From Halorutilales archaeon Cl-col2-1 (GTDB lineage Archaea; Halobacteriota; Halobacteria; Halobacteriales; Afararchaeaceae), in assembly GCA_041891055.1 (NCBI GenBank), contig CP169074.1, forward strand, positions 960,001-1,024,000: a stretch of 64,000 nucleotides of DNA, read 5' to 3'. Every line of letters begins with the position of its first letter. Position 1 is the stretch's first letter. Position numbers and translations under genes: made by a program. Of this stretch, positions 1 through 64,000 are shown in pieces. The notes beneath the pieces were generated by a model. It saw only the letters and a list, made by a program, of their open reading frames with translations. It was not told where the DNA came from and did not search any database.

Positions 1-530
1 TCGAACACCTCCTCGTCTACGTCGTGGTGGCGTCTCATCTTGTCATAGGTGTCGTCGAATAGCTCTTCAAGTACCATCTCGTGGTAGGTCGAGTAGGCTC
101 CTATGTACCACGGAGGTGTGAGTCCGATGAGGACATGCATGTAGCCTATCGCAAGACGGCTCTTGGCGTACGACTCACCGTATCCCGCTCCCCCGCCAGG
201 CTCGTAGCCGTAGTTTCCGAGACTAAGGAGATACCTCTTCTGTGTCTCTTTTAACTGGTCTACTGTCACGTCCGTGTCGGATATTACGTCAGCGGTCTCG
301 TTGTATATAAGGAGCTTGTCGTAGAACTCGTCTGCCAAGTCGTCCTGTATACGTTCGAAGACGGGCGTCATACGCATCACGCGTTTTTCGTCTTCGTCGT
401 CGAAGTCGACGTATCTCTTCCGCATCTCGATGAGATCCTCGTCGAACCCCATCTCCTCGTAGAGCCAGTCCTTGTCAAACTGTCTGGTATCAGACCGACC
501 TCCCGGTTCTGAGTCTCCGTCCCCTGACAT
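1..530 (-). CDS. Protoglobin/globin-coupled-sensor (HemAT-like) domain protein, runs off the window edge
   Basis: Not in the ORF track; translated manually from ATG 530: MSGDGDS...RKRYVDFDDED...ADEFYDKL...QLKETQKRYLLSL...YAKSRLAIGYMHVLIGLTPPWYIGAY, the sensor-globin pattern with proximal His. Confidence 0.85.
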   Translation of the reverse strand, partial: MSGDGDSEPGGRSDTRQFDKDWLYEEMGFDEDLIEMRKRYVDFDDEDEKRVMRMTPVFERIQDDLADEFYDKLLIYNETADVISDTDVTVDQLKETQKRYLLSLGNYGYEPGGGAGYGESYAKSRLAIGYMHVLIGLTPPWYIGAYSTYHEMVLEELFDDTYDKMRRHHDVDEEVF

Positions 531-581
531 GGATACAGTATAGCCTTCGCAACTTCCTTATATCTACCGGAGCCGGAAGAT

Positions 582-1034
582 TTAAGGGGAAAACCTTCCC
601 GAAATCCCCGCCTCTGAGACGACGTGTCCGTCGACAGCGTCGAGTACGTCCTCCTTCGTCGACGTCTCGGGTATGTCAAGTGTCGTGTCGACGGCGTAGA
701 TACGGATCCGGTAGCTGTGTTCGCGGTCGGGAGGATTGGGACCTCCGTATCCCCTGTCGCCGTAGTCGTTTTTCGCCTCGACACCTCCGAGAGATCCGAC
801 GTCGGCATCCTCGGATATCTCACGTGTCGAGGGATCGAGGTTCCAGACTACCCAGTGATCCCAGACCTTTCCAGCGGGCTCGACGGCGTCGGGGTCGTCG
901 ACGATCAAGACAAGAGACTCGGCTTCGTCAGGGACTTCGTCGACCTCCAGAGGAGGTGAGACGTTCCGGTTCGTGTAGCCGTACTCACGGGGTATCTCCC
1001 CACCGTCTTCGAACGCAGGGCTAGACAGCCTCAT
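582..1034 (-). CDS. YbhB/YbcL (PEBP family) protein
   Basis: LSSPAF, SPPL, DDPDA, HWVVWN, YGGPNPP, HSYRI motifs; start trimmed to ATG 1034. Confidence 0.92.
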   Translation of the reverse strand: MRLSSPAFEDGGEIPREYGYTNRNVSPPLEVDEVPDEAESLVLIVDDPDAVEPAGKVWDHWVVWNLDPSTREISEDADVGSLGGVEAKNDYGDRGYGGPNPPDREHSYRIRIYAVDTTLDIPETSTKEDVLDAVDGHVVSEAGISGRFSP

Positions 1035-1126
1035 GTCCGAGAAGATTCTCCTCGGGGAACAAAAGTCTGACCCCTGTCTTTCGGCGTGCCCTTGTGTATT
1101 AATACATAGAAGACTCATATACGTCT

Positions 1127-2383
1127 ATGTCAGACACGAAAGAGGTAGGAGTCGTAGGCGGCGGCGTCGCGGGGCTCGTGGCGGCGAGACGTCTCAGTAA
1201 GTCGGGATTCGATGTCACAGTCTACGAGAAGAACGCCGAGGTCGGTGGGCGCGTGAGATCCGAGAAACGTGACGGTTTCGTCTTCGACAGGGGATTCCAG
1301 GTCTTCTTCACCGCGTATCCCGAGGCGAGACGCCAGCTCAACTACGACAAACTCGACCTGCGTTACTTCGACCCCGGTGCCGACGTCGCACACGGCGGAC
1401 GTGTCTCGACCCTGTCTGACCCACTCCGAAAGCCCACCGATCTACTCTCGACGGCTATGAGCCGTGTCGCAACGGTGGGCGACAAGCTACGTCTGATGAG
1501 TCTGAGAGGCGGAGTCGGAAGGAAGTCACCGAGAGAGATATTCGAGGGTACCGACACGTCGATACGTGAGTACCTCGTCTCTAAGGGCTTCTCCGACTGT
1601 TTCATAGAGGCATTCGCGGAGCCGTTCTACGGCGGTATCACCCTCGACGCGTCGCTGTCGACTTCGAAGAAGGTCTTCGAGTTCACATTCAAGATGATGT
1701 CAGAGGGAAAAGTCGGGGTTCCGTCGGGTGGAATGGGAGAGATCCCTGCACAGATAGCACGGAGAGCCGAGTCGAACGATGTCGAGATCAGGAGAGGAGA
1801 CTGGGTTGAGGAGATAGGAGACGATGCGACTCTGACGGTCGACGGAGAGACTTACGAGTACGACGCAGTCGTAGTGGCGACAGATCCGAAAGAAGCGAGA
1901 CGTCTCACACGTGCCGACAACATACCTACAGAGGCGAGGTCGTGTGTGACCCAGTACTACGAACTCGAACTCTCGGAGACGGGGATGGGGAAGAGGATTC
2001 TTCTCAACGTCGATACGTCGAAGCCGAACCACGTCGTCCCTCTCTCGAACGTCGCTCCCGAGTACACTCCCGACGGAAGAGAGATGGCATCAGCTGTCTT
2101 CCTCGGCTTGCCGAACGAGGACGACGACGGTCTGAGAAGGAAGACTCAGAGCCTCCTCGAAAAACAGTACGGAGTCGGAGACCTCGAAATCTTGCACACC
2201 GACAGGATAGAGTTTGCCCAGTTCGCACAGCCGCCCGGCATACATTCACGTCTGCCGTCGAACCGTCTCTCGGAGGGGCACGACGTCTACTTAGCCGGCG
2301 AGTTCACCGAGGCGTCTTCGATAAACGCCGCGATGGCGAGCGGACGTAAGGCGGCGAAGGCTGTTACTGAGGATCTGGGCTAG
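1127..2383 (+). CDS. FAD-dependent oxidoreductase, flavin amine oxidase family
   Basis: GGGVAGL dinucleotide fold, GGRV, DRGFQV, C-terminal AGE...SINAAMASGR. Confidence 0.88.
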   Translation: MSDTKEVGVVGGGVAGLVAARRLSKSGFDVTVYEKNAEVGGRVRSEKRDGFVFDRGFQVFFTAYPEARRQLNYDKLDLRYFDPGADVAHGGRVSTLSDPLRKPTDLLSTAMSRVATVGDKLRLMSLRGGVGRKSPREIFEGTDTSIREYLVSKGFSDCFIEAFAEPFYGGITLDASLSTSKKVFEFTFKMMSEGKVGVPSGGMGEIPAQIARRAESNDVEIRRGDWVEEIGDDATLTVDGETYEYDAVVVATDPKEARRLTRADNIPTEARSCVTQYYELELSETGMGKRILLNVDTSKPNHVVPLSNVAPEYTPDGREMASAVFLGLPNEDDDGLRRKTQSLLEKQYGVGDLEILHTDRIEFAQFAQPPGIHSRLPSNRLSEGHDVYLAGEFTEASSINAAMASGRKAAKAVTEDLG

Positions 2384-2385
2384 AC

Positions 2386-2841
2386 CTAGAAGACGGAACA
2401 GGCGTCGCCGTCGCAGTCCGACGAGTAGCGGTAGTATACAAGACTCCCGAGGAGTAAGACCGAGACGATCCCCAGGAAGGGGCGGAGTGGGTCGAAGTAG
2501 GTCATTATGGCTGTGTTTGAGAAAAACGCGAGGAGTACGACGTTACAGATCGGACAGCCGAACGAGAGAAATCCGAGTGCTCCGCCTACGAAGGCGAGAC
2601 GGTCGTTAGACGTGTCTTCGGCATCGGAGGCTCCACGGGTTAGATCAGTCTGTGCGGCGTAGACGCCTATGAGAACAGAGGTGAGTGTCAGAAACGTGTA
2701 GTCGAGGGGCGTCCGCGGTACCCTGCGTATGTATATCGGGTTGGGAATCAGAGCAGTCACGACTCCGAAGACTAAGAAGAAGCCCGCTCCTACAGCCGCG
2801 GATCTGAGAAGGTTCGACATCTGAGTTCTCGACAGGTTCAT
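2386..2841 (-). CDS. Four-TM membrane protein with GCPICN (CxxC) motif
   Basis: Hydrophobic segments; CPIC within a TM region; C-terminal CxxxxC. Confidence 0.7.
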   Translation of the reverse strand: MNLSRTQMSNLLRSAAVGAGFFLVFGVVTALIPNPIYIRRVPRTPLDYTFLTLTSVLIGVYAAQTDLTRGASDAEDTSNDRLAFVGGALGFLSFGCPICNVVLLAFFSNTAIMTYFDPLRPFLGIVSVLLLGSLVYYRYSSDCDGDACSVF

Positions 2842-2922
2842 CGCACGCGACTTGGAGACTCTGGCTTAAGTGTCTACCGGCGTGACGTAAGACATATACG
2901 GCATCGTATGCTAACAGTTTAC

Positions 2923-3468
2923 ATGACTGACTTGGTGGGCTCTGAGAAACGTATCTCGGACGAGGACATTCTGGTCAGGCTCCTCCAGATGGGAGTTGTG
3001 ATAGAGGAGTACGCCGAGGAGAAGAGTGCCTTCATAAGCGGAAGATCAACTCAGAACGACTACATACAGGAGATTCTCCTCGACGCACTCGACGAGAGCC
3101 AGACACACCGTGATACCCTCATAGATCTGATAGACGAGGTTAGAACCGACGAAACCAGGATGGACGCGCGACACGTCGAGGAACTCGTGAGAGAACGCGT
3201 GGAGAGATCGATAGACGCCGAGACCGACGAGCAGGCTCTGAGGGAACAGCTCAGAAGCGAGAGGCTCGCGTACAGTTTCTACGACACACTTATAGACGCG
3301 TGTGAGAATACTAAGACATCCGAGGGAGAGACCGAAACCGGAGTCGAAGGGGATCTGGAGATGAACGACGACAAGGTACAGAAAGTGGTTTCGACTCTCA
3401 AGGAGATACGCGAGGACGAGAAAGAGGACGCCCGTAAGATAGAGAACATACTAAAGGGGGTAGCGTAA
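2923..3468 (+). CDS. Ferritin-like domain protein
   Basis: Acidic helical protein with E...ExxH (ESQTH) and E..AY.FY...E pattern; start 2908 or 2923. Confidence 0.72.
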   Translation: MTDLVGSEKRISDEDILVRLLQMGVVIEEYAEEKSAFISGRSTQNDYIQEILLDALDESQTHRDTLIDLIDEVRTDETRMDARHVEELVRERVERSIDAETDEQALREQLRSERLAYSFYDTLIDACENTKTSEGETETGVEGDLEMNDDKVQKVVSTLKEIREDEKEDARKIENILKGVA

Positions 3469-3469
3469 A

Positions 3470-3940
3470 ATGCAAGAAGGAGAACCAGAGTCAGAGATAG
3501 GCATAGACGTGGACTCAGACACAGATACGATGAGCGAAAGCACCGAGATGTACCTCAAGGAGATCTACATACTCTCGAAGGACGGCGACCCGGCGAGGAC
3601 GGGCAGAATTGCCGATCGACTCGGCGTCTCACCTCCGAGCGTGACTGAGATGCTACGGAACTTAGAGGAGGACGGGCTCGTCGAGTACGAGAAGTACAAG
3701 GGTGCGAGGCTGACTCCCGAGGGAGAGGAGAGAGCGAGGAGTCTTCTCCAGAAACACTGCCTCATAGAGAGGTTCCTCGTCAAGTTCCTCGATGTCGAGA
3801 ACGGCTTCCACGACGAAGCGTGCAGAATAGAACACGTCATGAGCGACGACGTAGCCTCCGAGCTAAGCGAACTCGTCGACCAGGAACCCGAGTGTCCCGA
3901 CTGCTACTCGGCGGAGTTACAGCACTGTGCTAAGCTTTGA
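3470..3940 (+). CDS. DtxR/MntR-family metal-dependent transcriptional regulator
   Basis: EMYLKEIY, LGVSPPSVTEML HTH, H.LIE.FL, EACRIEH metal site. Confidence 0.93.
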   Translation: MQEGEPESEIGIDVDSDTDTMSESTEMYLKEIYILSKDGDPARTGRIADRLGVSPPSVTEMLRNLEEDGLVEYEKYKGARLTPEGEERARSLLQKHCLIERFLVKFLDVENGFHDEACRIEHVMSDDVASELSELVDQEPECPDCYSAELQHCAKL

Positions 3941-3985
3941 ATAAAATAAACGCGAGTCGTAGTCTTACTCTATTCTACTCTACTA

Positions 3986-5173
3986 TCAGTCGTCAGCGAC
4001 CATGCTTTCCTCGGTCGCGGCACAGCGGTTGGGACCTAGTTCGAGTTCGTCTTCCTCGGCTTTGTCCTCAGGCTCGTAGTCGCCGCTGTTGGTGGCGATG
4101 ACCTTCTCGTAGTTGGGGGGCTTCGAGGGTATGTTGTCGAACATGTAATCGACGAACTCGTCCTCGTCCATCTGGAGCGCTCTGTTGTTCTGTCTGAGGT
4201 AACCGACAGTCGTCATCATAGGTGTACCAGGTGTGACGTCGATGAACTCGCCGTCGTCTGTGACCGAGAAATGTCCCGGGAGTATCTTGACTGTGTCGGG
4301 CTCCGAGAGTATCTTGTCGTGGAGGGTGTCGTACTGCATCTCGGCACCTCCCTTTGCCTCGTCTCCCGCGAACTGAAGCTCTGTGCGTCCTATCGACTCG
4401 ACGAAGACTGTGTCTCCCGTCGTCAGAGCCTCGTCGTTGATGAGGTACGACGTCATTCCCGTCGTGTGCCCGGGCGTCGGGATCGCCTTGATGTCGACGT
4501 TCTCTCCGACTTCGAGTACCTCGTTCTGGTCTAAGCCGTCGAAGTCGTAGTCGGGGTCTCTCGTTCTCGCCCTCTCACCTAAGTGGTACGGAACACCGAG
4601 CTCGTCGGCGAGTCTACGTCCTCCCGAGATATGGTCGGCGTGGATATGTGTGTCTAAGACGTGGGTAATCTTGTAGCCGTACTCCGACGCAGTATCACGG
4701 AACTTCTTCGTCGCACGTGTGACGTCTATCGCCGCAGCCTCCCCGGTCGCCTTGTCACCGACTATGTATCCGAGGCATCCCTTCGATCTCCTCTGAAGCT
4801 GTATGATCTCTATCTCGTCGCTCTGTGTGGCGATAGGCACGACGTCGTAGACCATACTCCACGCTTCCATGCCGCCCTCGACGCTCTTTACGTCGTCGTA
4901 TCCCTCTCCTTCGAGATACTCGGCGAAGTCCTTCGACGACTTGCCCTTCGCACAGACTGTGACTACCTCGGTGTCCTCGTCTATGCCGTACTCGTCGACG
5001 ACGTCTTCCCAGTCACCTCTGAGTTCGTCGTCGGAGTGGGAGTACTCGACGTTGACCGCGCCGCCGATGTGCCAGTTCTCGTAGTCCTCCTGGTTCCTCG
5101 TGTCTACGAGAACGTAGTCGTCGTCACTGTCCTGCTTGTCTCTGAGTTCCTCTACGGTTATCATCTGTGTCAT
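3986..5173 (-). CDS. Rhodanese-MBL-fold fusion (persulfide dioxygenase-like, YrkH/Blh type)
   Basis: N-terminal rhodanese (HIGGA, VCAKG), HIHADHISG, TPGHT, GDT.F...GR, C-terminal GPNRCA; start trimmed to ATG 5173. Confidence 0.88.
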   Translation of the reverse strand: MTQMITVEELRDKQDSDDDYVLVDTRNQEDYENWHIGGAVNVEYSHSDDELRGDWEDVVDEYGIDEDTEVVTVCAKGKSSKDFAEYLEGEGYDDVKSVEGGMEAWSMVYDVVPIATQSDEIEIIQLQRRSKGCLGYIVGDKATGEAAAIDVTRATKKFRDTASEYGYKITHVLDTHIHADHISGGRRLADELGVPYHLGERARTRDPDYDFDGLDQNEVLEVGENVDIKAIPTPGHTTGMTSYLINDEALTTGDTVFVESIGRTELQFAGDEAKGGAEMQYDTLHDKILSEPDTVKILPGHFSVTDDGEFIDVTPGTPMMTTVGYLRQNNRALQMDEDEFVDYMFDNIPSKPPNYEKVIATNSGDYEPEDKAEEDELELGPNRCAATEESMVADD

Positions 5174-5411
5174 GGTTGAGACCACATCCAAATAATAGAG
5201 CCTAATATATAAGGGTTGCGCGGGCTGGTTCCCGAACAAAACAGTATAGCAGAAATACTCCCCGAGATTAAAATTATATAGGAAAGTCATGCCTATTTGG
5301 GAGACAAGTTTGGATTAAACGGCTATATACCGGTTAGTATTGCCTCGTTCATACTCGACGTGGACAGAAATATATACATCCAGAAGTATTATGTGTACGG
5401 GGGGAACTCAA

Positions 5412-6494
5412 ATGTCATCCGAATCCGAGGCTATCGACGGACTTCCACCAAGCGCCAAGCTCGTGTACAAGACCCTCGAATACAACGGTCAGATGAACCA
5501 GAAAGATCTCAGTGACGAGTCACGTCTGTCTCCTCGGACGGTGAGATACGCCATAGAACGTCTCAGAGAAGAGGATCTGATACACGAGACACCCTCGCTC
5601 GACGACGGCAGATGCAGTTTCTACAGCCTCAAGAGGAGTCTGAGCTCAAAGGGCGAGTACTCCAAGGATGTCGTAGTCGACGCCGACTGTGTGAATGACA
5701 GGATCGACGAAATACGTGACGGAAGTTCGTCAGTTCGTCTCGTCGAGGCTAACTTTGAGAGCGACTCGTATGACGACGGACATATACCCGGCGCTGTCGA
5801 GCTTACGTGGGAGGAGTTCCAGGACTCGACGAGGAGGGGGCTTCCGTCGAAGGAGAAGTTCGAGAGTCTCGTGGGGAACCTAGGTATCATCGACGACTCG
5901 ACAGTCATCCTCTACGGCGACTCGTCGAACCGTTTCGCCGCTTACGTCTACTGGGCATTCAGGTACTACGGACACGACGATGTCTATCTGCTCGATGGGG
6001 GTAAGAGATACTGGGTAGAGGAATCGTACCCGATCTCTTCCGACGACGAGGGCTTCGAGACGCGTGACTACTCCTCAGAGGGCTCGTTCAAGAACATACG
6101 TGCCTACCGAGAGGAGATCAGGAATGCTTTCAACTCCGAGACAGTCATACTCGACGTCAGAAACAGGGACGAGTTCACGGGCGAGGAGGTTCCCGACGAC
6201 AAGGCAGCCGTCGGAGGACATATCCCCGACGCCATAAACCTCCCCTGGCACAGAAACATCGACGACGACGGTACTTTCAAGGACAGGGACGAGCTTGAGG
6301 AGATATACTCCGAGGAGATGTCGAGAACTAACAGGGTGATCGTCTACTGTAACGTCGGCGAAAGGTCGGCACTTTCGTGGTTCGTCCTGTCGGAGCTACT
6401 CGGCTACAGCTACGTCTCGAACTACGACGGCTCTTGGACTGAGTGGGGTAACCTCGTCGACGCCCCCATCGAGACCGGAAGCGGGCATAGATGA
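5412..6494 (+). CDS. Winged-HTH fused to two-domain thiosulfate sulfurtransferase
   Basis: N-terminal LPPSAKLV...LSPRTVRYAIERL HTH; then GHIPGA, GHIPDA, YCNVGERS active-site Cys, YDGSWTEWG. Confidence 0.88.
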   Translation: MSSESEAIDGLPPSAKLVYKTLEYNGQMNQKDLSDESRLSPRTVRYAIERLREEDLIHETPSLDDGRCSFYSLKRSLSSKGEYSKDVVVDADCVNDRIDEIRDGSSSVRLVEANFESDSYDDGHIPGAVELTWEEFQDSTRRGLPSKEKFESLVGNLGIIDDSTVILYGDSSNRFAAYVYWAFRYYGHDDVYLLDGGKRYWVEESYPISSDDEGFETRDYSSEGSFKNIRAYREEIRNAFNSETVILDVRNRDEFTGEEVPDDKAAVGGHIPDAINLPWHRNIDDDGTFKDRDELEEIYSEEMSRTNRVIVYCNVGERSALSWFVLSELLGYSYVSNYDGSWTEWGNLVDAPIETGSGHR

Positions 6495-6541
6495 GATTTA
6501 CTTGCATTTCTTGCCTATATATCACATACATACGGTATGGT

Positions 6542-6558
6542 GTGGCAGGTATTGCCAC
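6542..6558. promoter_or_regulatory. Inverted repeat GTGGCA-N5-TGCCAC upstream of sqr, candidate operator
   Basis: Perfect 6-bp arms in the AT-rich intergenic region about 30 nt before the sqr start. Confidence 0.35.
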
Positions 6559-6590
6559 GACCTAAGTTTTGATTAGGGGCTGATAACAAT

Positions 6591-7763
6591 ATGACGGACA
6601 TGGATAGGATAGCAATCCTAGGTGCCGGCTCAGGCGGTGCGATGACAGCGAATCTCCTGCGCCGTAAGTTGGATCGTGACGAGGCAGAGATTACAGTTAT
6701 AGACAAGAGTGACGAACATTTCTACCAGCCGTCGTTCTATCTCATCCCGTTCGGGTATATGTATCCCGAGGATCAGCACAGACCCATGGATGAGATACTC
6801 AACGACGAGATCGAGTTCGTCCACGACGAAGTAACGGGGGTAGATCCCGATGCAGAGGTCGTCGAGTGTGCGGGAACCGAGGTGGATTACGACTACCTTA
6901 TAGTCTCGACGGGACACACACTCGAAGAGGAAACAACTCCGGGAATGAAGGAAGGATGGGAAGAGACCGACTCGGTCTATCCCTACTACAACTTCGAAGC
7001 AGCAGTCGAGATGCAGGACGCGGTAGAGGACTTCGACGGAGGTACTTTCCTCGTCACAGTCCCCGACACACCCATAAAGTGTGGAGGTGCGCCCCTCAAG
7101 ATGACGATGCTCGCCGAGGACTACATGGACAGAAAGGGCATACGTGACGACTGTGAGTTCATTATGGCGAAGCCCTCGGGTGCGGTCTTCGGTGTCGAGC
7201 CCTACAAGCAGAAGCTCGAAGAGATCTGGGACAACCGCGACATACAGTTCGAGGCGAACTTCTCCGTCGAGGAGGTCGACTACGAGAACCAGGTCGTGAA
7301 GTCGGACGACGGAAGGGAGATAGAGTACGACCTCTACGCTCCCGTCTCGCCCCAGTTCGGAGTCGACGCTATCACTGAGGAATCGCCCCTCACGAACGGC
7401 GGCGAGTACGTTGACTCCGACAAGTACACGATGCAGCACAACGAATACGACAACGTCTTCGCGATAGGAGACGGCTCTCCCGCGGGTGCCGCGAAGACCG
7501 CCGCCGCGGCGCGTAAGGAGTCACACGTAGCTGTCAAGAACCTCATAGCCGAGATGAACGACGAGCCGATGAGGGCGGAGTACGACGGATACGCCGCGTG
7601 TCCTCTTCTCACGGGCAAGAACAAGGCGATGGTCGCCGAGTTCAGCTACGACGAGAGCATCTCAGCCCCCATAGAGACTAGGATGAACTGGATAATGGAC
7701 ATAAACGTGATCCCACCGATGTACTGGGACATGTGGATGAGGGGCTACGACCCCGTACCATAG
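6591..7763 (+). CDS. sqr: Sulfide:quinone oxidoreductase (type II-like)
   Basis: GAGSGG, YQP, PIKCGGAP and YDGYAACP catalytic-Cys motifs. Confidence 0.85.
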   Translation: MTDMDRIAILGAGSGGAMTANLLRRKLDRDEAEITVIDKSDEHFYQPSFYLIPFGYMYPEDQHRPMDEILNDEIEFVHDEVTGVDPDAEVVECAGTEVDYDYLIVSTGHTLEEETTPGMKEGWEETDSVYPYYNFEAAVEMQDAVEDFDGGTFLVTVPDTPIKCGGAPLKMTMLAEDYMDRKGIRDDCEFIMAKPSGAVFGVEPYKQKLEEIWDNRDIQFEANFSVEEVDYENQVVKSDDGREIEYDLYAPVSPQFGVDAITEESPLTNGGEYVDSDKYTMQHNEYDNVFAIGDGSPAGAAKTAAAARKESHVAVKNLIAEMNDEPMRAEYDGYAACPLLTGKNKAMVAEFSYDESISAPIETRMNWIMDINVIPPMYWDMWMRGYDPVP

Positions 7764-7772
7764 GTGGAAAAT

Positions 7773-8864
7773 ATGTCAGGCGAAGAATCCGAATCGGCAT
7801 CCGACATGGAAGATCTACTGCAGGAGAACGGCACGGCTGAACTCGTCGAAAAGCTCGACGAGAGCTCCGAGGACATCGTAGAGCTCATAGAGCTACTTCA
7901 GGTCGTTCAGGATCTGAGTGAAGACCTGACTCCCGAGGTAAAGGAGGTCGTATACGAGAACAGGGAGGAGATTGAGTCTCTACGTTCCGCCTTCGAGAAG
8001 GAGGAGACTCTGGTTCTCCTCAAGAAGCTCGGCGAGAACTCCGACAACGTCGTCGAGATGCTCGACATGCTCGACGCCGCACAGGAGTTCAGCGAGGATC
8101 TCACACCCGAGGTCAAGAAGGTCGTATACGAAAACCGTGAGGTCATAGAAGACCTCCGGTCTTCCTTCGAGAAGGAAGAGACCCTGGTTCTCCTCCAGAA
8201 GCTCGGCGAGAACTCCGACAACGTCATCGAGATGCTCGATATGCTCGATGCCGGAAAGGATTTCGCCGAGGATCTGGCTCCCGAGGTCAAGAAGGTCGTA
8301 TACGAGAACAGGGAAGAGATCGAGAAACTCCGATCCGCCTTCGAGAAGGAAGAGACTCTTGTCCTCCTCCAGAAGCTCGGCGAAAACACCGACAACGTCA
8401 TCGAGATGCTCGACATGCTCGATGCCGCACAGGCATTCGCCGAGGATCTCACACCCGAAGTCAAGAAGGTCGTATACGAAAACCGAGAGGTCATAGAAGA
8501 CCTGAGAGAGTCTCTCGAAAAGGAGGAGACTATAGAGCTCCTCAAGAAGCTCGGCGAGAACACCGAGGGTGTCCTGATGACTATGGAGCTTCTCGACGGG
8601 CTCCACGACGCGAGTCAGGAGATAGACGCCGAGATGTACGAGATAGGAGAGACGCTCGGGCAGCTCTTCATACTCCTCGACACCTTCAAGGATCCCGCGA
8701 CAGTCGAGTCGTTCAACAACGCGTTACAGGTCTTCGCAGAGCCCGAGGAGAAACAGAAGGACTACCGTCTGAGTGTCCTCGGACTACTCAAGCTGCCGTT
8801 CGACAAGGAAGTGCGTCAGGCACTCGGTCTCTTCGTGGAGGCTGCGAGACGTATGGTGAGATAA
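7773..8864 (+). CDS. DUF1641-like protein with tandem 58-aa repeats
   Basis: C-terminal SVLGLLKLPFDKEVRQALG; directly follows sqr; AGGTGG SD before ATG 7773. Confidence 0.75.
   Translation: MSGEESESASDMEDLLQENGTAELVEKLDESSEDIVELIELLQVVQDLSEDLTPEVKEVVYENREEIESLRSAFEKEETLVLLKKLGENSDNVVEMLDMLDAAQEFSEDLTPEVKKVVYENREVIEDLRSSFEKEETLVLLQKLGENSDNVIEMLDMLDAGKDFAEDLAPEVKKVVYENREEIEKLRSAFEKEETLVLLQKLGENTDNVIEMLDMLDAAQAFAEDLTPEVKKVVYENREVIEDLRESLEKEETIELLKKLGENTEGVLMTMELLDGLHDASQEIDAEMYEIGETLGQLFILLDTFKDPATVESFNNALQVFAEPEEKQKDYRLSVLGLLKLPFDKEVRQALGLFVEAARRMVR
7851..8570 (+). repeat. 174-nt tandem repeat, about 4 copies, inside the DUF1641 gene
   Basis: AAGCTCGGCGA recurs at 8025, 8199, 8373, 8547; degenerate copy at 7851. 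Confidence 0.95.
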
Positions 8865-8882
8865 CCCGAATCCGAATCCGAG

Positions 8883-9005
8883 TTAGTCGTCTTTTTCTTT
8901 CGAGGGAGGGAACAGAAGCGGCTTGACTACCGAGTAGAGTATAGCCAGCCCTCCGAGTACGAGAAGCGCCACGAACACCCAGAAGACGGTCTGTCTCGCG
9001 TCCAT
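8883..9005 (-). CDS. 40-aa single-TM small protein
   Basis: Manual translation MDARQTVFWVFVALLVLGGLAILYSVVKPLLFPPSKEKDD; fills the intergenic gap; below the ORF-track cutoff. Confidence 0.6.
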   Translation of the reverse strand: MDARQTVFWVFVALLVLGGLAILYSVVKPLLFPPSKEKDD

Positions 9006-9056
9006 GGCCTGTGTGTAGTTCAACAGAGGTTAGTATTTACGGTGAGTATCTGAGGT

Positions 9057-9635
9057 ATGGGTATGTCGGAGTTCGGACAGGTTCACGTCTACACAGGCAA
9101 CGGAAAGGGCAAGACCACCGCAGCCGTGGGGGCAGGTCTACGTGCGGCAGGTCACGGCTACTCAGTACATATGGTACAGTTCATGAAGGGCGAGTGGTTC
9201 CCTCAGTACGGCGAGGTCAAGTCGCTACAAGACAACGAGAACTTCACCGTAGAGCAGTTCGCGACACAGCATTTCATAGAGCCCGACGACGTCACAGAAC
9301 ACGACAGGGAAACGGTTGAGAAAGCTATGGAGGCGTCGAGACGGGCGGTCGACAGTAACTACGACATCGTTATACTCGACGAGATAAACGTCGCGTCACA
9401 TTTCGGTCTCGTCTCAGAGGACGAGATGCTCGAACTCATAGAGTCGAAGAGTCCCGAGACTGAGCTAATACTCACGGGACGTTACGCACCTGAGTCTGTT
9501 ATACACGAGGCTGACCTCGTTACACGTATGGAGAACGTCAGACATCCCTACGACGGCGACGGTGACGGAGACGGAGACGAAGCTGAGATCGATGACGCTG
9601 AGGGCATGGAAGCGAGGGAGGGAATAGAGTGGTAG
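9057..9635 (+). CDS. cobO: Cob(I)alamin adenosyltransferase (CobO/BtuR/CobA type)
   Basis: VYTGNGKGKTTAA, QFMKG, ILDEI, LTGR, ADLVT motifs. Confidence 0.93.
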   Translation: MGMSEFGQVHVYTGNGKGKTTAAVGAGLRAAGHGYSVHMVQFMKGEWFPQYGEVKSLQDNENFTVEQFATQHFIEPDDVTEHDRETVEKAMEASRRAVDSNYDIVILDEINVASHFGLVSEDEMLELIESKSPETELILTGRYAPESVIHEADLVTRMENVRHPYDGDGDGDGDEAEIDDAEGMEAREGIEW

Positions 9636-9883
9636 ATATCGAGTCAGAGTACACAGAGACAGACGAGTCGAGGCTTCTGGAGTTCGAGAGAGACGGAAGG
9701 TACGTCTCAGTCTCGGTGACTAAGAAGGGCTACGGGATGCTTATTGTCTCCGACGAGAAAGGCGAAGTAGAGCGTTACTACGGCTTCGAGATGGCTCTCG
9801 ACCACGCCGCTGAGATACTGGGGGTCAGTCTGAACGACCTCAAAGAGACTGTCCCCGACGAAGCCCACGACATGGGGATGTAG
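9629..9883 (+). CDS. Conserved haloarchaeal-type hypothetical protein
   Basis: Acidic 84-aa ORF, GTG start overlapping the cobO end, ERYYGFEMALDHAAE. Confidence 0.7.
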   Translation: MVDIESEYTETDESRLLEFERDGRYVSVSVTKKGYGMLIVSDEKGEVERYYGFEMALDHAAEILGVSLNDLKETVPDEAHDMGM

Positions 9884-9889
9884 CTACCC

Positions 9890-10252
9890 CTACTCTATGT
9901 CGGACTCAAGAATCTCGTCACCCTCGACGTTAGGCGCACCGACGGCGAAGACTGTACATCCCTCCTCGGTGGATATACGTCTCCAAGCATCGGGGGAGAC
10001 GGCGACAAAGTCACCCTCCTCGACGTCTATCTCATCGTCGTCCACCTCCATAGTCGCAGAGCCGTCTATGAAGTAGTAGAGCTCCTCCTGTTCGGTGTGC
10101 TTATGAATCCTGTTCGAGTCACCCTCGTCGAAGACCCAGACGCTGGGTCTCATCTCGTCTGTACGTAGCTCGTAGCCGACCGCCTTGAGCGACGGCTCTA
10201 TGTCCTCTACCTGTCTCTCCTCGATGCTGTCTACGGCGACCTTCGAGTACAT
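9890..10252 (-). CDS. Cupin domain protein
   Basis: HKHTEQEELYYFIDG and EGDFVAV cupin motifs; start trimmed to ATG 10252. Confidence 0.85.
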   Translation of the reverse strand: MYSKVAVDSIEERQVEDIEPSLKAVGYELRTDEMRPSVWVFDEGDSNRIHKHTEQEELYYFIDGSATMEVDDDEIDVEEGDFVAVSPDAWRRISTEEGCTVFAVGAPNVEGDEILESDIE

Positions 10253-10363
10253 ACGTACGTCCGAATACGTAGTGAAACATAAAATAGACACGGCTCGCGG
10301 GAGTCGAACGTCTCTATCGCCGGAAGAAGTAAGTGAACTTGGGACACGTATAACTAACATAAC

Positions 10364-10642
10364 ATGAAAAAAGTAAGCGTGGGACAGACTGTCTACGACG
10401 AGGAAGGTGACGAGATAGGCACGGTTAGGGGGCTCGACGAGGACGGTTTCTTCGTGACAACACGTGAGGGGATAGAGTGCCTGAGCGTAGAGCACGAGAG
10501 AAGCGGACACGAGATAGGCGAGGCAGAGCTGATCTGGAGATGTTCGGAGTGTGGCACTGTCGGAGACATAGACGAGATGCCCGACGAGTGTCCCAACTGT
10601 GGAGTCGACAAGACCTACCTATATTACTGGACAGAGGACTGA
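10364..10642 (+). CDS. Small rubredoxin-like (CxxCG/CPxCG) protein
   Basis: WRCSECG...CPNCG...YYWTED. Confidence 0.85.
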   Translation: MKKVSVGQTVYDEEGDEIGTVRGLDEDGFFVTTREGIECLSVEHERSGHEIGEAELIWRCSECGTVGDIDEMPDECPNCGVDKTYLYYWTED

Positions 10643-11349
10643 GAAAGTCTCTCGTCACGCAGGTACTCGATGAGTCGTCTCAGGCTTCCGAGTGAGATAT
10701 CGAAGAGGTACTTACCCTCCTCAGCCGAGGCGTCGCGCGGGTCTCCGACGACTCCGTTCTCGGAGAACTCGTGGGTGTCGTAAGCCACGAACGATCCGCT
10801 CACGAACTCACCCCACGACTCCGCGCCTTCCTCGGCGTCTGAGTCGGAGACGAGTTCGGGTCGGAGGTACTTTACGAGAGAAGTTTCAAGTTCGCCGGCG
10901 TGTCCCATCTCGTAGCCGTCCTCGTCGATCGACCTCCACCAAGTCCACTCTGTCGCGAAGATTACGTCTTCACGTGTGAGTTCCTCACAGACTTCCTGGA
11001 GTGCGTCTATGTTTCCACCGTGTCCGTTGACTACCACCGCCGCATCGAAGCCGTGGCTAGCCGCCGACTCAAGCGTCTCACGGACATACGACCTGAAAGT
11101 GTCGGGTGAGACATAGAGTGTCCCGTCAAACTCGGCGTGTTCCTCCGAGACTCCTATGTTAATAGGCGGGAGACAGACAGTCTCCTCCTCCTCGGCGGCG
11201 CGTCGGGCTAGCTCGGTCGCCACGAGGGCGTCAGTACGTATAGGTGCGTGGGGTCCATGCTGTTCGGTGCTTCCGACTGGGAGGAGAGCCACGTCGAACC
11301 CTGTCTCTCTGTCACGCACGTCTGTCCACGTCAGATCGCCGATCTCCAT
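10624..11349 (-). CDS. Creatininase-family amidohydrolase
   Basis: PVGSTEQHGPH, NGHGGN, HAGELETS, GVVGDP. Confidence 0.93.
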   Translation of the reverse strand: MEIGDLTWTDVRDRETGFDVALLPVGSTEQHGPHAPIRTDALVATELARRAAEEEETVCLPPINIGVSEEHAEFDGTLYVSPDTFRSYVRETLESAASHGFDAAVVVNGHGGNIDALQEVCEELTREDVIFATEWTWWRSIDEDGYEMGHAGELETSLVKYLRPELVSDSDAEEGAESWGEFVSGSFVAYDTHEFSENGVVGDPRDASAEEGKYLFDISLGSLRRLIEYLRDERLSQSSVQ

Positions 11350-11418
11350 AATCGTAACTCGCCCCGGGACGGCTTAAACTCAAGGAAAGAGATTAGTCGT
11401 GGGTCACATAGTGGAAGT

Positions 11419-11973
11419 ATGAGCCACAAGTTCGATCCCGAGAAAGCCGAGAAGCTCGAGGACGAGTCACGTCTCGAACTTGCTCCTGTCGACGATCTCC
11501 TGAGTCTGATGAACGTGAGCGAGGACGACTCCGTCTGTGACGTCGGCTGTGGAACGGGTTTCTTCACGAGACGTGTCGCCGAGAAGGTCGACGAAGTCTA
11601 CGGAGTCGACGTCGAGAGGAAGATGTTGGAGTACTACGCCGACAACGGCGTGGGGGACAACGTGAGTCTGATCGAGTCGGAGGTCGGGAGACTCGCTCTG
11701 AAGGACGACAGCCTCGACGCCCTCTTCTCAATCACAGTCCTCCACGAGTTCTACGCCGAGAAGGCTTTCGACGAGATAGCAAGGACTCTGAGGGATGGAG
11801 GTACGGCTGTTATAATCGACTTCAAGAAGACGAGAGAAGACGGCGGACCACCGTACGACCACCGGATTTCGGTCGACGAAGCCGCCGAGGCTTTCGAAAA
11901 AGTAGGAGAGTTCGACGAGGTCGAGTCAGGAGAGATGGGTGACAGAACCTACTACGTTAAGGCGACTAAGTAA
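11419..11973 (+). CDS. Class I SAM-dependent methyltransferase
   Basis: DVGCGTGFF motif I; GPP motif; start ATG 11419. Confidence 0.9.
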   Translation: MSHKFDPEKAEKLEDESRLELAPVDDLLSLMNVSEDDSVCDVGCGTGFFTRRVAEKVDEVYGVDVERKMLEYYADNGVGDNVSLIESEVGRLALKDDSLDALFSITVLHEFYAEKAFDEIARTLRDGGTAVIIDFKKTREDGGPPYDHRISVDEAAEAFEKVGEFDEVESGEMGDRTYYVKATK

Positions 11974-12211
11974 GGCGATCACTCAGGTCGTCGGTGTCGA
12001 CTTCGAGTCTGTATCTGACGACACCGTCGACCATCACGACGGGAAGTTCGTCTCCGTACATCTCCTCCAAGCCGGGGGAAGAATCGACGTTCTCCGTCTC
12101 GATATCTACATCGGCTCCTGTCTCGTCTACGACTGACTCGACAGCCTCTACTGCTTTTTCACACAACGGGCACTTGGGTCTCACAAGTATCCTTACTGTT
12201 TTTACTGACAT
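11966..12211 (-). CDS. Glutaredoxin-like protein (DUF836 type)
   Basis: RPKCPLCEKA, LPVVMVDG; start ATG 12211. Confidence 0.85.
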   Translation of the reverse strand: MSVKTVRILVRPKCPLCEKAVEAVESVVDETGADVDIETENVDSSPGLEEMYGDELPVVMVDGVVRYRLEVDTDDLSDRLT

Positions 12212-12267
12212 CACATTAACAACTATTAACAAAACATATATTAATAATGAGACAGTAGGTGGTGGTA

Positions 12268-12627
12268 ATGTTAGGTTCGCTCGAAAAGCAGATTGTCGCG
12301 GTTCTTGAGGACGAGGAGACTGCCACGATAAGTGAGGTCTCCGACGCCTTAGACGAGAGAGACGTTGACATAGCCTACACGACCGTGAGCACGGTTCTCG
12401 ACCGTCTCCACGACAAGGAACTCGTCGACAGGAAGAAGGAGCCGTACAGAGGAGGATCACGTTACGTCTACGAGTACGTCGACATACAGGACGAGTACAT
12501 GAACAGCGTCGTCGACGATGTCGTCACAGTCTTCGGAGAGAACGGCGTCGCGAGCCTTGCCGACAGTCTCGGAGAGTTCGAGGACGAGGATCTCTCGGAG
12601 ATCAAGGACGAGCTGGGACTCGAATAG
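12268..12627 (+). CDS. BlaI/MecI/CopY-family transcriptional regulator
   Basis: LGSLE, IAYTTVSTVLDRLHDKELV. Confidence 0.88.
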   Translation: MLGSLEKQIVAVLEDEETATISEVSDALDERDVDIAYTTVSTVLDRLHDKELVDRKKEPYRGGSRYVYEYVDIQDEYMNSVVDDVVTVFGENGVASLADSLGEFEDEDLSEIKDELGLE

Positions 12628-12649
12628 AGTAGAAGAACTACTGTTTCTT

Positions 12650-13120
12650 TTAGAGTCCGGACTCGCCTTCGAGGTCTTCCTCAGAGAGTGTCTTGACATC
12701 TATCTTGAACTCGAACTCGTCTGGGAATCCGAGTACGTCGGAGTAGATCCTCTCGACGACGTCGGCCGCCTCCTCGGGATTCCGAACTTCCGCAACGTGG
12801 TCAGTGTATCCCATCGCACCTGTCTCCTCGTCGAAGTCAAATCCGTCGAGTTCGAGTATACGTCTACGTATCCTCTGCGCGCCGTTCTCTACGGGGACAG
12901 TCAGGTCGATTCTTCCTCCGAATGCGGAGAACTGGACGGCTAGCTCCCAGTCGTCGTGTGCGGCGTAGAAAGCCGCGAAGCTCCCGTCCTCGCCGCGTGA
13001 GACCGACTCGACGGCATCGATCACGAGTTCCTCTCTCTCCGACGGTGTCGACGACTCGACCACCTCGTCCCAGTAAGCCGAGTCATCGGTGTCATCCATC
13101 TCCCTGTCTCTGTGGCTCAT
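12650..13120 (-). CDS. Acidic hypothetical protein
   Basis: Host-like acidic composition from ATG 13120. Confidence 0.65.
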   Translation of the reverse strand: MSHRDREMDDTDDSAYWDEVVESSTPSEREELVIDAVESVSRGEDGSFAAFYAAHDDWELAVQFSAFGGRIDLTVPVENGAQRIRRRILELDGFDFDEETGAMGYTDHVAEVRNPEEAADVVERIYSDVLGFPDEFEFKIDVKTLSEEDLEGESGL

Positions 13121-13206
13121 GCTTACTCTGTGAAAGGAAGGTACGCCACGAGGATAGGTCTTCCTGTCCAGCATAGTATAAGTAGTAGAAACACTAAGCG
13201 TGTTAT

Positions 13207-13500
13207 ATGTTAGCGATAGCTCTGGGCGGAGCGGCTCTGGCTCTCGTCGCCATAGCCGGGACTTACACTTACAGGAAGCTCTCGACCGAGGTCGTGACGT
13301 GTGAGGGCTGTGGAACCGACATAGTCGATCCCGACAAGACAACCATCTGTACAGTCTGTGACACTCCACTCTTCGAGGAGGGCGAAGACTACATGCAGTA
13401 CGGCGCAGAGAAGTCGTCGGATTCGGGAGCTGAGACGAACACGACGAATACCGAGAGAGGTACAGGTACAGGTACAGAGACCGAGAGGATAGAGCTATGA
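13207..13500 (+). CDS. Membrane-anchored zinc-ribbon protein
   Basis: N-terminal TM, CEGCG...CTVC. Confidence 0.7.
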   Translation: MLAIALGGAALALVAIAGTYTYRKLSTEVVTCEGCGTDIVDPDKTTICTVCDTPLFEEGEDYMQYGAEKSSDSGAETNTTNTERGTGTGTETERIEL

Positions 13501-13781
13501 ACAAGCTACTCAAGGCGGGCGAGACCGAGTGGTACCTTCCGATACACGCCTACATAGTTGTCTATGAGACAGAGAGCGGCGAGGAGCTTCTGACTATCTA
13601 CGAGAACGGCTCGGTACAGAAGCCGCCGAAGGCACAGGTCACGGGCAACCTTGTACGTATAAAGCCCGAGAACGAGGTCGAGAGAACCCAGACGGGATAC
13701 ATAGTACGTATGAGAGAGAGGTCAGTTCTCAGAAAACAGGACGACGACCACTGGATAATACTCCCGTACGACCCTAGTTAG
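13497..13781 (+). CDS. Hypothetical protein
   Basis: ATGA-coupled to the upstream gene. Confidence 0.65.
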   Translation: MNKLLKAGETEWYLPIHAYIVVYETESGEELLTIYENGSVQKPPKAQVTGNLVRIKPENEVERTQTGYIVRMRERSVLRKQDDDHWIILPYDPS

Positions 13782-14209
13782 TTAGCGTCTCTGAACTCTA
13801 TCTCGTCTTCCGACTTCCCGGCTTCGTCCATGACCTCCTCCGAGACCTCTATGTCACACTCAGTACGTACGGCAAGTGAGACGGCGTCGCTCGGACGCGC
13901 GTCGAAGACGAACTTCTCCCTCTCGCCCTCGGAGTACCTCTCTATATGTATCTTGGCGTAGAAGGTGCCGTCCATGAGGTCGTCGATTATTATTCTGTCG
14001 AGTGCTCCCCCCATCTCGTTTACCATCGTTAGGAGAAGGTCGTGTGTCAGGGGTCTCTCGAAGGGCTCGTCGTCGAGCGCGATCTGTGTCGAGCGCGCCT
14101 GGTCGCCCGTGACCATAACGGGGAGATAACGCCCGCCGGCTTCGAGTACTATCGCATACGTCTGGTCGCCCGCGAGCCCTATCCCTTTAACATTCGCGGT
14201 GAGATCCAT
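13778..14209 (-). CDS. Bifunctional nuclease (DUF151/BFN) family protein
   Basis: RPLTHDLL, GTFYA, DARPSDAVSLAVR. Confidence 0.93.
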   Translation of the reverse strand: MDLTANVKGIGLAGDQTYAIVLEAGGRYLPVMVTGDQARSTQIALDDEPFERPLTHDLLLTMVNEMGGALDRIIIDDLMDGTFYAKIHIERYSEGEREKFVFDARPSDAVSLAVRTECDIEVSEEVMDEAGKSEDEIEFRDAN

Positions 14210-14234
14210 GAGAATAGTTGTCGTTCTATCTACT

Positions 14235-15365
14235 TTAGATTTGGGAGGGGACGAGGGAGTCGTATATCTCCGCGAGGTCGTTGAGTGTCGATCCGACGTC
14301 TATTTCGTCACGCATTCGGAGGGAGTTCTCGGAAAGACTGTCACGTCTGTCAAAGGTCTCACGTATCCGGTCGACAAAGGCGTCTACGTCTCCCGGGGAG
14401 TAACGCAGTCCGTTCCTACCCTCATCTATGCTGTTTCTGAGACCTCCGGCGTCGGCTCCTACGACGGGAGTTCCACACGCAGTGGCTTCGAGTGCTACGA
14501 TACCCTGTGTCTCGACGTCGCTCGGGAAGACGAAGACGTCGAGCGAAGAGTAGAAGTCGGGGAGTCTATCACGTTCGAGGAAGCCGGGGAAGTAGACGTT
14601 GTCTATGTCTCGGGAGTCGGCGTACTCGATCAGAGAGTCACGCGCGGGCCCGTCACCCACAAGGACGAAGTCTATCTCGGGGAGACGGTCGGCGGCGTCT
14701 ACTGCGTCACGTAGGTTCTTCTCGTAGCCGTGTCTCCCGCAGTATCCCGCGACAGGCGGCTCGGCTCCTATCTCTGAGAGGAGGTTCGACTCAACTGGTC
14801 GGAAGAATTCGGTGTCGACTCCGTTACTCAGGACACGTATCTTGTCGTCGTCAACGCCCTTCGACGCGAGTTCGTCGCCGGCTTCGTCGGAGGGGACTAT
14901 GACGATGTCAGTCTGTGAGAGGTACCTGCGTTCCCAGACCTGACTAACTTTCTGAAGACGTCTGGCTACGGCGTCGTTCGAGGTGAGGTACTCTATGTAC
15001 TTCGGAATCGGGGTGTGGTAGCTCGCGACGAGAGGCAGGTCGGAGTAACGCGCGAGTCCCGCGCCCGCTATACCCATCGAGAAGGGCGAGTGTACGTGAA
15101 CCAAGTCGGCTTGGCGTGACTCAGAGGGGAGAGTGGGTCCGGGTACGCCTATACGGTAGCCCTCGTAGAAAGGGAAGTCGAAGCTACGAACCGGAATCTC
15201 GTCGTCGTCGGGGTCGTAGTCGTCGCTCCCGGGATACGTGACCGTCATACGTCCGGGGTACGTCTGAGACGAGTTCCATCTCTGTTTCCAGAGCTGTATG
15301 CTGTATGTGACGCCGTTGACAGTGGGTAGGTAGGTGTCGGTGAAGGTGGATATACGCGGAGACAT
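14235..15365 (-). CDS. GT4 glycosyltransferase
   Basis: FTDTYLPTVNGV, HVHSPF, ETQGIVALEA; start ATG 15365. Confidence 0.92.
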   Translation of the reverse strand: MSPRISTFTDTYLPTVNGVTYSIQLWKQRWNSSQTYPGRMTVTYPGSDDYDPDDDEIPVRSFDFPFYEGYRIGVPGPTLPSESRQADLVHVHSPFSMGIAGAGLARYSDLPLVASYHTPIPKYIEYLTSNDAVARRLQKVSQVWERRYLSQTDIVIVPSDEAGDELASKGVDDDKIRVLSNGVDTEFFRPVESNLLSEIGAEPPVAGYCGRHGYEKNLRDAVDAADRLPEIDFVLVGDGPARDSLIEYADSRDIDNVYFPGFLERDRLPDFYSSLDVFVFPSDVETQGIVALEATACGTPVVGADAGGLRNSIDEGRNGLRYSPGDVDAFVDRIRETFDRRDSLSENSLRMRDEIDVGSTLNDLAEIYDSLVPSQI

Positions 15366-15477
15366 TCGACTGTGTCGGCTTAGGCACGAGGCTACGAAAA
15401 AACTACCTACTGCCGAGACGAGACGAGCCGAACCGAAGGTCGCAAGACTCAAGTCCTGAGGAGACGTCTCTTGAGAC

Positions 15478-15846
15478 ATGAAATGGCAAGGACGTTCGAA
15501 ACGTAAGAAGACAGGTGGGCGTAGAAGACATCCGAGGAAAAAGAGAAAGCACGAACTCGGCAGCGAGCCGACGGAGACCCAGGTCGGAGACGCCGACTAC
15601 AAGACAGTCGTCGTCAAGGGAGGAGACAAGAAGACACGTGTTCTCCAGACTGACGAGGCGAACTACATAGACGGGGGCGAGACTTCACGCGTCGAGATAC
15701 AGGACGTCGTCGAGAACGAGGCGAACCCCAACTACCCGAGACGTAACATAATCACTAAGGGTGCTGTGATAGAGACTTCGGAGGGGAAAGCCAAGGTCGT
15801 CTCGCGCCCCGGACAGGACGGCGTGATAAACGCCGTAGCTGTCTAA
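15478..15846 (+). CDS. rps8e: 30S ribosomal protein S8e
   Basis: RSKRKKTGGR, RRNIITKGAVIET, SRPGQDGVINAV. Confidence 0.97.
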   Translation: MKWQGRSKRKKTGGRRRHPRKKRKHELGSEPTETQVGDADYKTVVVKGGDKKTRVLQTDEANYIDGGETSRVEIQDVVENEANPNYPRRNIITKGAVIETSEGKAKVVSRPGQDGVINAVAV

Positions 15847-15867
15847 ATTTAGTAGTAAAAAAGAAGT

Positions 15868-16266
15868 CTACTCTTCTTCTTCTGTCTCTTCGTCCTCGGA
15901 CTCCTCAAGACCGAGGAGTGACTCGACCGACTCGTCGCCTTCCTCGACTATCTTAGTGTTGAGCTGTGCGGTCGCGTCGCCTATCTCTCCGCCTCTGACG
16001 GTGACACGTTTTCTCTCGCCTTCCTTCGAGGGGTTGAATCCGGTGCCTCCCGAGACGAGTACCTCGGTAATTTCACGTCCCTCTACGTCTCCACGGAGGG
16101 GTCTTCCGGTGTCGTCGCTTCCTCCGGTTATCTCGATCTCGTAGCCGTCGAGTCCGACGAGAGATCCTTCTACTGTCTCTCCCACCGACGAGCCGACGAA
16201 GTCGTCGACATCGGCTTCGAGTTGGTACGAAGTCCCGGTTTCAGTATCTGAGACTATGACCTGCAT
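15868..16266 (-). CDS. rps6e: 30S ribosomal protein S6e
   Basis: EITGGSDDTGRP, GERKRVTVRG. Confidence 0.96.
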   Translation of the reverse strand: MQVIVSDTETGTSYQLEADVDDFVGSSVGETVEGSLVGLDGYEIEITGGSDDTGRPLRGDVEGREITEVLVSGGTGFNPSKEGERKRVTVRGGEIGDATAQLNTKIVEEGDESVESLLGLEESEDEETEEEE

Positions 16267-16347
16267 ATCCGTCAAGACGTGTGCTCTCTTAATAAGGATA
16301 GTGATAGGTCGATACTCCTAAGCTATGTAAGGACGTACCCAGGCATA

Positions 16348-16779
16348 ATGCAAACCGAACACGTAGACGACAGCCGAAGTACGGCGTCCGAGGTGGGTGC
16401 GAGATGTGACCTCTACGACGCCTCGGAGTCGGTCGACATAGAAGGGCTGTACAAGTACGTCTTCGACCTGCCGAGACAGAGCATAGACGTCTGTGTGTAT
16501 CTGTCTCAGACAGACGGGGCTACTGTCGACGAGATTGCCGACCATCTCGGGGCGAGCAAGAGCACGGCGAACCGTGTCGTGAGGGAGCTAGTCGAGAAAG
16601 GCGTCGTCGAGAGACGTCCCGTCAACTTAGACGAGGGTGGTGTCGTGAACCTGTACTACCACCAGGACGTCTGTGACGTGAAGGACTGTCTCGTGAGCGA
16701 ACTCGAATCGTGGTACAGGGAGGCGAGAGAGGTCATAGAGGAAGTCTCAGAGGAGAAGGCGGCGGAGGTAAGGGAGTAA
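16348..16779 (+). CDS. TrmB-like winged-HTH regulator
   Basis: TVDEIADHLGASKSTANRVVRELVEKGVVER...GG. Confidence 0.82.
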   Translation: MQTEHVDDSRSTASEVGARCDLYDASESVDIEGLYKYVFDLPRQSIDVCVYLSQTDGATVDEIADHLGASKSTANRVVRELVEKGVVERRPVNLDEGGVVNLYYHQDVCDVKDCLVSELESWYREAREVIEEVSEEKAAEVRE

Positions 16780-16861
16780 ACCCACGGATAACCCAATCCA
16801 TACTCTGTCCGAGACTTATAGGACAATACAACTAAATTTACCTCACAAAGAACAAAGGTAT

Positions 16862-17224
16862 CTAAATTCCCATCTCTGCGTTTTCTTCTGACAGATACCT
16901 TATAGTCTCAGAGATGGTCTTGTCTGTGAACTCCTCGGTGACCCGACCCTGAGGATTCACGATACTACTGTGCTTGATGGTTGCGATGACCCAAGGAGAA
17001 CAGTAAGACGTCTTGTCAGGATTTTTACCTTCTATCCAGTCAGTGCCTATTTCGAAGTTGTGTGGTAGGTCAGTCGTTGTGAGGGCTGCATAGATGTACT
17101 CTTCGTTAGGATATGGTAGAGTGTCAGACGCGAGAAGTAGCCACAGTCTCGGGTTCGATCCATCCCGGAAAGGGTCGGGAGCCCAGAATACGTCGCCTCG
17201 CTCGTATCTGTGACTGTCACTCAT
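16862..17224 (-). CDS. PemK/MazF-like toxin (divergent)
   Basis: YERGDVFWAPDPF...NPR...LTT; coupled to the upstream HTH gene. Confidence 0.7.
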   Translation of the reverse strand: MSDSHRYERGDVFWAPDPFRDGSNPRLWLLLASDTLPYPNEEYIYAALTTTDLPHNFEIGTDWIEGKNPDKTSYCSPWVIATIKHSSIVNPQGRVTEEFTDKTISETIRYLSEENAEMGI

Positions 17225-17592
17225 CTCTCCTCAGACTGTTTTTGACGAGGATCGACGGCGTGTTCCTGCCAGTCCTCGTAGTCGAAAGTGTCGTCCTCAT
17301 GGCTATCTGCTACTTGGCTAGACTGTCTGACAGCTGCATCAAGGCTCTGGACGTGGTCACTGACCCGCCAGTACTTGGATCTGTGTTCGACACGTCCTTT
17401 CTCACGAAGACGGACGAGTGTCGGTCCTACAGATCCACTCTTGACATCAGTCGCTTCAGCTATCTCGGACTGCGTGAATGCTTTGTCAGGGTTCTGTCTC
17501 AGGAACGACAGGATTCTGCCCGCGTTAGTCTCAGGATTGGGAAGACTCGGGTTCTCGTCTAGTCTCTCAAACCTCTCGGCTTCTATGGGCAT
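17221..17592 (-). CDS. HTH (MarR-like) putative antitoxin
   Basis: AFTQSEIAEATDVKSGSVGPTLVRLREKG; ATGA overlap with the toxin gene. Confidence 0.75.
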   Translation of the reverse strand: MPIEAERFERLDENPSLPNPETNAGRILSFLRQNPDKAFTQSEIAEATDVKSGSVGPTLVRLREKGRVEHRSKYWRVSDHVQSLDAAVRQSSQVADSHEDDTFDYEDWQEHAVDPRQKQSEER

Positions 17593-17661
17593 ACTGTATT
17601 CTATGTATCGTACTGTAGTAAACAACCTCGGGCGCGGTGGCCCGAGGCTTTTGTAGTTCCC

Positions 17662-18966
17662 TCAGCCGTGCGCTAGCACTCCCTGTTCCGCGAGGGAACG
17701 GGATGAGGTTGGGCGGCTTACGCGCCCCGACCCGGACAGACGCACCAACCGTACTTGGGGCTGGGTTTTGTGAGTCCGGTAATTCGATTCGGTACCGTCG
17801 AGTTTTGCCTTCTCGCGCCACGCGATGTTCACTGACGCGTTCCGGTCGGCGTGGTCTTGCACTACGTCACACTCGTTGTTCGGACACCGGAACCGCCGAC
17901 CCTGCCGATACCCACGCTCGCCACAACACGAACACGTCTGCGAGTTGTGGTAGCCATCCACCGTATCCGTGGGAATCTCTCGCCACGTCGCCTTGTACGA
18001 GACGAATATCTCGAACTTGTGGAACGGGAGTTTGTGCAATCGGCGGTTCATATACGTCCCGTACTGTATTTCCTCGCGGATACCGCTCATATCCTCGAAA
18101 ACAATAACCGGGTTCGAGAACTGCTCTGCGAACTCCACGACAGCACGAGACAAGCGGTGTAACACCCACTCGGTGAATCGTTCTTCCTTGTCACCGATTT
18201 TCCGGTGGATGCTCGTCTTGCCGTGTTCCTGACAGCGTTTCGTGATCGTGTGGTAGCGTTGGCGTTCCTGCTTCACTCGTCCGTAGTCGAGGACGAGCGT
18301 GCCCTTCGTCCGCATCGTCTCACGGTCGAGGGCGGTGAGAGCGACGTTACGCTCGTTGATATCCACGCCGACGAGCGTGTCGCTGGTGTCGGGGTCGGGC
18401 ACGTCGAACTCGCGTGTGACCGTGACGTGTAGGTAGTACACGCCATCGCGGTACAAGAGTTCAGCCTGTCCCACATCCACCTCCTCCGACGCGATGGCCT
18501 CTCGAAGTTCGTTCATCGCGTCCGGTTCGCCGCGCAGGTGGCCCTTCACCTTCTTGTAGGGTTTCGGACTGATGCGGAACTGGACGCGATTCGTGTTGTC
18601 GTCCACGGTGAGGCGATAGCCTTCCGTGTGCGCCATCACGAGCGGGTACGCACCAGATTTATCCGTACTCGGCGGCGTCGGCTTGCCGTCATCAGGGTCA
18701 TCTCGTTCGCGCCACCAGTCAAGGAGTGACTGGTAGGAGTCCCACGTTTGGAGGGCTTTGCCGACGACCGCACACTTGTTGTTCCGCAAGAATTCGTCGC
18801 GGTCAACCTCCTGCTGTATCTCGGTGCGCGTGTATCCCTGCTGTTTGAGGCGGATGGTGTCGTTGAAGATCTCGCGTGACGCGAGGCGGGCGTCGTGAAG
18901 CCACGACCGCTCACCAGACGCTATGTGAAGACGCGTCTGAATCGTCTTCGTGGCTTCCTCACCCAT
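17662..18966 (-). CDS. tnpB: TnpB RNA-guided endonuclease
   Basis: RuvC D (GVDIN), E (VFED), D (ADRNA); Zn finger CSCCG/CPNNEC; start ATG 18966. Confidence 0.95.
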   Translation of the reverse strand: MGEEATKTIQTRLHIASGERSWLHDARLASREIFNDTIRLKQQGYTRTEIQQEVDRDEFLRNNKCAVVGKALQTWDSYQSLLDWWRERDDPDDGKPTPPSTDKSGAYPLVMAHTEGYRLTVDDNTNRVQFRISPKPYKKVKGHLRGEPDAMNELREAIASEEVDVGQAELLYRDGVYYLHVTVTREFDVPDPDTSDTLVGVDINERNVALTALDRETMRTKGTLVLDYGRVKQERQRYHTITKRCQEHGKTSIHRKIGDKEERFTEWVLHRLSRAVVEFAEQFSNPVIVFEDMSGIREEIQYGTYMNRRLHKLPFHKFEIFVSYKATWREIPTDTVDGYHNSQTCSCCGERGYRQGRRFRCPNNECDVVQDHADRNASVNIAWREKAKLDGTESNYRTHKTQPQVRLVRLSGSGRVSRPTSSRSLAEQGVLAHG

Positions 18967-19010
18967 ATGTTGACAATCGTTCCATATTGTCATAAATGTA
19001 GGGATTAAGG

Positions 19011-19418
19011 ATGGAGGAGTACCGCAGTCATTCACATTCGGTTAGTTCTTGCAAGTATCACTTCGTGTGGTGTCCCAAGTACCGCCACCCTGTTCTCGAT
19101 GTAGTGGAGGACGATGTGCGAGAGTTGTTTGGTGAGACTGCCGACCACTTCGGTCACGAAATTCTGGCGTTGGAGATTGCGGACGACCACGTACACCTGT
19201 TCGTGCAAACAGACCCGAAGCACAGTCCAGCGGATATTGCTCGGCAGTTCAAGTCTTACTCTGGCAAGCATTTGCTGGAGCGGCATCCCGAGATTCGGGA
19301 GGCGTATTTCTGGGGTGGCGGATTTTGGAAGGTTGGCTACTACGTGGGTACGACGGGAGCGGTGTCGGAGGAAGTGGTTGAACGGTATATCGAAGAGACG
19401 GAACATGTCCCGGAGTGA
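19011..19418 (+). CDS. tnpA: IS200-family HUH (Y1) transposase
   Basis: YHFVWCPKYR, DHVHLF, FW..GYY, YIE. Confidence 0.96.
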   Translation: MEEYRSHSHSVSSCKYHFVWCPKYRHPVLDVVEDDVRELFGETADHFGHEILALEIADDHVHLFVQTDPKHSPADIARQFKSYSGKHLLERHPEIREAYFWGGGFWKVGYYVGTTGAVSEEVVERYIEETEHVPE

Positions 19419-19440
19419 CGCGCTTCACCCCCGCCCACGG

Positions 19441-19586
19441 TGTTGACGCAAATCGAAGATTTGCGAAAGTCCCGAGATCTCCGATCTCGTGTGCTCGCTA
19501 ATCGGAGATTAGCGAAAGTTGTTAGATCTCCGATCTAACAGCCCGTGAATCTATGATTCACGAAGCCGAAAACCTGCGGTTTTCGG
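19441..19586. repeat. Array of six triloop hairpins inside the IS left-end stem
   Basis: CGCAAATC-GAA-GATTTGCG, CGAGATC-TCC-GATCTCG, TCGCTAATC-GGA-GATTAGCGA, TGTTAGATC-TCC-GATCTAACA, CGTGAATC-TAT-GATTCACG, CCGAAAACC-TGC-GGTTTTCGG. Confidence 0.93.
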
Positions 19587-19637
19587 AAGGGCGGGGAACT
19601 CGCGCTGCTTTTCGTTTAGACCTCCCACAACTGTTTT

Positions 19638-19660
19638 GTATACATATACGTATACATATA
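19638..19660. promoter_or_regulatory. Tandem GTATACATATA boxes, candidate vapBC autoregulatory operator
   Basis: Two 11-nt direct repeats, each with a GTATAC palindrome, immediately before the vapB ATG. Confidence 0.5.
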
Positions 19661-19661
19661 T

Positions 19662-19886
19662 ATGACAACGATACGGGTGTCCGAGGAAACTAAGAAACGC
19701 CTCGAAATGGAGAAAAGAGAGAACGAAAGCTTCGATGACGTCATACTACGACTGACAGACAGGGATAAATGGCAAGGCTTCGGTGCCCTAGAAGGAGGAA
19801 AAGACAGTAAGGAAGGGATGCAGAAGGTTCGAGAGGAGTTTAGCGAGGAGATGGACAGGGATGTAGAAGAGATGGAACAAGAGTAG
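19662..19886 (+). CDS. vapB: VapB-type antitoxin
   Basis: TTIRVSEETKKRL...KRENESFDDVILRL. Confidence 0.85.
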   Translation: MTTIRVSEETKKRLEMEKRENESFDDVILRLTDRDKWQGFGALEGGKDSKEGMQKVREEFSEEMDRDVEEMEQE

Positions 19887-19892
19887 AGTAGT

Positions 19893-20297
19893 ATGATCTG
19901 TCTGGATAATAACCTCCTGAGCGACTACCTAGATGGAAAAGAAGAAGCCCGAAAGTTTTTGAAGGAGTATGAATCCGAGCCCTGGGCTGTATCGAACATC
20001 GTGGTTTTTGAAGCCTACATGGGCGTTGTCCACGGATATATCGACGGAGACGTTGAAACTATCCGACAGGCAATAAAGTCCTCTATGGCGATCCTAGAGG
20101 TAACAGAAAGAACGGTTAATGAGGCTGTGGAGATCCAGAAAGAGCTTAGAAAGAAGGGGCACACTCTTGAGAAACCGGACTCCCTAATCGTAGCCAACGC
20201 TAGAGAGCATGGAGGGAGATTCGCTACAGCGGAGAAGCAGTTCTGGAATGATGATGTCAAAGAAGTGGTAGATGTGGTAAGATACGACGATCAGTAA
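19893..20297 (+). CDS. vapC: PIN-domain toxin VapC
   Basis: LDNN, E, DSLIVANA, T acidic PIN pattern downstream of vapB. Confidence 0.88.
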   Translation: MICLDNNLLSDYLDGKEEARKFLKEYESEPWAVSNIVVFEAYMGVVHGYIDGDVETIRQAIKSSMAILEVTERTVNEAVEIQKELRKKGHTLEKPDSLIVANAREHGGRFATAEKQFWNDDVKEVVDVVRYDDQ

Positions 20298-20465
20298 GCC
20301 ATCTAACTCCAAGACGAGTATCTCCGGGTCTTTAACACATCCCACAGAGAGTGACACAGCCACAGCTACGCGTCTGTGTGAGTGTAAGTCTGGGTTATCT
20401 TCTCAAAGAATAAAGAAAGGCTGTCTGTGTGTCTGTTCTAAGACCTACTCAGAGTAAGCGTGTGC

Positions 20466-23400
20466 TTACTCCTTTCTTCTGAGAGCTATGAGACCAGCGC
20501 CGATGAGGGCGATCAGAGTCGCTGCGACTCCGAATCCAGGCTGTCCCTGTCCGCCGCTCTCGGCTTCCTCAAGCTGGCTCTGGAGGTCGCTGTTCTCCTG
20601 CTCAAGCGTGTCGACCTGCGAGCTGAGGTTCTCGTTCTCCGACTGCGCGTCCTCAAGCTGCGTGTTGAGCTCCTCGTTCTGCGTCTCAAGCTCGTCTACC
20701 TGCGTGCTGAGCTCCTCGTTCTCGGTCTGGAGCTCCTCTACGTTGCTCTGGAGCTGACTGACTCTGTCTGCGAGTGTCGGCTTGTCAGAGAGCATCGCGT
20801 CGTTGCGCTCTCCTTCCGCGACTATCTCAACTGTGACTACGTCAGTGTTGTCTCCGTCGTCTGCTTCGATCTCGTAGGTTCCGGGCTCAAGTCCCGTTGT
20901 GTCTACCGAGACCGACCAGACTCCGCTCTCCATCGACCACTCGTCTGTGGTCTGGACGGGCATCTCGTTCATGCTAGGTCCGGAGACCGACTCAACACTT
21001 ATCGTGTTGTCGTCAGGTCTGAGGTTCGTCGTTCCGCGTACCATCATCGTCTCTCCTGCCTCTATCGGGACGATTCCCGTAATGTTGGAGTGCGACGACG
21101 GCACTACGTCGTTGATCGACGTACTCGAATCTGTGTAACGGAACGAGTCAGTGACTATGAGGTCGTCACTTCCGGTGTCCTCTGTCGTCTTCGAGAGGAG
21201 TATATCTAGAACCTGATCGTGGTTCTTGTTGGCTAACCCTAGACCTATATTCTTAGTTATATCGTAAGCTAGTGCACCGGCATCACCTGCTACGCTGTCT
21301 CCGTACTCACCGTCTCTGCCGGGGGCAACTGCGAAGATTGTGACATCGCCTTGACTTATGTCACCGAAGTCTCCCCAGTCCTCTTCTTCTATCTCGTAGT
21401 CGCTGTCAGTGGATATATCATCAGCGTAGACATTACCTCTCTCGTCAACCATCACTACTGCGACAGCCTCGGTTCCGAGAGCTTCACCAGTTATGTCTAT
21501 CGCGGAGTCTGTAGCCACCTGTCCGTTGACAGTGTGGAAGGTCGCCGAGAGACTGGGCTCGACAGTGCGTATCGAGCGCTGATTGGATGTTCCCTGGTTG
21601 AAGTCACTCGTGTCAAGCTCCGTCGCGTAGTCAGTACCGCCTTCAGTGACGAAGCCAGTTGAATCGGTAGTTCCGTCATCGTCAGTGACTGCAGCTCTCG
21701 AAGTGTCCTGCTTATCTATGATTCCTATTCTGTAGGTTCCTGAAATGCTGAGTATGTCACTACGGGCATCCAGCGCGACATCTTCTTCCTCCCACGTTCC
21801 GTCGGACTCAACCGTGTCAGTAAGTACACGTTGCCAGTCGCCTTCGTCTCTGACGTAGACTGCGACGTCATCGAGTCCCTGCGACGCTGTTCCGTTGAGG
21901 TCAACTTCGGAGCCTATCACGTACGTCGCTCCGGGGTTGTCTATAGTTACCTGTGCTTCCTCGACATTGAGCGTCTTGTCGTCTTCGTCGTCAGTAGCGA
22001 GGTCTATGGTACCGTCCGTAAGATCGTGGTACGCTGCGTTTATCGCTGCGCTAGATGTACTGTAGTCGTTTGCCGCGACTGTGCTCTCGTAGAGGTAGAC
22101 ATCAACCGACGTGTCGTCGAGATCCTGCGTGTCTATTCTTCCCGTAGCTACTCCTGTGGAGTCGTCTACCTCAACCATCGCAACTACGTAACCGTCCACA
22201 CGTCTGATATCCAGCGTGTCTCCAACATTACGGAAGACTCCGAGGGGATCGTTAGATCCAGCACTCGTGTCGACCGAGTCACGTAGGTCGTCTTCGTCTA
22301 TCGCGACTGCGTGGTAAAGACCCGCGTCAGACGCTCTGACAGTGTAGTCGACACGCTCTCCCTGTGTCGCACTGTCTTCTTCAAGCTCTAGGTACGGATC
22401 TTCCTGCGACGTTATTGATATCGTCGCTGTCCTTGTCGCGTCTCCGAAGTCAAGGCTGTCGACTCCGGCTACTTCTATCGTGTACTCTCCTGCTTCGAGA
22501 TCTCCTGTGTTTATCTCCCAGCGGTTACCTAAGTTATCATTAACCGTTCCTCCACTACGTGTGTCGGACTGACCCGTAGCTAGTGCTTCTCCGGTAACCT
22601 CTGTTCCCGTCGAGTCCATTACGCTGAGCTCGACGTCCTCTGCGGAGTCGTAGTTCCACGTCGTGCTGACGTAGAGATTTGTTCCTTCCTGGACTTCACT
22701 TCCTGCGACTCCCTGTCCCTGCTCGTTGTCAACATCCATCGACACTATGCGGGGCGTCGAGACTGTGACCCTACCGCCACCGTAGACTCCAGTCTCCTGG
22801 TTCTGCGGTATCGTGCCTACAAGGTCAAGCTGCTGTCCCTCGGCTCCTGAGTTCTCGTCTCCTGTGAGCGTGTTGGGTACGCTACCTGCACTGTTTACCC
22901 AGTGGACGTCATCTTCTCCCTGGTAGACTGTCGGGTTGTTCGCGAGGTCTATTGTTCCGCCGGGGTTGCCGTTTGCGTTATCTGTCGAATCCTGTGTCTT
23001 ACGGATTTCAGATGGCGTAGTCGGGGGTGTAGAACCACCAACTACAGTGTAAGTTGCAGAGGAAGCCGTTCCTCCGCCGAGTTCGACATCAACGGAACCG
23101 GTGTCACTGTCGGACTGTCCCGACAGGTCGGCTACTACCGTATACGTCGCGTCGGTACCACTTCCTGATGTGATATTGACGAACTGAACCTTCTCGTCGG
23201 TTCCGTCACCGTCAGTATCGTACAGGGTCACAAAATCGTCCTGTCCAGTGTCTGTCGGCGATACATCTACGTCAAAGTTGCTCTCTCCAAGCGTCACATT
23301 CGTCGCTCCGCTACCAACATTCGAAACCGTCACATCTATCGATACCCTGTCATCCAGACCGTCTCCATCCTGGTCGGAGAGGGTCGGATCAATATTATCA

Positions 23401-23495
23401 ACACTCTGTGCCGCTGCGGGCGCTGCAAACGCCGTCACCGACACAGCCACTACGAGTGCTATAAACATCGCAGTGATTCTGTTTTTCCTATTCAT
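20466..23495 (-). CDS. csg: Major cell-surface (S-layer) glycoprotein with PGF-CTERM anchor
   Basis: Sec signal, acidic Ig-like repeats (VYQGE, GTTNLRPDDNTISVE, PGTYEIEADDG), C-terminal QPGF-TM-LRRKE; structured leader and SD. Confidence 0.9.
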   Translation of the reverse strand: MNRKNRITAMFIALVVAVSVTAFAAPAAAQSVDNIDPTLSDQDGDGLDDRVSIDVTVSNVGSGATNVTLGESNFDVDVSPTDTGQDDFVTLYDTDGDGTDEKVQFVNITSGSGTDATYTVVADLSGQSDSDTGSVDVELGGGTASSATYTVVGGSTPPTTPSEIRKTQDSTDNANGNPGGTIDLANNPTVYQGEDDVHWVNSAGSVPNTLTGDENSGAEGQQLDLVGTIPQNQETGVYGGGRVTVSTPRIVSMDVDNEQGQGVAGSEVQEGTNLYVSTTWNYDSAEDVELSVMDSTGTEVTGEALATGQSDTRSGGTVNDNLGNRWEINTGDLEAGEYTIEVAGVDSLDFGDATRTATISITSQEDPYLELEEDSATQGERVDYTVRASDAGLYHAVAIDEDDLRDSVDTSAGSNDPLGVFRNVGDTLDIRRVDGYVVAMVEVDDSTGVATGRIDTQDLDDTSVDVYLYESTVAANDYSTSSAAINAAYHDLTDGTIDLATDDEDDKTLNVEEAQVTIDNPGATYVIGSEVDLNGTASQGLDDVAVYVRDEGDWQRVLTDTVESDGTWEEEDVALDARSDILSISGTYRIGIIDKQDTSRAAVTDDDGTTDSTGFVTEGGTDYATELDTSDFNQGTSNQRSIRTVEPSLSATFHTVNGQVATDSAIDITGEALGTEAVAVVMVDERGNVYADDISTDSDYEIEEEDWGDFGDISQGDVTIFAVAPGRDGEYGDSVAGDAGALAYDITKNIGLGLANKNHDQVLDILLSKTTEDTGSDDLIVTDSFRYTDSSTSINDVVPSSHSNITGIVPIEAGETMMVRGTTNLRPDDNTISVESVSGPSMNEMPVQTTDEWSMESGVWSVSVDTTGLEPGTYEIEADDGDNTDVVTVEIVAEGERNDAMLSDKPTLADRVSQLQSNVEELQTENEELSTQVDELETQNEELNTQLEDAQSENENLSSQVDTLEQENSDLQSQLEEAESGGQGQPGFGVAATLIALIGAGLIALRRKE

Positions 23496-23507
23496 GTTTT
23501 GTTTCAC

Positions 23508-23629
23508 CTGTTTCGGACGTTATGTCCGAACCCTCGGTTAGCCAAGATGGGCTCCGGTGAAAGGAGCCATAGACCTATGGCTAACTGGGTTCACGGTGAA
23601 AGAATACTCTGGACATCTTAAATACTTTC
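23508..23629 (-). promoter_or_regulatory. csg BRE/TATA promoter and structured 5' UTR
   Basis: Minus strand GAAAGTATTTAAG (23617-23629); stems GTTAGCCA/TGGCTAAC, GGCTCC/GGAGCC, TTCGGAC/GTCCGAA; AGGTGA SD just downstream. Confidence 0.7.
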
Positions 23630-23714
23630 TGTTAAAACGTCAGACGGGCGTCAGATGAGAAAATCAGTATATCTGGAGAAAAATGTTCATGAATAAGAGT
23701 ACACGTAGTTACAG

Positions 23715-24923
23715 TTAGTTCCGTGCTCGGTTCCAGTCTATTATAGACTGTATTATCTGCGTGCGTGAGTACTGCTTCCCGCCAATCTCTCCGTTATTTT
23801 TGTTCCACTCGATAATTCTTTGGACGACTGTATTTCTGTTAGTAGGTCTATTGCTTTGGGTTGCAAACGGATTATTTGATTCGAGGGATCCAGTGTTATT
23901 CTCGACTGTGTAAGTCTCAGATAACATCTCACCACTTCCTAGTTCAACATTAACAGATCCGGTTTCTCCATCTGCTTGATTAGAGAGATTAGCTATAACG
24001 GTGTATGTACCGCTAGCAGTACCGACTTCGACGAACTGAACCTTCTCGTTGGTTCCGTCACCGTCAGTATCAAACGTACTCACAAACTGCGCTTGGTTCC
24101 CGTCAGTGGTGTCTGTCGGCGATATATCTACGTCAAAGTTGCTCTCTCCAAGCGTCACATTCGTCTCTCCGCTACTCGCCTCTGATACGGTACTATCCAC
24201 GACTATCTGATCATCTAGACCATCTCCATCTGTGTCTGACAAAGTTGTCCGTATATTCTCTATGCCCGTGTCATCTCCTGAACTACCACTAACTGCTGTA
24301 CTGAGGTTAAACCGAAGATTAACATTTGCCGGATAGAACCCTGGCTGGGTGTTATTGTTCGCAATAAGATACTGACTGTCAGTCTGCGAACCGGTACCAC
24401 AGTAGCCACTCGTAGAACAGTCAGTCCCATCTTGGTAGATAAACGGAATGACCTCCATCTCAACACCATTCGACATGAATGTTTCTCCGACCGAGTACTC
24501 CGACTGATTAGGAGTTAGAGTGTCGAATGTCACATTTGAACTCGGATTAGTCTTTGATCCAAACTCAACATTATCTATCACCATTTCTTGACCACCAACG
24601 CTGAAGGATCCGATGTCACCAGTAACCTCAACGGTTCCTCGTTCACCAGTATCTGTACTATCCTGAGTCACATCTACAGAAGCACCACCTACATCCCTAC
24701 TGTTAACTCCATCAGGCGGACTCTCAGCGAAAGATGAGATATTATAGACACGATCCCCATTCACCTCGATATTGAGATTCCCTCCACCTTGGTAATAGTC
24801 GAACGCAATCCTCTCGACAGATGTGTTGTTACTATCCTGTGCCGCGACAGTTCCAACGCCCGACGAAAGAACGATTGCTGTGACAAAAGCAGCTATAAGA
24901 ATGGTTTTCGTACTATCTATCAT
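23715..24923 (-). CDS. Secreted protein: beta domain + shared domain X + C-terminal WN module
   Basis: Sec signal ending TVAA-Q; domain homologous to the Csg N-terminus; no TM anchor; start ATG 24923. Confidence 0.8.
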   Translation of the reverse strand: MIDSTKTILIAAFVTAIVLSSGVGTVAAQDSNNTSVERIAFDYYQGGGNLNIEVNGDRVYNISSFAESPPDGVNSRDVGGASVDVTQDSTDTGERGTVEVTGDIGSFSVGGQEMVIDNVEFGSKTNPSSNVTFDTLTPNQSEYSVGETFMSNGVEMEVIPFIYQDGTDCSTSGYCGTGSQTDSQYLIANNNTQPGFYPANVNLRFNLSTAVSGSSGDDTGIENIRTTLSDTDGDGLDDQIVVDSTVSEASSGETNVTLGESNFDVDISPTDTTDGNQAQFVSTFDTDGDGTNEKVQFVEVGTASGTYTVIANLSNQADGETGSVNVELGSGEMLSETYTVENNTGSLESNNPFATQSNRPTNRNTVVQRIIEWNKNNGEIGGKQYSRTQIIQSIIDWNRARN

Positions 24924-25035
24924 ACAGAATATAATATTATTCCAGACAAATATATCTAACCCAGTCAGATCAGACAGCCAGAAGATTGGTTTATTAAGCG
25001 ATCTTCGCCGTGCTTTGGTAGCGTTGTGCTCGGAG

Positions 25036-25845
25036 CTACTTTGCTGTATTCCACTCAACTATGTAGCTGATTATGTCACTACGCGAATACTGTGTACCAT
25101 TAATTACGCCGTTATTAGTATTCCACTCGACAATCCTAGAAATTACGTTTGTCCTACTCTCTGGGGCTCCATTCTCATCCATAAATGGATTACTCGACTG
25201 AGGCAGTGAATCAGGAAGATAAGAGCTAAATACCTTGGCTAGCTCGAAGTCAAACTTGTCCAGACCTTGAATTATGTCCTGATCTATAGCACTGACGTTT
25301 GAGTTTTTCAAGTCATTGCCACTGACATAGTCCTGGGCATCCTGTTGGTTGCCGAATGGAACAGGATTTTCTCCCATAGGAATGACCGACGGATCGAGGT
25401 TGTTACTGTTATTGTCAAGGACAAAGTAAGAGTCGAAGGCATCTATATAATCTCCATCAGTATAGTCATGCACCCATGCTGCCTCTACCGTCTCATGACT
25501 CTGTGCGGAATTATTGAATTTCTCAGATGTAGGATATACGTAGTATGCAGTCAGACACGCCGGAGAGCAGAAGTAACGTCTGTCTTCGCTTGCAGTTACT
25601 AGTTGCGCGTTACCCTGTTCAAAGTTCTTGACTTTCATCCCGCAGACTTCACAGGAAGTCCCCTCAGGGATATCTTCTGTGAGTATAGGATCATACGAGG
25701 TTGTCTGAGCCCGGGATTTCCGGACAGGTAGTCCAAGAAGTGCTGTTACTGCTCCGGCTGCTCCCGCCGCCATCGCTGATCGACGTGATAATCTTGGAAC
25801 ATCCTTATCTGAAACCTCACGTTTGTCGTGGTCACGATCCTTCAT
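25036..25845 (-). CDS. nosL: Tat-exported NosL-family copper-binding protein with C-terminal WN module
   Basis: SRRSAM twin-arginine signal, CEVCGM, FCSPACL, WVHDY, PMG..PVPF. Confidence 0.85.
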   Translation of the reverse strand: MKDRDHDKREVSDKDVPRLSRRSAMAAGAAGAVTALLGLPVRKSRAQTTSYDPILTEDIPEGTSCEVCGMKVKNFEQGNAQLVTASEDRRYFCSPACLTAYYVYPTSEKFNNSAQSHETVEAAWVHDYTDGDYIDAFDSYFVLDNNSNNLDPSVIPMGENPVPFGNQQDAQDYVSGNDLKNSNVSAIDQDIIQGLDKFDFELAKVFSSYLPDSLPQSSNPFMDENGAPESRTNVISRIVEWNTNNGVINGTQYSRSDIISYIVEWNTAK

Positions 25846-25956
25846 ACATATAGAATATAGGAGAAAAATAATATTATTTCTGGTATAATACCTGAATTAT
25901 TTTAGTATAAAAGTCGAATATGAGCACAAGTATGAGACAAGGTAGCTAGAATTAAC

Positions 25957-28671
25957 CTACGCTCGGGCTTTGTTCCAGTCTATTATAGACTGTATTATCT
26001 CCGTACGTGTATATTTTACATCATCTATTTCATTGCTGTCGTCTATATTCCATTCGATGATTCTGTTTATGACAGTCTGTCTGTCTACAGGCCTGCCATT
26101 TCGATCACCGAACGGATTGTTCGGATCAAGAGACCCCTTGTCCTCAACAACGAATACTATTGAGGATGCCGTACCATCACTAAGCTCAGCATTCACAGTT
26201 CCTGTTTCACCGATAGATTGGTTTGATATATTAGCAGTAATGGAGTAACTACTGTTCAAAGTATCCCCATCAGTACCGAGAAGCTCAACGAATTCAACTG
26301 ATTCATTGATTCCATCACCGTCAGTATCGTTCAGAGTCACAAACTGCGCCTGGGTAGTATCAGTTGGGGATATATCTATGTCAAAGTTGCTCTCTCCAAA
26401 CGTTACCGTCGTTTGTCCAGTACTTACATTCGAAACAGACACGTTCACATAGATCTGATCCGATAATCCGTCACTGTCGGTGTCAGACAAGGAAGTCTGT
26501 ATCTCGTCTATTTGAGCACCGTCGTTAGGACTTACCGAAACAGCCTCACTCGTCGTATCTGTCGCACCATTGTCATCTTTGATAGTAAGCTGAACCAAGT
26601 ACTGTCCTGAACTACTGTATGAGTGCGAGGTGACTTTCTTCGACGCAGTCGTTCCGTCGCCGAAGCTCCAGCTATAACTCTGTATATCTCCATCTGGATC
26701 CGAAGAACTGGATCCATCAAATACTACACTGTGGGAAGCTGTAGGTCTATCCGGAGTGTAGCTAAAAGTGGCTTTTGGCGGTGTATTATTTTCTTCAATT
26801 GTAACTTCACGGGAATCACTGTGATTATCGCTCCGGACAGAAGCGACATAGGTACCATTATCACCTTTTTGAGTTGACCATTGGAAGTGTAATAATTTCG
26901 CCTCACTACTTCGTAGAGAAACTTGGGTAGAATCACGGACATTACCTCCAACCTCGAGTTTAACTTTCTGAGTTGCGGTCAGATCCCCCGTATTCACAAC
27001 TGTCGAGTTGACTGAGAGCGTTTCCCCCTCGATTATAGGAGAGTTCGTGGAATTAAGTGTAACTTCGAAGTTTGCGGGAGTCTTCTCACTTAGATAGATA
27101 TTCCTCTCAACATCCTCATCACGCCGGAGTGTTACTGTCTCAGTCACATTCTCGTACCCAGGGGCGGACACTTCGAGCTCCCAAGTGCCCTCGGCGAGAC
27201 CAGCCTTGTACTTACCGCTCGTAGTGTCGACTCGGAGACCCTCAACTATTACCTCAGACTCCTCAATCGGTACCCCGGTACTATTGACGACAGTCCCAGA
27301 GACAGACGCGGTGTCACGGAGATGTCTAGTAGCCGAGAAAGCATCCGCAACGCCATGCCCATATCTTGTACTTGGCATCTCCGTCTCTGACCCGTAGGCT
27401 GTGAGTGCAAAAGCGTCGGAGATTCTTCGTGGGCTTTTATCACCCGCAGCCGAGATAGCGAGAGCAGTGGCTCCTGCAAGATGAGGTGTCGCCATACTCG
27501 TGCCCGACTGCGTTCGATATCCTCCATCGGCTGATGTACTGTTCACATACACACCTGCGGCTACCACATCAGGTACGACGTACTCACTGGGCCAGTCTTT
27601 CGGGGCTGAGGTACCCCACTCTGAGTCAGTATCAATCTCTTCTCCACTAGAGAAGTTGGGTACATCGAGGTTACTGTCTACCGCACCCACACTGAGAACG
27701 TCGTAGACATTGCCCGGCGATGAGCTCGTCCCATCCCCGCTGTTTCCGGTTGATGTCGCAACTACGGTTCCCATCTGGTTAGCGTTTTCAACTGCGTCAA
27801 TCCAGGCTTGATCCGTAGCTCCACCTATGCTCATCGTAACTACATCCGCGTCATTTTCGACAGCCCACTCAAGACCGGCGAGTGCTTGGGATAATGTCCC
27901 AGTTGTGTCGTTCATCACTAACGCATGCATCAGAGACACGTTTGGCGCAACTCCTGTGTGATCGCCTGCGACGATGCCAGAGACATGTGTTCCGTGGTTA
28001 CCCGTGTCGTGGGGCTCCGAGTTAGGAACACGTCCCCCATATGGATCAAACTCAGCCCATCCTCCAGGATAGGTAGGATCAGAGGAGTCAGTCGTATATA
28101 GTTCTATGTCGGAGTGTGATACATTAACTCCAGAGTCAAGAACCGCTACTTTGACACCTGAACCCCTAGTGCCGTACTGAGACCAGACCTTCGTAGCGTT
28201 TATCTGTTCTATGCCGTAAGTAGTTGCCGTGGTTGTTATAGTCGACGTGGCTGTTATAGGCGATGTTGTAGGTTTAGCCGATGACGAGTTAGGAATCTTG
28301 ATCCGGGAATTTGGCTCAATAGAACGCACTCCATCGATACGGGTAAGCTTCTCGTAGTCATACCCCGGTCGGATCTCGACGAGTACGGAGTTAGTTATCC
28401 AGAACTTCTTGAGAACTCTCACTCCGTCAGTCGACTCGGCGTGGTCAGTCAGGGAATACTGAGAGGTCTTGACTTTGTGTCTCCTCTCAGACTTGGTGGT
28501 GACAGATCTTAGATCCTGTAAGTTGACGAGAACCTCCATGGGTTGATTTGTAGACTCGATCTCGGTTCTGGCATCCTGTGTAACTACGGTGTCCGAAGCC
28601 GTAGCTGTTGGAAAAGAAAGCAGAAGTACGAGTGTTAAGACAGTGAGGGGTAGTGTGATTCTCATGCCCAT
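25957..28671 (-). CDS. Secreted S8 subtilase with propeptide, Ig/CARDB-like, PKD, domain X and WN module
   Basis: VAVLDSG, HGTHVSG, GTSMATPH triad; SYSWSFGDG PKD motif. Confidence 0.92.
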   Translation of the reverse strand: MGMRITLPLTVLTLVLLLSFPTATASDTVVTQDARTEIESTNQPMEVLVNLQDLRSVTTKSERRHKVKTSQYSLTDHAESTDGVRVLKKFWITNSVLVEIRPGYDYEKLTRIDGVRSIEPNSRIKIPNSSSAKPTTSPITATSTITTTATTYGIEQINATKVWSQYGTRGSGVKVAVLDSGVNVSHSDIELYTTDSSDPTYPGGWAEFDPYGGRVPNSEPHDTGNHGTHVSGIVAGDHTGVAPNVSLMHALVMNDTTGTLSQALAGLEWAVENDADVVTMSIGGATDQAWIDAVENANQMGTVVATSTGNSGDGTSSSPGNVYDVLSVGAVDSNLDVPNFSSGEEIDTDSEWGTSAPKDWPSEYVVPDVVAAGVYVNSTSADGGYRTQSGTSMATPHLAGATALAISAAGDKSPRRISDAFALTAYGSETEMPSTRYGHGVADAFSATRHLRDTASVSGTVVNSTGVPIEESEVIVEGLRVDTTSGKYKAGLAEGTWELEVSAPGYENVTETVTLRRDEDVERNIYLSEKTPANFEVTLNSTNSPIIEGETLSVNSTVVNTGDLTATQKVKLEVGGNVRDSTQVSLRSSEAKLLHFQWSTQKGDNGTYVASVRSDNHSDSREVTIEENNTPPKATFSYTPDRPTASHSVVFDGSSSSDPDGDIQSYSWSFGDGTTASKKVTSHSYSSSGQYLVQLTIKDDNGATDTTSEAVSVSPNDGAQIDEIQTSLSDTDSDGLSDQIYVNVSVSNVSTGQTTVTFGESNFDIDISPTDTTQAQFVTLNDTDGDGINESVEFVELLGTDGDTLNSSYSITANISNQSIGETGTVNAELSDGTASSIVFVVEDKGSLDPNNPFGDRNGRPVDRQTVINRIIEWNIDDSNEIDDVKYTRTEIIQSIIDWNKARA

Positions 28672-28794
28672 GTCCAGACTAGGAAAATTGATGTATAAAT
28701 ATGTGGATACTGCAGTCGCTGTTGAGTTGAATAAAAATAGAAGTTGAGATTTTGTTACGCGACGTGAGCCGCGTTCTTGTTAGTGCTACTTAGT

Positions 28795-31515
28795 CTACGC
28801 GGCGTTCCAGTTGACTATGTAGTCGATTATATCGTCACGTGTGTACGACGTTCCGTCTATCTCACCGTTGTTATTCCAGTCAACAATCCTGTCTATGACA
28901 GTATTCCTGTCAACAGGGTTGTTGTTCTGGTCACCGAATGGGTTGTTCTCGGAGAGAACCCCATTGTCTACCTCAACATCCTCGAGCACAACATCACGCG
29001 TGTTGGTACCAGGCTCAAGGTCGTCAATTACAGCGAATCCAGTCTCATCCTGGTACTCCGCAGTTACGCGGTACTGCATACCCGTCCTAATTGCATGCTC
29101 GGTTTCGTTGGGGAACGTGTACTGAGAGTTGCCCTCCGAGACGGGTCTCGGACCGAGGACATTCTCATACTCACCCGATGTCGTGTTGAGCATGTCGAGC
29201 GTGACTATGGGCTCTTCTCCGTCACTGGGTATGGGATCCTCGTTTCTGTCGAGGACATCTCCAGTGATTGTACCGGTGGAGAATATGTCGAACTGACCCT
29301 GGTTGGAGTCGTTGTTGTCGAGGACTCCTTCAGTGTCACTTGTCTTGTAGAGAGCGCCGTTGACGTTCTCAGTGGACGCACTGATATTGACGGAGCCATT
29401 TAGAGCACCACCTACTGTGTAGTTCGTCATAGCAACGCCGTTGTCGTTAGTCGAAACTGTTGTCTGTTCGAGATCGCCGAGGTTACCGTCACCAGTCTCG
29501 ACTATTTCGAGGTCAACGTTCTGGTTGGCTATGGGCTCAAACTCACTGTCAGGCGATCCTTCTTCAGCCGCCTCAACTTCAACGTGAACTCCGTAGTCAT
29601 CTCCGGACGGTATCTCGGAGACCTTGTTGTACTGACCTGTCTCGTTCTCGACAGTCACATCGAGCTTGAAGTCGAGTGCAGCCTCACGGATGTGGTGTGT
29701 GTAGTCGTAGGCAACACCGCTTCCTTCGAAATCCCATACTCTATTTTCCCACGGAGAAACCGTGTAATCCGCGAGTAGTGTGTCCTCGGGAAGTCCTGTG
29801 CTCTCTGAGAGAGTCTGAGCATATACGTCGGTCTCTGACGAGTTGTATATGTTGTAACCGTCAGCCTTGACGTAGATGTGGAAGTCTGCGTTGTCGACGA
29901 GACCAGGTATGACGTACTTGCCTTCCTGACCTTCGACGTTGTCAGCAACGAGGAACGACTCACCGGCGTCGTTCTGGATGTCCTGTATCTCATCGAGGCT
30001 CTGGGGTCCGTCCTCGTAGGCTGCCCAGATCGTGGCGTCGTCGAACATCTCTCTGTTCGTCACGTCGACGACCTCGTGCTGTGAGGCTTTCTCGCCCTCT
30101 ATGAAGTAGAAGGCGTCACTGAGGAGAGCCTCAACACCGTTGGGGGTTCTGCTAAAGTACTCAGGATCACTGGAGTTCGATCCGTAGTTATCGTAAGCGG
30201 GGTCATCAAGAGGACCACTAAGCGGCTGGTCAGTCACCTGTGCGGCGGGTGGTGTGTGACCACCAACGTCTGTCTGACGGAGTAGCTCGGATGCTAGCGT
30301 AACATCATCATCTGCGATATCAGTCGACCACGCGAAGAGGTCTTCTGTACGTAGCGGATCTACGTTCTCCTCAGTCGCGTTGACTGCCGTGATATTGAAC
30401 GTCTCGTAACTGAACACGCCAGTAGTGTCGTTACCGTCTATGTTCGCTGTGGGACTGTCAGGCGTGATTGTTACGCTTATCTGGCGTGATGTATTCTCGT
30501 CAGTCTGGTTGGTAACGAACTCAAGCGGCGATCCGTCGGTTGCGTTCGCGGCTCGGACATTAACCGTTACCTCCATGTCTCCGTGGAGGGGCTGTGTGTC
30601 CTCGTACGAGGACTGTGTCTGAGCGAAGACAGCGAACTGACCCTGGTTGTCGAACTCACCGTTGGCGAAGACCGCGGACGTGTTACCCGTCACACGCTCC
30701 TCGTCAGAGTCGTATGCTCCGACACCGAATACGTTGGGTTCGAGTCCGGTCTGAAGTGTGAGTGTACGTGTCGGACCAGTCCGGTCAGGCTCGAAGAGGC
30801 TGACCTGGTCGGTCTTCGACTCGTACTCGTCCTTCACAGCCCTGATGACGTAGTCGACACTATCGGCTTCATTCGATCCAACTGCGAGGCTGTCGAATGT
30901 GTGAGCGTTGTCGTCATCAGCTAGAGTTACGTTACGTATCGGTGTGGACGTGGAAGCAGTACCGTCCCATTCTCCGGCACGGTAAAGCTCAACGGTTGCA
31001 CCGTTTATCGGATCACCGTTGATGTCATCGATACGGACATTTATGTTACCCTCCTCATCAGTACCGACTGTTAGATCCGTACTCGAGTAAGGATTGATAC
31101 TGAATCCGTGGTAGATGGTATCAGTGGAATCCTTGTTGGTGAGAATGCCCGGAACAGCTATGTCAGTGAACGTCACAGTTGCTGTCTCATTTGCAGGGAT
31201 CGTTACATCCTTCGAGGCCTGTGTTACACCGTTGGACAGACCCTCGTTTTCACTGAAGTTATATTTGACAGTCCCATTTACCTCAGAATCATTGTTATTT
31301 GTGATGTTAATCGATACCTCGTCGAATGTCTGTCCGTGGTAAGCTACACGCGGAAGCTCAGCTGAGTCTCCGTCGAATGCAAAGTCACTGTTACCAGCAT
31401 TGTTAGTAGCAGCTGTAGCACTTCCCGCAAGTGCTCCTACACCTACGCTGAATACCGACATTACCATAAGAGCTGTCAGAAACAGCGACCTAATCTTTTC
31501 TTTACTTGTTGTCAT
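28795..31515 (-). CDS. Large secreted surface glycoprotein with Ig-like domains and C-terminal WN module
   Basis: Haloarchaeal surface-glycoprotein-type signal (KIRSLFLTALMVMSVF), many N-x-S/T sequons, GGAGGTGA SD, no PGF-CTERM. Confidence 0.85.
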   Translation of the reverse strand: MTTSKEKIRSLFLTALMVMSVFSVGVGALAGSATAATNNAGNSDFAFDGDSAELPRVAYHGQTFDEVSINITNNNDSEVNGTVKYNFSENEGLSNGVTQASKDVTIPANETATVTFTDIAVPGILTNKDSTDTIYHGFSINPYSSTDLTVGTDEEGNINVRIDDINGDPINGATVELYRAGEWDGTASTSTPIRNVTLADDDNAHTFDSLAVGSNEADSVDYVIRAVKDEYESKTDQVSLFEPDRTGPTRTLTLQTGLEPNVFGVGAYDSDEERVTGNTSAVFANGEFDNQGQFAVFAQTQSSYEDTQPLHGDMEVTVNVRAANATDGSPLEFVTNQTDENTSRQISVTITPDSPTANIDGNDTTGVFSYETFNITAVNATEENVDPLRTEDLFAWSTDIADDDVTLASELLRQTDVGGHTPPAAQVTDQPLSGPLDDPAYDNYGSNSSDPEYFSRTPNGVEALLSDAFYFIEGEKASQHEVVDVTNREMFDDATIWAAYEDGPQSLDEIQDIQNDAGESFLVADNVEGQEGKYVIPGLVDNADFHIYVKADGYNIYNSSETDVYAQTLSESTGLPEDTLLADYTVSPWENRVWDFEGSGVAYDYTHHIREAALDFKLDVTVENETGQYNKVSEIPSGDDYGVHVEVEAAEEGSPDSEFEPIANQNVDLEIVETGDGNLGDLEQTTVSTNDNGVAMTNYTVGGALNGSVNISASTENVNGALYKTSDTEGVLDNNDSNQGQFDIFSTGTITGDVLDRNEDPIPSDGEEPIVTLDMLNTTSGEYENVLGPRPVSEGNSQYTFPNETEHAIRTGMQYRVTAEYQDETGFAVIDDLEPGTNTRDVVLEDVEVDNGVLSENNPFGDQNNNPVDRNTVIDRIVDWNNNGEIDGTSYTRDDIIDYIVNWNAA

Positions 31516-31605
31516 GTTTCACCTCCTTTGTATAATACTTGTTTCGCACGCGTGTACGCGTGGACTCTGTACGACTATAGCTTCTCTGCGACTGCGAGTT
31601 TCGTA

Positions 31606-31785
31606 TCATGCTTTTTCACCCTCTTCCATGTCGAAGTAATCCCGAAGGATCTCTTCGAGCATTTCTGAGACCTGCTTTCCTTCTGCGACACCACGACTGC
31701 GGACTTGACGCCAGACCTCCGAGTCGATCTCGATGGTCGTGCGTGTGACGTCCGCCTGTTTATCGTCGTCTGTCGGTTCATCCAT
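31606..31785 (-). CDS. Ribbon-helix-helix (CopG-like) small regulator
   Basis: RTTIEIDSEVW...VSEMLEEILRDYF; TATA-like AGAAAGTTTATATG upstream (about 31891-31904). Confidence 0.7.
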   Translation of the reverse strand: MDEPTDDDKQADVTRTTIEIDSEVWRQVRSRGVAEGKQVSEMLEEILRDYFDMEEGEKA

Positions 31786-31993
31786 TCGTAAGCTCATCTA
31801 TGTGTCAACTTTCTTACTCTTCTTCCATTCTACTTCTTGTTCTATAACGCTATTCAACTGGCTGTACAGACTGAGGTTTAAGCGAGAAGGCATATAAACT
31901 TTCTGTAACGAGGGGTTAAATGTCAGATATCCAATCACAATTCTCGGCTGAATAACGGCTTTATCGACTGTAGGCGCGCGTCTGTGTGTCGAT

Positions 31994-34357
31994 TCAGCCT
32001 CCTAATCCCGAGAAAGACACAGACACAGACCCACCCTCTCTGACATCAACTTCGGAGACATCGGTGTCTATCGATACCGAGGAGTCGCCCGTACTCACGT
32101 TATACTCCCCTGGATACGGTACACGCAGAGAGAAACTGCGGTTCTGAGACTCAGTAGACTTCGAGTACACGAACTCTGTCTCGGGTATCTCGACACGTGT
32201 TGAGGCTGTCACAGTAGAAGTCGAGTTAGACGAGACGTTGCCCTCTAAGACCGCGCCCTCAACTAAGGCAAACGCCTTCGTACTACCGTCGGAGTAGATC
32301 CCTCTGTACCTGCCCGTCCGTGTGTCGAGTCTCGAGAGACGTGAGAAGACCGAGTCCGAGGGCACCGACCCCGACACATACGAGTCGCGGAGGACTACGA
32401 ATCCCATCCTGCCGGAGTACTCACTGTAGACATCCTCTGGAGACTGTGACGACACGAATCCGTCGTAGTTACTCCGTGAGAAGCCGTATGACCCCGACTC
32501 GCCGTTCACGAAGTAGTTATACATGCGGCTCTCTCCCCAGTTACTCAGAACCCGGTTGTTTGGATAAGACAGGTTGGCGTCGTCGGAGTACTCCTCCATG
32601 GCGAGTGCGGCATCGTGCTGTGTCTCATCAGGTACTACCTTGTTGACCTGCACGGGGGTCTGTGCGACGTTTAACCCGGCGACGAGAGAAAACAGGAGAA
32701 CGATGTATACAGACGTACTCAGACTCGGCATACTCACACCGGAGATGCCGTCTCCGAACGCCTCGAACTTCTGTGTCAGATCCATAGTATAAGACAGATG
32801 CACGAAGCCTATCCCCGACAGAACAGCGAGGAGTACCGACAGCTGACCCGCGAACCTCTGCTGTATCAGAGCCAGAACCGCGAAGTACACTGTATATACT
32901 GAGACCACCATCCATCCCTCAGATCCTTCGTCGTTGTCGTAGATGCCTCTTACAACCCACAGGAGATAGCCTATCCCGAGGAGATGGAGTGTGCCAAACT
33001 GTACGAAAGGACCGAAGAACCCGAACTCGCCTATGATCGACTGAGTCTCGACTATGTTACTACCGCTCAGACCCAAGAAAGCCGATATCTCCCCTCTGAG
33101 GCTCTCGGCTTCTTCGGGTAGACCGAACCAGAATCCGAGGGCTCCGGCTGTGAGTATCCCCGTTTCAGTCACAAGTGCCGTCCTCGTCGATCCTCCGACT
33201 CTGTAGACAGCCTCCGACCCGAGACTCAGAGCCACGGCACCTCCTAAGAGATAGATCGGGATATTGGCTACCGTGTCGGTATGCCATCCGTGCACAGAAT
33301 GGACGTAATAAGTGACCGACGACGTCACGAGAAGGGCTAAGAGAATCGGGGAGTTGTACTCAAGCGGAGAGGCTGACTCCGTTGTCGGGTCACGTACCGC
33401 ATTTACGGATCTTATAAATACATAGGCTCCTACCGGTGCTATGAGAGCCGGGCTATGATCCCACGATAGCACCTGTCCCGCAATGGAGAGTCCGAGTAAG
33501 ACGGAGAGTATCCACGTACTGGGCTTTCGGTTTCTTATGTAGTCGGTTCGAGTGTCGGTGTCAGACAGATACACGAGCCCTACGAGGGTAAACGAGAGCC
33601 ACACGTAATCGAATGCGTGGTGATCGGAGAAGCCAAGAGCCGTACGGAGGGCATGACCCGGTATGACAGCAAGCATAACCACAGAAGCTATACCCGCTCT
33701 GGCATCGTCGGTGAGCTTCTTGGCTATGAGATAGACAGAGACACCCGCTATCAGTGCCGAGACGACTGGGTACAGTCCGACGACCAGTAGCGTTGATCCG
33801 AATACCTCCGAGACCGTCCCGAGACTGTACACCAGAAGAGGCTCGCCCTTCTTCTGTCCGAAGCCGAGACTCCCCTCGGAGATGAATCTCTGTGTCCAGT
33901 AGAGGTAAGCGTAGGGATCGTTGCCGAGAAGGACTACGTCGCCCTTTCTGAAGACGGTGGGGTAGAAGTAAGACCGAAACGCTACGATAAGAAGGAATGA
34001 CAGACTGACACCGAGAAGCCAGACACGGCTGATCTCGATATTCAGGTTGGTGTCACGTAACGGGATATCGACGTTAGAATCAGCAGAATGAGTCTCCCTC
34101 TGGATTTCGTCTTGCGACTCTGGTTCTACTGCTGAGACTAGGGAGTCGGTATCGGATACCGAGTATAGACCCGTCGCGGTGTCTTTCTCTATAATACCCC
34201 TCGACACCAACTCGCCGAACTCCCCCGAGTCGAAAGGAGTGTCATCGAAGTCCCACGACTCGTTAGACGAGTCTATCTCTATAAGTTGACGTAGAGAATC
34301 CTCGATATCCGGCTTCTCGTCAAGGAGATCCTCGACCTCCTCACGCATCTCGTCCAT
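31994..34357 (-). CDS. STT3/AglB-like GT-C membrane protein (non-canonical)
   Basis: GNDPY and DHH motifs, multi-TM core, IVETQS; WWDYG position reads SNWGESR. Confidence 0.8.
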   Translation of the reverse strand: MDEMREEVEDLLDEKPDIEDSLRQLIEIDSSNESWDFDDTPFDSGEFGELVSRGIIEKDTATGLYSVSDTDSLVSAVEPESQDEIQRETHSADSNVDIPLRDTNLNIEISRVWLLGVSLSFLLIVAFRSYFYPTVFRKGDVVLLGNDPYAYLYWTQRFISEGSLGFGQKKGEPLLVYSLGTVSEVFGSTLLVVGLYPVVSALIAGVSVYLIAKKLTDDARAGIASVVMLAVIPGHALRTALGFSDHHAFDYVWLSFTLVGLVYLSDTDTRTDYIRNRKPSTWILSVLLGLSIAGQVLSWDHSPALIAPVGAYVFIRSVNAVRDPTTESASPLEYNSPILLALLVTSSVTYYVHSVHGWHTDTVANIPIYLLGGAVALSLGSEAVYRVGGSTRTALVTETGILTAGALGFWFGLPEEAESLRGEISAFLGLSGSNIVETQSIIGEFGFFGPFVQFGTLHLLGIGYLLWVVRGIYDNDEGSEGWMVVSVYTVYFAVLALIQQRFAGQLSVLLAVLSGIGFVHLSYTMDLTQKFEAFGDGISGVSMPSLSTSVYIVLLFSLVAGLNVAQTPVQVNKVVPDETQHDAALAMEEYSDDANLSYPNNRVLSNWGESRMYNYFVNGESGSYGFSRSNYDGFVSSQSPEDVYSEYSGRMGFVVLRDSYVSGSVPSDSVFSRLSRLDTRTGRYRGIYSDGSTKAFALVEGAVLEGNVSSNSTSTVTASTRVEIPETEFVYSKSTESQNRSFSLRVPYPGEYNVSTGDSSVSIDTDVSEVDVREGGSVSVSFSGLGG

Positions 34358-34448
34358 GGTTGAGATTATATCTAGTACGTAGTATAAAACTACTTACAGA
34401 CGTCGTCTATCCGACAGTATCAAAAAACCCCAGACCAATCTCGGTATA

Positions 34449-35285
34449 ATGACCGATATATCCCCTCTCATATCCCTGGTAATCGGCGTATTACAGGGTG
34501 TCTTCGAGTGGCTGCCCATATCGAGCGAGGGCAACATAACCCTGTTTCTGACTGCTTTCACTTCTCTTGAGCCCGACGCTGCGGTACAGCTGTCACTCTT
34601 TCTCCACGCGGGTACAGCCCTGTCTGCGACAGTTTATTACCGCGAAGAAGTTCTGGAGGTTCTGGACGACGTTAAGGACACGTCGAACTGGAGACCTTCG
34701 TCGGCTTTTGAACCACGTAATGCCGAAGCCTGGTTTCTGGGAGTCGCTACGTTTGCATCAGTTGTGACGGGGTTAGCCGCGTATTCGGCTATAATAGAGA
34801 TGGCAACAGAGGTCACGGGAGGTGTCTTCGTGGCGGTGATAGGACTTCTTCTGGTTATTACAGGGGTTCTACAGAGAGTAGCAGAAAGTAGAGGGAGTTA
34901 CGGTTCGCGTGATCCAAACCTCACGGACTCGTTGCTTGTGGGCGGTCTACAAGGACTCGCAATACTCCCGGGAGTCTCACGTTCGGGTACTACAGCGAGT
35001 GCGCTACTTCTACGTGGTCATGACGGTTCTACCTCCCTGCGTCTGTCTTTTCTTATGAGCATACCCGCGGCGTTCGGCGCTGGTGTTCTGACCGTCTTAG
35101 AGACCGGCGGTCTGCCTAGTGTGAGTCCGGTGTCTGCGGTAATAGCAGTTTCGGCGAGTGCCGTAGTAGGATACCTCACCATAGACGCTCTAATGAGGGT
35201 CGTCGAGAGGATAGCCTTCTGGCTCGTCTGTGTGGTCTTAGGGCTCCTCGCGGTCGTCGGCGGATACCTGACGCTCGTACTGTGA
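34449..35285 (+). CDS. uppP: Undecaprenyl-diphosphate phosphatase (BacA/UppP)
   Basis: QGVFEWLPISSEG, PGVSRSG, SFLMSIPA. Confidence 0.93.
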   Translation: MTDISPLISLVIGVLQGVFEWLPISSEGNITLFLTAFTSLEPDAAVQLSLFLHAGTALSATVYYREEVLEVLDDVKDTSNWRPSSAFEPRNAEAWFLGVATFASVVTGLAAYSAIIEMATEVTGGVFVAVIGLLLVITGVLQRVAESRGSYGSRDPNLTDSLLVGGLQGLAILPGVSRSGTTASALLLRGHDGSTSLRLSFLMSIPAAFGAGVLTVLETGGLPSVSPVSAVIAVSASAVVGYLTIDALMRVVERIAFWLVCVVLGLLAVVGGYLTLVL

Positions 35286-35909
35286 GTCACGCGGCGGCTC
35301 AGGAGGTTCGAGGACTGCGATAAGAAGCTTAGCGGGCTTCGACTCGGCTATCTCGTCCCACGACACGTGGGATCTCACACCCAATACGGAGAGTGAGCCA
35401 ACCCCGAAACGGAGAACAAAGCCGGTATTCGTCAGGTCTCCGAGTACTAGTGAGACAGAAGTGTTGACGAGTACTGAGGCTAGGACGACGAGGCTAATCG
35501 ACCTGACTGTCTCGTCTCGGACGTAAGCGTACGTCTCGGAGACGGTGGCGTGAACTCTCGATCTGACCCACGCGGGGACGAGAAAACTAACGGCTCTGTC
35601 GACCAGCTCTATCAAGGAGCCTACAGTTAGAGTCTCACGTAGATCTATGACCACGACCTCGGGCTCAGGCTCTGCGGTGAGCCATCTGTATAGCCAAGAA
35701 GACTCCGAGACTTCAACCGTCGATCTGCCTATACGTGAGAGCTTAGAACCGTGGACTGCTTTCTCTACGGAGTTGAGTAGATTCTGGAGACGTGACTCGT
35801 CGAATCCGTCTCTGATCGCGTCCGAGATACGTCCAAGCCCTCCGGCGACGGCTGAGCCACGTAATACGTCGATGTCTAAATCTGGGATTCTCGACTCGCT
35901 CCGGGACAT
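35238..35909 (-). CDS. Membrane hypothetical protein
   Basis: SWLYRWLTAEPEPEVVVIDLRET, C-terminal TMs and EPPEPP; 3' end overlaps uppP. Confidence 0.7.
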   Translation of the reverse strand: MSRSESRIPDLDIDVLRGSAVAGGLGRISDAIRDGFDESRLQNLLNSVEKAVHGSKLSRIGRSTVEVSESSWLYRWLTAEPEPEVVVIDLRETLTVGSLIELVDRAVSFLVPAWVRSRVHATVSETYAYVRDETVRSISLVVLASVLVNTSVSLVLGDLTNTGFVLRFGVGSLSVLGVRSHVSWDEIAESKPAKLLIAVLEPPEPPRDSQYERQVSADDREEP

Positions 35910-35913
35910 CGTT

Positions 35914-37332
35914 CTATCTGATCTGTGTCACTCTGCCGTTGACGTCTACGTTCTCGAACTCGAAGACCACGTCGTTGCCTATCCTGAGTGGCTTGCCGTG
36001 GAACCGTAGCCCTGTCTCAGTGTCGCGTGCGGTCACTCTCAGATTGAGGTAGACGTCCTTGTTTATAGGATGTTGACGCTCGAAGATCTCTCCCGAGTCG
36101 CTGGTGAGTGTAATCTTAGCGGGCTCCACCTCCTTGTCGACTACCTCGGCGAGAGTCCTGCCGCCTATCTCCTCTGACATACCCTCAGAGACCGATTCGG
36201 CGGTTTCAGGTGGGATATTATGTAGTTTTACACGTATACTCTTCTGAGTCGTGTCCTCGGAGAGTGTAGTGGTTCCCGTACTGCGTATATTACCCGTGAA
36301 GCTGTAAGATCCATTCGAGAACGTAACTGAGTTTCCGACTTCTATCCGGGTGTTGCCGAAATAAGTATCTCCCGAACGTTCGATGCTTCTGAGACTCAGA
36401 CCCGTCACGAGACGTCTCTGGTCGGAGTTGCCCGTCGGATAGAGTTCGACCGACTCGACGGTCGCCATCTCCTGTCCACGCACTCCGTACGTGTCACCGA
36501 CTTCGACGAGTTCGGCGGTCTGAGTCGGCACTGTCGACTCAGTCACGACACGAGCCATGGCTGTGGATATCTCCGAGGTGCCGGTCTGGGTTATACTCGG
36601 AGAGATGCTGTAGGAGTCAGTCTCGAAAGGCAGGGACGCTCCGATGGATGTCTGTCTCCCCGCGAAGAGCCTGTCGCCTCCCACAGAGACCGTCTCAAGA
36701 GTCATACCGAGATAGACAGTATTCTGGTTCTGTCCGCCGGGATGTACTTGTAGAGACTCCAAGACTGCGACCTCTTGTCCGCTGACGGTATAAGAGTCTC
36801 CAGCTTCTATGTTTTCTACCAGAGACGACGGGACTGTCGCCGTAGCTACCACAGGGTAGGTCTGAGTATCGAGTGTCGAGCCGTTCTGTCCTACAGATGT
36901 TACAGTACCCTCGACCCCGTACTCGTCGGTCTGTATCGGGATCGTGTCGCCCACACGTAGCCTCGATCCCCCGAACTCGAAGACAGTCTGTCCCTGTGAG
37001 TCCCCTACGAGAAGTCCGTCGAGCTTAGCACGTGCTAAGACAGAGACATTCTCGGAACTCGAAGGACTAGGAGTGGTATAGACATCCGTAACAGTCAGGT
37101 TGCCGTACGAGTTCTCCAAAGACATCGTGTCTCCTTCGGAGATGAGAGATGCGGTGTAGCTTCTCTGTGGGTCGAGTTCAACTGTGACATACCTTGTCGC
37201 CTCGTCTTGTGTCGAGAACGGGTCGACGAAGGCGACCCCGGCGACCACTACGGCTAAGACGAGTAGAACAGCCAGGGCATCGACAATATTTACGACGCCG
37301 AAGAGTCTGCCCTCGTCGTCAATTATGTCCAT
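35914..37332 (-). CDS. DUF4330-type membrane-anchored protein with about 4 repeated domains
   Basis: IIDDEGRLFGVVNIVD N-terminus; recurring F.G..lriG..i.f.t..y...g motif. Confidence 0.8.
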   Translation of the reverse strand: MDIIDDEGRLFGVVNIVDALAVLLVLAVVVAGVAFVDPFSTQDEATRYVTVELDPQRSYTASLISEGDTMSLENSYGNLTVTDVYTTPSPSSSENVSVLARAKLDGLLVGDSQGQTVFEFGGSRLRVGDTIPIQTDEYGVEGTVTSVGQNGSTLDTQTYPVVATATVPSSLVENIEAGDSYTVSGQEVAVLESLQVHPGGQNQNTVYLGMTLETVSVGGDRLFAGRQTSIGASLPFETDSYSISPSITQTGTSEISTAMARVVTESTVPTQTAELVEVGDTYGVRGQEMATVESVELYPTGNSDQRRLVTGLSLRSIERSGDTYFGNTRIEVGNSVTFSNGSYSFTGNIRSTGTTTLSEDTTQKSIRVKLHNIPPETAESVSEGMSEEIGGRTLAEVVDKEVEPAKITLTSDSGEIFERQHPINKDVYLNLRVTARDTETGLRFHGKPLRIGNDVVFEFENVDVNGRVTQIR

Positions 37333-37368
37333 GTTAGTCCCGAAACCTGCTTGCCTAATTAAAGTTGT

Positions 37369-37782
37369 CTATCCGAGACCGGCTCGTACGAACTTCATCC
37401 TCTTTTTGAGAACGATCCACGTAAGACCGAGTACCGCTCCTATACCGTTGGCTACCAAGTCGCCGAAGCCGAAGTAACGGTAAGGCAGAAACGACTGTAT
37501 GACCTCTATGCCTAAGCCGTATCCGAAGACAACCGAGAAGACTAGGAGCGCCTTGTGTAGAGAACGTCGGTCGCTTTCGCCGACTGTGGCGTACGCCAGG
37601 CTCCATCCGAGACCAGCGTACGCAAGAAAGTGTAGCCATTTGTCGAGTGGAGCGAACTCGGGCTTCGGCATCTCGGGAGGTACAGTTATGACTGATGCAT
37701 AGAAGATGACCGCGGCTACTGCGATTACGCCTAACCAGCGTAGCCACGGAGGTAACAGAGGTACAGGTATCTGTCTCTTCAT
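37369..37782 (-). CDS. vanZ: VanZ-family membrane protein
   Basis: DKWLHFLAY, EVIQ...P.R, DLVAN. Confidence 0.88.
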   Translation of the reverse strand: MKRQIPVPLLPPWLRWLGVIAVAAVIFYASVITVPPEMPKPEFAPLDKWLHFLAYAGLGWSLAYATVGESDRRSLHKALLVFSVVFGYGLGIEVIQSFLPYRYFGFGDLVANGIGAVLGLTWIVLKKRMKFVRAGLG

Positions 37783-37852
37783 CCGGTGTGGAGTGGTTGC
37801 TACAACAACAAAATATATGTCGTTTAACTCCTACTCTAATCCCGGATAAAGA

Positions 37853-39316
37853 GTGAAAGCGAGTCTGAGATACAGGTTTCTGAGAGGTGTGGGTGCAGTC
37901 GTGGCTACCGTGGTCTCCGTAGTTCTCGCTAACCATCCTCTTCTCCAGCGTGGTCTGACGACTTACGTGCCTCTCGTCAACCGTCTTAATCCTGTGGTTC
38001 TCTCCAACGGCGACCTGACTGTCACACTGATGACTACACTCGTGGTCGTACTCGGCAGTCTAATACCCCTCTTCAAGCCGAAGCCCCGGAGAATACTCGA
38101 CACCGTCTTTCTGACACACAAACGGATTCTCGTGGCGGGGTTTGCGCTCGCGGCTATCGGGTACTTCGACTACACGTACGAACTCCCGCGTCCGACTCTG
38201 ATACTCGTCGTGGCTGTCCTGTCGGTCACGTTACCCGCGTGGTTCGTCTACGTGCGTCGGTCTCCCGACACGGCAGAGACAGCGGTACTCGTGGGCAACG
38301 ACATAGAGACTATGAGAGAGATAGTCGAGAAGGATCTTCAGGAGAACCTCGTGGGATTTGTCTCGCCACTGTCTGTCTACTCCCAGATGACGGGTTCGGA
38401 TGTCTCGGTTGCGGACGGCGGCGCGTTTCTGGGTAAGCCCGAGTCGGGTGGTGTGGAGATCGAATGGCTAGGGAGCTTTACACGTCTCGACGACATACTC
38501 GTAAAGACGAACGCCGACACCGCTGTGCTTGCCTTCGTGGACGAGGATCGATCCGACTTCTTCGGGGTCTTAGACACGTGTTACGAACACGGTGTCAAGG
38601 CGAAGGCACACAGAGACCACGTTGACAGCGTTCTGATGAGTAGAGAGTCGGAAGATGAGCTCGTCGATATAGAGCTCGAGCCCATCGATCCACAGGACTA
38701 CGTCTTCAAGCGCGTCTTCGACATCGCCTTCGCGGGGTTCGGTCTGTTAGCTCTGTCCCCTCTGATCGGTGTTATCGCGGCGGCTATAAAGCTCGACAGT
38801 CCGGGTCCTGTGCTGTACGAACAGGAGCGTACCTCGGAGTTCGGTGACACGTTCAGCGTGTACAAGTTCAGGAGTATGATACCTGATGCCGAAGCTGAGA
38901 CGGGCGTTAAGCTCAGCGAGGAGGACGCAGGCGGTGTCGACCCGCGCGTTACGAGTGTCGGCAGAGTGCTACGTAAGACGCATATGGACGAGATACCCCA
39001 GCTTTGGTCGATACTCGTAGGAGACATGACTGTCGTGGGCCCACGTCCCGAACGTCCTGAGTTAGACAAAGAGATTGAGACAGGGATCGTTGAGTGGCGC
39101 AAGAGATGGTTCGTAAAACCCGGTCTGACCGGAGTTGCACAGATAAACGACGTTACGGGTCACGAGCCCGAGAAGAAGCTGAGATATGACCTCGAATACA
39201 TACGTGACCAGTCTTTCTGGCTCGATATCAAGATCGTGGTGAGACAGATCTGGATGGTCGTGGTCGACGCTCTGGGATTCGTCGTGGGTGAAGAAGACGA
39301 CGAGTCTCAAGGATAG
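37853..39316 (+). CDS. Polyprenyl-phosphate sugar-1-phosphate transferase (bacterial-type priming sugar transferase)
   Basis: KRVFD, KFRSM, DPRVT, DEIPQ, VGPRP, KPGLTG. Confidence 0.93.
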   Translation: MKASLRYRFLRGVGAVVATVVSVVLANHPLLQRGLTTYVPLVNRLNPVVLSNGDLTVTLMTTLVVVLGSLIPLFKPKPRRILDTVFLTHKRILVAGFALAAIGYFDYTYELPRPTLILVVAVLSVTLPAWFVYVRRSPDTAETAVLVGNDIETMREIVEKDLQENLVGFVSPLSVYSQMTGSDVSVADGGAFLGKPESGGVEIEWLGSFTRLDDILVKTNADTAVLAFVDEDRSDFFGVLDTCYEHGVKAKAHRDHVDSVLMSRESEDELVDIELEPIDPQDYVFKRVFDIAFAGFGLLALSPLIGVIAAAIKLDSPGPVLYEQERTSEFGDTFSVYKFRSMIPDAEAETGVKLSEEDAGGVDPRVTSVGRVLRKTHMDEIPQLWSILVGDMTVVGPRPERPELDKEIETGIVEWRKRWFVKPGLTGVAQINDVTGHEPEKKLRYDLEYIRDQSFWLDIKIVVRQIWMVVVDALGFVVGEEDDESQG

Positions 39317-39336
39317 TCCGAGACGGCGATCCGTCT

Positions 39337-40740
39337 TTATAATATTTCTCTCAAGGTATCGAGGTCATAAAGTCGGACGTCATCCCTCTCTTTCGCCGTG
39401 TCTCTGAGATCCCGGCTGAAACCCGACCTAGAGAAGAGAGCGAATGTCTCGTCTCTGTCCTCGCCTCCCCATCTGACTTCGGACGACTTCTTCTCAAGTC
39501 TTCTGAGGAGATCGGCGTCCACCTGTCTCTCCGTCCACTTACACTCACCCAGGAGAAGACTCGCCTCGCTCTCGTCGAGACCTACTACGTCAATCTCGTT
39601 CTCTCCATACCACCAAGATCCGACTGACGAACCGTCGAACATAGACGAGTTAGCTACGGCTTCTCTACAGATGTCTTCGAATACCCTGCTCGTGTACACG
39701 TCTATACCCTCTCTTACTGTGTCGAGAACCATCTCGACTGATCCCCTTTCGAGGTCATCGAGGTTGGGGTACACGAATCTGAACCAGAAGCTGAAGAAGT
39801 TGTCTTTGATCTCGTAGATCCCTCTCTTCTTTTTCTTCTGAGACGCTGTGACAGGCACGGACTTCTCGACTAGATCGAGGCTCTGGAGCTTCTTGAGGTA
39901 CCTCGACATGTCCTTAGCCTCTCTGTGTGTCGAGTTAGCTATCTCGGTTACTGTCGTAGCCCCGAACGACATCGCTTCGAGTATGTCCATATAGCTCGAA
40001 GGCTCCCTCAACTCCTGACGCAGGAGAAACTCGGGCTCTTCGTAGAGAAAAGTGCCCTTCGACAGAATCTCGTCACGTATGTTCTCGAAGAGACCTCTCT
40101 GAGGATCGAACTTCTCGAGGTATGCCGGTATGCCTCCGAGAACGCCATATGCGCGTATCTTGTCATCGAACGGATACTCGGAGTCGGAGAAGAAATCAGT
40201 GCTGTCTCCGAACTCTAGGGGACGAAGCCTCCACTGTCCGGTTCTTCTGCCATAGAGGGGACTCTCGTAGCTAAGGACATCCTCCTCCATCATGGATATC
40301 GATGAGCCAAGGAGAACTAGCGATATCTGTGTGTCTTTCAGAATCTCGTCCCAGATAAGCTGAAACACTGACGGTACCGAGTCATCCTTTTCGACGAGGT
40401 ACGAGAACTCGTCTATCACGACGATAAGCTCGGTGTCATGACTTCTCTCACGTATGTACTTGAAGCAGTCGTCGAAGCTATCGACATCAGGCGGTATGTC
40501 GTCGAAATGTTCTGAGGCGTCTTTGGCGAGTCTCCGGGCATTAGACGAGGTGCCTCTCTGGTCAGCTAAGAAGTATATGCTCTGACTGTCGGGGACTTTT
40601 TTCTGAGTAACGTGGTTAATCAGCTCCGTCTTGCCGACTCTTCGACACCCATAGATAACGAGTAACTCGCGGTCGTTGGATCCGAGCTTCTCCTCAAGCC
40701 ACCCGATCTCCTCGTCACGGTTTACAAACTTTCGGATCAC
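39337..40740 (-). CDS. Archaeal ATPase + wHTH + DUF234/PD-(D/E)xK protein
   Basis: FVNR, YGCRRVGKT, IDEF, PLYGRRT, FWFRFV, EIDVVG...GECKW; probable GTG start 40740. Confidence 0.88.
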   Translation of the reverse strand: MIRKFVNRDEEIGWLEEKLGSNDRELLVIYGCRRVGKTELINHVTQKKVPDSQSIYFLADQRGTSSNARRLAKDASEHFDDIPPDVDSFDDCFKYIRERSHDTELIVVIDEFSYLVEKDDSVPSVFQLIWDEILKDTQISLVLLGSSISMMEEDVLSYESPLYGRRTGQWRLRPLEFGDSTDFFSDSEYPFDDKIRAYGVLGGIPAYLEKFDPQRGLFENIRDEILSKGTFLYEEPEFLLRQELREPSSYMDILEAMSFGATTVTEIANSTHREAKDMSRYLKKLQSLDLVEKSVPVTASQKKKKRGIYEIKDNFFSFWFRFVYPNLDDLERGSVEMVLDTVREGIDVYTSRVFEDICREAVANSSMFDGSSVGSWWYGENEIDVVGLDESEASLLLGECKWTERQVDADLLRRLEKKSSEVRWGGEDRDETFALFSRSGFSRDLRDTAKERDDVRLYDLDTLREIL

Positions 40741-40792
40741 GATTATATAATCGTAGTCCGAAAAGATAGATGTTTCGGGACAGCAGTTCAAT

Positions 40793-40915
40793 AGTTTGTA
40801 TCGCGGGTTGTCGGATTCAACCCCGAGGTCAAGTCAAGGAAAATCTTTGATTTTCCGTATCCCAAAAAGCTCTGCTTTTTGAAGACCCCGGGGCATTCTC
40901 CTTGTACCTCTGTAA
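40793..40915 (-). mobile_element. Solo IS200/IS605 left-end relic with a double-hairpin insertion
   Basis: Stem CCCCGAGGTC/GACCCCGGGG; minus strand continues GAATCCGACAAC, like GAGCCGACAAC after the left-end stem at about 57355; inner hairpins GGAAAATC-TTT-GATTTTCC and CAAAAAGC-TCT-GCTTTTTG. Confidence 0.7.
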
Positions 40916-40938
40916 AGAATCCTCAGGATAGTGCAGCA

Positions 40939-42234
40939 TCACCACGTCAAGCCTTCGTATACGATGTCATCTCTGGGTTCGATGACTCGCCGTCCGTCGA
41001 CTACCACTTTCTGGTTCATCGCATCGAACTCGTCGTCAAGTGCCGCGAACTCGTCCCAGTCGGTGACGACTACTGCGGCGTCGGCGTCTTCGAGTGCGTC
41101 CTCAGCCGAGTCAGCGTAATCGATGTCGCCGAAACGCTCTCTCATGTTGTTGACTGCGACGGGATCGTATGCGACTACCTCTGTGTCTCTGTCTCTGTCT
41201 TTGAGACCCTCTATCACGGGTATCGCACGTGAGTTTCTTATGTCGTCTGTGCCCGGCTTGAAGGAGAGTCCCAGGACGGCGACTCTCTTATCCACAGGAT
41301 CTATATGTTTATCAAGTAGCTGGAGGAGACGTTTTGGCTGTTTATCGTTGACTTCGACGGCGGAATGTAGCAACGAGGGATCGTATCCTTTCTCCTCGGC
41401 GGCGGCGATGAGTGCCTTGACGTCCTTCGGGAAACAGCTACCTCCCCAGCCTACTCCACTTCTCAGAAACTCCGAGCTTATGCGATGATCGAGTCCTATA
41501 GCGTCGGCGACCTCGTAGGCGTCGACTCCGTACTCCTTACAGATGTTGCCGAGTTCGTTTATGAGACTGACCTTCGAGGCGAGGAAGGCGTTGTTGGCGT
41601 ACTTGATCATCTCCGCCTCTCTAACTCCCGTCTCAACTACTGGTACGTCGTCGTTGCGTTCTACGAGAGGATCAAAGACCCGTCTTAGCTTCTCGTTGTC
41701 TTGGTTCTGCCCGAGAACTATCTTGTCAGGATGTAGAAAGTCGTCTACTGCGGTGCCTTCACGTAGGAACTCGGGGTTCATCGCCACGCTGAATTCTTCT
41801 CCTTCTTCTTTGTCCGAATTTTCTTCTATGATCGGGGTGAGAACCTCCTCGGTCGTACCAGGCACTACGGTACTCTTGACTACGACTGTGTGGCTGTCAT
41901 CCTTATGTCCCAACGCCTCGCCGAGTGACTCCGCTCCCTTCTTCATGTAGGTTAGATCGATACTGCCATCGTCGTTCGACGGTGTGGGGAGAGCGAGAAA
42001 CGTCACCTCGGTGTCGTTGACGGTACTGTAATCCGTCGTCGCTGTGAGACGGTCGCCGCCGTGTTCGGCTATAAGCTCATCCAACTGAGGCTCGTGTATA
42101 GGTGCTTCTCCCGAGTTTATGCTCTCTACTACGTCTTCGTCTATGTCTATGTTCGTAACTTCGTGTCCGAGGTCGGCGAAACACGCTGCCACCGTCGTAC
42201 CCACGTAGCCGCTCCCTACGATGCTTATCTTCAT
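40939..42234 (-). CDS. aglM: UDP-glucose 6-dehydrogenase
   Basis: [39 protein letters not shown]. Confidence 0.95.
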
Positions 42235-42320
42235 TGTGTTGGAGTTAGAATGCTTCTGAATTAATCTTTCTCGTTATCTATAGAATATAGTCTGACTAAA
42301 TTTTGTCTCAAACCGTTAGT

Positions 42321-42770
42321 TCACTCCCAGAACGATCTGACACGAGAATCCAGTTCATCTATCACTAGAGTCAAAACCTCTCGCCAGTCATTCGAAAAAT
42401 CAGCATCCTCCCCGGGCTTCTCTGCTACTGGTGGTGGGTGAAAATGGTCTCTCGTGTTGTGGCTGTTGGGGTGTCTGTCCCATCGACACTCCCAAGTATT
42501 ATCGTTATTATGTTGCTCTCTGTAGTGGACATTAAAGTCGTCTGTCTTGTACCATCGAATCTGTATATATGCAGTTTGGATATGTGAGGGGAAGTATCCT
42601 AAGTTGTATTCAGCAATTACCGAGTTGGGTGATCCTTTGGGACGAACCTCGACATCGGAGAAACGCTCACTCCCTGAAAGATATCCTCCTATCCGATCAA
42701 GAACATCGGTGTCTATCGACGCCACGTCTTTATCGGTTAGTTCGTCATCGGACTGACCTCTGTCAGGCAT
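42321..42770 (-). CDS. His-rich hypothetical protein, putative toxin partner of the upstream HTH gene
   Basis: FNVHY.E...RWDRHPN.H...HFHPPP; paralog of 44140-44592. Confidence 0.7.
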   Translation of the reverse strand: MPDRGQSDDELTDKDVASIDTDVLDRIGGYLSGSERFSDVEVRPKGSPNSVIAEYNLGYFPSHIQTAYIQIRWYKTDDFNVHYREQHNNDNTWECRWDRHPNSHNTRDHFHPPPVAEKPGEDADFSNDWREVLTLVIDELDSRVRSFWE

Positions 42771-43344
42771 TTATACCAGTATCAGTATCAGTACCCAGAC
42801 CGCCGCTTGTTTTTTCTTCACGCAGTGCTGTCTCAAGCAGTTCAGCACGTTCTTCGAGAGTCTGCCACTCAGAAAGGTCGTCCCATAGATCCTCAACTGT
42901 AGCTGTTTCACTAGCTTCTTTTAACGAGACTTCTCCCGGTTCATCTTCTCCGAACCTTTCTCGGTACTCTCTGATTGAGTCGATGGTCTCTTTGAGTTCA
43001 TCTAGTATCTCTTCATCGGAGTGATGGCTTCGTATCTGTTCGACTTGACGCCAGCGGAGAAAGGACTCGTTTCTCTCGTACTGTGTTGGTCTGTTACTGT
43101 GTTTTCGTACCAATCCCAGATCAGCAAACCAGTCTAGGTAGTCTCGTGCTGTCTCTGTGTCACAGCCTGCATGTTCTGCAATACTTGAGACTTTTGTAGG
43201 CTCACGTACCTGCATTATAACATCCATCAGACGCTCCCTGGTTGATCCTCCTTCAAACATCTCTTCGGGATCCTCCCAGTTACTGAAGTCCGGCTTTTCA
43301 CCATCCGGTCTAGATCTATCCGATATGTCTGTCAAATCCCTCAT
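42763..43344 (-). CDS. wHTH/coiled-coil protein (DUF7342-like)
   Basis: SIAEHAGCDTETARDYL HTH; EYRERFG; paralog of 44603-45166. Confidence 0.75.
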   Translation of the reverse strand: MRDLTDISDRSRPDGEKPDFSNWEDPEEMFEGGSTRERLMDVIMQVREPTKVSSIAEHAGCDTETARDYLDWFADLGLVRKHSNRPTQYERNESFLRWRQVEQIRSHHSDEEILDELKETIDSIREYRERFGEDEPGEVSLKEASETATVEDLWDDLSEWQTLEERAELLETALREEKTSGGLGTDTDTGINA

Positions 43345-43428
43345 AGATACCTTTACAGGTTAGACTGTAATATATCTACTGGGGGCTGTATTATTTCAGA
43401 GTATGGGTAGAAGAGTAAGTCTGCAGAT

Positions 43429-43530
43429 CTAGAATCTCCGCCAGTCCTGAACCTGTATGCCGTCTATCCTCTCGAAATGGGACACGTTTGGTGTCAAGAC
43501 TATGAGCTGGTTCACTAACCCTGTTGCTCC
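43429..43530 (-). pseudogene. vapC: vapC C-terminal relic
   Basis: Manual translation GATGLVNQLIVLTPNVSHFERIDGIQVQDWRRF*; N-terminal part missing, joined to the vapB end. Confidence 0.7.
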
Positions 43531-43730
43531 GAAGCTTCTTCACTGAGTTTGCCTATGTCTTCTTTAACGTCTCTGTAAATCTCTTCATCTAGTACTCTTT
43601 GACCCGCAACGTCGGAGATAATACTTCCTTCTTCGATCTTCTCATCGATCACCTCGCTGAAGCTCTTACCGTCTTTCTCTCTACTGAGTTTCTCGTATAC
43701 TTCGTCCGAGATGGAGATATTCTTGCTCAT
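43515..43730 (-). CDS. vapB: VapB-type antitoxin
   Basis: KNISISDEVYEKL...KSFSEVI. Confidence 0.8.
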   Translation of the reverse strand: MSKNISISDEVYEKLSREKDGKSFSEVIDEKIEEGSIISDVAGQRVLDEEIYRDVKEDIGKLSEEASEQQG

Positions 43731-43912
43731 AGAGTATGTATGGGTACTCGTAGTAAAATATTAGCTTGCACGTCTTCGCGATAACTGAGGAGAAACGTCA
43801 TACGACGACGAAGGAGTCCAAGATAAGTACGTAGTCTCATCGGACTCTGTGGTTAGCTATTTCACCACCCGCGGTCTTAATGGGTTGCTATATATTTTAT
43901 TCAACATAGAGA

Positions 43913-44104
43913 ATGGATGAAGAAGAGATTGAACTCATCTATATAGCACTTCAGCGTTACCAGGAGGGAGAGATAGGCATGTGTGACGCTGCGGATATCG
44001 CCGGAGTCAGCATCTTCGAGATCATGGCGGAGGCGAACGAACGTGGCATCCTCAGTAACTACGATGACGCAGACCTAGAATACGACGTAGAGTCACTCCT
44101 ATGA
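43913..44104 (+). CDS. UPF0175-like antitoxin; downstream PIN partner apparently truncated
   Basis: YQEGEIG...AADIAGVS; followed by ATGA-coupled MTMKLLVD stub. Confidence 0.65.
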   Translation: MDEEEIELIYIALQRYQEGEIGMCDAADIAGVSIFEIMAEANERGILSNYDDADLEYDVESLL

Positions 44105-44139
44105 CTATGAAACTTCTCGTCGACGTGTATTACTCGTAC

Positions 44140-44592
44140 TTACGGAGGATTACCTTGATTAAGGAGAGAGAAGTCGTCCGCCTCCCACGCTTGACGCCAT
44201 AGCTGAATTACAGCCAGTGCAACTAACCTATCAGTCTCGACCTCAATACACGACTCCTCTGGATCACGTCGTTCTCCCTTCTGAGGAGACGGAGGATGAA
44301 AATGCTTCTCCGGAGAATGGTGATTTGGATGCCGGTCGTATCTGAAGTCGAACTCTCCCGGCTCCGTGTAGTGAAAGTTGAAGTAGTTACGTGTACTCCA
44401 TCTGACATCGAACCTGCCCGGCTTCTCGAATCCATCTTCAAAATATACCTGTAGTTCATGCGGGTCAAACTCGTCTAACTGAGCCTCCTCAACTAACGGC
44501 TCATGGTTAACGAAAACATCACGTATTACCCTCAGCGAACTGACTTTGACTTCTCCGAACTCGCCTGTGTACTCCTCGTCAGTATCAGTCAT
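44140..44592 (-). CDS. His-rich hypothetical protein, putative toxin
   Basis: FNFHYTE...RYDRHPN.H...HFHPP; start ATG 44592. Confidence 0.7.
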   Translation of the reverse strand: MTDTDEEYTGEFGEVKVSSLRVIRDVFVNHEPLVEEAQLDEFDPHELQVYFEDGFEKPGRFDVRWSTRNYFNFHYTEPGEFDFRYDRHPNHHSPEKHFHPPSPQKGERRDPEESCIEVETDRLVALAVIQLWRQAWEADDFSLLNQGNPP

Positions 44593-44602
44593 ACGAACTC
44601 TA

Positions 44603-45166
44603 TCAAGCTGTCGACTGTGTCCTCTCAGTGTCAGTACCTTCATCCGAGAACGTCAGAACCTGCTTGAACGCAAGAGCCGTCTTTGCTATAGCTAGATTCT
44701 CCCGCTTGGTTCTCCATTCTGAGACCACAGTCGGTATATCCATCTCGCCCTCATTCTCTCTCTCATCCATCTGAATTATGAGATCCTCGGGAGTCTCAAC
44801 CCCGTATTCTTCTCTGTATTCATGTATCTCGGATCTCATCTCCCTTATTCTGTCTTCTATCTCGTCTCTAGAGTAGGAGGAGCTGATATTTCTCACTCTC
44901 CTCATCTTCTCGGAGGACTCGTCCCATCTATAGAGCTTAGCACCTCCTCTCTCATCGATCTGTACCTCGTTCATCTCGTGAAGCCTACCGAGATACTTTC
45001 TCGCCGTGTTTGGGCTGACGTCAGCGGTTTCAGCTACCTGTTTTGCCTTCATCTTGTCACGACTGTTTCTAATCACGTCTCTGACTCTCTCGAATCCGTC
45101 TGTACTCTCTGACCATTCTCGTTTTACACGCTCGTTTATGTCCTCTGTGTCCTGTGGCATATACAT
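44603..45166 (-). CDS. wHTH/coiled-coil protein (DUF7342-like)
   Basis: QVAETADVSPNTARKYL, EYREEYGVETP. Confidence 0.75.
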   Translation of the reverse strand: MYMPQDTEDINERVKREWSESTDGFERVRDVIRNSRDKMKAKQVAETADVSPNTARKYLGRLHEMNEVQIDERGGAKLYRWDESSEKMRRVRNISSSYSRDEIEDRIREMRSEIHEYREEYGVETPEDLIIQMDERENEGEMDIPTVVSEWRTKRENLAIAKTALAFKQVLTFSDEGTDTERTQSTA

Positions 45167-45310
45167 CTGATACTTACCGTGGACTCATATATTTTACTGA
45201 TACCTCATATGTTTGAATTATACGCGTTTATACGTAAGCACATAGAGGTATCGGAGAAAGGACAGAAACGAGAAGAAGATATTTACCTGTAGATCAACAA
45301 GTAAGTCAGC

Positions 45311-46060
45311 ATGAAAGCTGTCGTACTGGCTGGAGGCGAGGGCACACGTCTACGTCCTCTTACCGAAGATAAGCCTAAGGGTATGGTCGAAGTCGACGGT
45401 AAGCCTATTCTGACTCACTGTTTCAAACAACTATCCGATCTGGGTGCCGACGAGCTCGTGGTCGTTGTCGGATACATGAAAGAGAAGATCATCGACCACT
45501 ACGGAGACGACTTCGAAGGTATACCTATCACCTACACCCATCAGAGAGAGCAGAAGGGACTCGCTCACGCTCTTCTGACCGCCGAGAACCACATCGACGA
45601 CGACTTCATGCTGATGCTCGGCGACAATATCTTCAACGCCAACCTCGAAGACGTCGTCAAACGTCAGCGAGAGGATCGCGCCGACGCAGCCTTCTTGGTC
45701 GAGGAGGTGCCCTACGAAGAAGCATCACGGTACGGAGTCGCCGACACCAACAAGTACGGCGAGATAACCGACGTCATAGAGAAGCCTGAGGAGCCTCCTA
45801 CCAACCTCGTGATGACGGGCTTCTACACCTTCTCTCCCGCGATCTTTCACGCCTGTCATCTCGTTCAGCCGTCGAACCGCGGTGAGTACGAGATAAGTGA
45901 AGCTATAGACCTACTCATCAAGAGCGGACGGACGATAGATGCTATCGGCTTAGAGGGCTGGCGAGTCGACATCGGCTATCCCGAGGATCGCGACGAAGCA
46001 GAAAGACGTCTGAGTGACGACCAGGATATCGAAGACGACGTCGAGACTGCCGAAAGCTAA
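45311..46060 (+). CDS. aglF: UTP-glucose-1-phosphate uridylyltransferase
   Basis: LAGGEGTRLRPLT..KPK, LMLGDN, EASRYGV, RGEYEI. Confidence 0.92.
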   Translation: MKAVVLAGGEGTRLRPLTEDKPKGMVEVDGKPILTHCFKQLSDLGADELVVVVGYMKEKIIDHYGDDFEGIPITYTHQREQKGLAHALLTAENHIDDDFMLMLGDNIFNANLEDVVKRQREDRADAAFLVEEVPYEEASRYGVADTNKYGEITDVIEKPEEPPTNLVMTGFYTFSPAIFHACHLVQPSNRGEYEISEAIDLLIKSGRTIDAIGLEGWRVDIGYPEDRDEAERRLSDDQDIEDDVETAES

Positions 46061-46111
46061 GGCTGAGGCTTCTCGGCAGATTTTTAGTAGACTCTTGATA
46101 ACTTAGACAAA

Positions 46112-47098
46112 ATGAGCATACTCGTAACAGGAGGGGCGGGCTTCATTGGGGGACATCTCGCCGAGACCTTCGTCGAAGAGGGTCACGATGTCGTAGCTAT
46201 AGACAACTTCGATCCCTACTACAGCGTAGGTCTCAAGAGACACAACGTCGACTGTGCGCGTTCTGCGGCTGAGGAGAGTGACGGCACGTACGAGTTAGTA
46301 GAGGGCGACATCCGTGACGAGAAAGTCATCTCCGAGTTAGTCGAGGACGCCGACTACGTCTTTCACGAGGCGGCACAGGCAGGCGTACGTACGAGCGTCG
46401 AGAATCCACAGAAGGTCAACAGCATAAACGAGGGAGGTCTTCTCAATATACTCGAAGCCGCGAAGGACTCCGAGACTGGGCGTGTCGTAGTGGCGAGTTC
46501 GTCGTCTGTCTACGGCAAGCCAGAGTATCTGCCCTACGATGAGGAGCATCCCAAGAGTCCTGTGAGTCCGTACGGAGTCTCGAAGCTGGCTTCAGAGAAC
46601 TACACGCGTGTCTACAACGAGTTACACGGGCTCTCGACCGTCGTCATACGTCCCTTCACAGTCTACGGTCCACGTATGCGTCCCAACATGGCTATAACCA
46701 ACTTCGTCTCACGGTGTATCAACGGCAAGTCGCCGGTCGTCTACGGAGACGGCGAACAGACACGTGACTTCACGTATATCGAGGACATAGTCGACGCCCA
46801 CCGCACTCTTCTTGATACTGACGAAGCAGACGGCGAGGTCATGAATATCGGCAGTACTGACAATATCTCGATAAACGAGCTCGCGAGGGAGATACGGGAT
46901 GAGATAGATCCCGACCTCGACATCGAGTACGACGAGAGACACGACGCCGACGCCGAACACACCCACGCCGACATCTCGAAGGCTAAGAATCTTATAGGCT
47001 ACGAGCCGAATACGGAGATACGTGAAGGCGTCTCGGAGTTCGTCGACTGGTACCGCGACAACAGAGACTGGTACGAGACCCTAGTTCTGGAGTCTTAA
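46112..47098 (+). CDS. NAD-dependent nucleotide-sugar epimerase/dehydratase
   Basis: TGGAGFIG, SSSSVYG, YGVSK, GDGEQTRDF. Confidence 0.93.
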   Translation: MSILVTGGAGFIGGHLAETFVEEGHDVVAIDNFDPYYSVGLKRHNVDCARSAAEESDGTYELVEGDIRDEKVISELVEDADYVFHEAAQAGVRTSVENPQKVNSINEGGLLNILEAAKDSETGRVVVASSSSVYGKPEYLPYDEEHPKSPVSPYGVSKLASENYTRVYNELHGLSTVVIRPFTVYGPRMRPNMAITNFVSRCINGKSPVVYGDGEQTRDFTYIEDIVDAHRTLLDTDEADGEVMNIGSTDNISINELAREIRDEIDPDLDIEYDERHDADAEHTHADISKAKNLIGYEPNTEIREGVSEFVDWYRDNRDWYETLVLES

Positions 47099-47114
47099 AG
47101 TGTCACTCCCTTTG

Positions 47115-48509
47115 CTATGAAGAAGCTGAGAATATCTGATCTAGCTTTTCTATGTCGACCAGTGTCCATGTCTCCCCAGCCTCATCGAGGAGGTCTCGAG
47201 TGAAACCACTCTTCGAGAAGAGTACGTACTCCTCGTGACGCTCGTTGTTGTGCCATCTGACCTCGTCTGACTTGTTCTCTAAGTCACGCATGAGGTCGGT
47301 ATCCACCTTACTCTCTGTCCATTTACATTCACAGAAGACAGTACTCTTACTCTCCGGGTTGAGTCCGACGATATCGATCTCATATTCCTTGTACCACCAC
47401 TTACCCATCTTCGAGTAACTGTCTCGAAGCATACCTTGCCTGTTCATCTTCCACAGAGCCTCCGTGCATACCTCTTCGTATGTTTTGGAGACAAACCTAT
47501 CAAGCCGAGGCTGTATGTTGTTCTCAAGTACGAGTTCGGGGGACTCCTCTATGCCTGATCTGTTTGGCTCTATGAACCTAAACCAGAAACGTAAGAAGCT
47601 GTCTTTTATTTTATAGATAGATCTCTTCGATTTTTTCTTGTCTGCGGTCACCGGTACGACCCTTTCGATCAGGCGGATACGTCTAAGCTTCTGTAAATAG
47701 TTGGACAACGGACCAGAACCGATATCCGTCTGACCTGAAATCTCGTTAGGAGTCGTATGTCCGTTAGCGATCGCTTCCAATATACTCATGTACCTCGATG
47801 GGTTTCTGAGTTCTGTGCGTAGCAAGAACTCCGGCTCATTATACAGTACAGAGTTCTTCGAGAGATGGTTTTCAAGGAGATTCTGGCTAAGTGAGTTCTC
47901 GTAGTCGAAGAGCTGTAGGTACATAGGTGTCCCTCCCGTAGTAGAGTAAGACCGTACTGCGTCAACCATACTGTAGTCGATAATACTGAGTGAGTCTGAG
48001 AAGCTGAACGGCTTGAGATCAATCTGGGCGGTTCGCCTCCCGTAGAGTGGACTCTTGTGTCCCATGACGTCCGACTCCATGACACTGATAGACGAACCAC
48101 ATAAGATTAACATCGAGTCCATGTCTTCTGAGTTCTCGTCTATAACAGACTGAAGGCTCGAAAGAACCGAGCTGTCTGATCCTATCAGATACGGGAGTTC
48201 GTCAATAGCGAGTACTATCTTTTCCTCGGAGAGTTTCTCGCCTACGTAATCTATGGCATCGCTCCAGCTCTCGGTTCGGGGGACACGCTCGTTGAAGTAG
48301 TCGACTATGTCTTCTATGAGCTTCTCTCTCTGTAGCTTCTCGGAGTCCTGGGAGACTAGGTGGTATATATGAGGTTTGTCCTCGCAGAACTTCTTGATGA
48401 GCTCCGTCTTTCCAACGCGTCTTCTACCATATAGAACTACAAAACTGAATCCATCCGAACTGTATTCCTCTTCGAGTGTTCTGAGTTCAGAGTTCCTGTT
48501 GTGAAACAT
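47115..48509 (-). CDS. Archaeal ATPase + wHTH + DUF234/PD-(D/E)xK protein
   Basis: YGRRRVGKT, IDEL, PLYGRRT, FWFRFI, EIDIVG...ECKW; start ATG 48509. Confidence 0.9.
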   Translation of the reverse strand: MFHNRNSELRTLEEEYSSDGFSFVVLYGRRRVGKTELIKKFCEDKPHIYHLVSQDSEKLQREKLIEDIVDYFNERVPRTESWSDAIDYVGEKLSEEKIVLAIDELPYLIGSDSSVLSSLQSVIDENSEDMDSMLILCGSSISVMESDVMGHKSPLYGRRTAQIDLKPFSFSDSLSIIDYSMVDAVRSYSTTGGTPMYLQLFDYENSLSQNLLENHLSKNSVLYNEPEFLLRTELRNPSRYMSILEAIANGHTTPNEISGQTDIGSGPLSNYLQKLRRIRLIERVVPVTADKKKSKRSIYKIKDSFLRFWFRFIEPNRSGIEESPELVLENNIQPRLDRFVSKTYEEVCTEALWKMNRQGMLRDSYSKMGKWWYKEYEIDIVGLNPESKSTVFCECKWTESKVDTDLMRDLENKSDEVRWHNNERHEEYVLFSKSGFTRDLLDEAGETWTLVDIEKLDQIFSASS

Positions 48510-48541
48510 TATTATCGTAATAATCATTATCGTGATAATGA
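48508..48541. promoter_or_regulatory. Two tandem palindromes at the ATPase start, candidate operator
   Basis: ATTATTA-TCG-TAATAAT followed by TCATTATC-GT-GATAATGA. Confidence 0.6.
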
Positions 48542-48633
48542 TATATAGAGGTTAGGCTTAGCTTCGAGACAAGGTGGCTAACTACGAGGTTTGACCGGAT
48601 CCATCACCTCTGGGAGTAGAAGGGAGAAAATAC

Positions 48634-48987
48634 TTAGCTAACTCCGAGGCTGAGTTTCAGAGCATCATCGATCTCCGACATCGTGGACGAGTCGAGGCTA
48701 CCGACCACCGACTCGATACGGCTTTCTACCGACACAGTCCGTATCTGATCGAGACGTACCGACGAGTCCTTCTCGAAAGGAGAACCCGACGCCTCGACAA
48801 AGACCTCGAAGGGATACTCCCTGTATGTACCTGTCGCAGGGGCGACGATAGTAGTACTCGAGTTTCTGTTACCCACGTCATTCTGTACGACCACGGCAGG
48901 ACATGTCTTTTTCATCTCGTTGCCCTCAGCAGGATCGAGACGAACTATAACAACATCACCTCTCCTTATCTCTATGTCGTCGCTCAT
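48634..48987 (-). CDS. mazF: MazF/PemK toxin, possibly inactivated
   Basis: RRGDV..V.LDP..G.E.KKTCPAVVVQND..N, DQIRTV. Confidence 0.88.
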   Translation of the reverse strand: MSDDIEIRRGDVVIVRLDPAEGNEMKKTCPAVVVQNDVGNRNSSTTIVAPATGTYREYPFEVFVEASGSPFEKDSSVRLDQIRTVSVESRIESVVGSLDSSTMSEIDDALKLSLGVS

Positions 48988-49217
48988 TCTTCGAGACTTT
49001 CCCACGCTTCGTCCGAAGTCTCAGTCCACTCCTCAGCAATACTCTCCGCAGTGTCAGAGGCATCTCGGTACGCCGACGCAAGATATTCCTCGTCGACGTC
49101 TGACTCGACCTCGACGATAGCAACAGTCACACGTTTGTTGGCGTACTCAGTCCCCAGATATAGCCTACCTCTGTCGTCCGTCTCGTTTGTCTGGAGTTCG
49201 TCTGCATCTACTTCCAT
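48984..49217 (-). CDS. Putative antitoxin of mazF
   Basis: TDDRGRLYLG AbrB-like N-terminus; acidic Trp-containing tail; ATGA overlap. Confidence 0.7.
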   Translation of the reverse strand: MEVDADELQTNETDDRGRLYLGTEYANKRVTVAIVEVESDVDEEYLASAYRDASDTAESIAEEWTETSDEAWESLEE

Positions 49218-49443
49218 ACATAGGATACAGTCTCCCAACAGATTAATTTTCCCACTATTACCCATTAATACCGGGTCGTTTTCTTACGATACTCACAAAG
49301 GAGAGAAGCTGTGACTCATCCTTAGGTCTCAGAGAGCGGTAGTCTGGCTGTTCACGAAGACAGTCCCTACGTGTGACAAACTTGACTGATTTCCGAGATG
49401 ACTGTCCAACGAATTTAACAGCCTGGGGATTCTAAGAAGAAGT

Positions 49444-49791
49444 ATGCCAAGTCAAAAGACCGGGGAAGTAGATGAGTCGGATATAGCAGAGCTGCGTGAT
49501 GAGTACCCGAGCGGTTGGCGTATCCTCACTCAGCACGAAAGCGTGGGATATATGATTGACGCTCTGATGGACGCACCAGAGTATCACTTCACTAAGTCAA
49601 AGCTGGCAGAGAAGGCTGGTGTGAGTCGCCAGTCCGTTCACACCCACCTCAGTCTCCTTCTGACTCTTGGCATAATAGAAGTAGTTGAGAACTCGTCGCC
49701 GGAGAAATACACGCTCAGTTCGGACAACGAGATAGTCAGAGAGCTACACCGACTGAATGGACTAGTAAATCAGAAGCTTAGTCAGGAGTAG
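49444..49791 (+). CDS. HTH domain protein
   Basis: FTKSKLAEKAGVSRQSVHTHL. Confidence 0.8.
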   Translation: MPSQKTGEVDESDIAELRDEYPSGWRILTQHESVGYMIDALMDAPEYHFTKSKLAEKAGVSRQSVHTHLSLLLTLGIIEVVENSSPEKYTLSSDNEIVRELHRLNGLVNQKLSQE

Positions 49792-49792
49792 G

Positions 49793-49978
49793 ATGGATGG
49801 GAAAGCCCGCATCGTGTGGAAGCTGGCTCGGAACCACACATGGGGAACGCCGATGCCAGCCGACAAGTTAGTTCGTATCGCGGCTACTGACGAGGATCAC
49901 GACGAGATGAGACAATATCTTGAGGATGTTCTGGAGCTATCTTTCGTATCTCGTCCAACTGTCGGATTATCTAACTAA
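49793..49978 (+). pseudogene. Short, probably truncated partner of the HTH gene
   Basis: Coupled start, ARIVWKLARNH.WG; ends abruptly at 61 aa. Confidence 0.45.
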
Positions 49979-50058
49979 CCCATATCGGATCTATTCGAAG
50001 CTGTTGATTAAGCTAGGTACCGCAAGTTGAAAGTCTCTCGAAACTGGGTTTGATATAG

Positions 50059-51189
50059 ATGAAAATACTCCGAGTCGCACAGAACCTGTATCCCGAGGTG
50101 CCCGGGGGAGGTACGTACCATGTCCACGCTATGAGTCGTGATCAGGCGGAGATGGGACACGACGTGACCGTTCTTACTGTCTCGGATATTCATCAATCTT
50201 CGATTGATGAGCCTGCGGATCAAAGATTAACAGACGACGACAGTCTGCCTCGCCGAGAGGAGAGAGATGGGTATACAGTCGTACGTAGAAAGCCGACTGT
50301 CGGGGTCATAGGCAACGAGATATCAACTGGTGTTGGGAAGTTTCTACGTGATGCGTCGGGATTCGACGTGATTCACGCACACTCGCATCTGTACTTTTCT
50401 ACTAACTTAGCCGCGGTGAAACGCCGTCTCGGGGACATACCTCTGGCGATCACCAACCACGGACTCTACTCACAGAGCGCGCCCGAGTGGGTCTTCGACC
50501 TCTATCTGCGTACTGTGGGTCGGTGGACGTTTAACACGGCTGACGTCGTCTTCTGTTATACAGACGAGGACAGAAACAGGGTTCGGGAGTTCGGCGTCAA
50601 CTCACGTATAGAGGTCGTGCCAAACGGAGTCGACACCGAGCGGTTTACTCCTTCAGGTGAAGAGAGCGATCTCATCGATACTGACTCGGAGGTCGTCCTG
50701 TTTGTGGGTCGTCTAGTAGAGGGTAAACGTCCACAGGACGCCGTCGAAGCCGTCTCACGTCTCTCCGAGAGTAGGGATATCGAACTGTATGTCGTCGGAG
50801 ACGGCCCTATGCGTGACGATCTAGAGGAGACCGCAGACGAGAACGTGAGTTTTCTGGGGCAGGTGCCCTACGACGAGATGCCACGTGTCTATCGGTCGGG
50901 TGACGTTCTGATACTGCCTAGCCGTGCCGAGGGTCTGCCACGGACTGTTCTAGAGGCATTTTCGTCGGGGATTCCGGTCGTGTCGAGTCATCTGGAGCAT
51001 ACTGCTTCTATCGTGCAAGAAGGTGGTGAGACAGTCGAGGTCGGGGATGTTGAGGGTTATAGAGAGGCTCTGGAGAGTGTGTTGTCTGAGAAGGATAAGC
51101 TTGGTGTGAGAGGACGTGAGACCGTAGTCGACGGATTTCGATGGCAGGACACAGTCGAGGAGACGACAGATGTGCTCAAACAGATATGA
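50059..51189 (+). CDS. GT4 glycosyltransferase carrying an in-frame 48-nt hairpin insertion
   Basis: HAHSH, NGVD, FVGRL..GK, EGLPRTVLEA. Confidence 0.92.
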   Translation: MKILRVAQNLYPEVPGGGTYHVHAMSRDQAEMGHDVTVLTVSDIHQSSIDEPADQRLTDDDSLPRREERDGYTVVRRKPTVGVIGNEISTGVGKFLRDASGFDVIHAHSHLYFSTNLAAVKRRLGDIPLAITNHGLYSQSAPEWVFDLYLRTVGRWTFNTADVVFCYTDEDRNRVREFGVNSRIEVVPNGVDTERFTPSGEESDLIDTDSEVVLFVGRLVEGKRPQDAVEAVSRLSESRDIELYVVGDGPMRDDLEETADENVSFLGQVPYDEMPRVYRSGDVLILPSRAEGLPRTVLEAFSSGIPVVSSHLEHTASIVQEGGETVEVGDVEGYREALESVLSEKDKLGVRGRETVVDGFRWQDTVEETTDVLKQI

Positions 51190-51275
51190 TTCACCAAAGC
51201 CGACTTAACAGGCTCACGACTACTAATTCCGGTAGCAACAAAAACCATAAGACGCACACACACGTCTACACAGAT

Positions 51276-51548
51276 ATGTCACTGAACCTGGGCGATGCCG
51301 TTCGGAATTCTCTTCTATATCGGGCAGTGTCACAGTTTCTGATCTGGTCAAAGCATAGTAAGATGGCACGTCTGCTTGGGAACGAAAGGGTTCTTGCCGC
51401 GATTATCGCTATCGGATTACTGGGAAGTATCTTCAGAGTCCTGAGTTCGGGTATGCAGGCTCCGGTCAAATTCTTGAGTTTCGCGCTGCTTTTTGTCATA
51501 ACCGTCGCGTTGACGTGGAACTACACCGAGCCACTCACGGACGAGTAA
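51276..51548 (+). CDS. Small two-TM membrane protein
   Basis: Hydrophobic C-terminal half; overlaps the 3' end of the opposite-strand gene. Confidence 0.55.
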   Translation: MSLNLGDAVRNSLLYRAVSQFLIWSKHSKMARLLGNERVLAAIIAIGLLGSIFRVLSSGMQAPVKFLSFALLFVITVALTWNYTEPLTDE

Positions 51549-52673
51549 CTCCCAACGCTGTATAACAGGCAGAGCAAACACGACTAACAAGAAGTCGAAA
51601 ACGATCCGGTGGCGGACATTCGTCCCGAAGTTTGAGTTGATTGTTCCATATCCGACGATGCCGGCGAGGTATATAACAACTAGAAATACTGCAGCCGTCT
51701 CGTCAGGCCTGCATTCGTACAGCGATCGGGCTGCACCCACGAAGAGAAATATAAGGGCTATGGAGACGGTGAAAGCCAAGAAGTGAAATACAGACTCGAC
51801 GTGCAACGGAAATGGAGCGAATTGGAAATAGATAGCCCTTGCCGGAGCAGCGAGGAGAAAATCGAACCAGGAGGTATACTCCATTCCATCGAGATATACT
51901 GCTCCGCCTCTCGATCGCCCAACCATTTGCGCGTTTGCACGCTCGAACGAGTAGAGAACTTCTGCGAACAGCCCGAATCCGATCACACCGACAGTACCGA
52001 TAACTGCTGTGAGTGACGTGAGCGACAAATCGACCGTAGTAGTACGAACCAGTTTGACGATCACACTTGCTATACTGCCAAGCACAAACACGAGCGAAAG
52101 TTCAGGTCTCAATAGGTATAGCATTCCCCAGAGTGGAACGGCAACGAGTACGGGCTTCAGCTGATGTGACAGGAGTGTACTGAGGCCGAGACTGAGGAGT
52201 GAGAAAAATAGCAGAACAGACAATGCATCTCGCATTGGGAGACTGAGGAACAGAAACTGTAGCGGTGCAAACAGAACGATAAGCATCAGACCGAGATGTG
52301 ATTCCCTTCGTGACGGATACAGTTGGCGGGCGATAGACGAGATCGGTACCACTGTCAGAACACCGAATAATCCGTTAAATATCGCGACTGTTTCAGGTTG
52401 TGGGCTAAATACGGTGTACGTAAGCGCCTGGAACCCTCCGAACGAACTCACAGTCGAGGATCCAGATGTAAACGTCCCTGCTGCAATTTCGCTCGCAGTC
52501 TGGTGAAACTGAGCAATATCCCATCTATAGGGTAGTCGAGGAAGTACCACTAACGCAACGAAGACGTGACCAATGAATGCAGTGATCGCTATTGGTCGAT
52601 ACCAGGGCAGATCAGTGTATTGTGCCACGAGTAGGAGTGAGACGAACGCCATTCCGACAGCTAAAAGTATCAT
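51417..52673 (-). CDS. Polytopic membrane protein, Wzy-like/GT-C candidate
   Basis: About 10 TMs, MRD, LRPE, GGAVYL, NFGTNVRHR; located in a GT cluster. Confidence 0.65.
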   Translation of the reverse strand: MILLAVGMAFVSLLLVAQYTDLPWYRPIAITAFIGHVFVALVVLPRLPYRWDIAQFHQTASEIAAGTFTSGSSTVSSFGGFQALTYTVFSPQPETVAIFNGLFGVLTVVPISSIARQLYPSRRESHLGLMLIVLFAPLQFLFLSLPMRDALSVLLFFSLLSLGLSTLLSHQLKPVLVAVPLWGMLYLLRPELSLVFVLGSIASVIVKLVRTTTVDLSLTSLTAVIGTVGVIGFGLFAEVLYSFERANAQMVGRSRGGAVYLDGMEYTSWFDFLLAAPARAIYFQFAPFPLHVESVFHFLAFTVSIALIFLFVGAARSLYECRPDETAAVFLVVIYLAGIVGYGTINSNFGTNVRHRIVFDFLLVVFALPVIQRWELLVREWLGVVPRQRDGYDKKQRETQEFDRSLHTRTQDSEDTSQ

Positions 52674-52722
52674 ATGTTATTTTTGTGGGCATTCATATGC
52701 AGTCTAGTATTAATAAAATGTA

Positions 52723-53841
52723 TCATGGACTATCTTTGGATAATTGTCTGTAAATTTGAGTATATGAGTCCGACATGGTTTTCACATCGAAGTACTCCTT
52801 AGCACGCTCGTAACCCGCTTTTCCGTATTGGTTTTGCACCTCATTTTCGGCGATCTCATTTATAGCTTCAAGGAGACTATCGACGCGACCCAGAGGGTAG
52901 AGTATTCCTGTTTCACTGTCGTGTACTGCTTCTCTCACGCCTGGTATATCTGGAGCAACGACAGGCAATGATGCAGCCATCGCTTCAAGGATTGTTATTG
53001 GATGGCCCTCCGCTTTGGATCCAGACACAAAAGCATCAGCTGCTGCATAGTATGGGTGCACCTCAGGAACACGACCAGTAATATGGACAGTGTCCTGAAC
53101 ACCATGAGATTTAACTTCAGATCGGAGTTCCTTTTCAAGTTCCCCATGGCCCACGATGATAAGATGAGCATCCGTCTTACTCTGAGCAAAAGCATCGATG
53201 AGGTTCGACTGTCCTTTGACTGGTACATAACGACCGACATTGAGAAATATCGGTGTTTCCTGATCAATGTTGAGTTGCTCCCGGATATTAACGCCATCCG
53301 ATATTTTAACCTTTTGAGCGAATTTCTCAACATTGATGCCATTATATACTGTACACCAGTCGTCATCAAGCTCACCAGGTTCATGGGCGCTCCCAGTAAA
53401 TGCTCGTTCAACTCCCTGGGAAACTGCCACTGTCTTATCATCCAAAGAGCGTGTCAATCTCTCGGTTGTACGGGTCACAGGGTGATAGTTCGATGGGACA
53501 TTATGTTGAGTACTAACGATACGAACATCATTCATTGACCCAATGAGCCGTCCAAGAGTCTGTGCATACGGGAGATGAAGATGAAGAATGTCTATCTGCT
53601 TTTCACGAAGGTAGCTGTTGAATCGTTTTACAGCACGAGGGTCAAACCGAAACTCCTCACCAAAATGTCGAACTGGTACGCCTGCCTCTTCTATTTCTGG
53701 TACTAGGGCATCTTCGTCACCAAAAAATCCAACACTGAATTGAATTCGATCACTGGCACTGACGAGGTCACGAACCATATTCTCAGCACCCCCATACGGG
53801 AGGGCAGTAATTAATTGACAGACAGATATATCTTTAGCCAT
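52723..53841 (-). CDS. GT4 glycosyltransferase
   Basis: GGAE, NVGRY...KG, EGHPITILEAMA. Confidence 0.92.
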   Translation of the reverse strand: MAKDISVCQLITALPYGGAENMVRDLVSASDRIQFSVGFFGDEDALVPEIEEAGVPVRHFGEEFRFDPRAVKRFNSYLREKQIDILHLHLPYAQTLGRLIGSMNDVRIVSTQHNVPSNYHPVTRTTERLTRSLDDKTVAVSQGVERAFTGSAHEPGELDDDWCTVYNGINVEKFAQKVKISDGVNIREQLNIDQETPIFLNVGRYVPVKGQSNLIDAFAQSKTDAHLIIVGHGELEKELRSEVKSHGVQDTVHITGRVPEVHPYYAAADAFVSGSKAEGHPITILEAMAASLPVVAPDIPGVREAVHDSETGILYPLGRVDSLLEAINEIAENEVQNQYGKAGYERAKEYFDVKTMSDSYTQIYRQLSKDSP

Positions 53842-53922
53842 CAATCATTGGTCTTCAACAAAGTATTTAAATGAATCGACATCGTGCAATTCATTAGACG
53901 AAAGAGAATACCTCTTAATCAG

Positions 53923-54849
53923 ATGAGTGTGATTTCACTATCCAGAATTGGACGAGGGCTCGAAAGCCCCAATTTGTTCCTCCGCGAATTAAATAGATTC
54001 TATTACAAACAGTTATATACTCAATCGTATAACACGGGCGGCATCGATATCTTTGAACAGGACTGGGACAACCTCATAGTCTTAGATGCCTGCAGATACG
54101 ATCTGTTTGAGAATACAGCTGATCTCGAAGGTCAGCTCGAATCTCGTATTTCACGTGCATCAAGTACGCCTGAGTGGCTCAGAGCAAATTTTAAAGGACG
54201 TAAGCTGCACGACACAGTATATATTACAGCAAATCCACAGCTTTTCCGACACAGAGAGGAAATAGATGTGGAATTTCACGATGTAATCAATATCTGGCAG
54301 GAGGACGGCTGGGATGAAGAGCATCAAACGGTACTTCCAGAAACGGTTACAAAGAGAAGTATTGAAGCAGCAGACAAGTACCCCAATAAAAGATTGCTCA
54401 TCCATTATATTCAGCCGCACTACCCATTCCTGACGAGTATTGATCAACCGTTTGAGGATAGCCAGGCGTTTCTAAAGCCAGATGAAGCTGGAAGCTGGCA
54501 TCAGGCAGTGATTGGAAAAATTGACCCAGACCCAGAGATTGTGTGGCAGGCATATCGCGATACACTAGAAAGGGCGCTCCCGCATGTTGAAGAGCTGGTT
54601 CAGGGTATAACTGGTAAATCAGTAGTTACTGCAGACCACGGGAATATGGTCGGCGAACGTGCTACTCCATTTCCCATTCGGGAGTGGGGTCACCCACGTG
54701 GGATTTATACTGATGAGCTGGTGAAAGTTCCGTGGCTTGTGATCGAAGGAGAGAGTCGAAAGATTACTGCCAGAAAGCCAGTCGAAAGTACAAATAGTGT
54801 CACGGATAAAGTTGTACAGGATCGACTCGAGAAGTTAGGATATACATGA
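53923..54849 (+). CDS. Sulfatase/alkaline-phosphatase-superfamily protein
   Basis: LIVLDACRYD, QPHYPF, TADHGN, RLEKLGY. Confidence 0.8.
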   Translation: MSVISLSRIGRGLESPNLFLRELNRFYYKQLYTQSYNTGGIDIFEQDWDNLIVLDACRYDLFENTADLEGQLESRISRASSTPEWLRANFKGRKLHDTVYITANPQLFRHREEIDVEFHDVINIWQEDGWDEEHQTVLPETVTKRSIEAADKYPNKRLLIHYIQPHYPFLTSIDQPFEDSQAFLKPDEAGSWHQAVIGKIDPDPEIVWQAYRDTLERALPHVEELVQGITGKSVVTADHGNMVGERATPFPIREWGHPRGIYTDELVKVPWLVIEGESRKITARKPVESTNSVTDKVVQDRLEKLGYT

Positions 54850-55985
54850 GTGGTATTGTTTTCGTAACTGTTGTTGATCTTTCAATCATTTCTGGAAGTG
54901 GAGTCGCCACACGTGAGATTATTCGAGGGATAGTCAGTGTAACAGATGAGCCGGTCATTGTTCTCTGCCCGGAGCCTAAAGAGAAGCTACCGGAGATGCT
55001 TGAAAGTCAGGTTGATGAGTTCATTTACTTACCAACGAGAACAAACCCTGGATCACCACGCTGGCACCTCAAAACCGAGTTCAGTATACTACGCAAATTG
55101 GGAAGGCTTTATAAAAATAGAGTCCCTTCACTTGTTGTAACTCGTTTATCGCCTTCTACTCTATTCCCAGCACTGTTTTCTACTATTTTCAATATCCCCC
55201 ATATATTGTTAATTAGGGGATGGGTTCGGAGAAAAGACAGCAGAGAAGATACAAAATTTGGATCACTCGTCGAACAATTAGTAAAAATGAATGTTCGCCT
55301 CTCAGACGAAGTCTACGTTGCGTTTGACGAACTCAAGGAGTGGGTAGATCCATATCGTAGCAACTCCAAGTCACCCGTGAAAGTGTTACCGAACGCAGTC
55401 GATCCTGATATTTTTTCGCCACAACCTCTCAGCTCTACCCGTGCTAAGATTGGAATTGATGCAGAAAAGTTTGTTGTTGGTTTTGTTGGATCGTTAGCTC
55501 CGCGTCATGAACTCAAGACATTATTCAGGGCCGCGGCAAAAACCGATGATGTTTATCTATTGATTGTTGGTGATGGTGTACGCCGGAACAGCCTTGATCA
55601 ACTTGCAGCTGACCTTGGGATCGATGACCGTGTGACGTTTACTGGTCAAGTCGATCATGAAGAAGTCCCAAAATACATCTCTTCTTTCGACGTCGGCTAT
55701 GGAGTTGTGAGCTCAGATAAAGCATCAAATCCAATTAAGTGTTATGAGTATCTATCATGCGAAAGACCAGTTATAACAAGCCAGAAAGAAGAATTTGAGT
55801 TTATTTCAAAAATAGACGCAGGCGTGCTAGTAAGTACTGTGTCAACTAAGGAAGTGTATGAGGCTATCGAATATTTGCGGAACCAGCCACGGAAGGAACG
55901 GCTTGAAATGGGAAAGACTGGTCGTTCGTATGTACAGGAACACTTTACTTGGAAACGCTTGGCTAACGAGCTTATCATAATATGA
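54846..55985 (+). CDS. GT4 glycosyltransferase
   Basis: PNAVD, GFVGSL, PIKCYEYLS. Confidence 0.88.
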   Translation: MSGIVFVTVVDLSIISGSGVATREIIRGIVSVTDEPVIVLCPEPKEKLPEMLESQVDEFIYLPTRTNPGSPRWHLKTEFSILRKLGRLYKNRVPSLVVTRLSPSTLFPALFSTIFNIPHILLIRGWVRRKDSREDTKFGSLVEQLVKMNVRLSDEVYVAFDELKEWVDPYRSNSKSPVKVLPNAVDPDIFSPQPLSSTRAKIGIDAEKFVVGFVGSLAPRHELKTLFRAAAKTDDVYLLIVGDGVRRNSLDQLAADLGIDDRVTFTGQVDHEEVPKYISSFDVGYGVVSSDKASNPIKCYEYLSCERPVITSQKEEFEFISKIDAGVLVSTVSTKEVYEAIEYLRNQPRKERLEMGKTGRSYVQEHFTWKRLANELIII

Positions 55986-55998
55986 TATATCAATTTTT

Positions 55999-56679
55999 GG
56001 CTTTGGTGAATCGCCATACGCAGCTTGATTTACTGTTTTATGGCATGTTTGATGTTATAGACAGAGCAGATCAGGACGAGTTCACGAAACTCCCTGTACC
56101 AGGCACGCGCACGCACGGCTTCACGAAGCACAGCTTCGTTAGCTGAAAATCTTCGATTTTAAGCTGTGCCGAGCGTGCGCTTGATGTTTGAGAAGACGGT
56201 TTCAGACAGGATATTTGACCGTAGAGAGACCCATCGATTCTGGTGTCGCAAATCTGAGATTTGCGTACATCCAAAAATCAGAGATTTTTGAATATGCTGT
56301 GCACCTGATCGATGGGTCGGAACTCACGGTGTTTGGTGAGTGGTGCTTCTCGGTAGGATTTCTCCAAGTAAATCCGTAGACAGTGGAGAGAAACGATGGC
56401 GTGAATCCGCGAAGCCGCCACCCTGCTCTGGGGCGGCGACTTCGCTCCGACCACCGACATCATGAACTCCATTCATGAACCTCAAAGCTCCACTTTGAGA
56501 CAGCGTTTTTAGCTAATGTCAAGGCTCTATCAGTGAAGTGCTGTGAATCGAAGATTCACATGCGTTGGGACGCTTGCGTTCCAAAACGGGAGATTTTGGA
56601 CATGTCATCGAAAACTTCCCGCTTCATCTCCTTTGCATTAGTGGCTTAATCCAACGTAGTCTAGTGATTCACCAGAGCC
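55999..56679 (-). mobile_element. Internally deleted IS5-family element with four double-hairpin insertions
   Basis: TIRs GGCTTTGGTGAATC (55999-56012) / GATTCACCAGAGCC (56666-56679), 13/14 match; minus-strand transposase pieces MSKISR, LAKNAV, GGRSEVAAP, SLHCLRIYLEKSYRE, KHREFRPID, ETVFSNIKRTLG, AVRARAWYREFRELVL. Confidence 0.85.
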
Positions 56680-56747
56680 CTATCAATAGCTCTAGGAAGG
56701 ACATCTGCCCGGTTGTAAGTTGGAATTACAACACTGACCGTGACCAT
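56680..56747 (-). pseudogene. GT2 glycosyltransferase N-terminal stub cut by the IS5 relic
   Basis: MVTVSVVIPTYNRADVLPRAID runs directly into the TIR. Confidence 0.8.
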
Positions 56748-57209
56748 ATTAATTTTGAATTCAGTATCAGAGGACATGAAAATGTTGGTTCACTCATCGG
56801 CGTTCTAAGAAAAAAGATCAATCCCAAATACTCTCACATCTCCGAGGTCTAAGTGAGTACGAGTTTGAATTAACTATCATTGGGGACGGGGGACTTAAGC
56901 CGATCCTTAGACAAGAGTTTGAGAACCGGAATCTCTCTTCACACGTGAGTTTCAGAGGATTCGTGTCCAACGATCTACTCCCTGAAGTCTATGCGAGTCA
57001 TGACCTCTTTCTTTATCCGGGTATCTGGGACGAGCCGTTTGGCAGGGTCTTTATAGAGTCACTCGCAACAGGCACTCCCGTAGTCTCCACGGATATCGGT
57101 TCGACCGAAGAGATCTTAGGAGACGCTGGTGTTACGGTGGAGCCAGACGTCGACAGGTTAGCCGAGGCAGTTCACCTAATTGCGAGGCGGAGGCCACGTC
57201 CTCAAGGAG

Positions 57210-57343
57210 TCATTCGAGAATCGAAGATTCTCGTGATCGAGCGAATCAAGGATTTGCGAGTCTTCAGAAATCTTCGATTTCTGTGATGCAGAAAACTCTA
57301 AGAGTTTTCCAGCACAAGCGAATCGAAGATTCGCATACGCAGT
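57210..57343. repeat. Five triloop hairpins inside the IS left-end stem
   Basis: CGAGAATC-GAA-GATTCTCG, GCGAATC-AAG-GATTTGC, CAGAAATC-TTC-GATTTCTG, GAAAACTC-TAA-GAGTTTTC, GCGAATC-GAA-GATTCGC. Confidence 0.9.
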
Positions 57344-57451
57344 AGGGCGGGGAAGAGCCGACAACGCCGCAACCCAACACAGGCAATAGCATCCTGACTC
57401 CCGAACAAACCAAATTTTTATAAAAAAGATAGTTCAATATGTGAAATAGAG

Positions 57452-58762
57452 ATGGAGGTCATTCGCACGGTCAAGGTCAAACTCGACGTGCCTGACCAGC
57501 GACGGGACGACCTTCATCAGACCGCCGACCAGTTCCGCTACTGCGCCAATCAGACCAGTGAGTGGGCGTGGCGCGACTCCTCGGACGAATACTGCGTCAC
57601 CAGCAAAGCGAAAGCCGAAGACGCTCTCTACGACCGTCTTCGAGACGAAACCGACCTCACCGCCAATCTCGTCCAGAAAGGGATTCGGCGGGCTATTGAG
57701 GCAGTCAAAAGCGGTGTCGAAGCGTGGAAACGAGGTGACCGCACCAGCCAACCACACTTCGATGCGTGGAGCATCGTTTATGACAAGCGAAGCGCCACCT
57801 TCCACCGCGACCGTGTGTCCCTCTCGACCGTGGATGGACGAGTCGAATGCGAGTACGTCCTACCCGACAACACGGAGGGGACGCCGATTGGTGACTACCT
57901 ACTGAACAAGAACTTCGAGTTCCGAATGTCCACGCTCCAGTACGACCGCTTCGAGGACGAGTTCTACCTCCACGCCCGCATGAGACACACCCCAGAAAAT
58001 GGCGAAGAAGAGCGTTCAAGTTCGGACACGCACAGTGAGAACCCGACGGTTCTCGGCGTGGACTTGAACGTTGACGGCTACTTCGCCGTCACCAGCACGG
58101 GTGCGTTCATCGAATCAGCGGACTACCTCAACCACCGTCGGCGTGAGTTCGAGCAGACCCGTGGAAGCCTCCAAGAGACAGGCACACGGTCGGCGCATCT
58201 GACCATCCAGCAGATGAGCGACCGCGAACACCGCTGGATACAGGACGTACTCCACTCGGTTGCGAACGACATTCTCCGCGAAGCTCGTCGGGTGGACGCG
58301 ACTCATATCGCGTTCGAGAACCTGACGGGTATCCGTGACCGCATGGTGAACGCCAAGCGATTCCACGCGTGGGCGTTCCGCCAACTCTACGAGTACGTCG
58401 AGTACAAAGGTGAAGCCGAAGGCGTGACTGTCGAACAAGTGAGTCCTGCGTACACGAGTCAGCGGTGTTCGAAGTGCGGATGTACGCTGGAGGAGAATCG
58501 CCCGTCGAAACACGAGTTCTGCTGTCAGAAGTGCGGGTACGAACTCAACGCCGACTACAACGCGAGCAAGAACATCGCTCGCAAACTCGCCAAGGGTCTC
58601 CGCTCGGGGCAAAAGTCTCCGAGTGGAGGAGCCACCTATCAACTGGCTCTAACGTCGGGGACGCTGAACCTGAACGGCGATTTCCACGCCTCCGACCGTG
58701 TGTCGGCAGAAGGGGAGTCCACCGACAAACCCCATCGTGAACGAAAGTTCACGAGCCTCTGA
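57452..58762 (+). CDS. tnpB: TnpB RNA-guided endonuclease
   Basis: GVDLN, AFENL, NADYNA RuvC residues; CSKCG/CQKCG Zn finger. Confidence 0.95.
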   Translation: MEVIRTVKVKLDVPDQRRDDLHQTADQFRYCANQTSEWAWRDSSDEYCVTSKAKAEDALYDRLRDETDLTANLVQKGIRRAIEAVKSGVEAWKRGDRTSQPHFDAWSIVYDKRSATFHRDRVSLSTVDGRVECEYVLPDNTEGTPIGDYLLNKNFEFRMSTLQYDRFEDEFYLHARMRHTPENGEEERSSSDTHSENPTVLGVDLNVDGYFAVTSTGAFIESADYLNHRRREFEQTRGSLQETGTRSAHLTIQQMSDREHRWIQDVLHSVANDILREARRVDATHIAFENLTGIRDRMVNAKRFHAWAFRQLYEYVEYKGEAEGVTVEQVSPAYTSQRCSKCGCTLEENRPSKHEFCCQKCGYELNADYNASKNIARKLAKGLRSGQKSPSGGATYQLALTSGTLNLNGDFHASDRVSAEGESTDKPHRERKFTSL

Positions 58763-58937
58763 GGTTCCCTCAGAGACATCACAAATCGTAGATTTGCGAG
58801 CAGTCAGAAGCTCTGCTTCTGACGACACCCTCAACGAGCGTTCGGAAATCTCTGATTTCCGAGCCATCAAACTCGTAGAGTTTGAGACGTTCGCGAATCT
58901 TCGATTCGCGTGCCTGTAAATCAAAGATTTACAGACG
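58735..58937. repeat. Two blocks of four hairpins in the IS right end (omega-RNA region)
   Basis: 58735-58827 and 58841-58937, e.g. GTCAGAAGC-TCT-GCTTCTGAC, TCGGAAATC-TCT-GATTTCCGA, CGCGAATC-TTC-GATTCGCG, CTGTAAATC-AAA-GATTTACAG. Confidence 0.92.
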
Positions 58938-59126
58938 AGGTCGTCAGACCGAGCGAAGTAGGGTGGGGTAGTTGATTCGGTTATTACAGAAGATAGATTA
59001 CGCGAGCTTTCTGAGAATGCCCACGATGAAGTACAGCAGTATTCGTCTGATCGGGTTATTGGGGAGTTTGATAGTCTTTATAACGAAGTATTTCTGTATT
59101 GATCTTTCCAGTATACTCAATGCCAC

Positions 59127-60266
59127 TCATTTACAGTTCACTATAGATGAAATCATATCTCTAAGCACTGGAGATAAAGCATCATAACTATAGTTATCCT
59201 GACACCGTTTGCGAGCATCTTTACCTAGTTGTTTCCGTCTTGAGTCGTCTTTTTTAAGATGAATGATTGCATTTTTGATCTGTTCTGGTTCTTCAGGCGG
59301 GACAAGTTCACCAGTTTTACCTAATATTCGAGGAATATCTCCTACATTAGTGGCGATAATTGGCTTCGCCATTGCCATTCCGTCAAATAATTTCGCGGGA
59401 AGCTGTCCGACAGTTGATTGGTTTTCCCTCTGAGGTATTGCAATAGTATCCGCAGTAGCAATCCACTTAGGGAGTTCATCAAACGGCTTCATTCCCTCAA
59501 TAAGTATCGATTCACCCCCAAGTTTGCGGAGCCTATCAGTATACTTGGATTCCGATGCCCCAATTATCACAGCAAGAATCTCATCCTGATCTATCATTTT
59601 AACTGCCTTGGCAAGTTCTTCAACTCCTTTATGTGGACGCGGAGTTCCTGAAAACATAACAATAAATTTATCTAAGGGCAACCCGACTTCTTTTCGGATA
59701 TTATATTTATTGAATTTTTCAGGGTTAAATTTCTCAGTATCACGAGCGTGAGGTACAACTGTCCCACCAAATTGATTCCGTAGAAAATAGTTTGAGACAG
59801 TACGACCATCGGCAATTTTAGTTAATGATTCCAATACCCTAGTATAGTATATTGAACTAGTATTAATAAGACGAGGGATGCCTCTCAAATATGCCGTGGC
59901 TTGGCTATTACCACTATACTTAAATCCCGACTCCCAATCATCTATATCAACAATTAAAGGTAAATTGGATCCTATTCGTTTTAGTAAACTAATTCCATAG
60001 CTCGCCAGTCTTGGCTTTGAAGCATATACCACATCACCAGAGATTTTATTGAGTAATTCTCGGATATTAGGAAGAAAACCATATACTCGACGGGAAGATT
60101 CCACCTCTTTATAATCATACTTATCTCTTAATGGCTTCCAGATGGTATCTCGTAATTTTGGACCGACAATCTCAATATCATAATTTCTCTCTAAAAGCTG
60201 AGCTAGAACATAAGCCCTACCCAAACAGTTATGAGACAGATCCGGAGTCACAATGGAAACAAGCAT
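59127..60266 (-). CDS. GT4 glycosyltransferase (AT-rich)
   Basis: FSGTPRPHKG, PAKLFDGMAM. Confidence 0.88.
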   Translation of the reverse strand: MLVSIVTPDLSHNCLGRAYVLAQLLERNYDIEIVGPKLRDTIWKPLRDKYDYKEVESSRRVYGFLPNIRELLNKISGDVVYASKPRLASYGISLLKRIGSNLPLIVDIDDWESGFKYSGNSQATAYLRGIPRLINTSSIYYTRVLESLTKIADGRTVSNYFLRNQFGGTVVPHARDTEKFNPEKFNKYNIRKEVGLPLDKFIVMFSGTPRPHKGVEELAKAVKMIDQDEILAVIIGASESKYTDRLRKLGGESILIEGMKPFDELPKWIATADTIAIPQRENQSTVGQLPAKLFDGMAMAKPIIATNVGDIPRILGKTGELVPPEEPEQIKNAIIHLKKDDSRRKQLGKDARKRCQDNYSYDALSPVLRDMISSIVNCK

Positions 60267-60301
60267 TTTCTAGTTTATTATTAGATAGATATCTTCAGAC
60301 T

Positions 60302-60640
60302 TCAAGATTCCCCTATAGACACGATCCTCTCGAAGACCGAGATACCGAGTTTATCGTCTACTTTCTCCTCAACCCGTCTATCCGCTTCAGTAAAGCCGCG
60401 CAGGAGAATCAGTAATCCCGTGTAGACAACTACGACTGTAACCGGTAAAGTCACTCCGAGGAAGAGTCGCGTGTCGACAGCATCAGAGATGTAGATACCG
60501 AGTCCTAACGTCGGAATACCTGCGATCCAAGCTTTACCCAGACTCCAGCTGTAAGGATGGAGAGTCTTCAGGTGGTATATTTCGAGGACTCCTAGAAGTC
60601 CTGCGGTGCTTAAGGCAGTTGCAGTTCCGATGACGATCAC
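60302..60640 (-). pseudogene. C-terminal relic of a second flippase
   Basis: GTATALS...LHPYS...; hydrophobic, host-like composition, no proper N-terminus. Confidence 0.6.
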
Positions 60641-60662
60641 TAAGTAATAGAAAAAGTTAAAC

Positions 60663-62071
60663 TTATAAATTTTGAGCCATATTTATTGCATCTGTTCGTA
60701 TTCGACTTGATAAAAATAAGACGATGGTATAAACAATCACTCCGAGAGAAATAACCATACCTAGCTGAATAATGTTGTTAACTCCATAGATTAGTTTGAT
60801 CGGTATGAGAACCCCAGTCATAATTAAGGCAGAAGCCAGGCTCCAAAGTATCTTCTTCGTCTCAAATCGAATCTTGATAAACTGGGAAAGATAATGTGCA
60901 TGTAGAATACTATTAACAATAAAAGAAACTGCTGTTGCAACAGCCGCACCTACTAAACCAAATTCCCAGATGAAAAAGATATTTAGAACAAAATTAATAA
61001 CTATTGCAATAATACCCGATTTAGCCGCTAGATCAGGCCGATTAATAGCTTGGAGAGATCGACCTAAGATTATATGTACTGATTGAAGTAGTTTTTCACC
61101 CATTAAAATAATAAGAGCTATCCAAGCTATTGTATATTCCTCACCAAATACTAACCCCAATATCTCTTTAGAAAGAACCACAGTACCGAAAAAAGCTGGT
61201 ATTGATAATAATAGTGCTGGAGTCATTGCCTCTGGCAGAATATTTTCTATTTTTTTATAAGAGTCCTTTGAGTCCCACTTACTAACATGGGGGAAATAGA
61301 AGTAGCAATTGAACTGCTGAGTAGCATAACAATAGTTGTAACTCGCCATGCCATTTCATATGCACCAATATGGGATTGGCTAAGAAAGATGCCGAGTATA
61401 GCAACATCCATCCAGCTATAAAAATACCCACCAATTGAAGAGATAAAACTGTACTTAGAGTAATCAAATATAGAACGAGCTGATTTTATTGAAGGTTTTC
61501 CTAAAGGTATGGATTTCCGGTACCAAGCAAAAATAAATGTCACGGCCGAACCAAATAGTACCCCATATACCAACCCGTAATAGTCAAAGCCCAATAAAAC
61601 AAATACTGCTCCCGCTCCAACCCAAGTTAATTTTTTAGAGAACCGAATAATCGCAGTATCACCGACGCGTAACTCACCATTTAGAACTTTTAACATTAGC
61701 TTACCCATCTGTTGAAGAAATAACCCGATCATAATATACATAGCGACTTCTCCTCCAATATATGAATTCAGATAGTCTTGGAAAATAAGTATAATAGCGG
61801 ATATAACGGATATAGATATAATTAACATTAAGAGAGAGGTGGTGAAGACACTATCCGGATTTTTCCCCTCACTTATTCTTTTTTCTACTCCCCCCTGTAT
61901 ACCAAAACCAGCCGGTATACCTAGAAAAACCAAGACTGTTTGAAATAAAAAAAACACTCCCATCTGGGATGCGCCAAGCTCCCGAGCAAAATAAGTTATA
62001 CCAATAAACGAGATGACTGTAGTTGTGGCACGGGCTATAAATAGCTTCAAGCTTGAACGAGCAATACCCAT
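60663..62071 (-). pseudogene. Wzx/AglR-like flippase with a one-base frameshift near 61295
   Basis: Two overlapping ORFs join as TSI-FPHVS if one T is added (ATTTCCCCCAT to ATTTTCCCCCAT); may be a sequencing error. Confidence 0.8.
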
Positions 62072-62153
62072 TTATAATTTACCAGAGCTTCATATCACTA
62101 AACTCGTTTCATACGAGAAGATTAATTTATTTTGGTTGGTCTCGTCTAGTCCA

Positions 62154-62618
62154 ATGATACATGACGTGGAGAAACGCGATCTCCAAGTAAACGCCGACGA
62201 GAGGGGTCATCTCGTCGAGATATTCCGTGAGGACTGGGATCTATACGATCCAGACCCAGAGATGTCATACTACTCGATGACATATCCTGGTGTCATAAGG
62301 GCGTGGCACCGTCATAACCGAGGACAGATAGACCACTTCATATGTCCTAAAGGTAGGATTAAAGTCGCAATCTACGACGACCGTGAGGATTCGCCGACAA
62401 AGGGAGAACTCGATACCTTCGTAATAGGCGAACACAACCAGAAAGCAGTACGTATACCAGGAGACTGCTGGCATGGTTTCAAAGCGATAGGCGACGAGCC
62501 TGCTTTTCTGATCAACTTTCCCACCAATCTCTATGACTACGATGATCCCGACGAGGAGCGTCTACCCTACGACACAGACGAAATACCTTTGGACTGGGAG
62601 GAAGAACCTCACGGATAA
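62154..62618 (+). CDS. rmlC: dTDP-4-dehydrorhamnose 3,5-epimerase
   Basis: DERG, PGVIRAWHRH, DDREDSPT, WHGF; start ATG 62154. Confidence 0.9.
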   Translation: MIHDVEKRDLQVNADERGHLVEIFREDWDLYDPDPEMSYYSMTYPGVIRAWHRHNRGQIDHFICPKGRIKVAIYDDREDSPTKGELDTFVIGEHNQKAVRIPGDCWHGFKAIGDEPAFLINFPTNLYDYDDPDEERLPYDTDEIPLDWEEEPHG

Positions 62619-62621
62619 ATA

Positions 62622-63391
62622 ATGAACACGATTAAATTAGTCAAAAAAGCCCAACAAATTTTTCAAGAAGAAGGCTTACTTAGCCTTATATCAAGAACGA
62701 TTTATTTTATTTATGCTAGAACATTTCAAAATATTTCCCCTAGAAAGACAACTGAATACAACGGTCAGCAGGTGCGTAGTATTTATTTATTTGATAGATA
62801 TATTCCATTTGCTAAGGCGGATGGCGAACGCCCCAATTATGAATCTGGAATAGTTCAATCCATTAAGAATCACTCAAAGAATGGTGATGAAGTGATTATT
62901 GTTGGTGGAGGATGGGGAGTAACTGCTACAGTAGCGGCGAAGAATGTAGGTGAAGATGGGGATGTAATGGTTTATGAAGGATCAGCTAGTGAAATAGAGA
63001 AAATTAATGATACAACTAAACTAAATAATGTAGAAGATAGCGTAGCAGTTAAGCATGCTATTGTTGGTCCTCTTGTCAGCTTAAGAGGATCAGCGAACGG
63101 TGCTGAGAAAGTCGCCCCTCAAGAGCTACCTAATTGTGATATTCTTGAACTGGACTGTGAAGGGTCAGAAATAGATATATTAGAGAATATGACAATCACC
63201 CCGAGAGTTATTATTGTAGAATCTCATGGTATGAATGGATCAAGCTCGGATAATGTTGAATCCTTACTCCAAGAGTTATCTTATAAGTTGTATCAAAAGA
63301 AATAGCAGATAAAGGTTTGGAAGAGACCTGCAAGGAAAATGATATTTACGTCCTAACTGGTATCAGAAGCAACATAAAAACCGAAACATAA
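62622..63391 (+). CDS. FkbM-like methyltransferase (AT-rich), probable frameshift near 63285
   Basis: IVGGGWGVT, LELDCEGSE, IVESHG; ORF stops at 63305 but the shifted frame continues VVSKEIAD...CKENDIYVLTG to TAA 63391. Confidence 0.7.
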
Positions 63392-63400
63392 TTTAAAACT

Positions 63401-64000
63401 ATGAAAGGAGTCTTACTCTCAGGAGGCAAGGGCACGCGTCTCCGCCCCATCACACATACGGGACCCAAACAGCTCGTACCCGTGGCGAACAAGCCCGTAC
63501 TCGAATACGCTATAGAAGACTTCAAAGAAGCAGGTATAGACGAGATAGGCGTAATACTCGGAAACAAAGGACGTGAAGAGATACAGGAAGTCCTCGGCGA
63601 TGGCTCAGAATACGGAGTGGATATAACATATATCGTACAGGGTAATCCTCTCGGACTTGCCCACGCCGCAGGATGTGCTCGTGACTTCGTCGGTGACGAC
63701 GACTTCGTGATGTATCTCGGCGACAACATACTAAAGCAAGGTATAGTCGACCTAGTCGAGAGCTTCGAGGATGGGGACTACGACGCCGGTATAGCTCTCC
63801 AGGAGGTCGAGAATCCCGAGCAGTTCGGTATCGCCGACGTAAACCAGAACGACGAGGTAACAGAGCTTATAGAGAAACCCGACGATCCACCCACAAACCT
63901 CGCTCTTATCGGTATGTATGTCTTCTCGCCGAGGATCTTCGACGCCATAGAGAGTATAGAGCCGTCGTGGAGAGGAGAACTCGAAATTACCGACGCTATA
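63401..64000 (+). CDS. rmlA: Glucose-1-phosphate thymidylyltransferase, runs off the window edge
   Basis: Not in the ORF track; MKGVLLSGGKGTRLRPITHTGPKQLVPVANKP...MYLGDN...PSWRGELEITDA. Confidence 0.93.
   Translation, partial: MKGVLLSGGKGTRLRPITHTGPKQLVPVANKPVLEYAIEDFKEAGIDEIGVILGNKGREEIQEVLGDGSEYGVDITYIVQGNPLGLAHAAGCARDFVGDDDFVMYLGDNILKQGIVDLVESFEDGDYDAGIALQEVENPEQFGIADVNQNDEVTELIEKPDDPPTNLALIGMYVFSPRIFDAIESIEPSWRGELEITDAI

Follow-up and report, generated by a model that had tools for sequence, protein, structure and literature searches.

Doublets of REP sequences are moved in REPIN/RAYT systems by a single-copy Y1 transposase. Insertion sequences of the IS200/IS605 family, such as IS608 and ISDra2, insert 3' of a short specific sequence, carry a similar sequence at their right end and make no target duplication; they have hairpins near both ends, and their movement follows a single-stranded DNA (ssDNA) logic. 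Bacterial REPs that carry a CGTC tag, including the Rickettsia elements RPE-4 and RPE-6, are the subject of Di Nocera et al. 2013 (PMC3733652). In Haloquadratum walsbyi, Dyall-Smith et al. 2011 (PMC3119063) describe SMR-A elements that enter near-terminal palindromes of PATEs and IS605-type elements, without target duplication and without a known mobilizer.

The window analyzed here is a 64,000-nt stretch of the genome of Halorutilales archaeon Cl-col2-1 (contig CP169074.1, positions 960,001 to 1,024,000), in which a sequence-only reading had noted short hairpins at ten sites. The hairpins belong to a double-hairpin repeat similar to REP and RPE elements and present here across archaea.

Results

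The window contains 32 perfect hairpins with a stem of at least 7 bp and a loop of 3 nt, compared to 5.2 +/- 2.4 (maximum 10) in 50 dinucleotide shuffles. Genome-wide, 141 perfect hairpins combine a 9-bp stem with a 3-nt loop, versus 8 to 37 for the other loop lengths within 0 to 8 nt, and stem length is cut off sharply at 9 bp, with just 3 hairpins of 10 bp. In a test unbiased by the search itself, at least 3 further pairs extended 150 of the 194 AATCNNNGATT sites, never by more than 5, and these sites showed 45 different outer stems; the same test found extension in 0 of 18 and 1 of 52 sites with control cores. It is therefore the structure that is conserved, not the sequence. When six modules were folded as ssDNA, five formed two hairpins (z = -3.6 to -6.7); the decayed copy in a glycosyltransferase gene (50187-50234) gave z = -2.2. 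Loops are mostly GAA, GGA, AGA, AAA, GTA and their complements, with frequent loop inversions and complementary loops in equal numbers. Triloops of the d(C-GNA-G) type are known for their very high stability in ssDNA.

The unit is a doublet of ~48 nt that follows (C/A)G and reads T-hairpin-GC-hairpin-AC(G/A). We interpret it as a dimer of monomers with their tags facing outward, and this dimer would be the mobile form; in each monomer, a stem of up to 9 bp, A/T-rich in its inner part and with C-G as closing pair, would carry a 3-nt loop, with a short CGTC, CGTT or ACGT tag at one foot and a GC(C) tail at the other. Of 237 clustered hairpins, 85 are bordered by ACR at one end and by GC at the opposite end, against single-side backgrounds of 8% and 15%, and the tetramers upstream of 89 oriented monomers include ACGT (18), CGTC (17) and CGTT (14). 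The orientation of the loop follows that of the tag only weakly (58 of 89), so that the strand specificity predicted by an ssDNA mechanism is not evident. The hairpins of modules occur in free combination, and the two within a module are not inverted copies of each other. As had been noted from the sequence, modules begin with T and are flanked by direct repeats of 2-4 nt; the repeat is mostly CG, ACG or AAG.

A tally of 417 hairpins at 170 loci gave 57 loci with one hairpin, 60 with two, 19 with three, 17 with four, 5 with five, 7 with six, 2 with eight, 2 with nine and 1 with 14; few of the 57 single-hairpin loci hold a genuine lone AATC hairpin. Length had been proposed to scale in units of a hairpin pair. 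This holds overall but is not strict, given the 19 triplets and one 73-nt insert of three hairpins.

All ten sites, when read directly, contained the hairpin numbers given by the sequence-only reading, nearly all with C-G-closed 3-nt loops and with the cores AATC/GATT, AAGC/GCTT, ACTC/GAGT or AACC/GGTT. Imperfect hairpins are the second at 50187-50234, both at 56460-56502, one at 57210-57343 and two at 58735-58827. The hairpin sites and their host repeat are given no strand, except where stated. An array of six triloop hairpins (19441-19586) lies within the G+C-rich end hairpin CCCCGCCC...GGGCGGGG of an IS605-type element with tnpA and tnpB, and includes units of 49 nt (19470-19518) and 47 nt (19519-19565), each preceded by AAG and ending in AAG. 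The tnpA gene (19011-19418, + strand) matches NF033573 at 159.5 bits and the RAYT model at 26 bits, versus a cut-off of 80; it is a canonical IS200/IS605 type, not a RAYT, and no second Y1 transposase gene of this family was found in the genome. The divergent tnpB (17662-19035, - strand) has a sot2652-type RNA (17595-17783) at its 3' end, and the genome contains ~30 tnpB loci. A two-hairpin module of 51 nt (40834-40884) occupies the loop of a CCCCGAGGTC...GACCCCGGGG hairpin, which is a solo IS605-type end of ~100 nt that is repeated in a relative, G001; this module recurs in G001, where the end hairpin on the tnpA side of an IS605-type element holds it. The 48-nt module at 50187-50234 (+ strand), which combines a TCATCAATC hairpin with a decayed one of the CTGTTAATC type, lies in frame within a family-4 glycosyltransferase gene and encodes DIHQSSIDEPADQRLT.

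Four modules are hosted by a ~680-nt repeat (55996-56679) with terminal inverted repeats (TIRs; TGGTGAATC...), longer copies of which have an internal open frame of 201-214 codons. The first (56121-56165, 45 nt) is at the loop of an 11-bp palindrome. The second (56246-56296, 51 nt), made of CGCAAATC and CAAAAATC hairpins, is in the loop of a GACCCATCGAT...ATCGATGGGTC palindrome, and a near-identical hairpin pair occurs at a Methanolliviera locus (L020). The third (56460-56502, 43 nt) has mutated closing pairs in both hairpins, with intact copies at C1:369040 and C1:1300189, and the fourth (56539-56586) measures 48 nt. The remaining arrays are on both flanks of an IS1341-type element (tnpB at 57452-58762, + strand) that interrupts a glycosyltransferase gene: five hairpins at its upstream end (57210-57343), four that overlap the stop codon and last codons of tnpB (58735-58827), and four, forming two modules, in its downstream end hairpin (58841-58937).

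Among 113 clusters, 36 lie within 300 nt of tnpA or tnpB coding sequence, compared to 2.5% of random positions, and the insertion points are loops or arms of palindromes. Palindromes are the preferred targets, namely the end hairpins of IS200/IS605 elements, the TIR element and the tnpA gene of G001, which is split by modules; in tnpB elements, modules occupy the RNA-coding end. No Rfam family matches the modules. The two ends of a clean tnpB element read CCCCGACC-CTTGA-GGTCGGGG and GCCTCGGGG-CTTGA-CCCCGAGGC, and the tnpA-side end of the IS605-type element CCCCGCCC-ACG-GGGCGGGG; rich in G+C and looped by CTTGA or ACG, these resident hairpins are unlike those of modules. A fusion of the left and right ends of the local IS is an unlikely origin of the modules.

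Empty alleles, which the sequence-only reading had proposed to look for in insert-free homologues, were present in all four kinds of comparison: within the genome, with salt-lake metagenome contigs, with a same-genus genome and with glycosyltransferase homologues. Ten filled and empty pairs were aligned within the genome, with inserts of 47, 48, 51, 49, 73, 51, 48, 49, 47 and 49 nt; the module at 56246-56296 has its empty copy at C1:305228-305369. Metagenome contigs from two studies, placed at 88% likeness or more and possibly derived from other copies or other organisms, skip exactly the noted modules at 56.1-56.6 kb and 58.7-58.9 kb, with inserts of 43-51 nt. Their joints run from 56119 to 56166 (in runs X1, X2 and X3), 56243 to 56300, 56456 to 56500 and 56538 to 56587, which places the boundaries chosen by eye within 0-4 nt. 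Contigs also link 58731 or 58733 to 58936 with 12-14 nt between, corresponding to an element end without any of the eight hairpins, and joints from 58884 to 58933 and 58890 to 58939 each skip 48 nt within the downstream array. At the upstream array, loose ends at 57238 and 57260 indicate that other copies bear other hairpins there. In the same-genus genome, a gene for a PLP enzyme lacks exactly 48 nt and is otherwise 92.5% identical; the glycosyltransferase insert is also 48 nt. One IS end forms a nested series, with two hairpins at C2:69900-70080, four at C1:154580-154790 and six in the window, and the module type of 50187-50234 is found at six unrelated loci in both orientations, preceded by (C)G and running from T to ACG. 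Some hairpins look exchanged between copies. Removal of modules restored IS hairpins and coding sequence in within-genome pairs, contigs and homologues, as had been claimed, and it is the hairpin pair, a unit defined by its structure, that has been inserted or precisely lost at many unrelated places.

In-frame inserts of 16-17 residues occur in the glycosyltransferase, an S-adenosylmethionine synthase and an AONS/KBL-family enzyme. All 18 aligned homologues of the glycosyltransferase lack its 16-residue insert, and the other two inserts were judged against solved structures; all three are insertions, not deletions. Even essential genes contain modules, in frame.

The motif is found 63 and 61 times in genomes of this genus and 68-90, 38-49 and 18-26 times in three other genera. 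It is present in 178 of 401 genomes of the phylum, compared to 5 of 401 for a reversed-pattern control; such patchy expansions are typical of mobile DNA. All 48 loci that passed on structure are archaeal, the design also occurs in methanogens and DPANN archaea, and the core AAATC-N3-GATTT is common to several archaeal phyla.

The unit had been suggested to be moved in trans by TnpA, and a correlation with tnpA was sought. Among 41 genomes of the same order, tnpA was present in 7 of the 16 that have at least 5 hairpins and in 9 of the 25 that have fewer. Three genomes with 11-14 hairpins (G034, G036 and G032; 99, 93 and 99% complete) gave no Y1_Tnp match, and in two 98%-complete genomes of another family with 49 and 47 hairpins (G394, a single contig, and G253) neither tnpA nor tnpB was matched. 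The hairpin set of these last two genomes lies in a different repeat mosaic. Hairpin number, the IS end hairpins and the tnpA-less genomes so far leave the link to TnpA without support, and TnpA is a candidate mobilizer only, whose role we regard as somewhat doubtful. The dumbbell-like ssDNA intermediate is a plausible candidate.

Discussion

We suggest that the hairpins are probably copies of a mobile repeat, non-autonomous and defined by structure, of the same kind as REPs, REPINs or Rickettsia palindromic elements. The unit would land immediately 3' of CG, less often AG, which would explain its apparent bounding by CG, ACG or AAG; since a new copy would recreate the landing site, arrays would grow in pairs. 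Landing would be favored in palindromic DNA (IS200/IS605-TnpB end hairpins, the TIR element, tnpA), and within genes the copies in frame would survive. Movement may proceed as folded ssDNA, with a putative hairpin-specific nuclease/ligase acting in trans to cut and rejoin the unit at its tag. In this genome the only recognizable candidate for such an enzyme would be the Y1 transposase TnpA; elsewhere a hypothetical enzyme must be assumed.

The doublets might instead be minimal PATEs, that is, left and right IS200/IS605 end hairpins fused after deletion of the core and moved by TnpA like the parent IS. Size, the lack of a clear duplication, the conserved left site and the similar right end fit this view, the genome supplies tnpA and many tnpB loci, and in Haloquadratum, according to Dyall-Smith et al. 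2011 (PMC3119063), terminal-only elements of 52 bp are inserted in a strain-specific manner and do not duplicate their target. We consider it unlikely, however, because the IS end hairpins examined (CCCCGACC/GCCTCGGGG and CCCCGCCC types) differ from those of modules, hairpins are freely combined within modules, genuine lone AATC hairpins are scarce, no full-length element was found whose own ends are AATC-type triloop hairpins, and the hairpin is also carried by genomes in which neither tnpA nor tnpB was matched.

A MITE that lacks TIRs, is mobilized by a DDE transposase and duplicates 2 bp of its target site (CG or AG) would account for the CG, ACG or AAG on both sides of most filled sites and for the two-fold symmetry of the unit, CGT-hairpin-GC-hairpin-ACG; the flanking CG...CG could equally be such a duplication. 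Three of the ten aligned elements, however, end in ACA where the empty site is CG, which argues against a simple duplication, short of excluding one. The apparent repeat varies in length (0-4 nt), neither hairpin is an inverted copy of its partner, matching transposase ends were not found, and targets in hairpin loops and arms better fit single-strand recognition, making a MITE quite improbable.

We give equally little credence to structures selected by the host, either as binding or cruciform-forming sites for a conserved archaeal protein or as RNA hairpins that disable IS605/TnpB elements, an idea raised for SMR-A by Dyall-Smith et al. 2011 (PMC3119063). The core shared across archaeal phyla, the split tnpA of G001 and the modules in the RNA-coding end of tnpB elements agree with it, but insertions in housekeeping genes and decay of copies look selfish or neutral, there is no known protein partner, and the modules match no Rfam family. 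That the hairpins are not mobile, but arise and spread locally when replication slips or switches template or when IS copies undergo gene conversion, with empty sites as precise deletions between short direct repeats, is very improbable and already largely refuted: a hairpin between short direct repeats is a classical substrate for deletion, loops are often inverted and some hairpins seem swapped, but the module at six unrelated loci, the glycosyltransferase insert, the 48-nt PLP-enzyme gap, in-frame inserts in three conserved genes whose homologues lack them, conserved tags and recurrence in distant archaeal lineages count against it.

As a mobile repeat, the module shares with IS608 and ISDra2 its insertion-site logic, right-end likeness, apparent lack of a duplication, hairpins near the ends and presumed ssDNA logic. 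Unlike in IS608, its hairpins are 1-3 nt from the ends, with no room for guide sequences, and the predicted cut sites, 1-3 nt from the hairpin foot, would be much closer; its hairpins are also unlike those of resident IS200/IS605 elements. As in REPIN/RAYT systems, a doublet of short palindromes would be the replicating unit, structure prevails over sequence, and a single-copy Y1 transposase gene is present. The local TnpA, however, scores as IS200/IS605 rather than RAYT, the repeats do not bracket its gene, which belongs to an IS together with tnpB, the tag differs from GTAG, and the doublet is ~48 nt versus ~100.

Compared by description with the elements in PMC3119063, modules share the target preference of SMR-A and the size and apparent mobility of the 52-bp terminal-only PATEs (HqIRS46 and ISHwa23 forms); SMR-A is ~110 bp with prominent inverted terminal repeats and copies >95% identical, whereas modules are ~48 nt and have very diverse stems. 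From the CGTC-tagged REPs, as PMC3733652 describes them, modules differ in loop length (3 nt versus 4-5), in tail (GC(C) versus CCA), in a stem that does not start with A-T pairs, in common arrays (called rare for REPs) and in archaeal hosts; the text of that paper names only bacterial phyla, with "archaea" solely in the references. Like these REPs, modules have an unpaired CGTC tag (with TGTC variants), 8-9 bp stems, a short tail at the untagged end and no transposase gene flanked by repeats; tags-outside dimers predominate, with partners as close as 1-2 bp, copies lie in frame within genes (REP dimers encode ~20-30 residues), and dimers are inserted into other palindromes.

Hairpin design and abundance

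Perfect hairpins with 3-nt loops and stems of 7 bp or more number 32 in the window, against 5.2 ± 2.4 (maximum 10) in 50 dinucleotide-preserving shuffles. All ten sites picked out by the sequence-only reading were read through, and each contains the hairpins described for it; the observation was right and carefully delimited. Throughout the genome (2.06 Mb in four contigs, completeness rated 99.5%), perfect hairpins with 3-nt loops number 229 at a stem length of 7 bp, 139 at 8, 141 at 9 and 3 at 10, while 9-bp stems with any other loop length number 8 to 37 each. The genome-wide excess lies at loop length 3, and lesser excesses at 5 and 7 fit triloop hairpins whose closing pairs have opened. 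A scan for imperfect hairpins (8 of 9 pairs) was unusable, with a background of ~400-600 per loop length.

The core AATC/GATT occurs in 124 of the 285 perfect triloop hairpins with stems of at least 8 bp. Triloops come as complementary pairs: GAA (32) with TTC (32), GGA (24) with TCC (20), TCT (22) with AGA (16), AAA (22) with TTT (19), and TAC (14) with GTA (12). When no stem was presupposed, 150 of 194 AATCNNNGATT sites gained at least three more base pairs outward, as did 0/18 and 1/52 sites of the control cores. None extended past five pairs, so that the stem does not exceed 9 bp, and 45 different outer stems were seen, mostly TCG.../...CGA, CG... or CTG.... The 9-bp ceiling, the triloop and the C-G closure, shared across 45 outer stems, indicate a family set by structure more than by sequence. 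DNA folding gave two hairpins for five of six modules (z = -3.6 to -6.7); the decayed module of the glycosyltransferase gene scored z = -2.2.

The repeat unit

Counted after weaker neighbouring hairpins had been added, 417 hairpins lie at 170 loci, in clusters of one (57 loci), two (60), three (19), four (17), five (5), six (7), eight (2), nine (2) and fourteen (1). The size-1 loci are mostly unrelated palindromes, CRISPR repeats or split pairs. The earlier proposal that length is quantised in hairpin pairs holds as a tendency, since even cluster sizes dominate, but the 19 triplets show that it is not strict.

Spacers fall into two classes, inner ones around GC (GC, GCC/GGC, GCCA/TGGC and so on) and junctions around ACGT or AAGT. 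ACG or ACA at one side is combined with a GC tail at the other in 85 of 237 clustered hairpins; the single-side background rates are 8% and 15%. The four bases upstream of the stem in 89 oriented monomers include ACGT (18), CGTC (17), CGTT (14), TCGT (8), CCGT (7) and TGTC (3), and one IS end has AAG/CTT tag variants. Tails read GC, GCC/GGC or GCCA/TGGC. Among 49 two-hairpin clusters, 21 have GC inside, no tag inside and at least one outer tag; a tag-like motif lies within the spacer in 13. The monomer is thus tag-stem-loop-stem-tail, and the usual unit is a tags-outward dimer, CGT-hairpin-GC-hairpin-ACG, of 43-51 nt with at least 45 stem variants. The two hairpins of a module are unlike one another and freely combined, the inverted part being the 3-nt CGT/ACG ends only.

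Two other kinds of repeat were seen. Outside the window, positions 22989-23604 of contig C2 of the source genome look like a CRISPR array, with ...CAATGTAG CAGAAGGCTGTTAGCCTTCTG AGAC every ~75 nt. Two adjoining copies of ~83 nt, 76% identical, lie at window 20563-20729 inside a long open frame at 20466-23507 (minus strand), and a related copy is found at C1:1897532-1897614.

Filled and empty sites

Four independent kinds of comparison show that the modules come and go. BLAST of 178 cluster regions against their own genome returned 13 split matches; ten were aligned, with inserts of 47, 48, 51, 49, 73, 51, 48, 49, 47 and 49 nt, the 73-nt insert consisting of three hairpins. One tnpA/tnpB-element end is known with two, four and six hairpins, all inside the CCCCGCCC...GGGCGGGG stem; its additional units are of 49 and 47 nt, each placed after AAG and each ending in AAG.

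Contigs from three salt-lake metagenome runs of two studies were compared at a likeness of at least 88%; they are contigs rather than reads, cover only 0.09-0.19 of the words sampled from the stretch, uncovered parts being uninformative, and could stem from other copies or organisms. They join 56119 to 56166, 56243 to 56300 (with five other letters in between), 56456 to 56500, 56538 to 56587, 58884 to 58933 and 58890 to 58939 (48 skipped each), and 58731/58733 to 58936 (with 12-14 letters in between). A further joint, from 50186 to 50443, skips 256 at low depth, and the letters between are not known. The module limits that had been chosen by eye are borne out by these contigs, which hold copies without those modules. 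Whichever copy or organism they come from, the module-free copies are empty alleles.

In the congeneric genome, an AONS/KBL-family gene is shorter by exactly 48 nt than its orthologue here and matches it at 92.5% identity over the rest (1074/1161). A module in the S-adenosylmethionine synthetase gene is common to both genomes and has begun to decay. At the protein level, the family-4 glycosyltransferase gene at 50059-51189 carries a 16-residue insert, DIHQSSIDEPADQRLT, corresponding to 50187-50234 and missing from all 18 aligned homologues. Against 4l4q_A, S-adenosylmethionine synthase shows an insert of 17 residues, and the PLP enzyme of the AONS/KBL family shows one of 16 residues against 8s1y_A. 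Judged by these alignments, the three cases are insertions, not deletions. The module type with TCATCAATC and CTGTTAATC hairpins recurs at six unrelated loci, in either orientation. Stop-free frames of at least 200 codons enclose 23 of 113 clusters. Among these are tnpB frames and one or more false positives (in one case the NAD-synthetase-like segment is native); the homologue check covered the glycosyltransferase, the S-adenosylmethionine synthetase and the PLP enzyme.

Window 40001-60000 is rich in glycosyltransferases, lower in G+C and mostly without counterpart in the congener, whose matches are confined to 40001-40791 and 42487-43497 (98-99%). This 20-kb stretch has the appearance of a variable cell-surface island. 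Within it, a glycosyltransferase gene (56945-57286, then ~58990 onward) is apparently interrupted at ~57200-58975 by a tnpB element and hairpin arrays, its reading frame picking up again past the end of the tnpB element.

Ends and insertion targets

Oriented alike, filled sites read ...(C/A)G, then T-hairpin-spacer-hairpin-A-C-(G/A). On the left they are flanked by ACG, CCG, TCG or AAG, ending in CG or AG in most aligned cases; the right end is mostly ACG, with ACA in three of the ten aligned cases and otherwise AAG. The direct repeats of 2-4 nt and the initial T reported by the sequence-only reading are accounted for by this (C/A)G flank, T start and AC(G/A) end. A 2-bp target duplication also fits the ends of the filled sites. 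So does an element that inserts 3' of a short site resembling its own end, as in IS200/IS605. On insertion beside such a site, each copy would remake the site at its own end, and tandem growth in pairs would follow.

Modules are inserted into palindromes, either in the loop or in an arm. Targets include the end hairpins of tnpB elements (CCCCGACC-CTTGA-GGTCGGGG and GCCTCGGGG-CTTGA-CCCCGAGGC), the tnpA-side end hairpin of the IS, two palindromes within a 680-nt TIR-bounded repeat at 55996-56679, and the tnpA open reading frame of the congener. Two tnpA copies of that genome (L128 on contig C7 and L129 on C49) are split by a four-hairpin insert of ~100 nt directly after the conserved HFVWC; a stop lies inside the insert in one, and the other reads through but has a stop in a second insert. 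Altogether 36 of 113 clusters are no more than 300 nt away from tnpA- or tnpB-like coding sequence, compared with 2.5% of random positions. Since modules sit within the RNA-coding ends of TnpB elements and within tnpA, they may modulate or disable RNA-guided nucleases and their transposons. They also break assemblies, as at contig ends of the congener, and can mislead annotation.

The 680-nt repeat (TIR TGGTGAATC...) has at least five further copies in the genome. At the point corresponding to 56344 some of them are longer by ~440 bases and contain an open frame of 201-214 codons, which makes the window copy look as if it arose by internal deletion.

Candidate mobilisers

The genome has one tnpA, at window 19011-19418, and ~30 tnpB loci. 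TnpA scores 159.5 bits on the IS200/IS605 model (NF033573); its 26 bits on the RAYT model, where the cut-off is 80, rule out a RAYT identity. That the modules are fusions of the left and right ends of the local IS is likewise rejected, because clean IS ends carry different hairpins, which are G+C-rich with CTTGA or ACG loops. Hairpins near tnpA occur on one side only, within the IS end, and no full-length IS parent with module-type hairpins or ends was found in this genome. Nor did a search of the recognisable long frames in 26 inter-cluster intervals yield a candidate for a REPtron-like gene flanked on both sides by modules; these frames are mostly tnpB-like or belong to the 680-nt TIR element. 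In other archaea, where tnpA or tnpB was sought beside the modules, a tnpA-like match accompanies only one of 119 listed pattern loci (L009-L127), at a distance of 2.3 kb.

Several results, the unlike IS hairpins among them, argue against a simple TnpA model. A correlation of tnpA with hairpin number did not emerge among 41 genomes of the order: a Y1 domain is present in 7 of the 16 that have at least five motifs, and in 9 of the other 25. No Y1 domain was found in three nearly complete genomes of the order with 11-14 motifs, and neither tnpA nor tnpB in two genomes of another family, G394 (one contig, 98% complete, 49 motifs) and G253 (47 motifs), where, however, the GCAAATC hairpin forms part of different REP-like mosaics. 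TnpA may have acted in the past in genomes that now lack its gene.

Of the earlier interpretation, the minimal, structure-defined mobile unit stands, and TnpA as its mover is unproven, given that the IS hairpins differ and tnpA is not tracked. The reading we favour is movement by a hairpin-specific, single-strand cut-and-join of the module at its tag, an activity for which we regard TnpA as a possible but rather doubtful candidate. A single-stranded step is suggested by the GNA-like loops and their complements, by the stability for which d(C-GNA-G) triloops are known, and by the preference for palindromic targets. Loop and tag orientation are weakly coupled (58 of 89 pyrimidine-rich on the strand with the tag 5'), so strand specificity is not evident.

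Distribution among archaea and viruses

The single-hairpin motif GNAAATCNNNGATTTNC has 63 copies in this genome, 61 in the congener and 1-22 in 26 of the 39 remaining genomes from the order; no match to the reversed motif occurred in the 41 genomes. In a sample of the phylum, 178 of 401 genomes contain the motif and 5 of 401 the reversed control, with expansions in three other genera (68-90, 38-49 and 18-26 copies). A scan of prokaryotes, one genome per species, for pairs of AAATC-N3-GATTT cores separated by 8-20 nt gave at least 136 matches at no fewer than 119 loci. Among the matches listed, 52 in 48 loci have both stems of at least 7 bp and a spacer of at most 8 nt, and all 48 loci are archaeal by title. 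The titles of these 48 name, among others, Halopenitus, Haloparvum, Methanobacterium, Methanovirga, Methanolliviera, Methanosarcinales, Methanohalobium, Nanoarchaeota, Aenigmatarchaeota, Woesearchaeota and Nanohaloarchaea; the bacterial matches listed are bare 5-6-bp cores or tandem repeats. A Methanolliviera module with CAAAAATC and CGCAAATC hairpins is almost identical to the pair at window 56246-56296. GCAT, not ACGT, stands upstream of several methanogen modules, which suggests lineage-specific tags on one design.

G394 (loci L133-L144; 1.8 Mb) contains 49 dispersed GCAAATC-N3-GATTTGC hairpins in mosaics of other small hairpins, each after a CGCT(G/A/T)AGG-like motif; one 109-nt tandem array is among the mosaics. 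They may be a separate archaeal REP-like family.

Among viral contigs, 98 stretches have the double-core pattern. Those with structure, from giant-virus bins and a few others, are 24-nt tandem arrays and doublets with long stems, and no relation of these to the archaeal family could be drawn. The arrays in giant-virus bins of IMG/VR are of GAAAAATC-N3-GATTTTTC hairpins, and one bin also has triloop doublets with 11-15-bp stems, often at contig ends (giant-virus-bin loci L152, L160, L175, L177, L184, L211 and L220; L164, L170, L174, L199, L200 and L212).

Interpretation and comparison with known systems

The modules are REP/RPE-like tagged palindromes, distinguished by their archaeal breadth, their parasitism of TnpB/IS605 hairpins and their in-frame insertion in essential genes. 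A wider proposal, which we consider unlikely in its entirety, is that structure-defined triloop doublets of ~48 nt are an archaea-wide counterpart of bacterial REP/RPE, with lineage-specific tags (ACGT/CGTC in this genus, GCAT at methanogen loci). They would be spread by a single-strand hairpin enzyme that is neither an IS200/IS605 TnpA nor a RAYT, would be parasites of TnpB/IS605 hairpins, and would add 16-residue loops to essential proteins. If the REP/RPE-like reading is correct, mobile hairpins of this kind are not a bacterial speciality, and the 9-bp stem, AAATC-N3-GATTT core and doublet arrangement are a design common to haloarchaea, methanogens and DPANN. The modules would then be a manageable model in which to seek the mover of tagged palindromes that have no dedicated transposase. 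They are also a source of 16-residue in-frame insertions in housekeeping enzymes.

In REPIN/RAYT systems a single-copy RAYT is flanked by repeats, whereas the TnpA here is of IS200/IS605 type. PATEs derived from IS200/IS605 have ends matching a full-length IS, and MITEs have TIRs related to the ends of a resident transposase; neither was found for the modules in this genome. Filee, Siguier and Chandler reportedly dealt with PATEs in 2007, and Elhai is said to have described cyanobacterial small dispersed repeats in 2008. No Rfam family covers the modules. The sole Rfam match, at 17595-17783 (minus strand, 171.7 bits), is the sense-overlapping transcript sot2652 at the 3' end of the tnpB divergent from tnpA, a guide-RNA-type transcript of IS1341-type elements with no module inside.

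Compared by description, the SMR-A repeats of Haloquadratum differ from the modules in being ~110 bp long, with prominent ITRs and copies more than 95% identical. They are alike in inserting in near-terminal palindromes of IS605-type elements or PATEs, which SMR-A does without duplication, and in the enigma of their mobilisation, a puzzle that Dyall-Smith et al. (PMC3119063) had already met in Haloquadratum. That account also describes terminal-only PATEs of 52 bp, which resemble the modules in size. Beyond Dyall-Smith 2011, the open-access literature yielded no account of REP-like hairpin doublets from archaea, and the accessible part of a 2024 MITE review (PMC10969869) has few archaeal MITE reports and none of such elements.

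The closest described family is that of the CGTC-tagged REPs, which the available text of Di Nocera 2013 (PMC3733652) treats in bacteria only and whose mover it leaves open. As described there, these REPs share with the modules the CGTC/TGTC tag (CCTC being a further REP variant), a stem of 8-9 bp, a predominance of tags-outside dimers, whose partners can be 1-2 bp apart, dimers within other palindromes, and the lack of a dedicated transposase. Rickettsia RPE-4 and RPE-6 likewise have in-frame intragenic copies. The CGTC REPs have loops of 4-5 nt, against 3 nt in the modules, and A-T pairs at the first two stem positions, which the modules appear to lack; their 3-nt CCA consensus tail resembles the GC(C)-type tail but is not the same. 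Because of the loop, the A-T pairs and the bacterial scope of that account, we do not file the modules as CGTC REPs. They nevertheless work like CGTC REPs.
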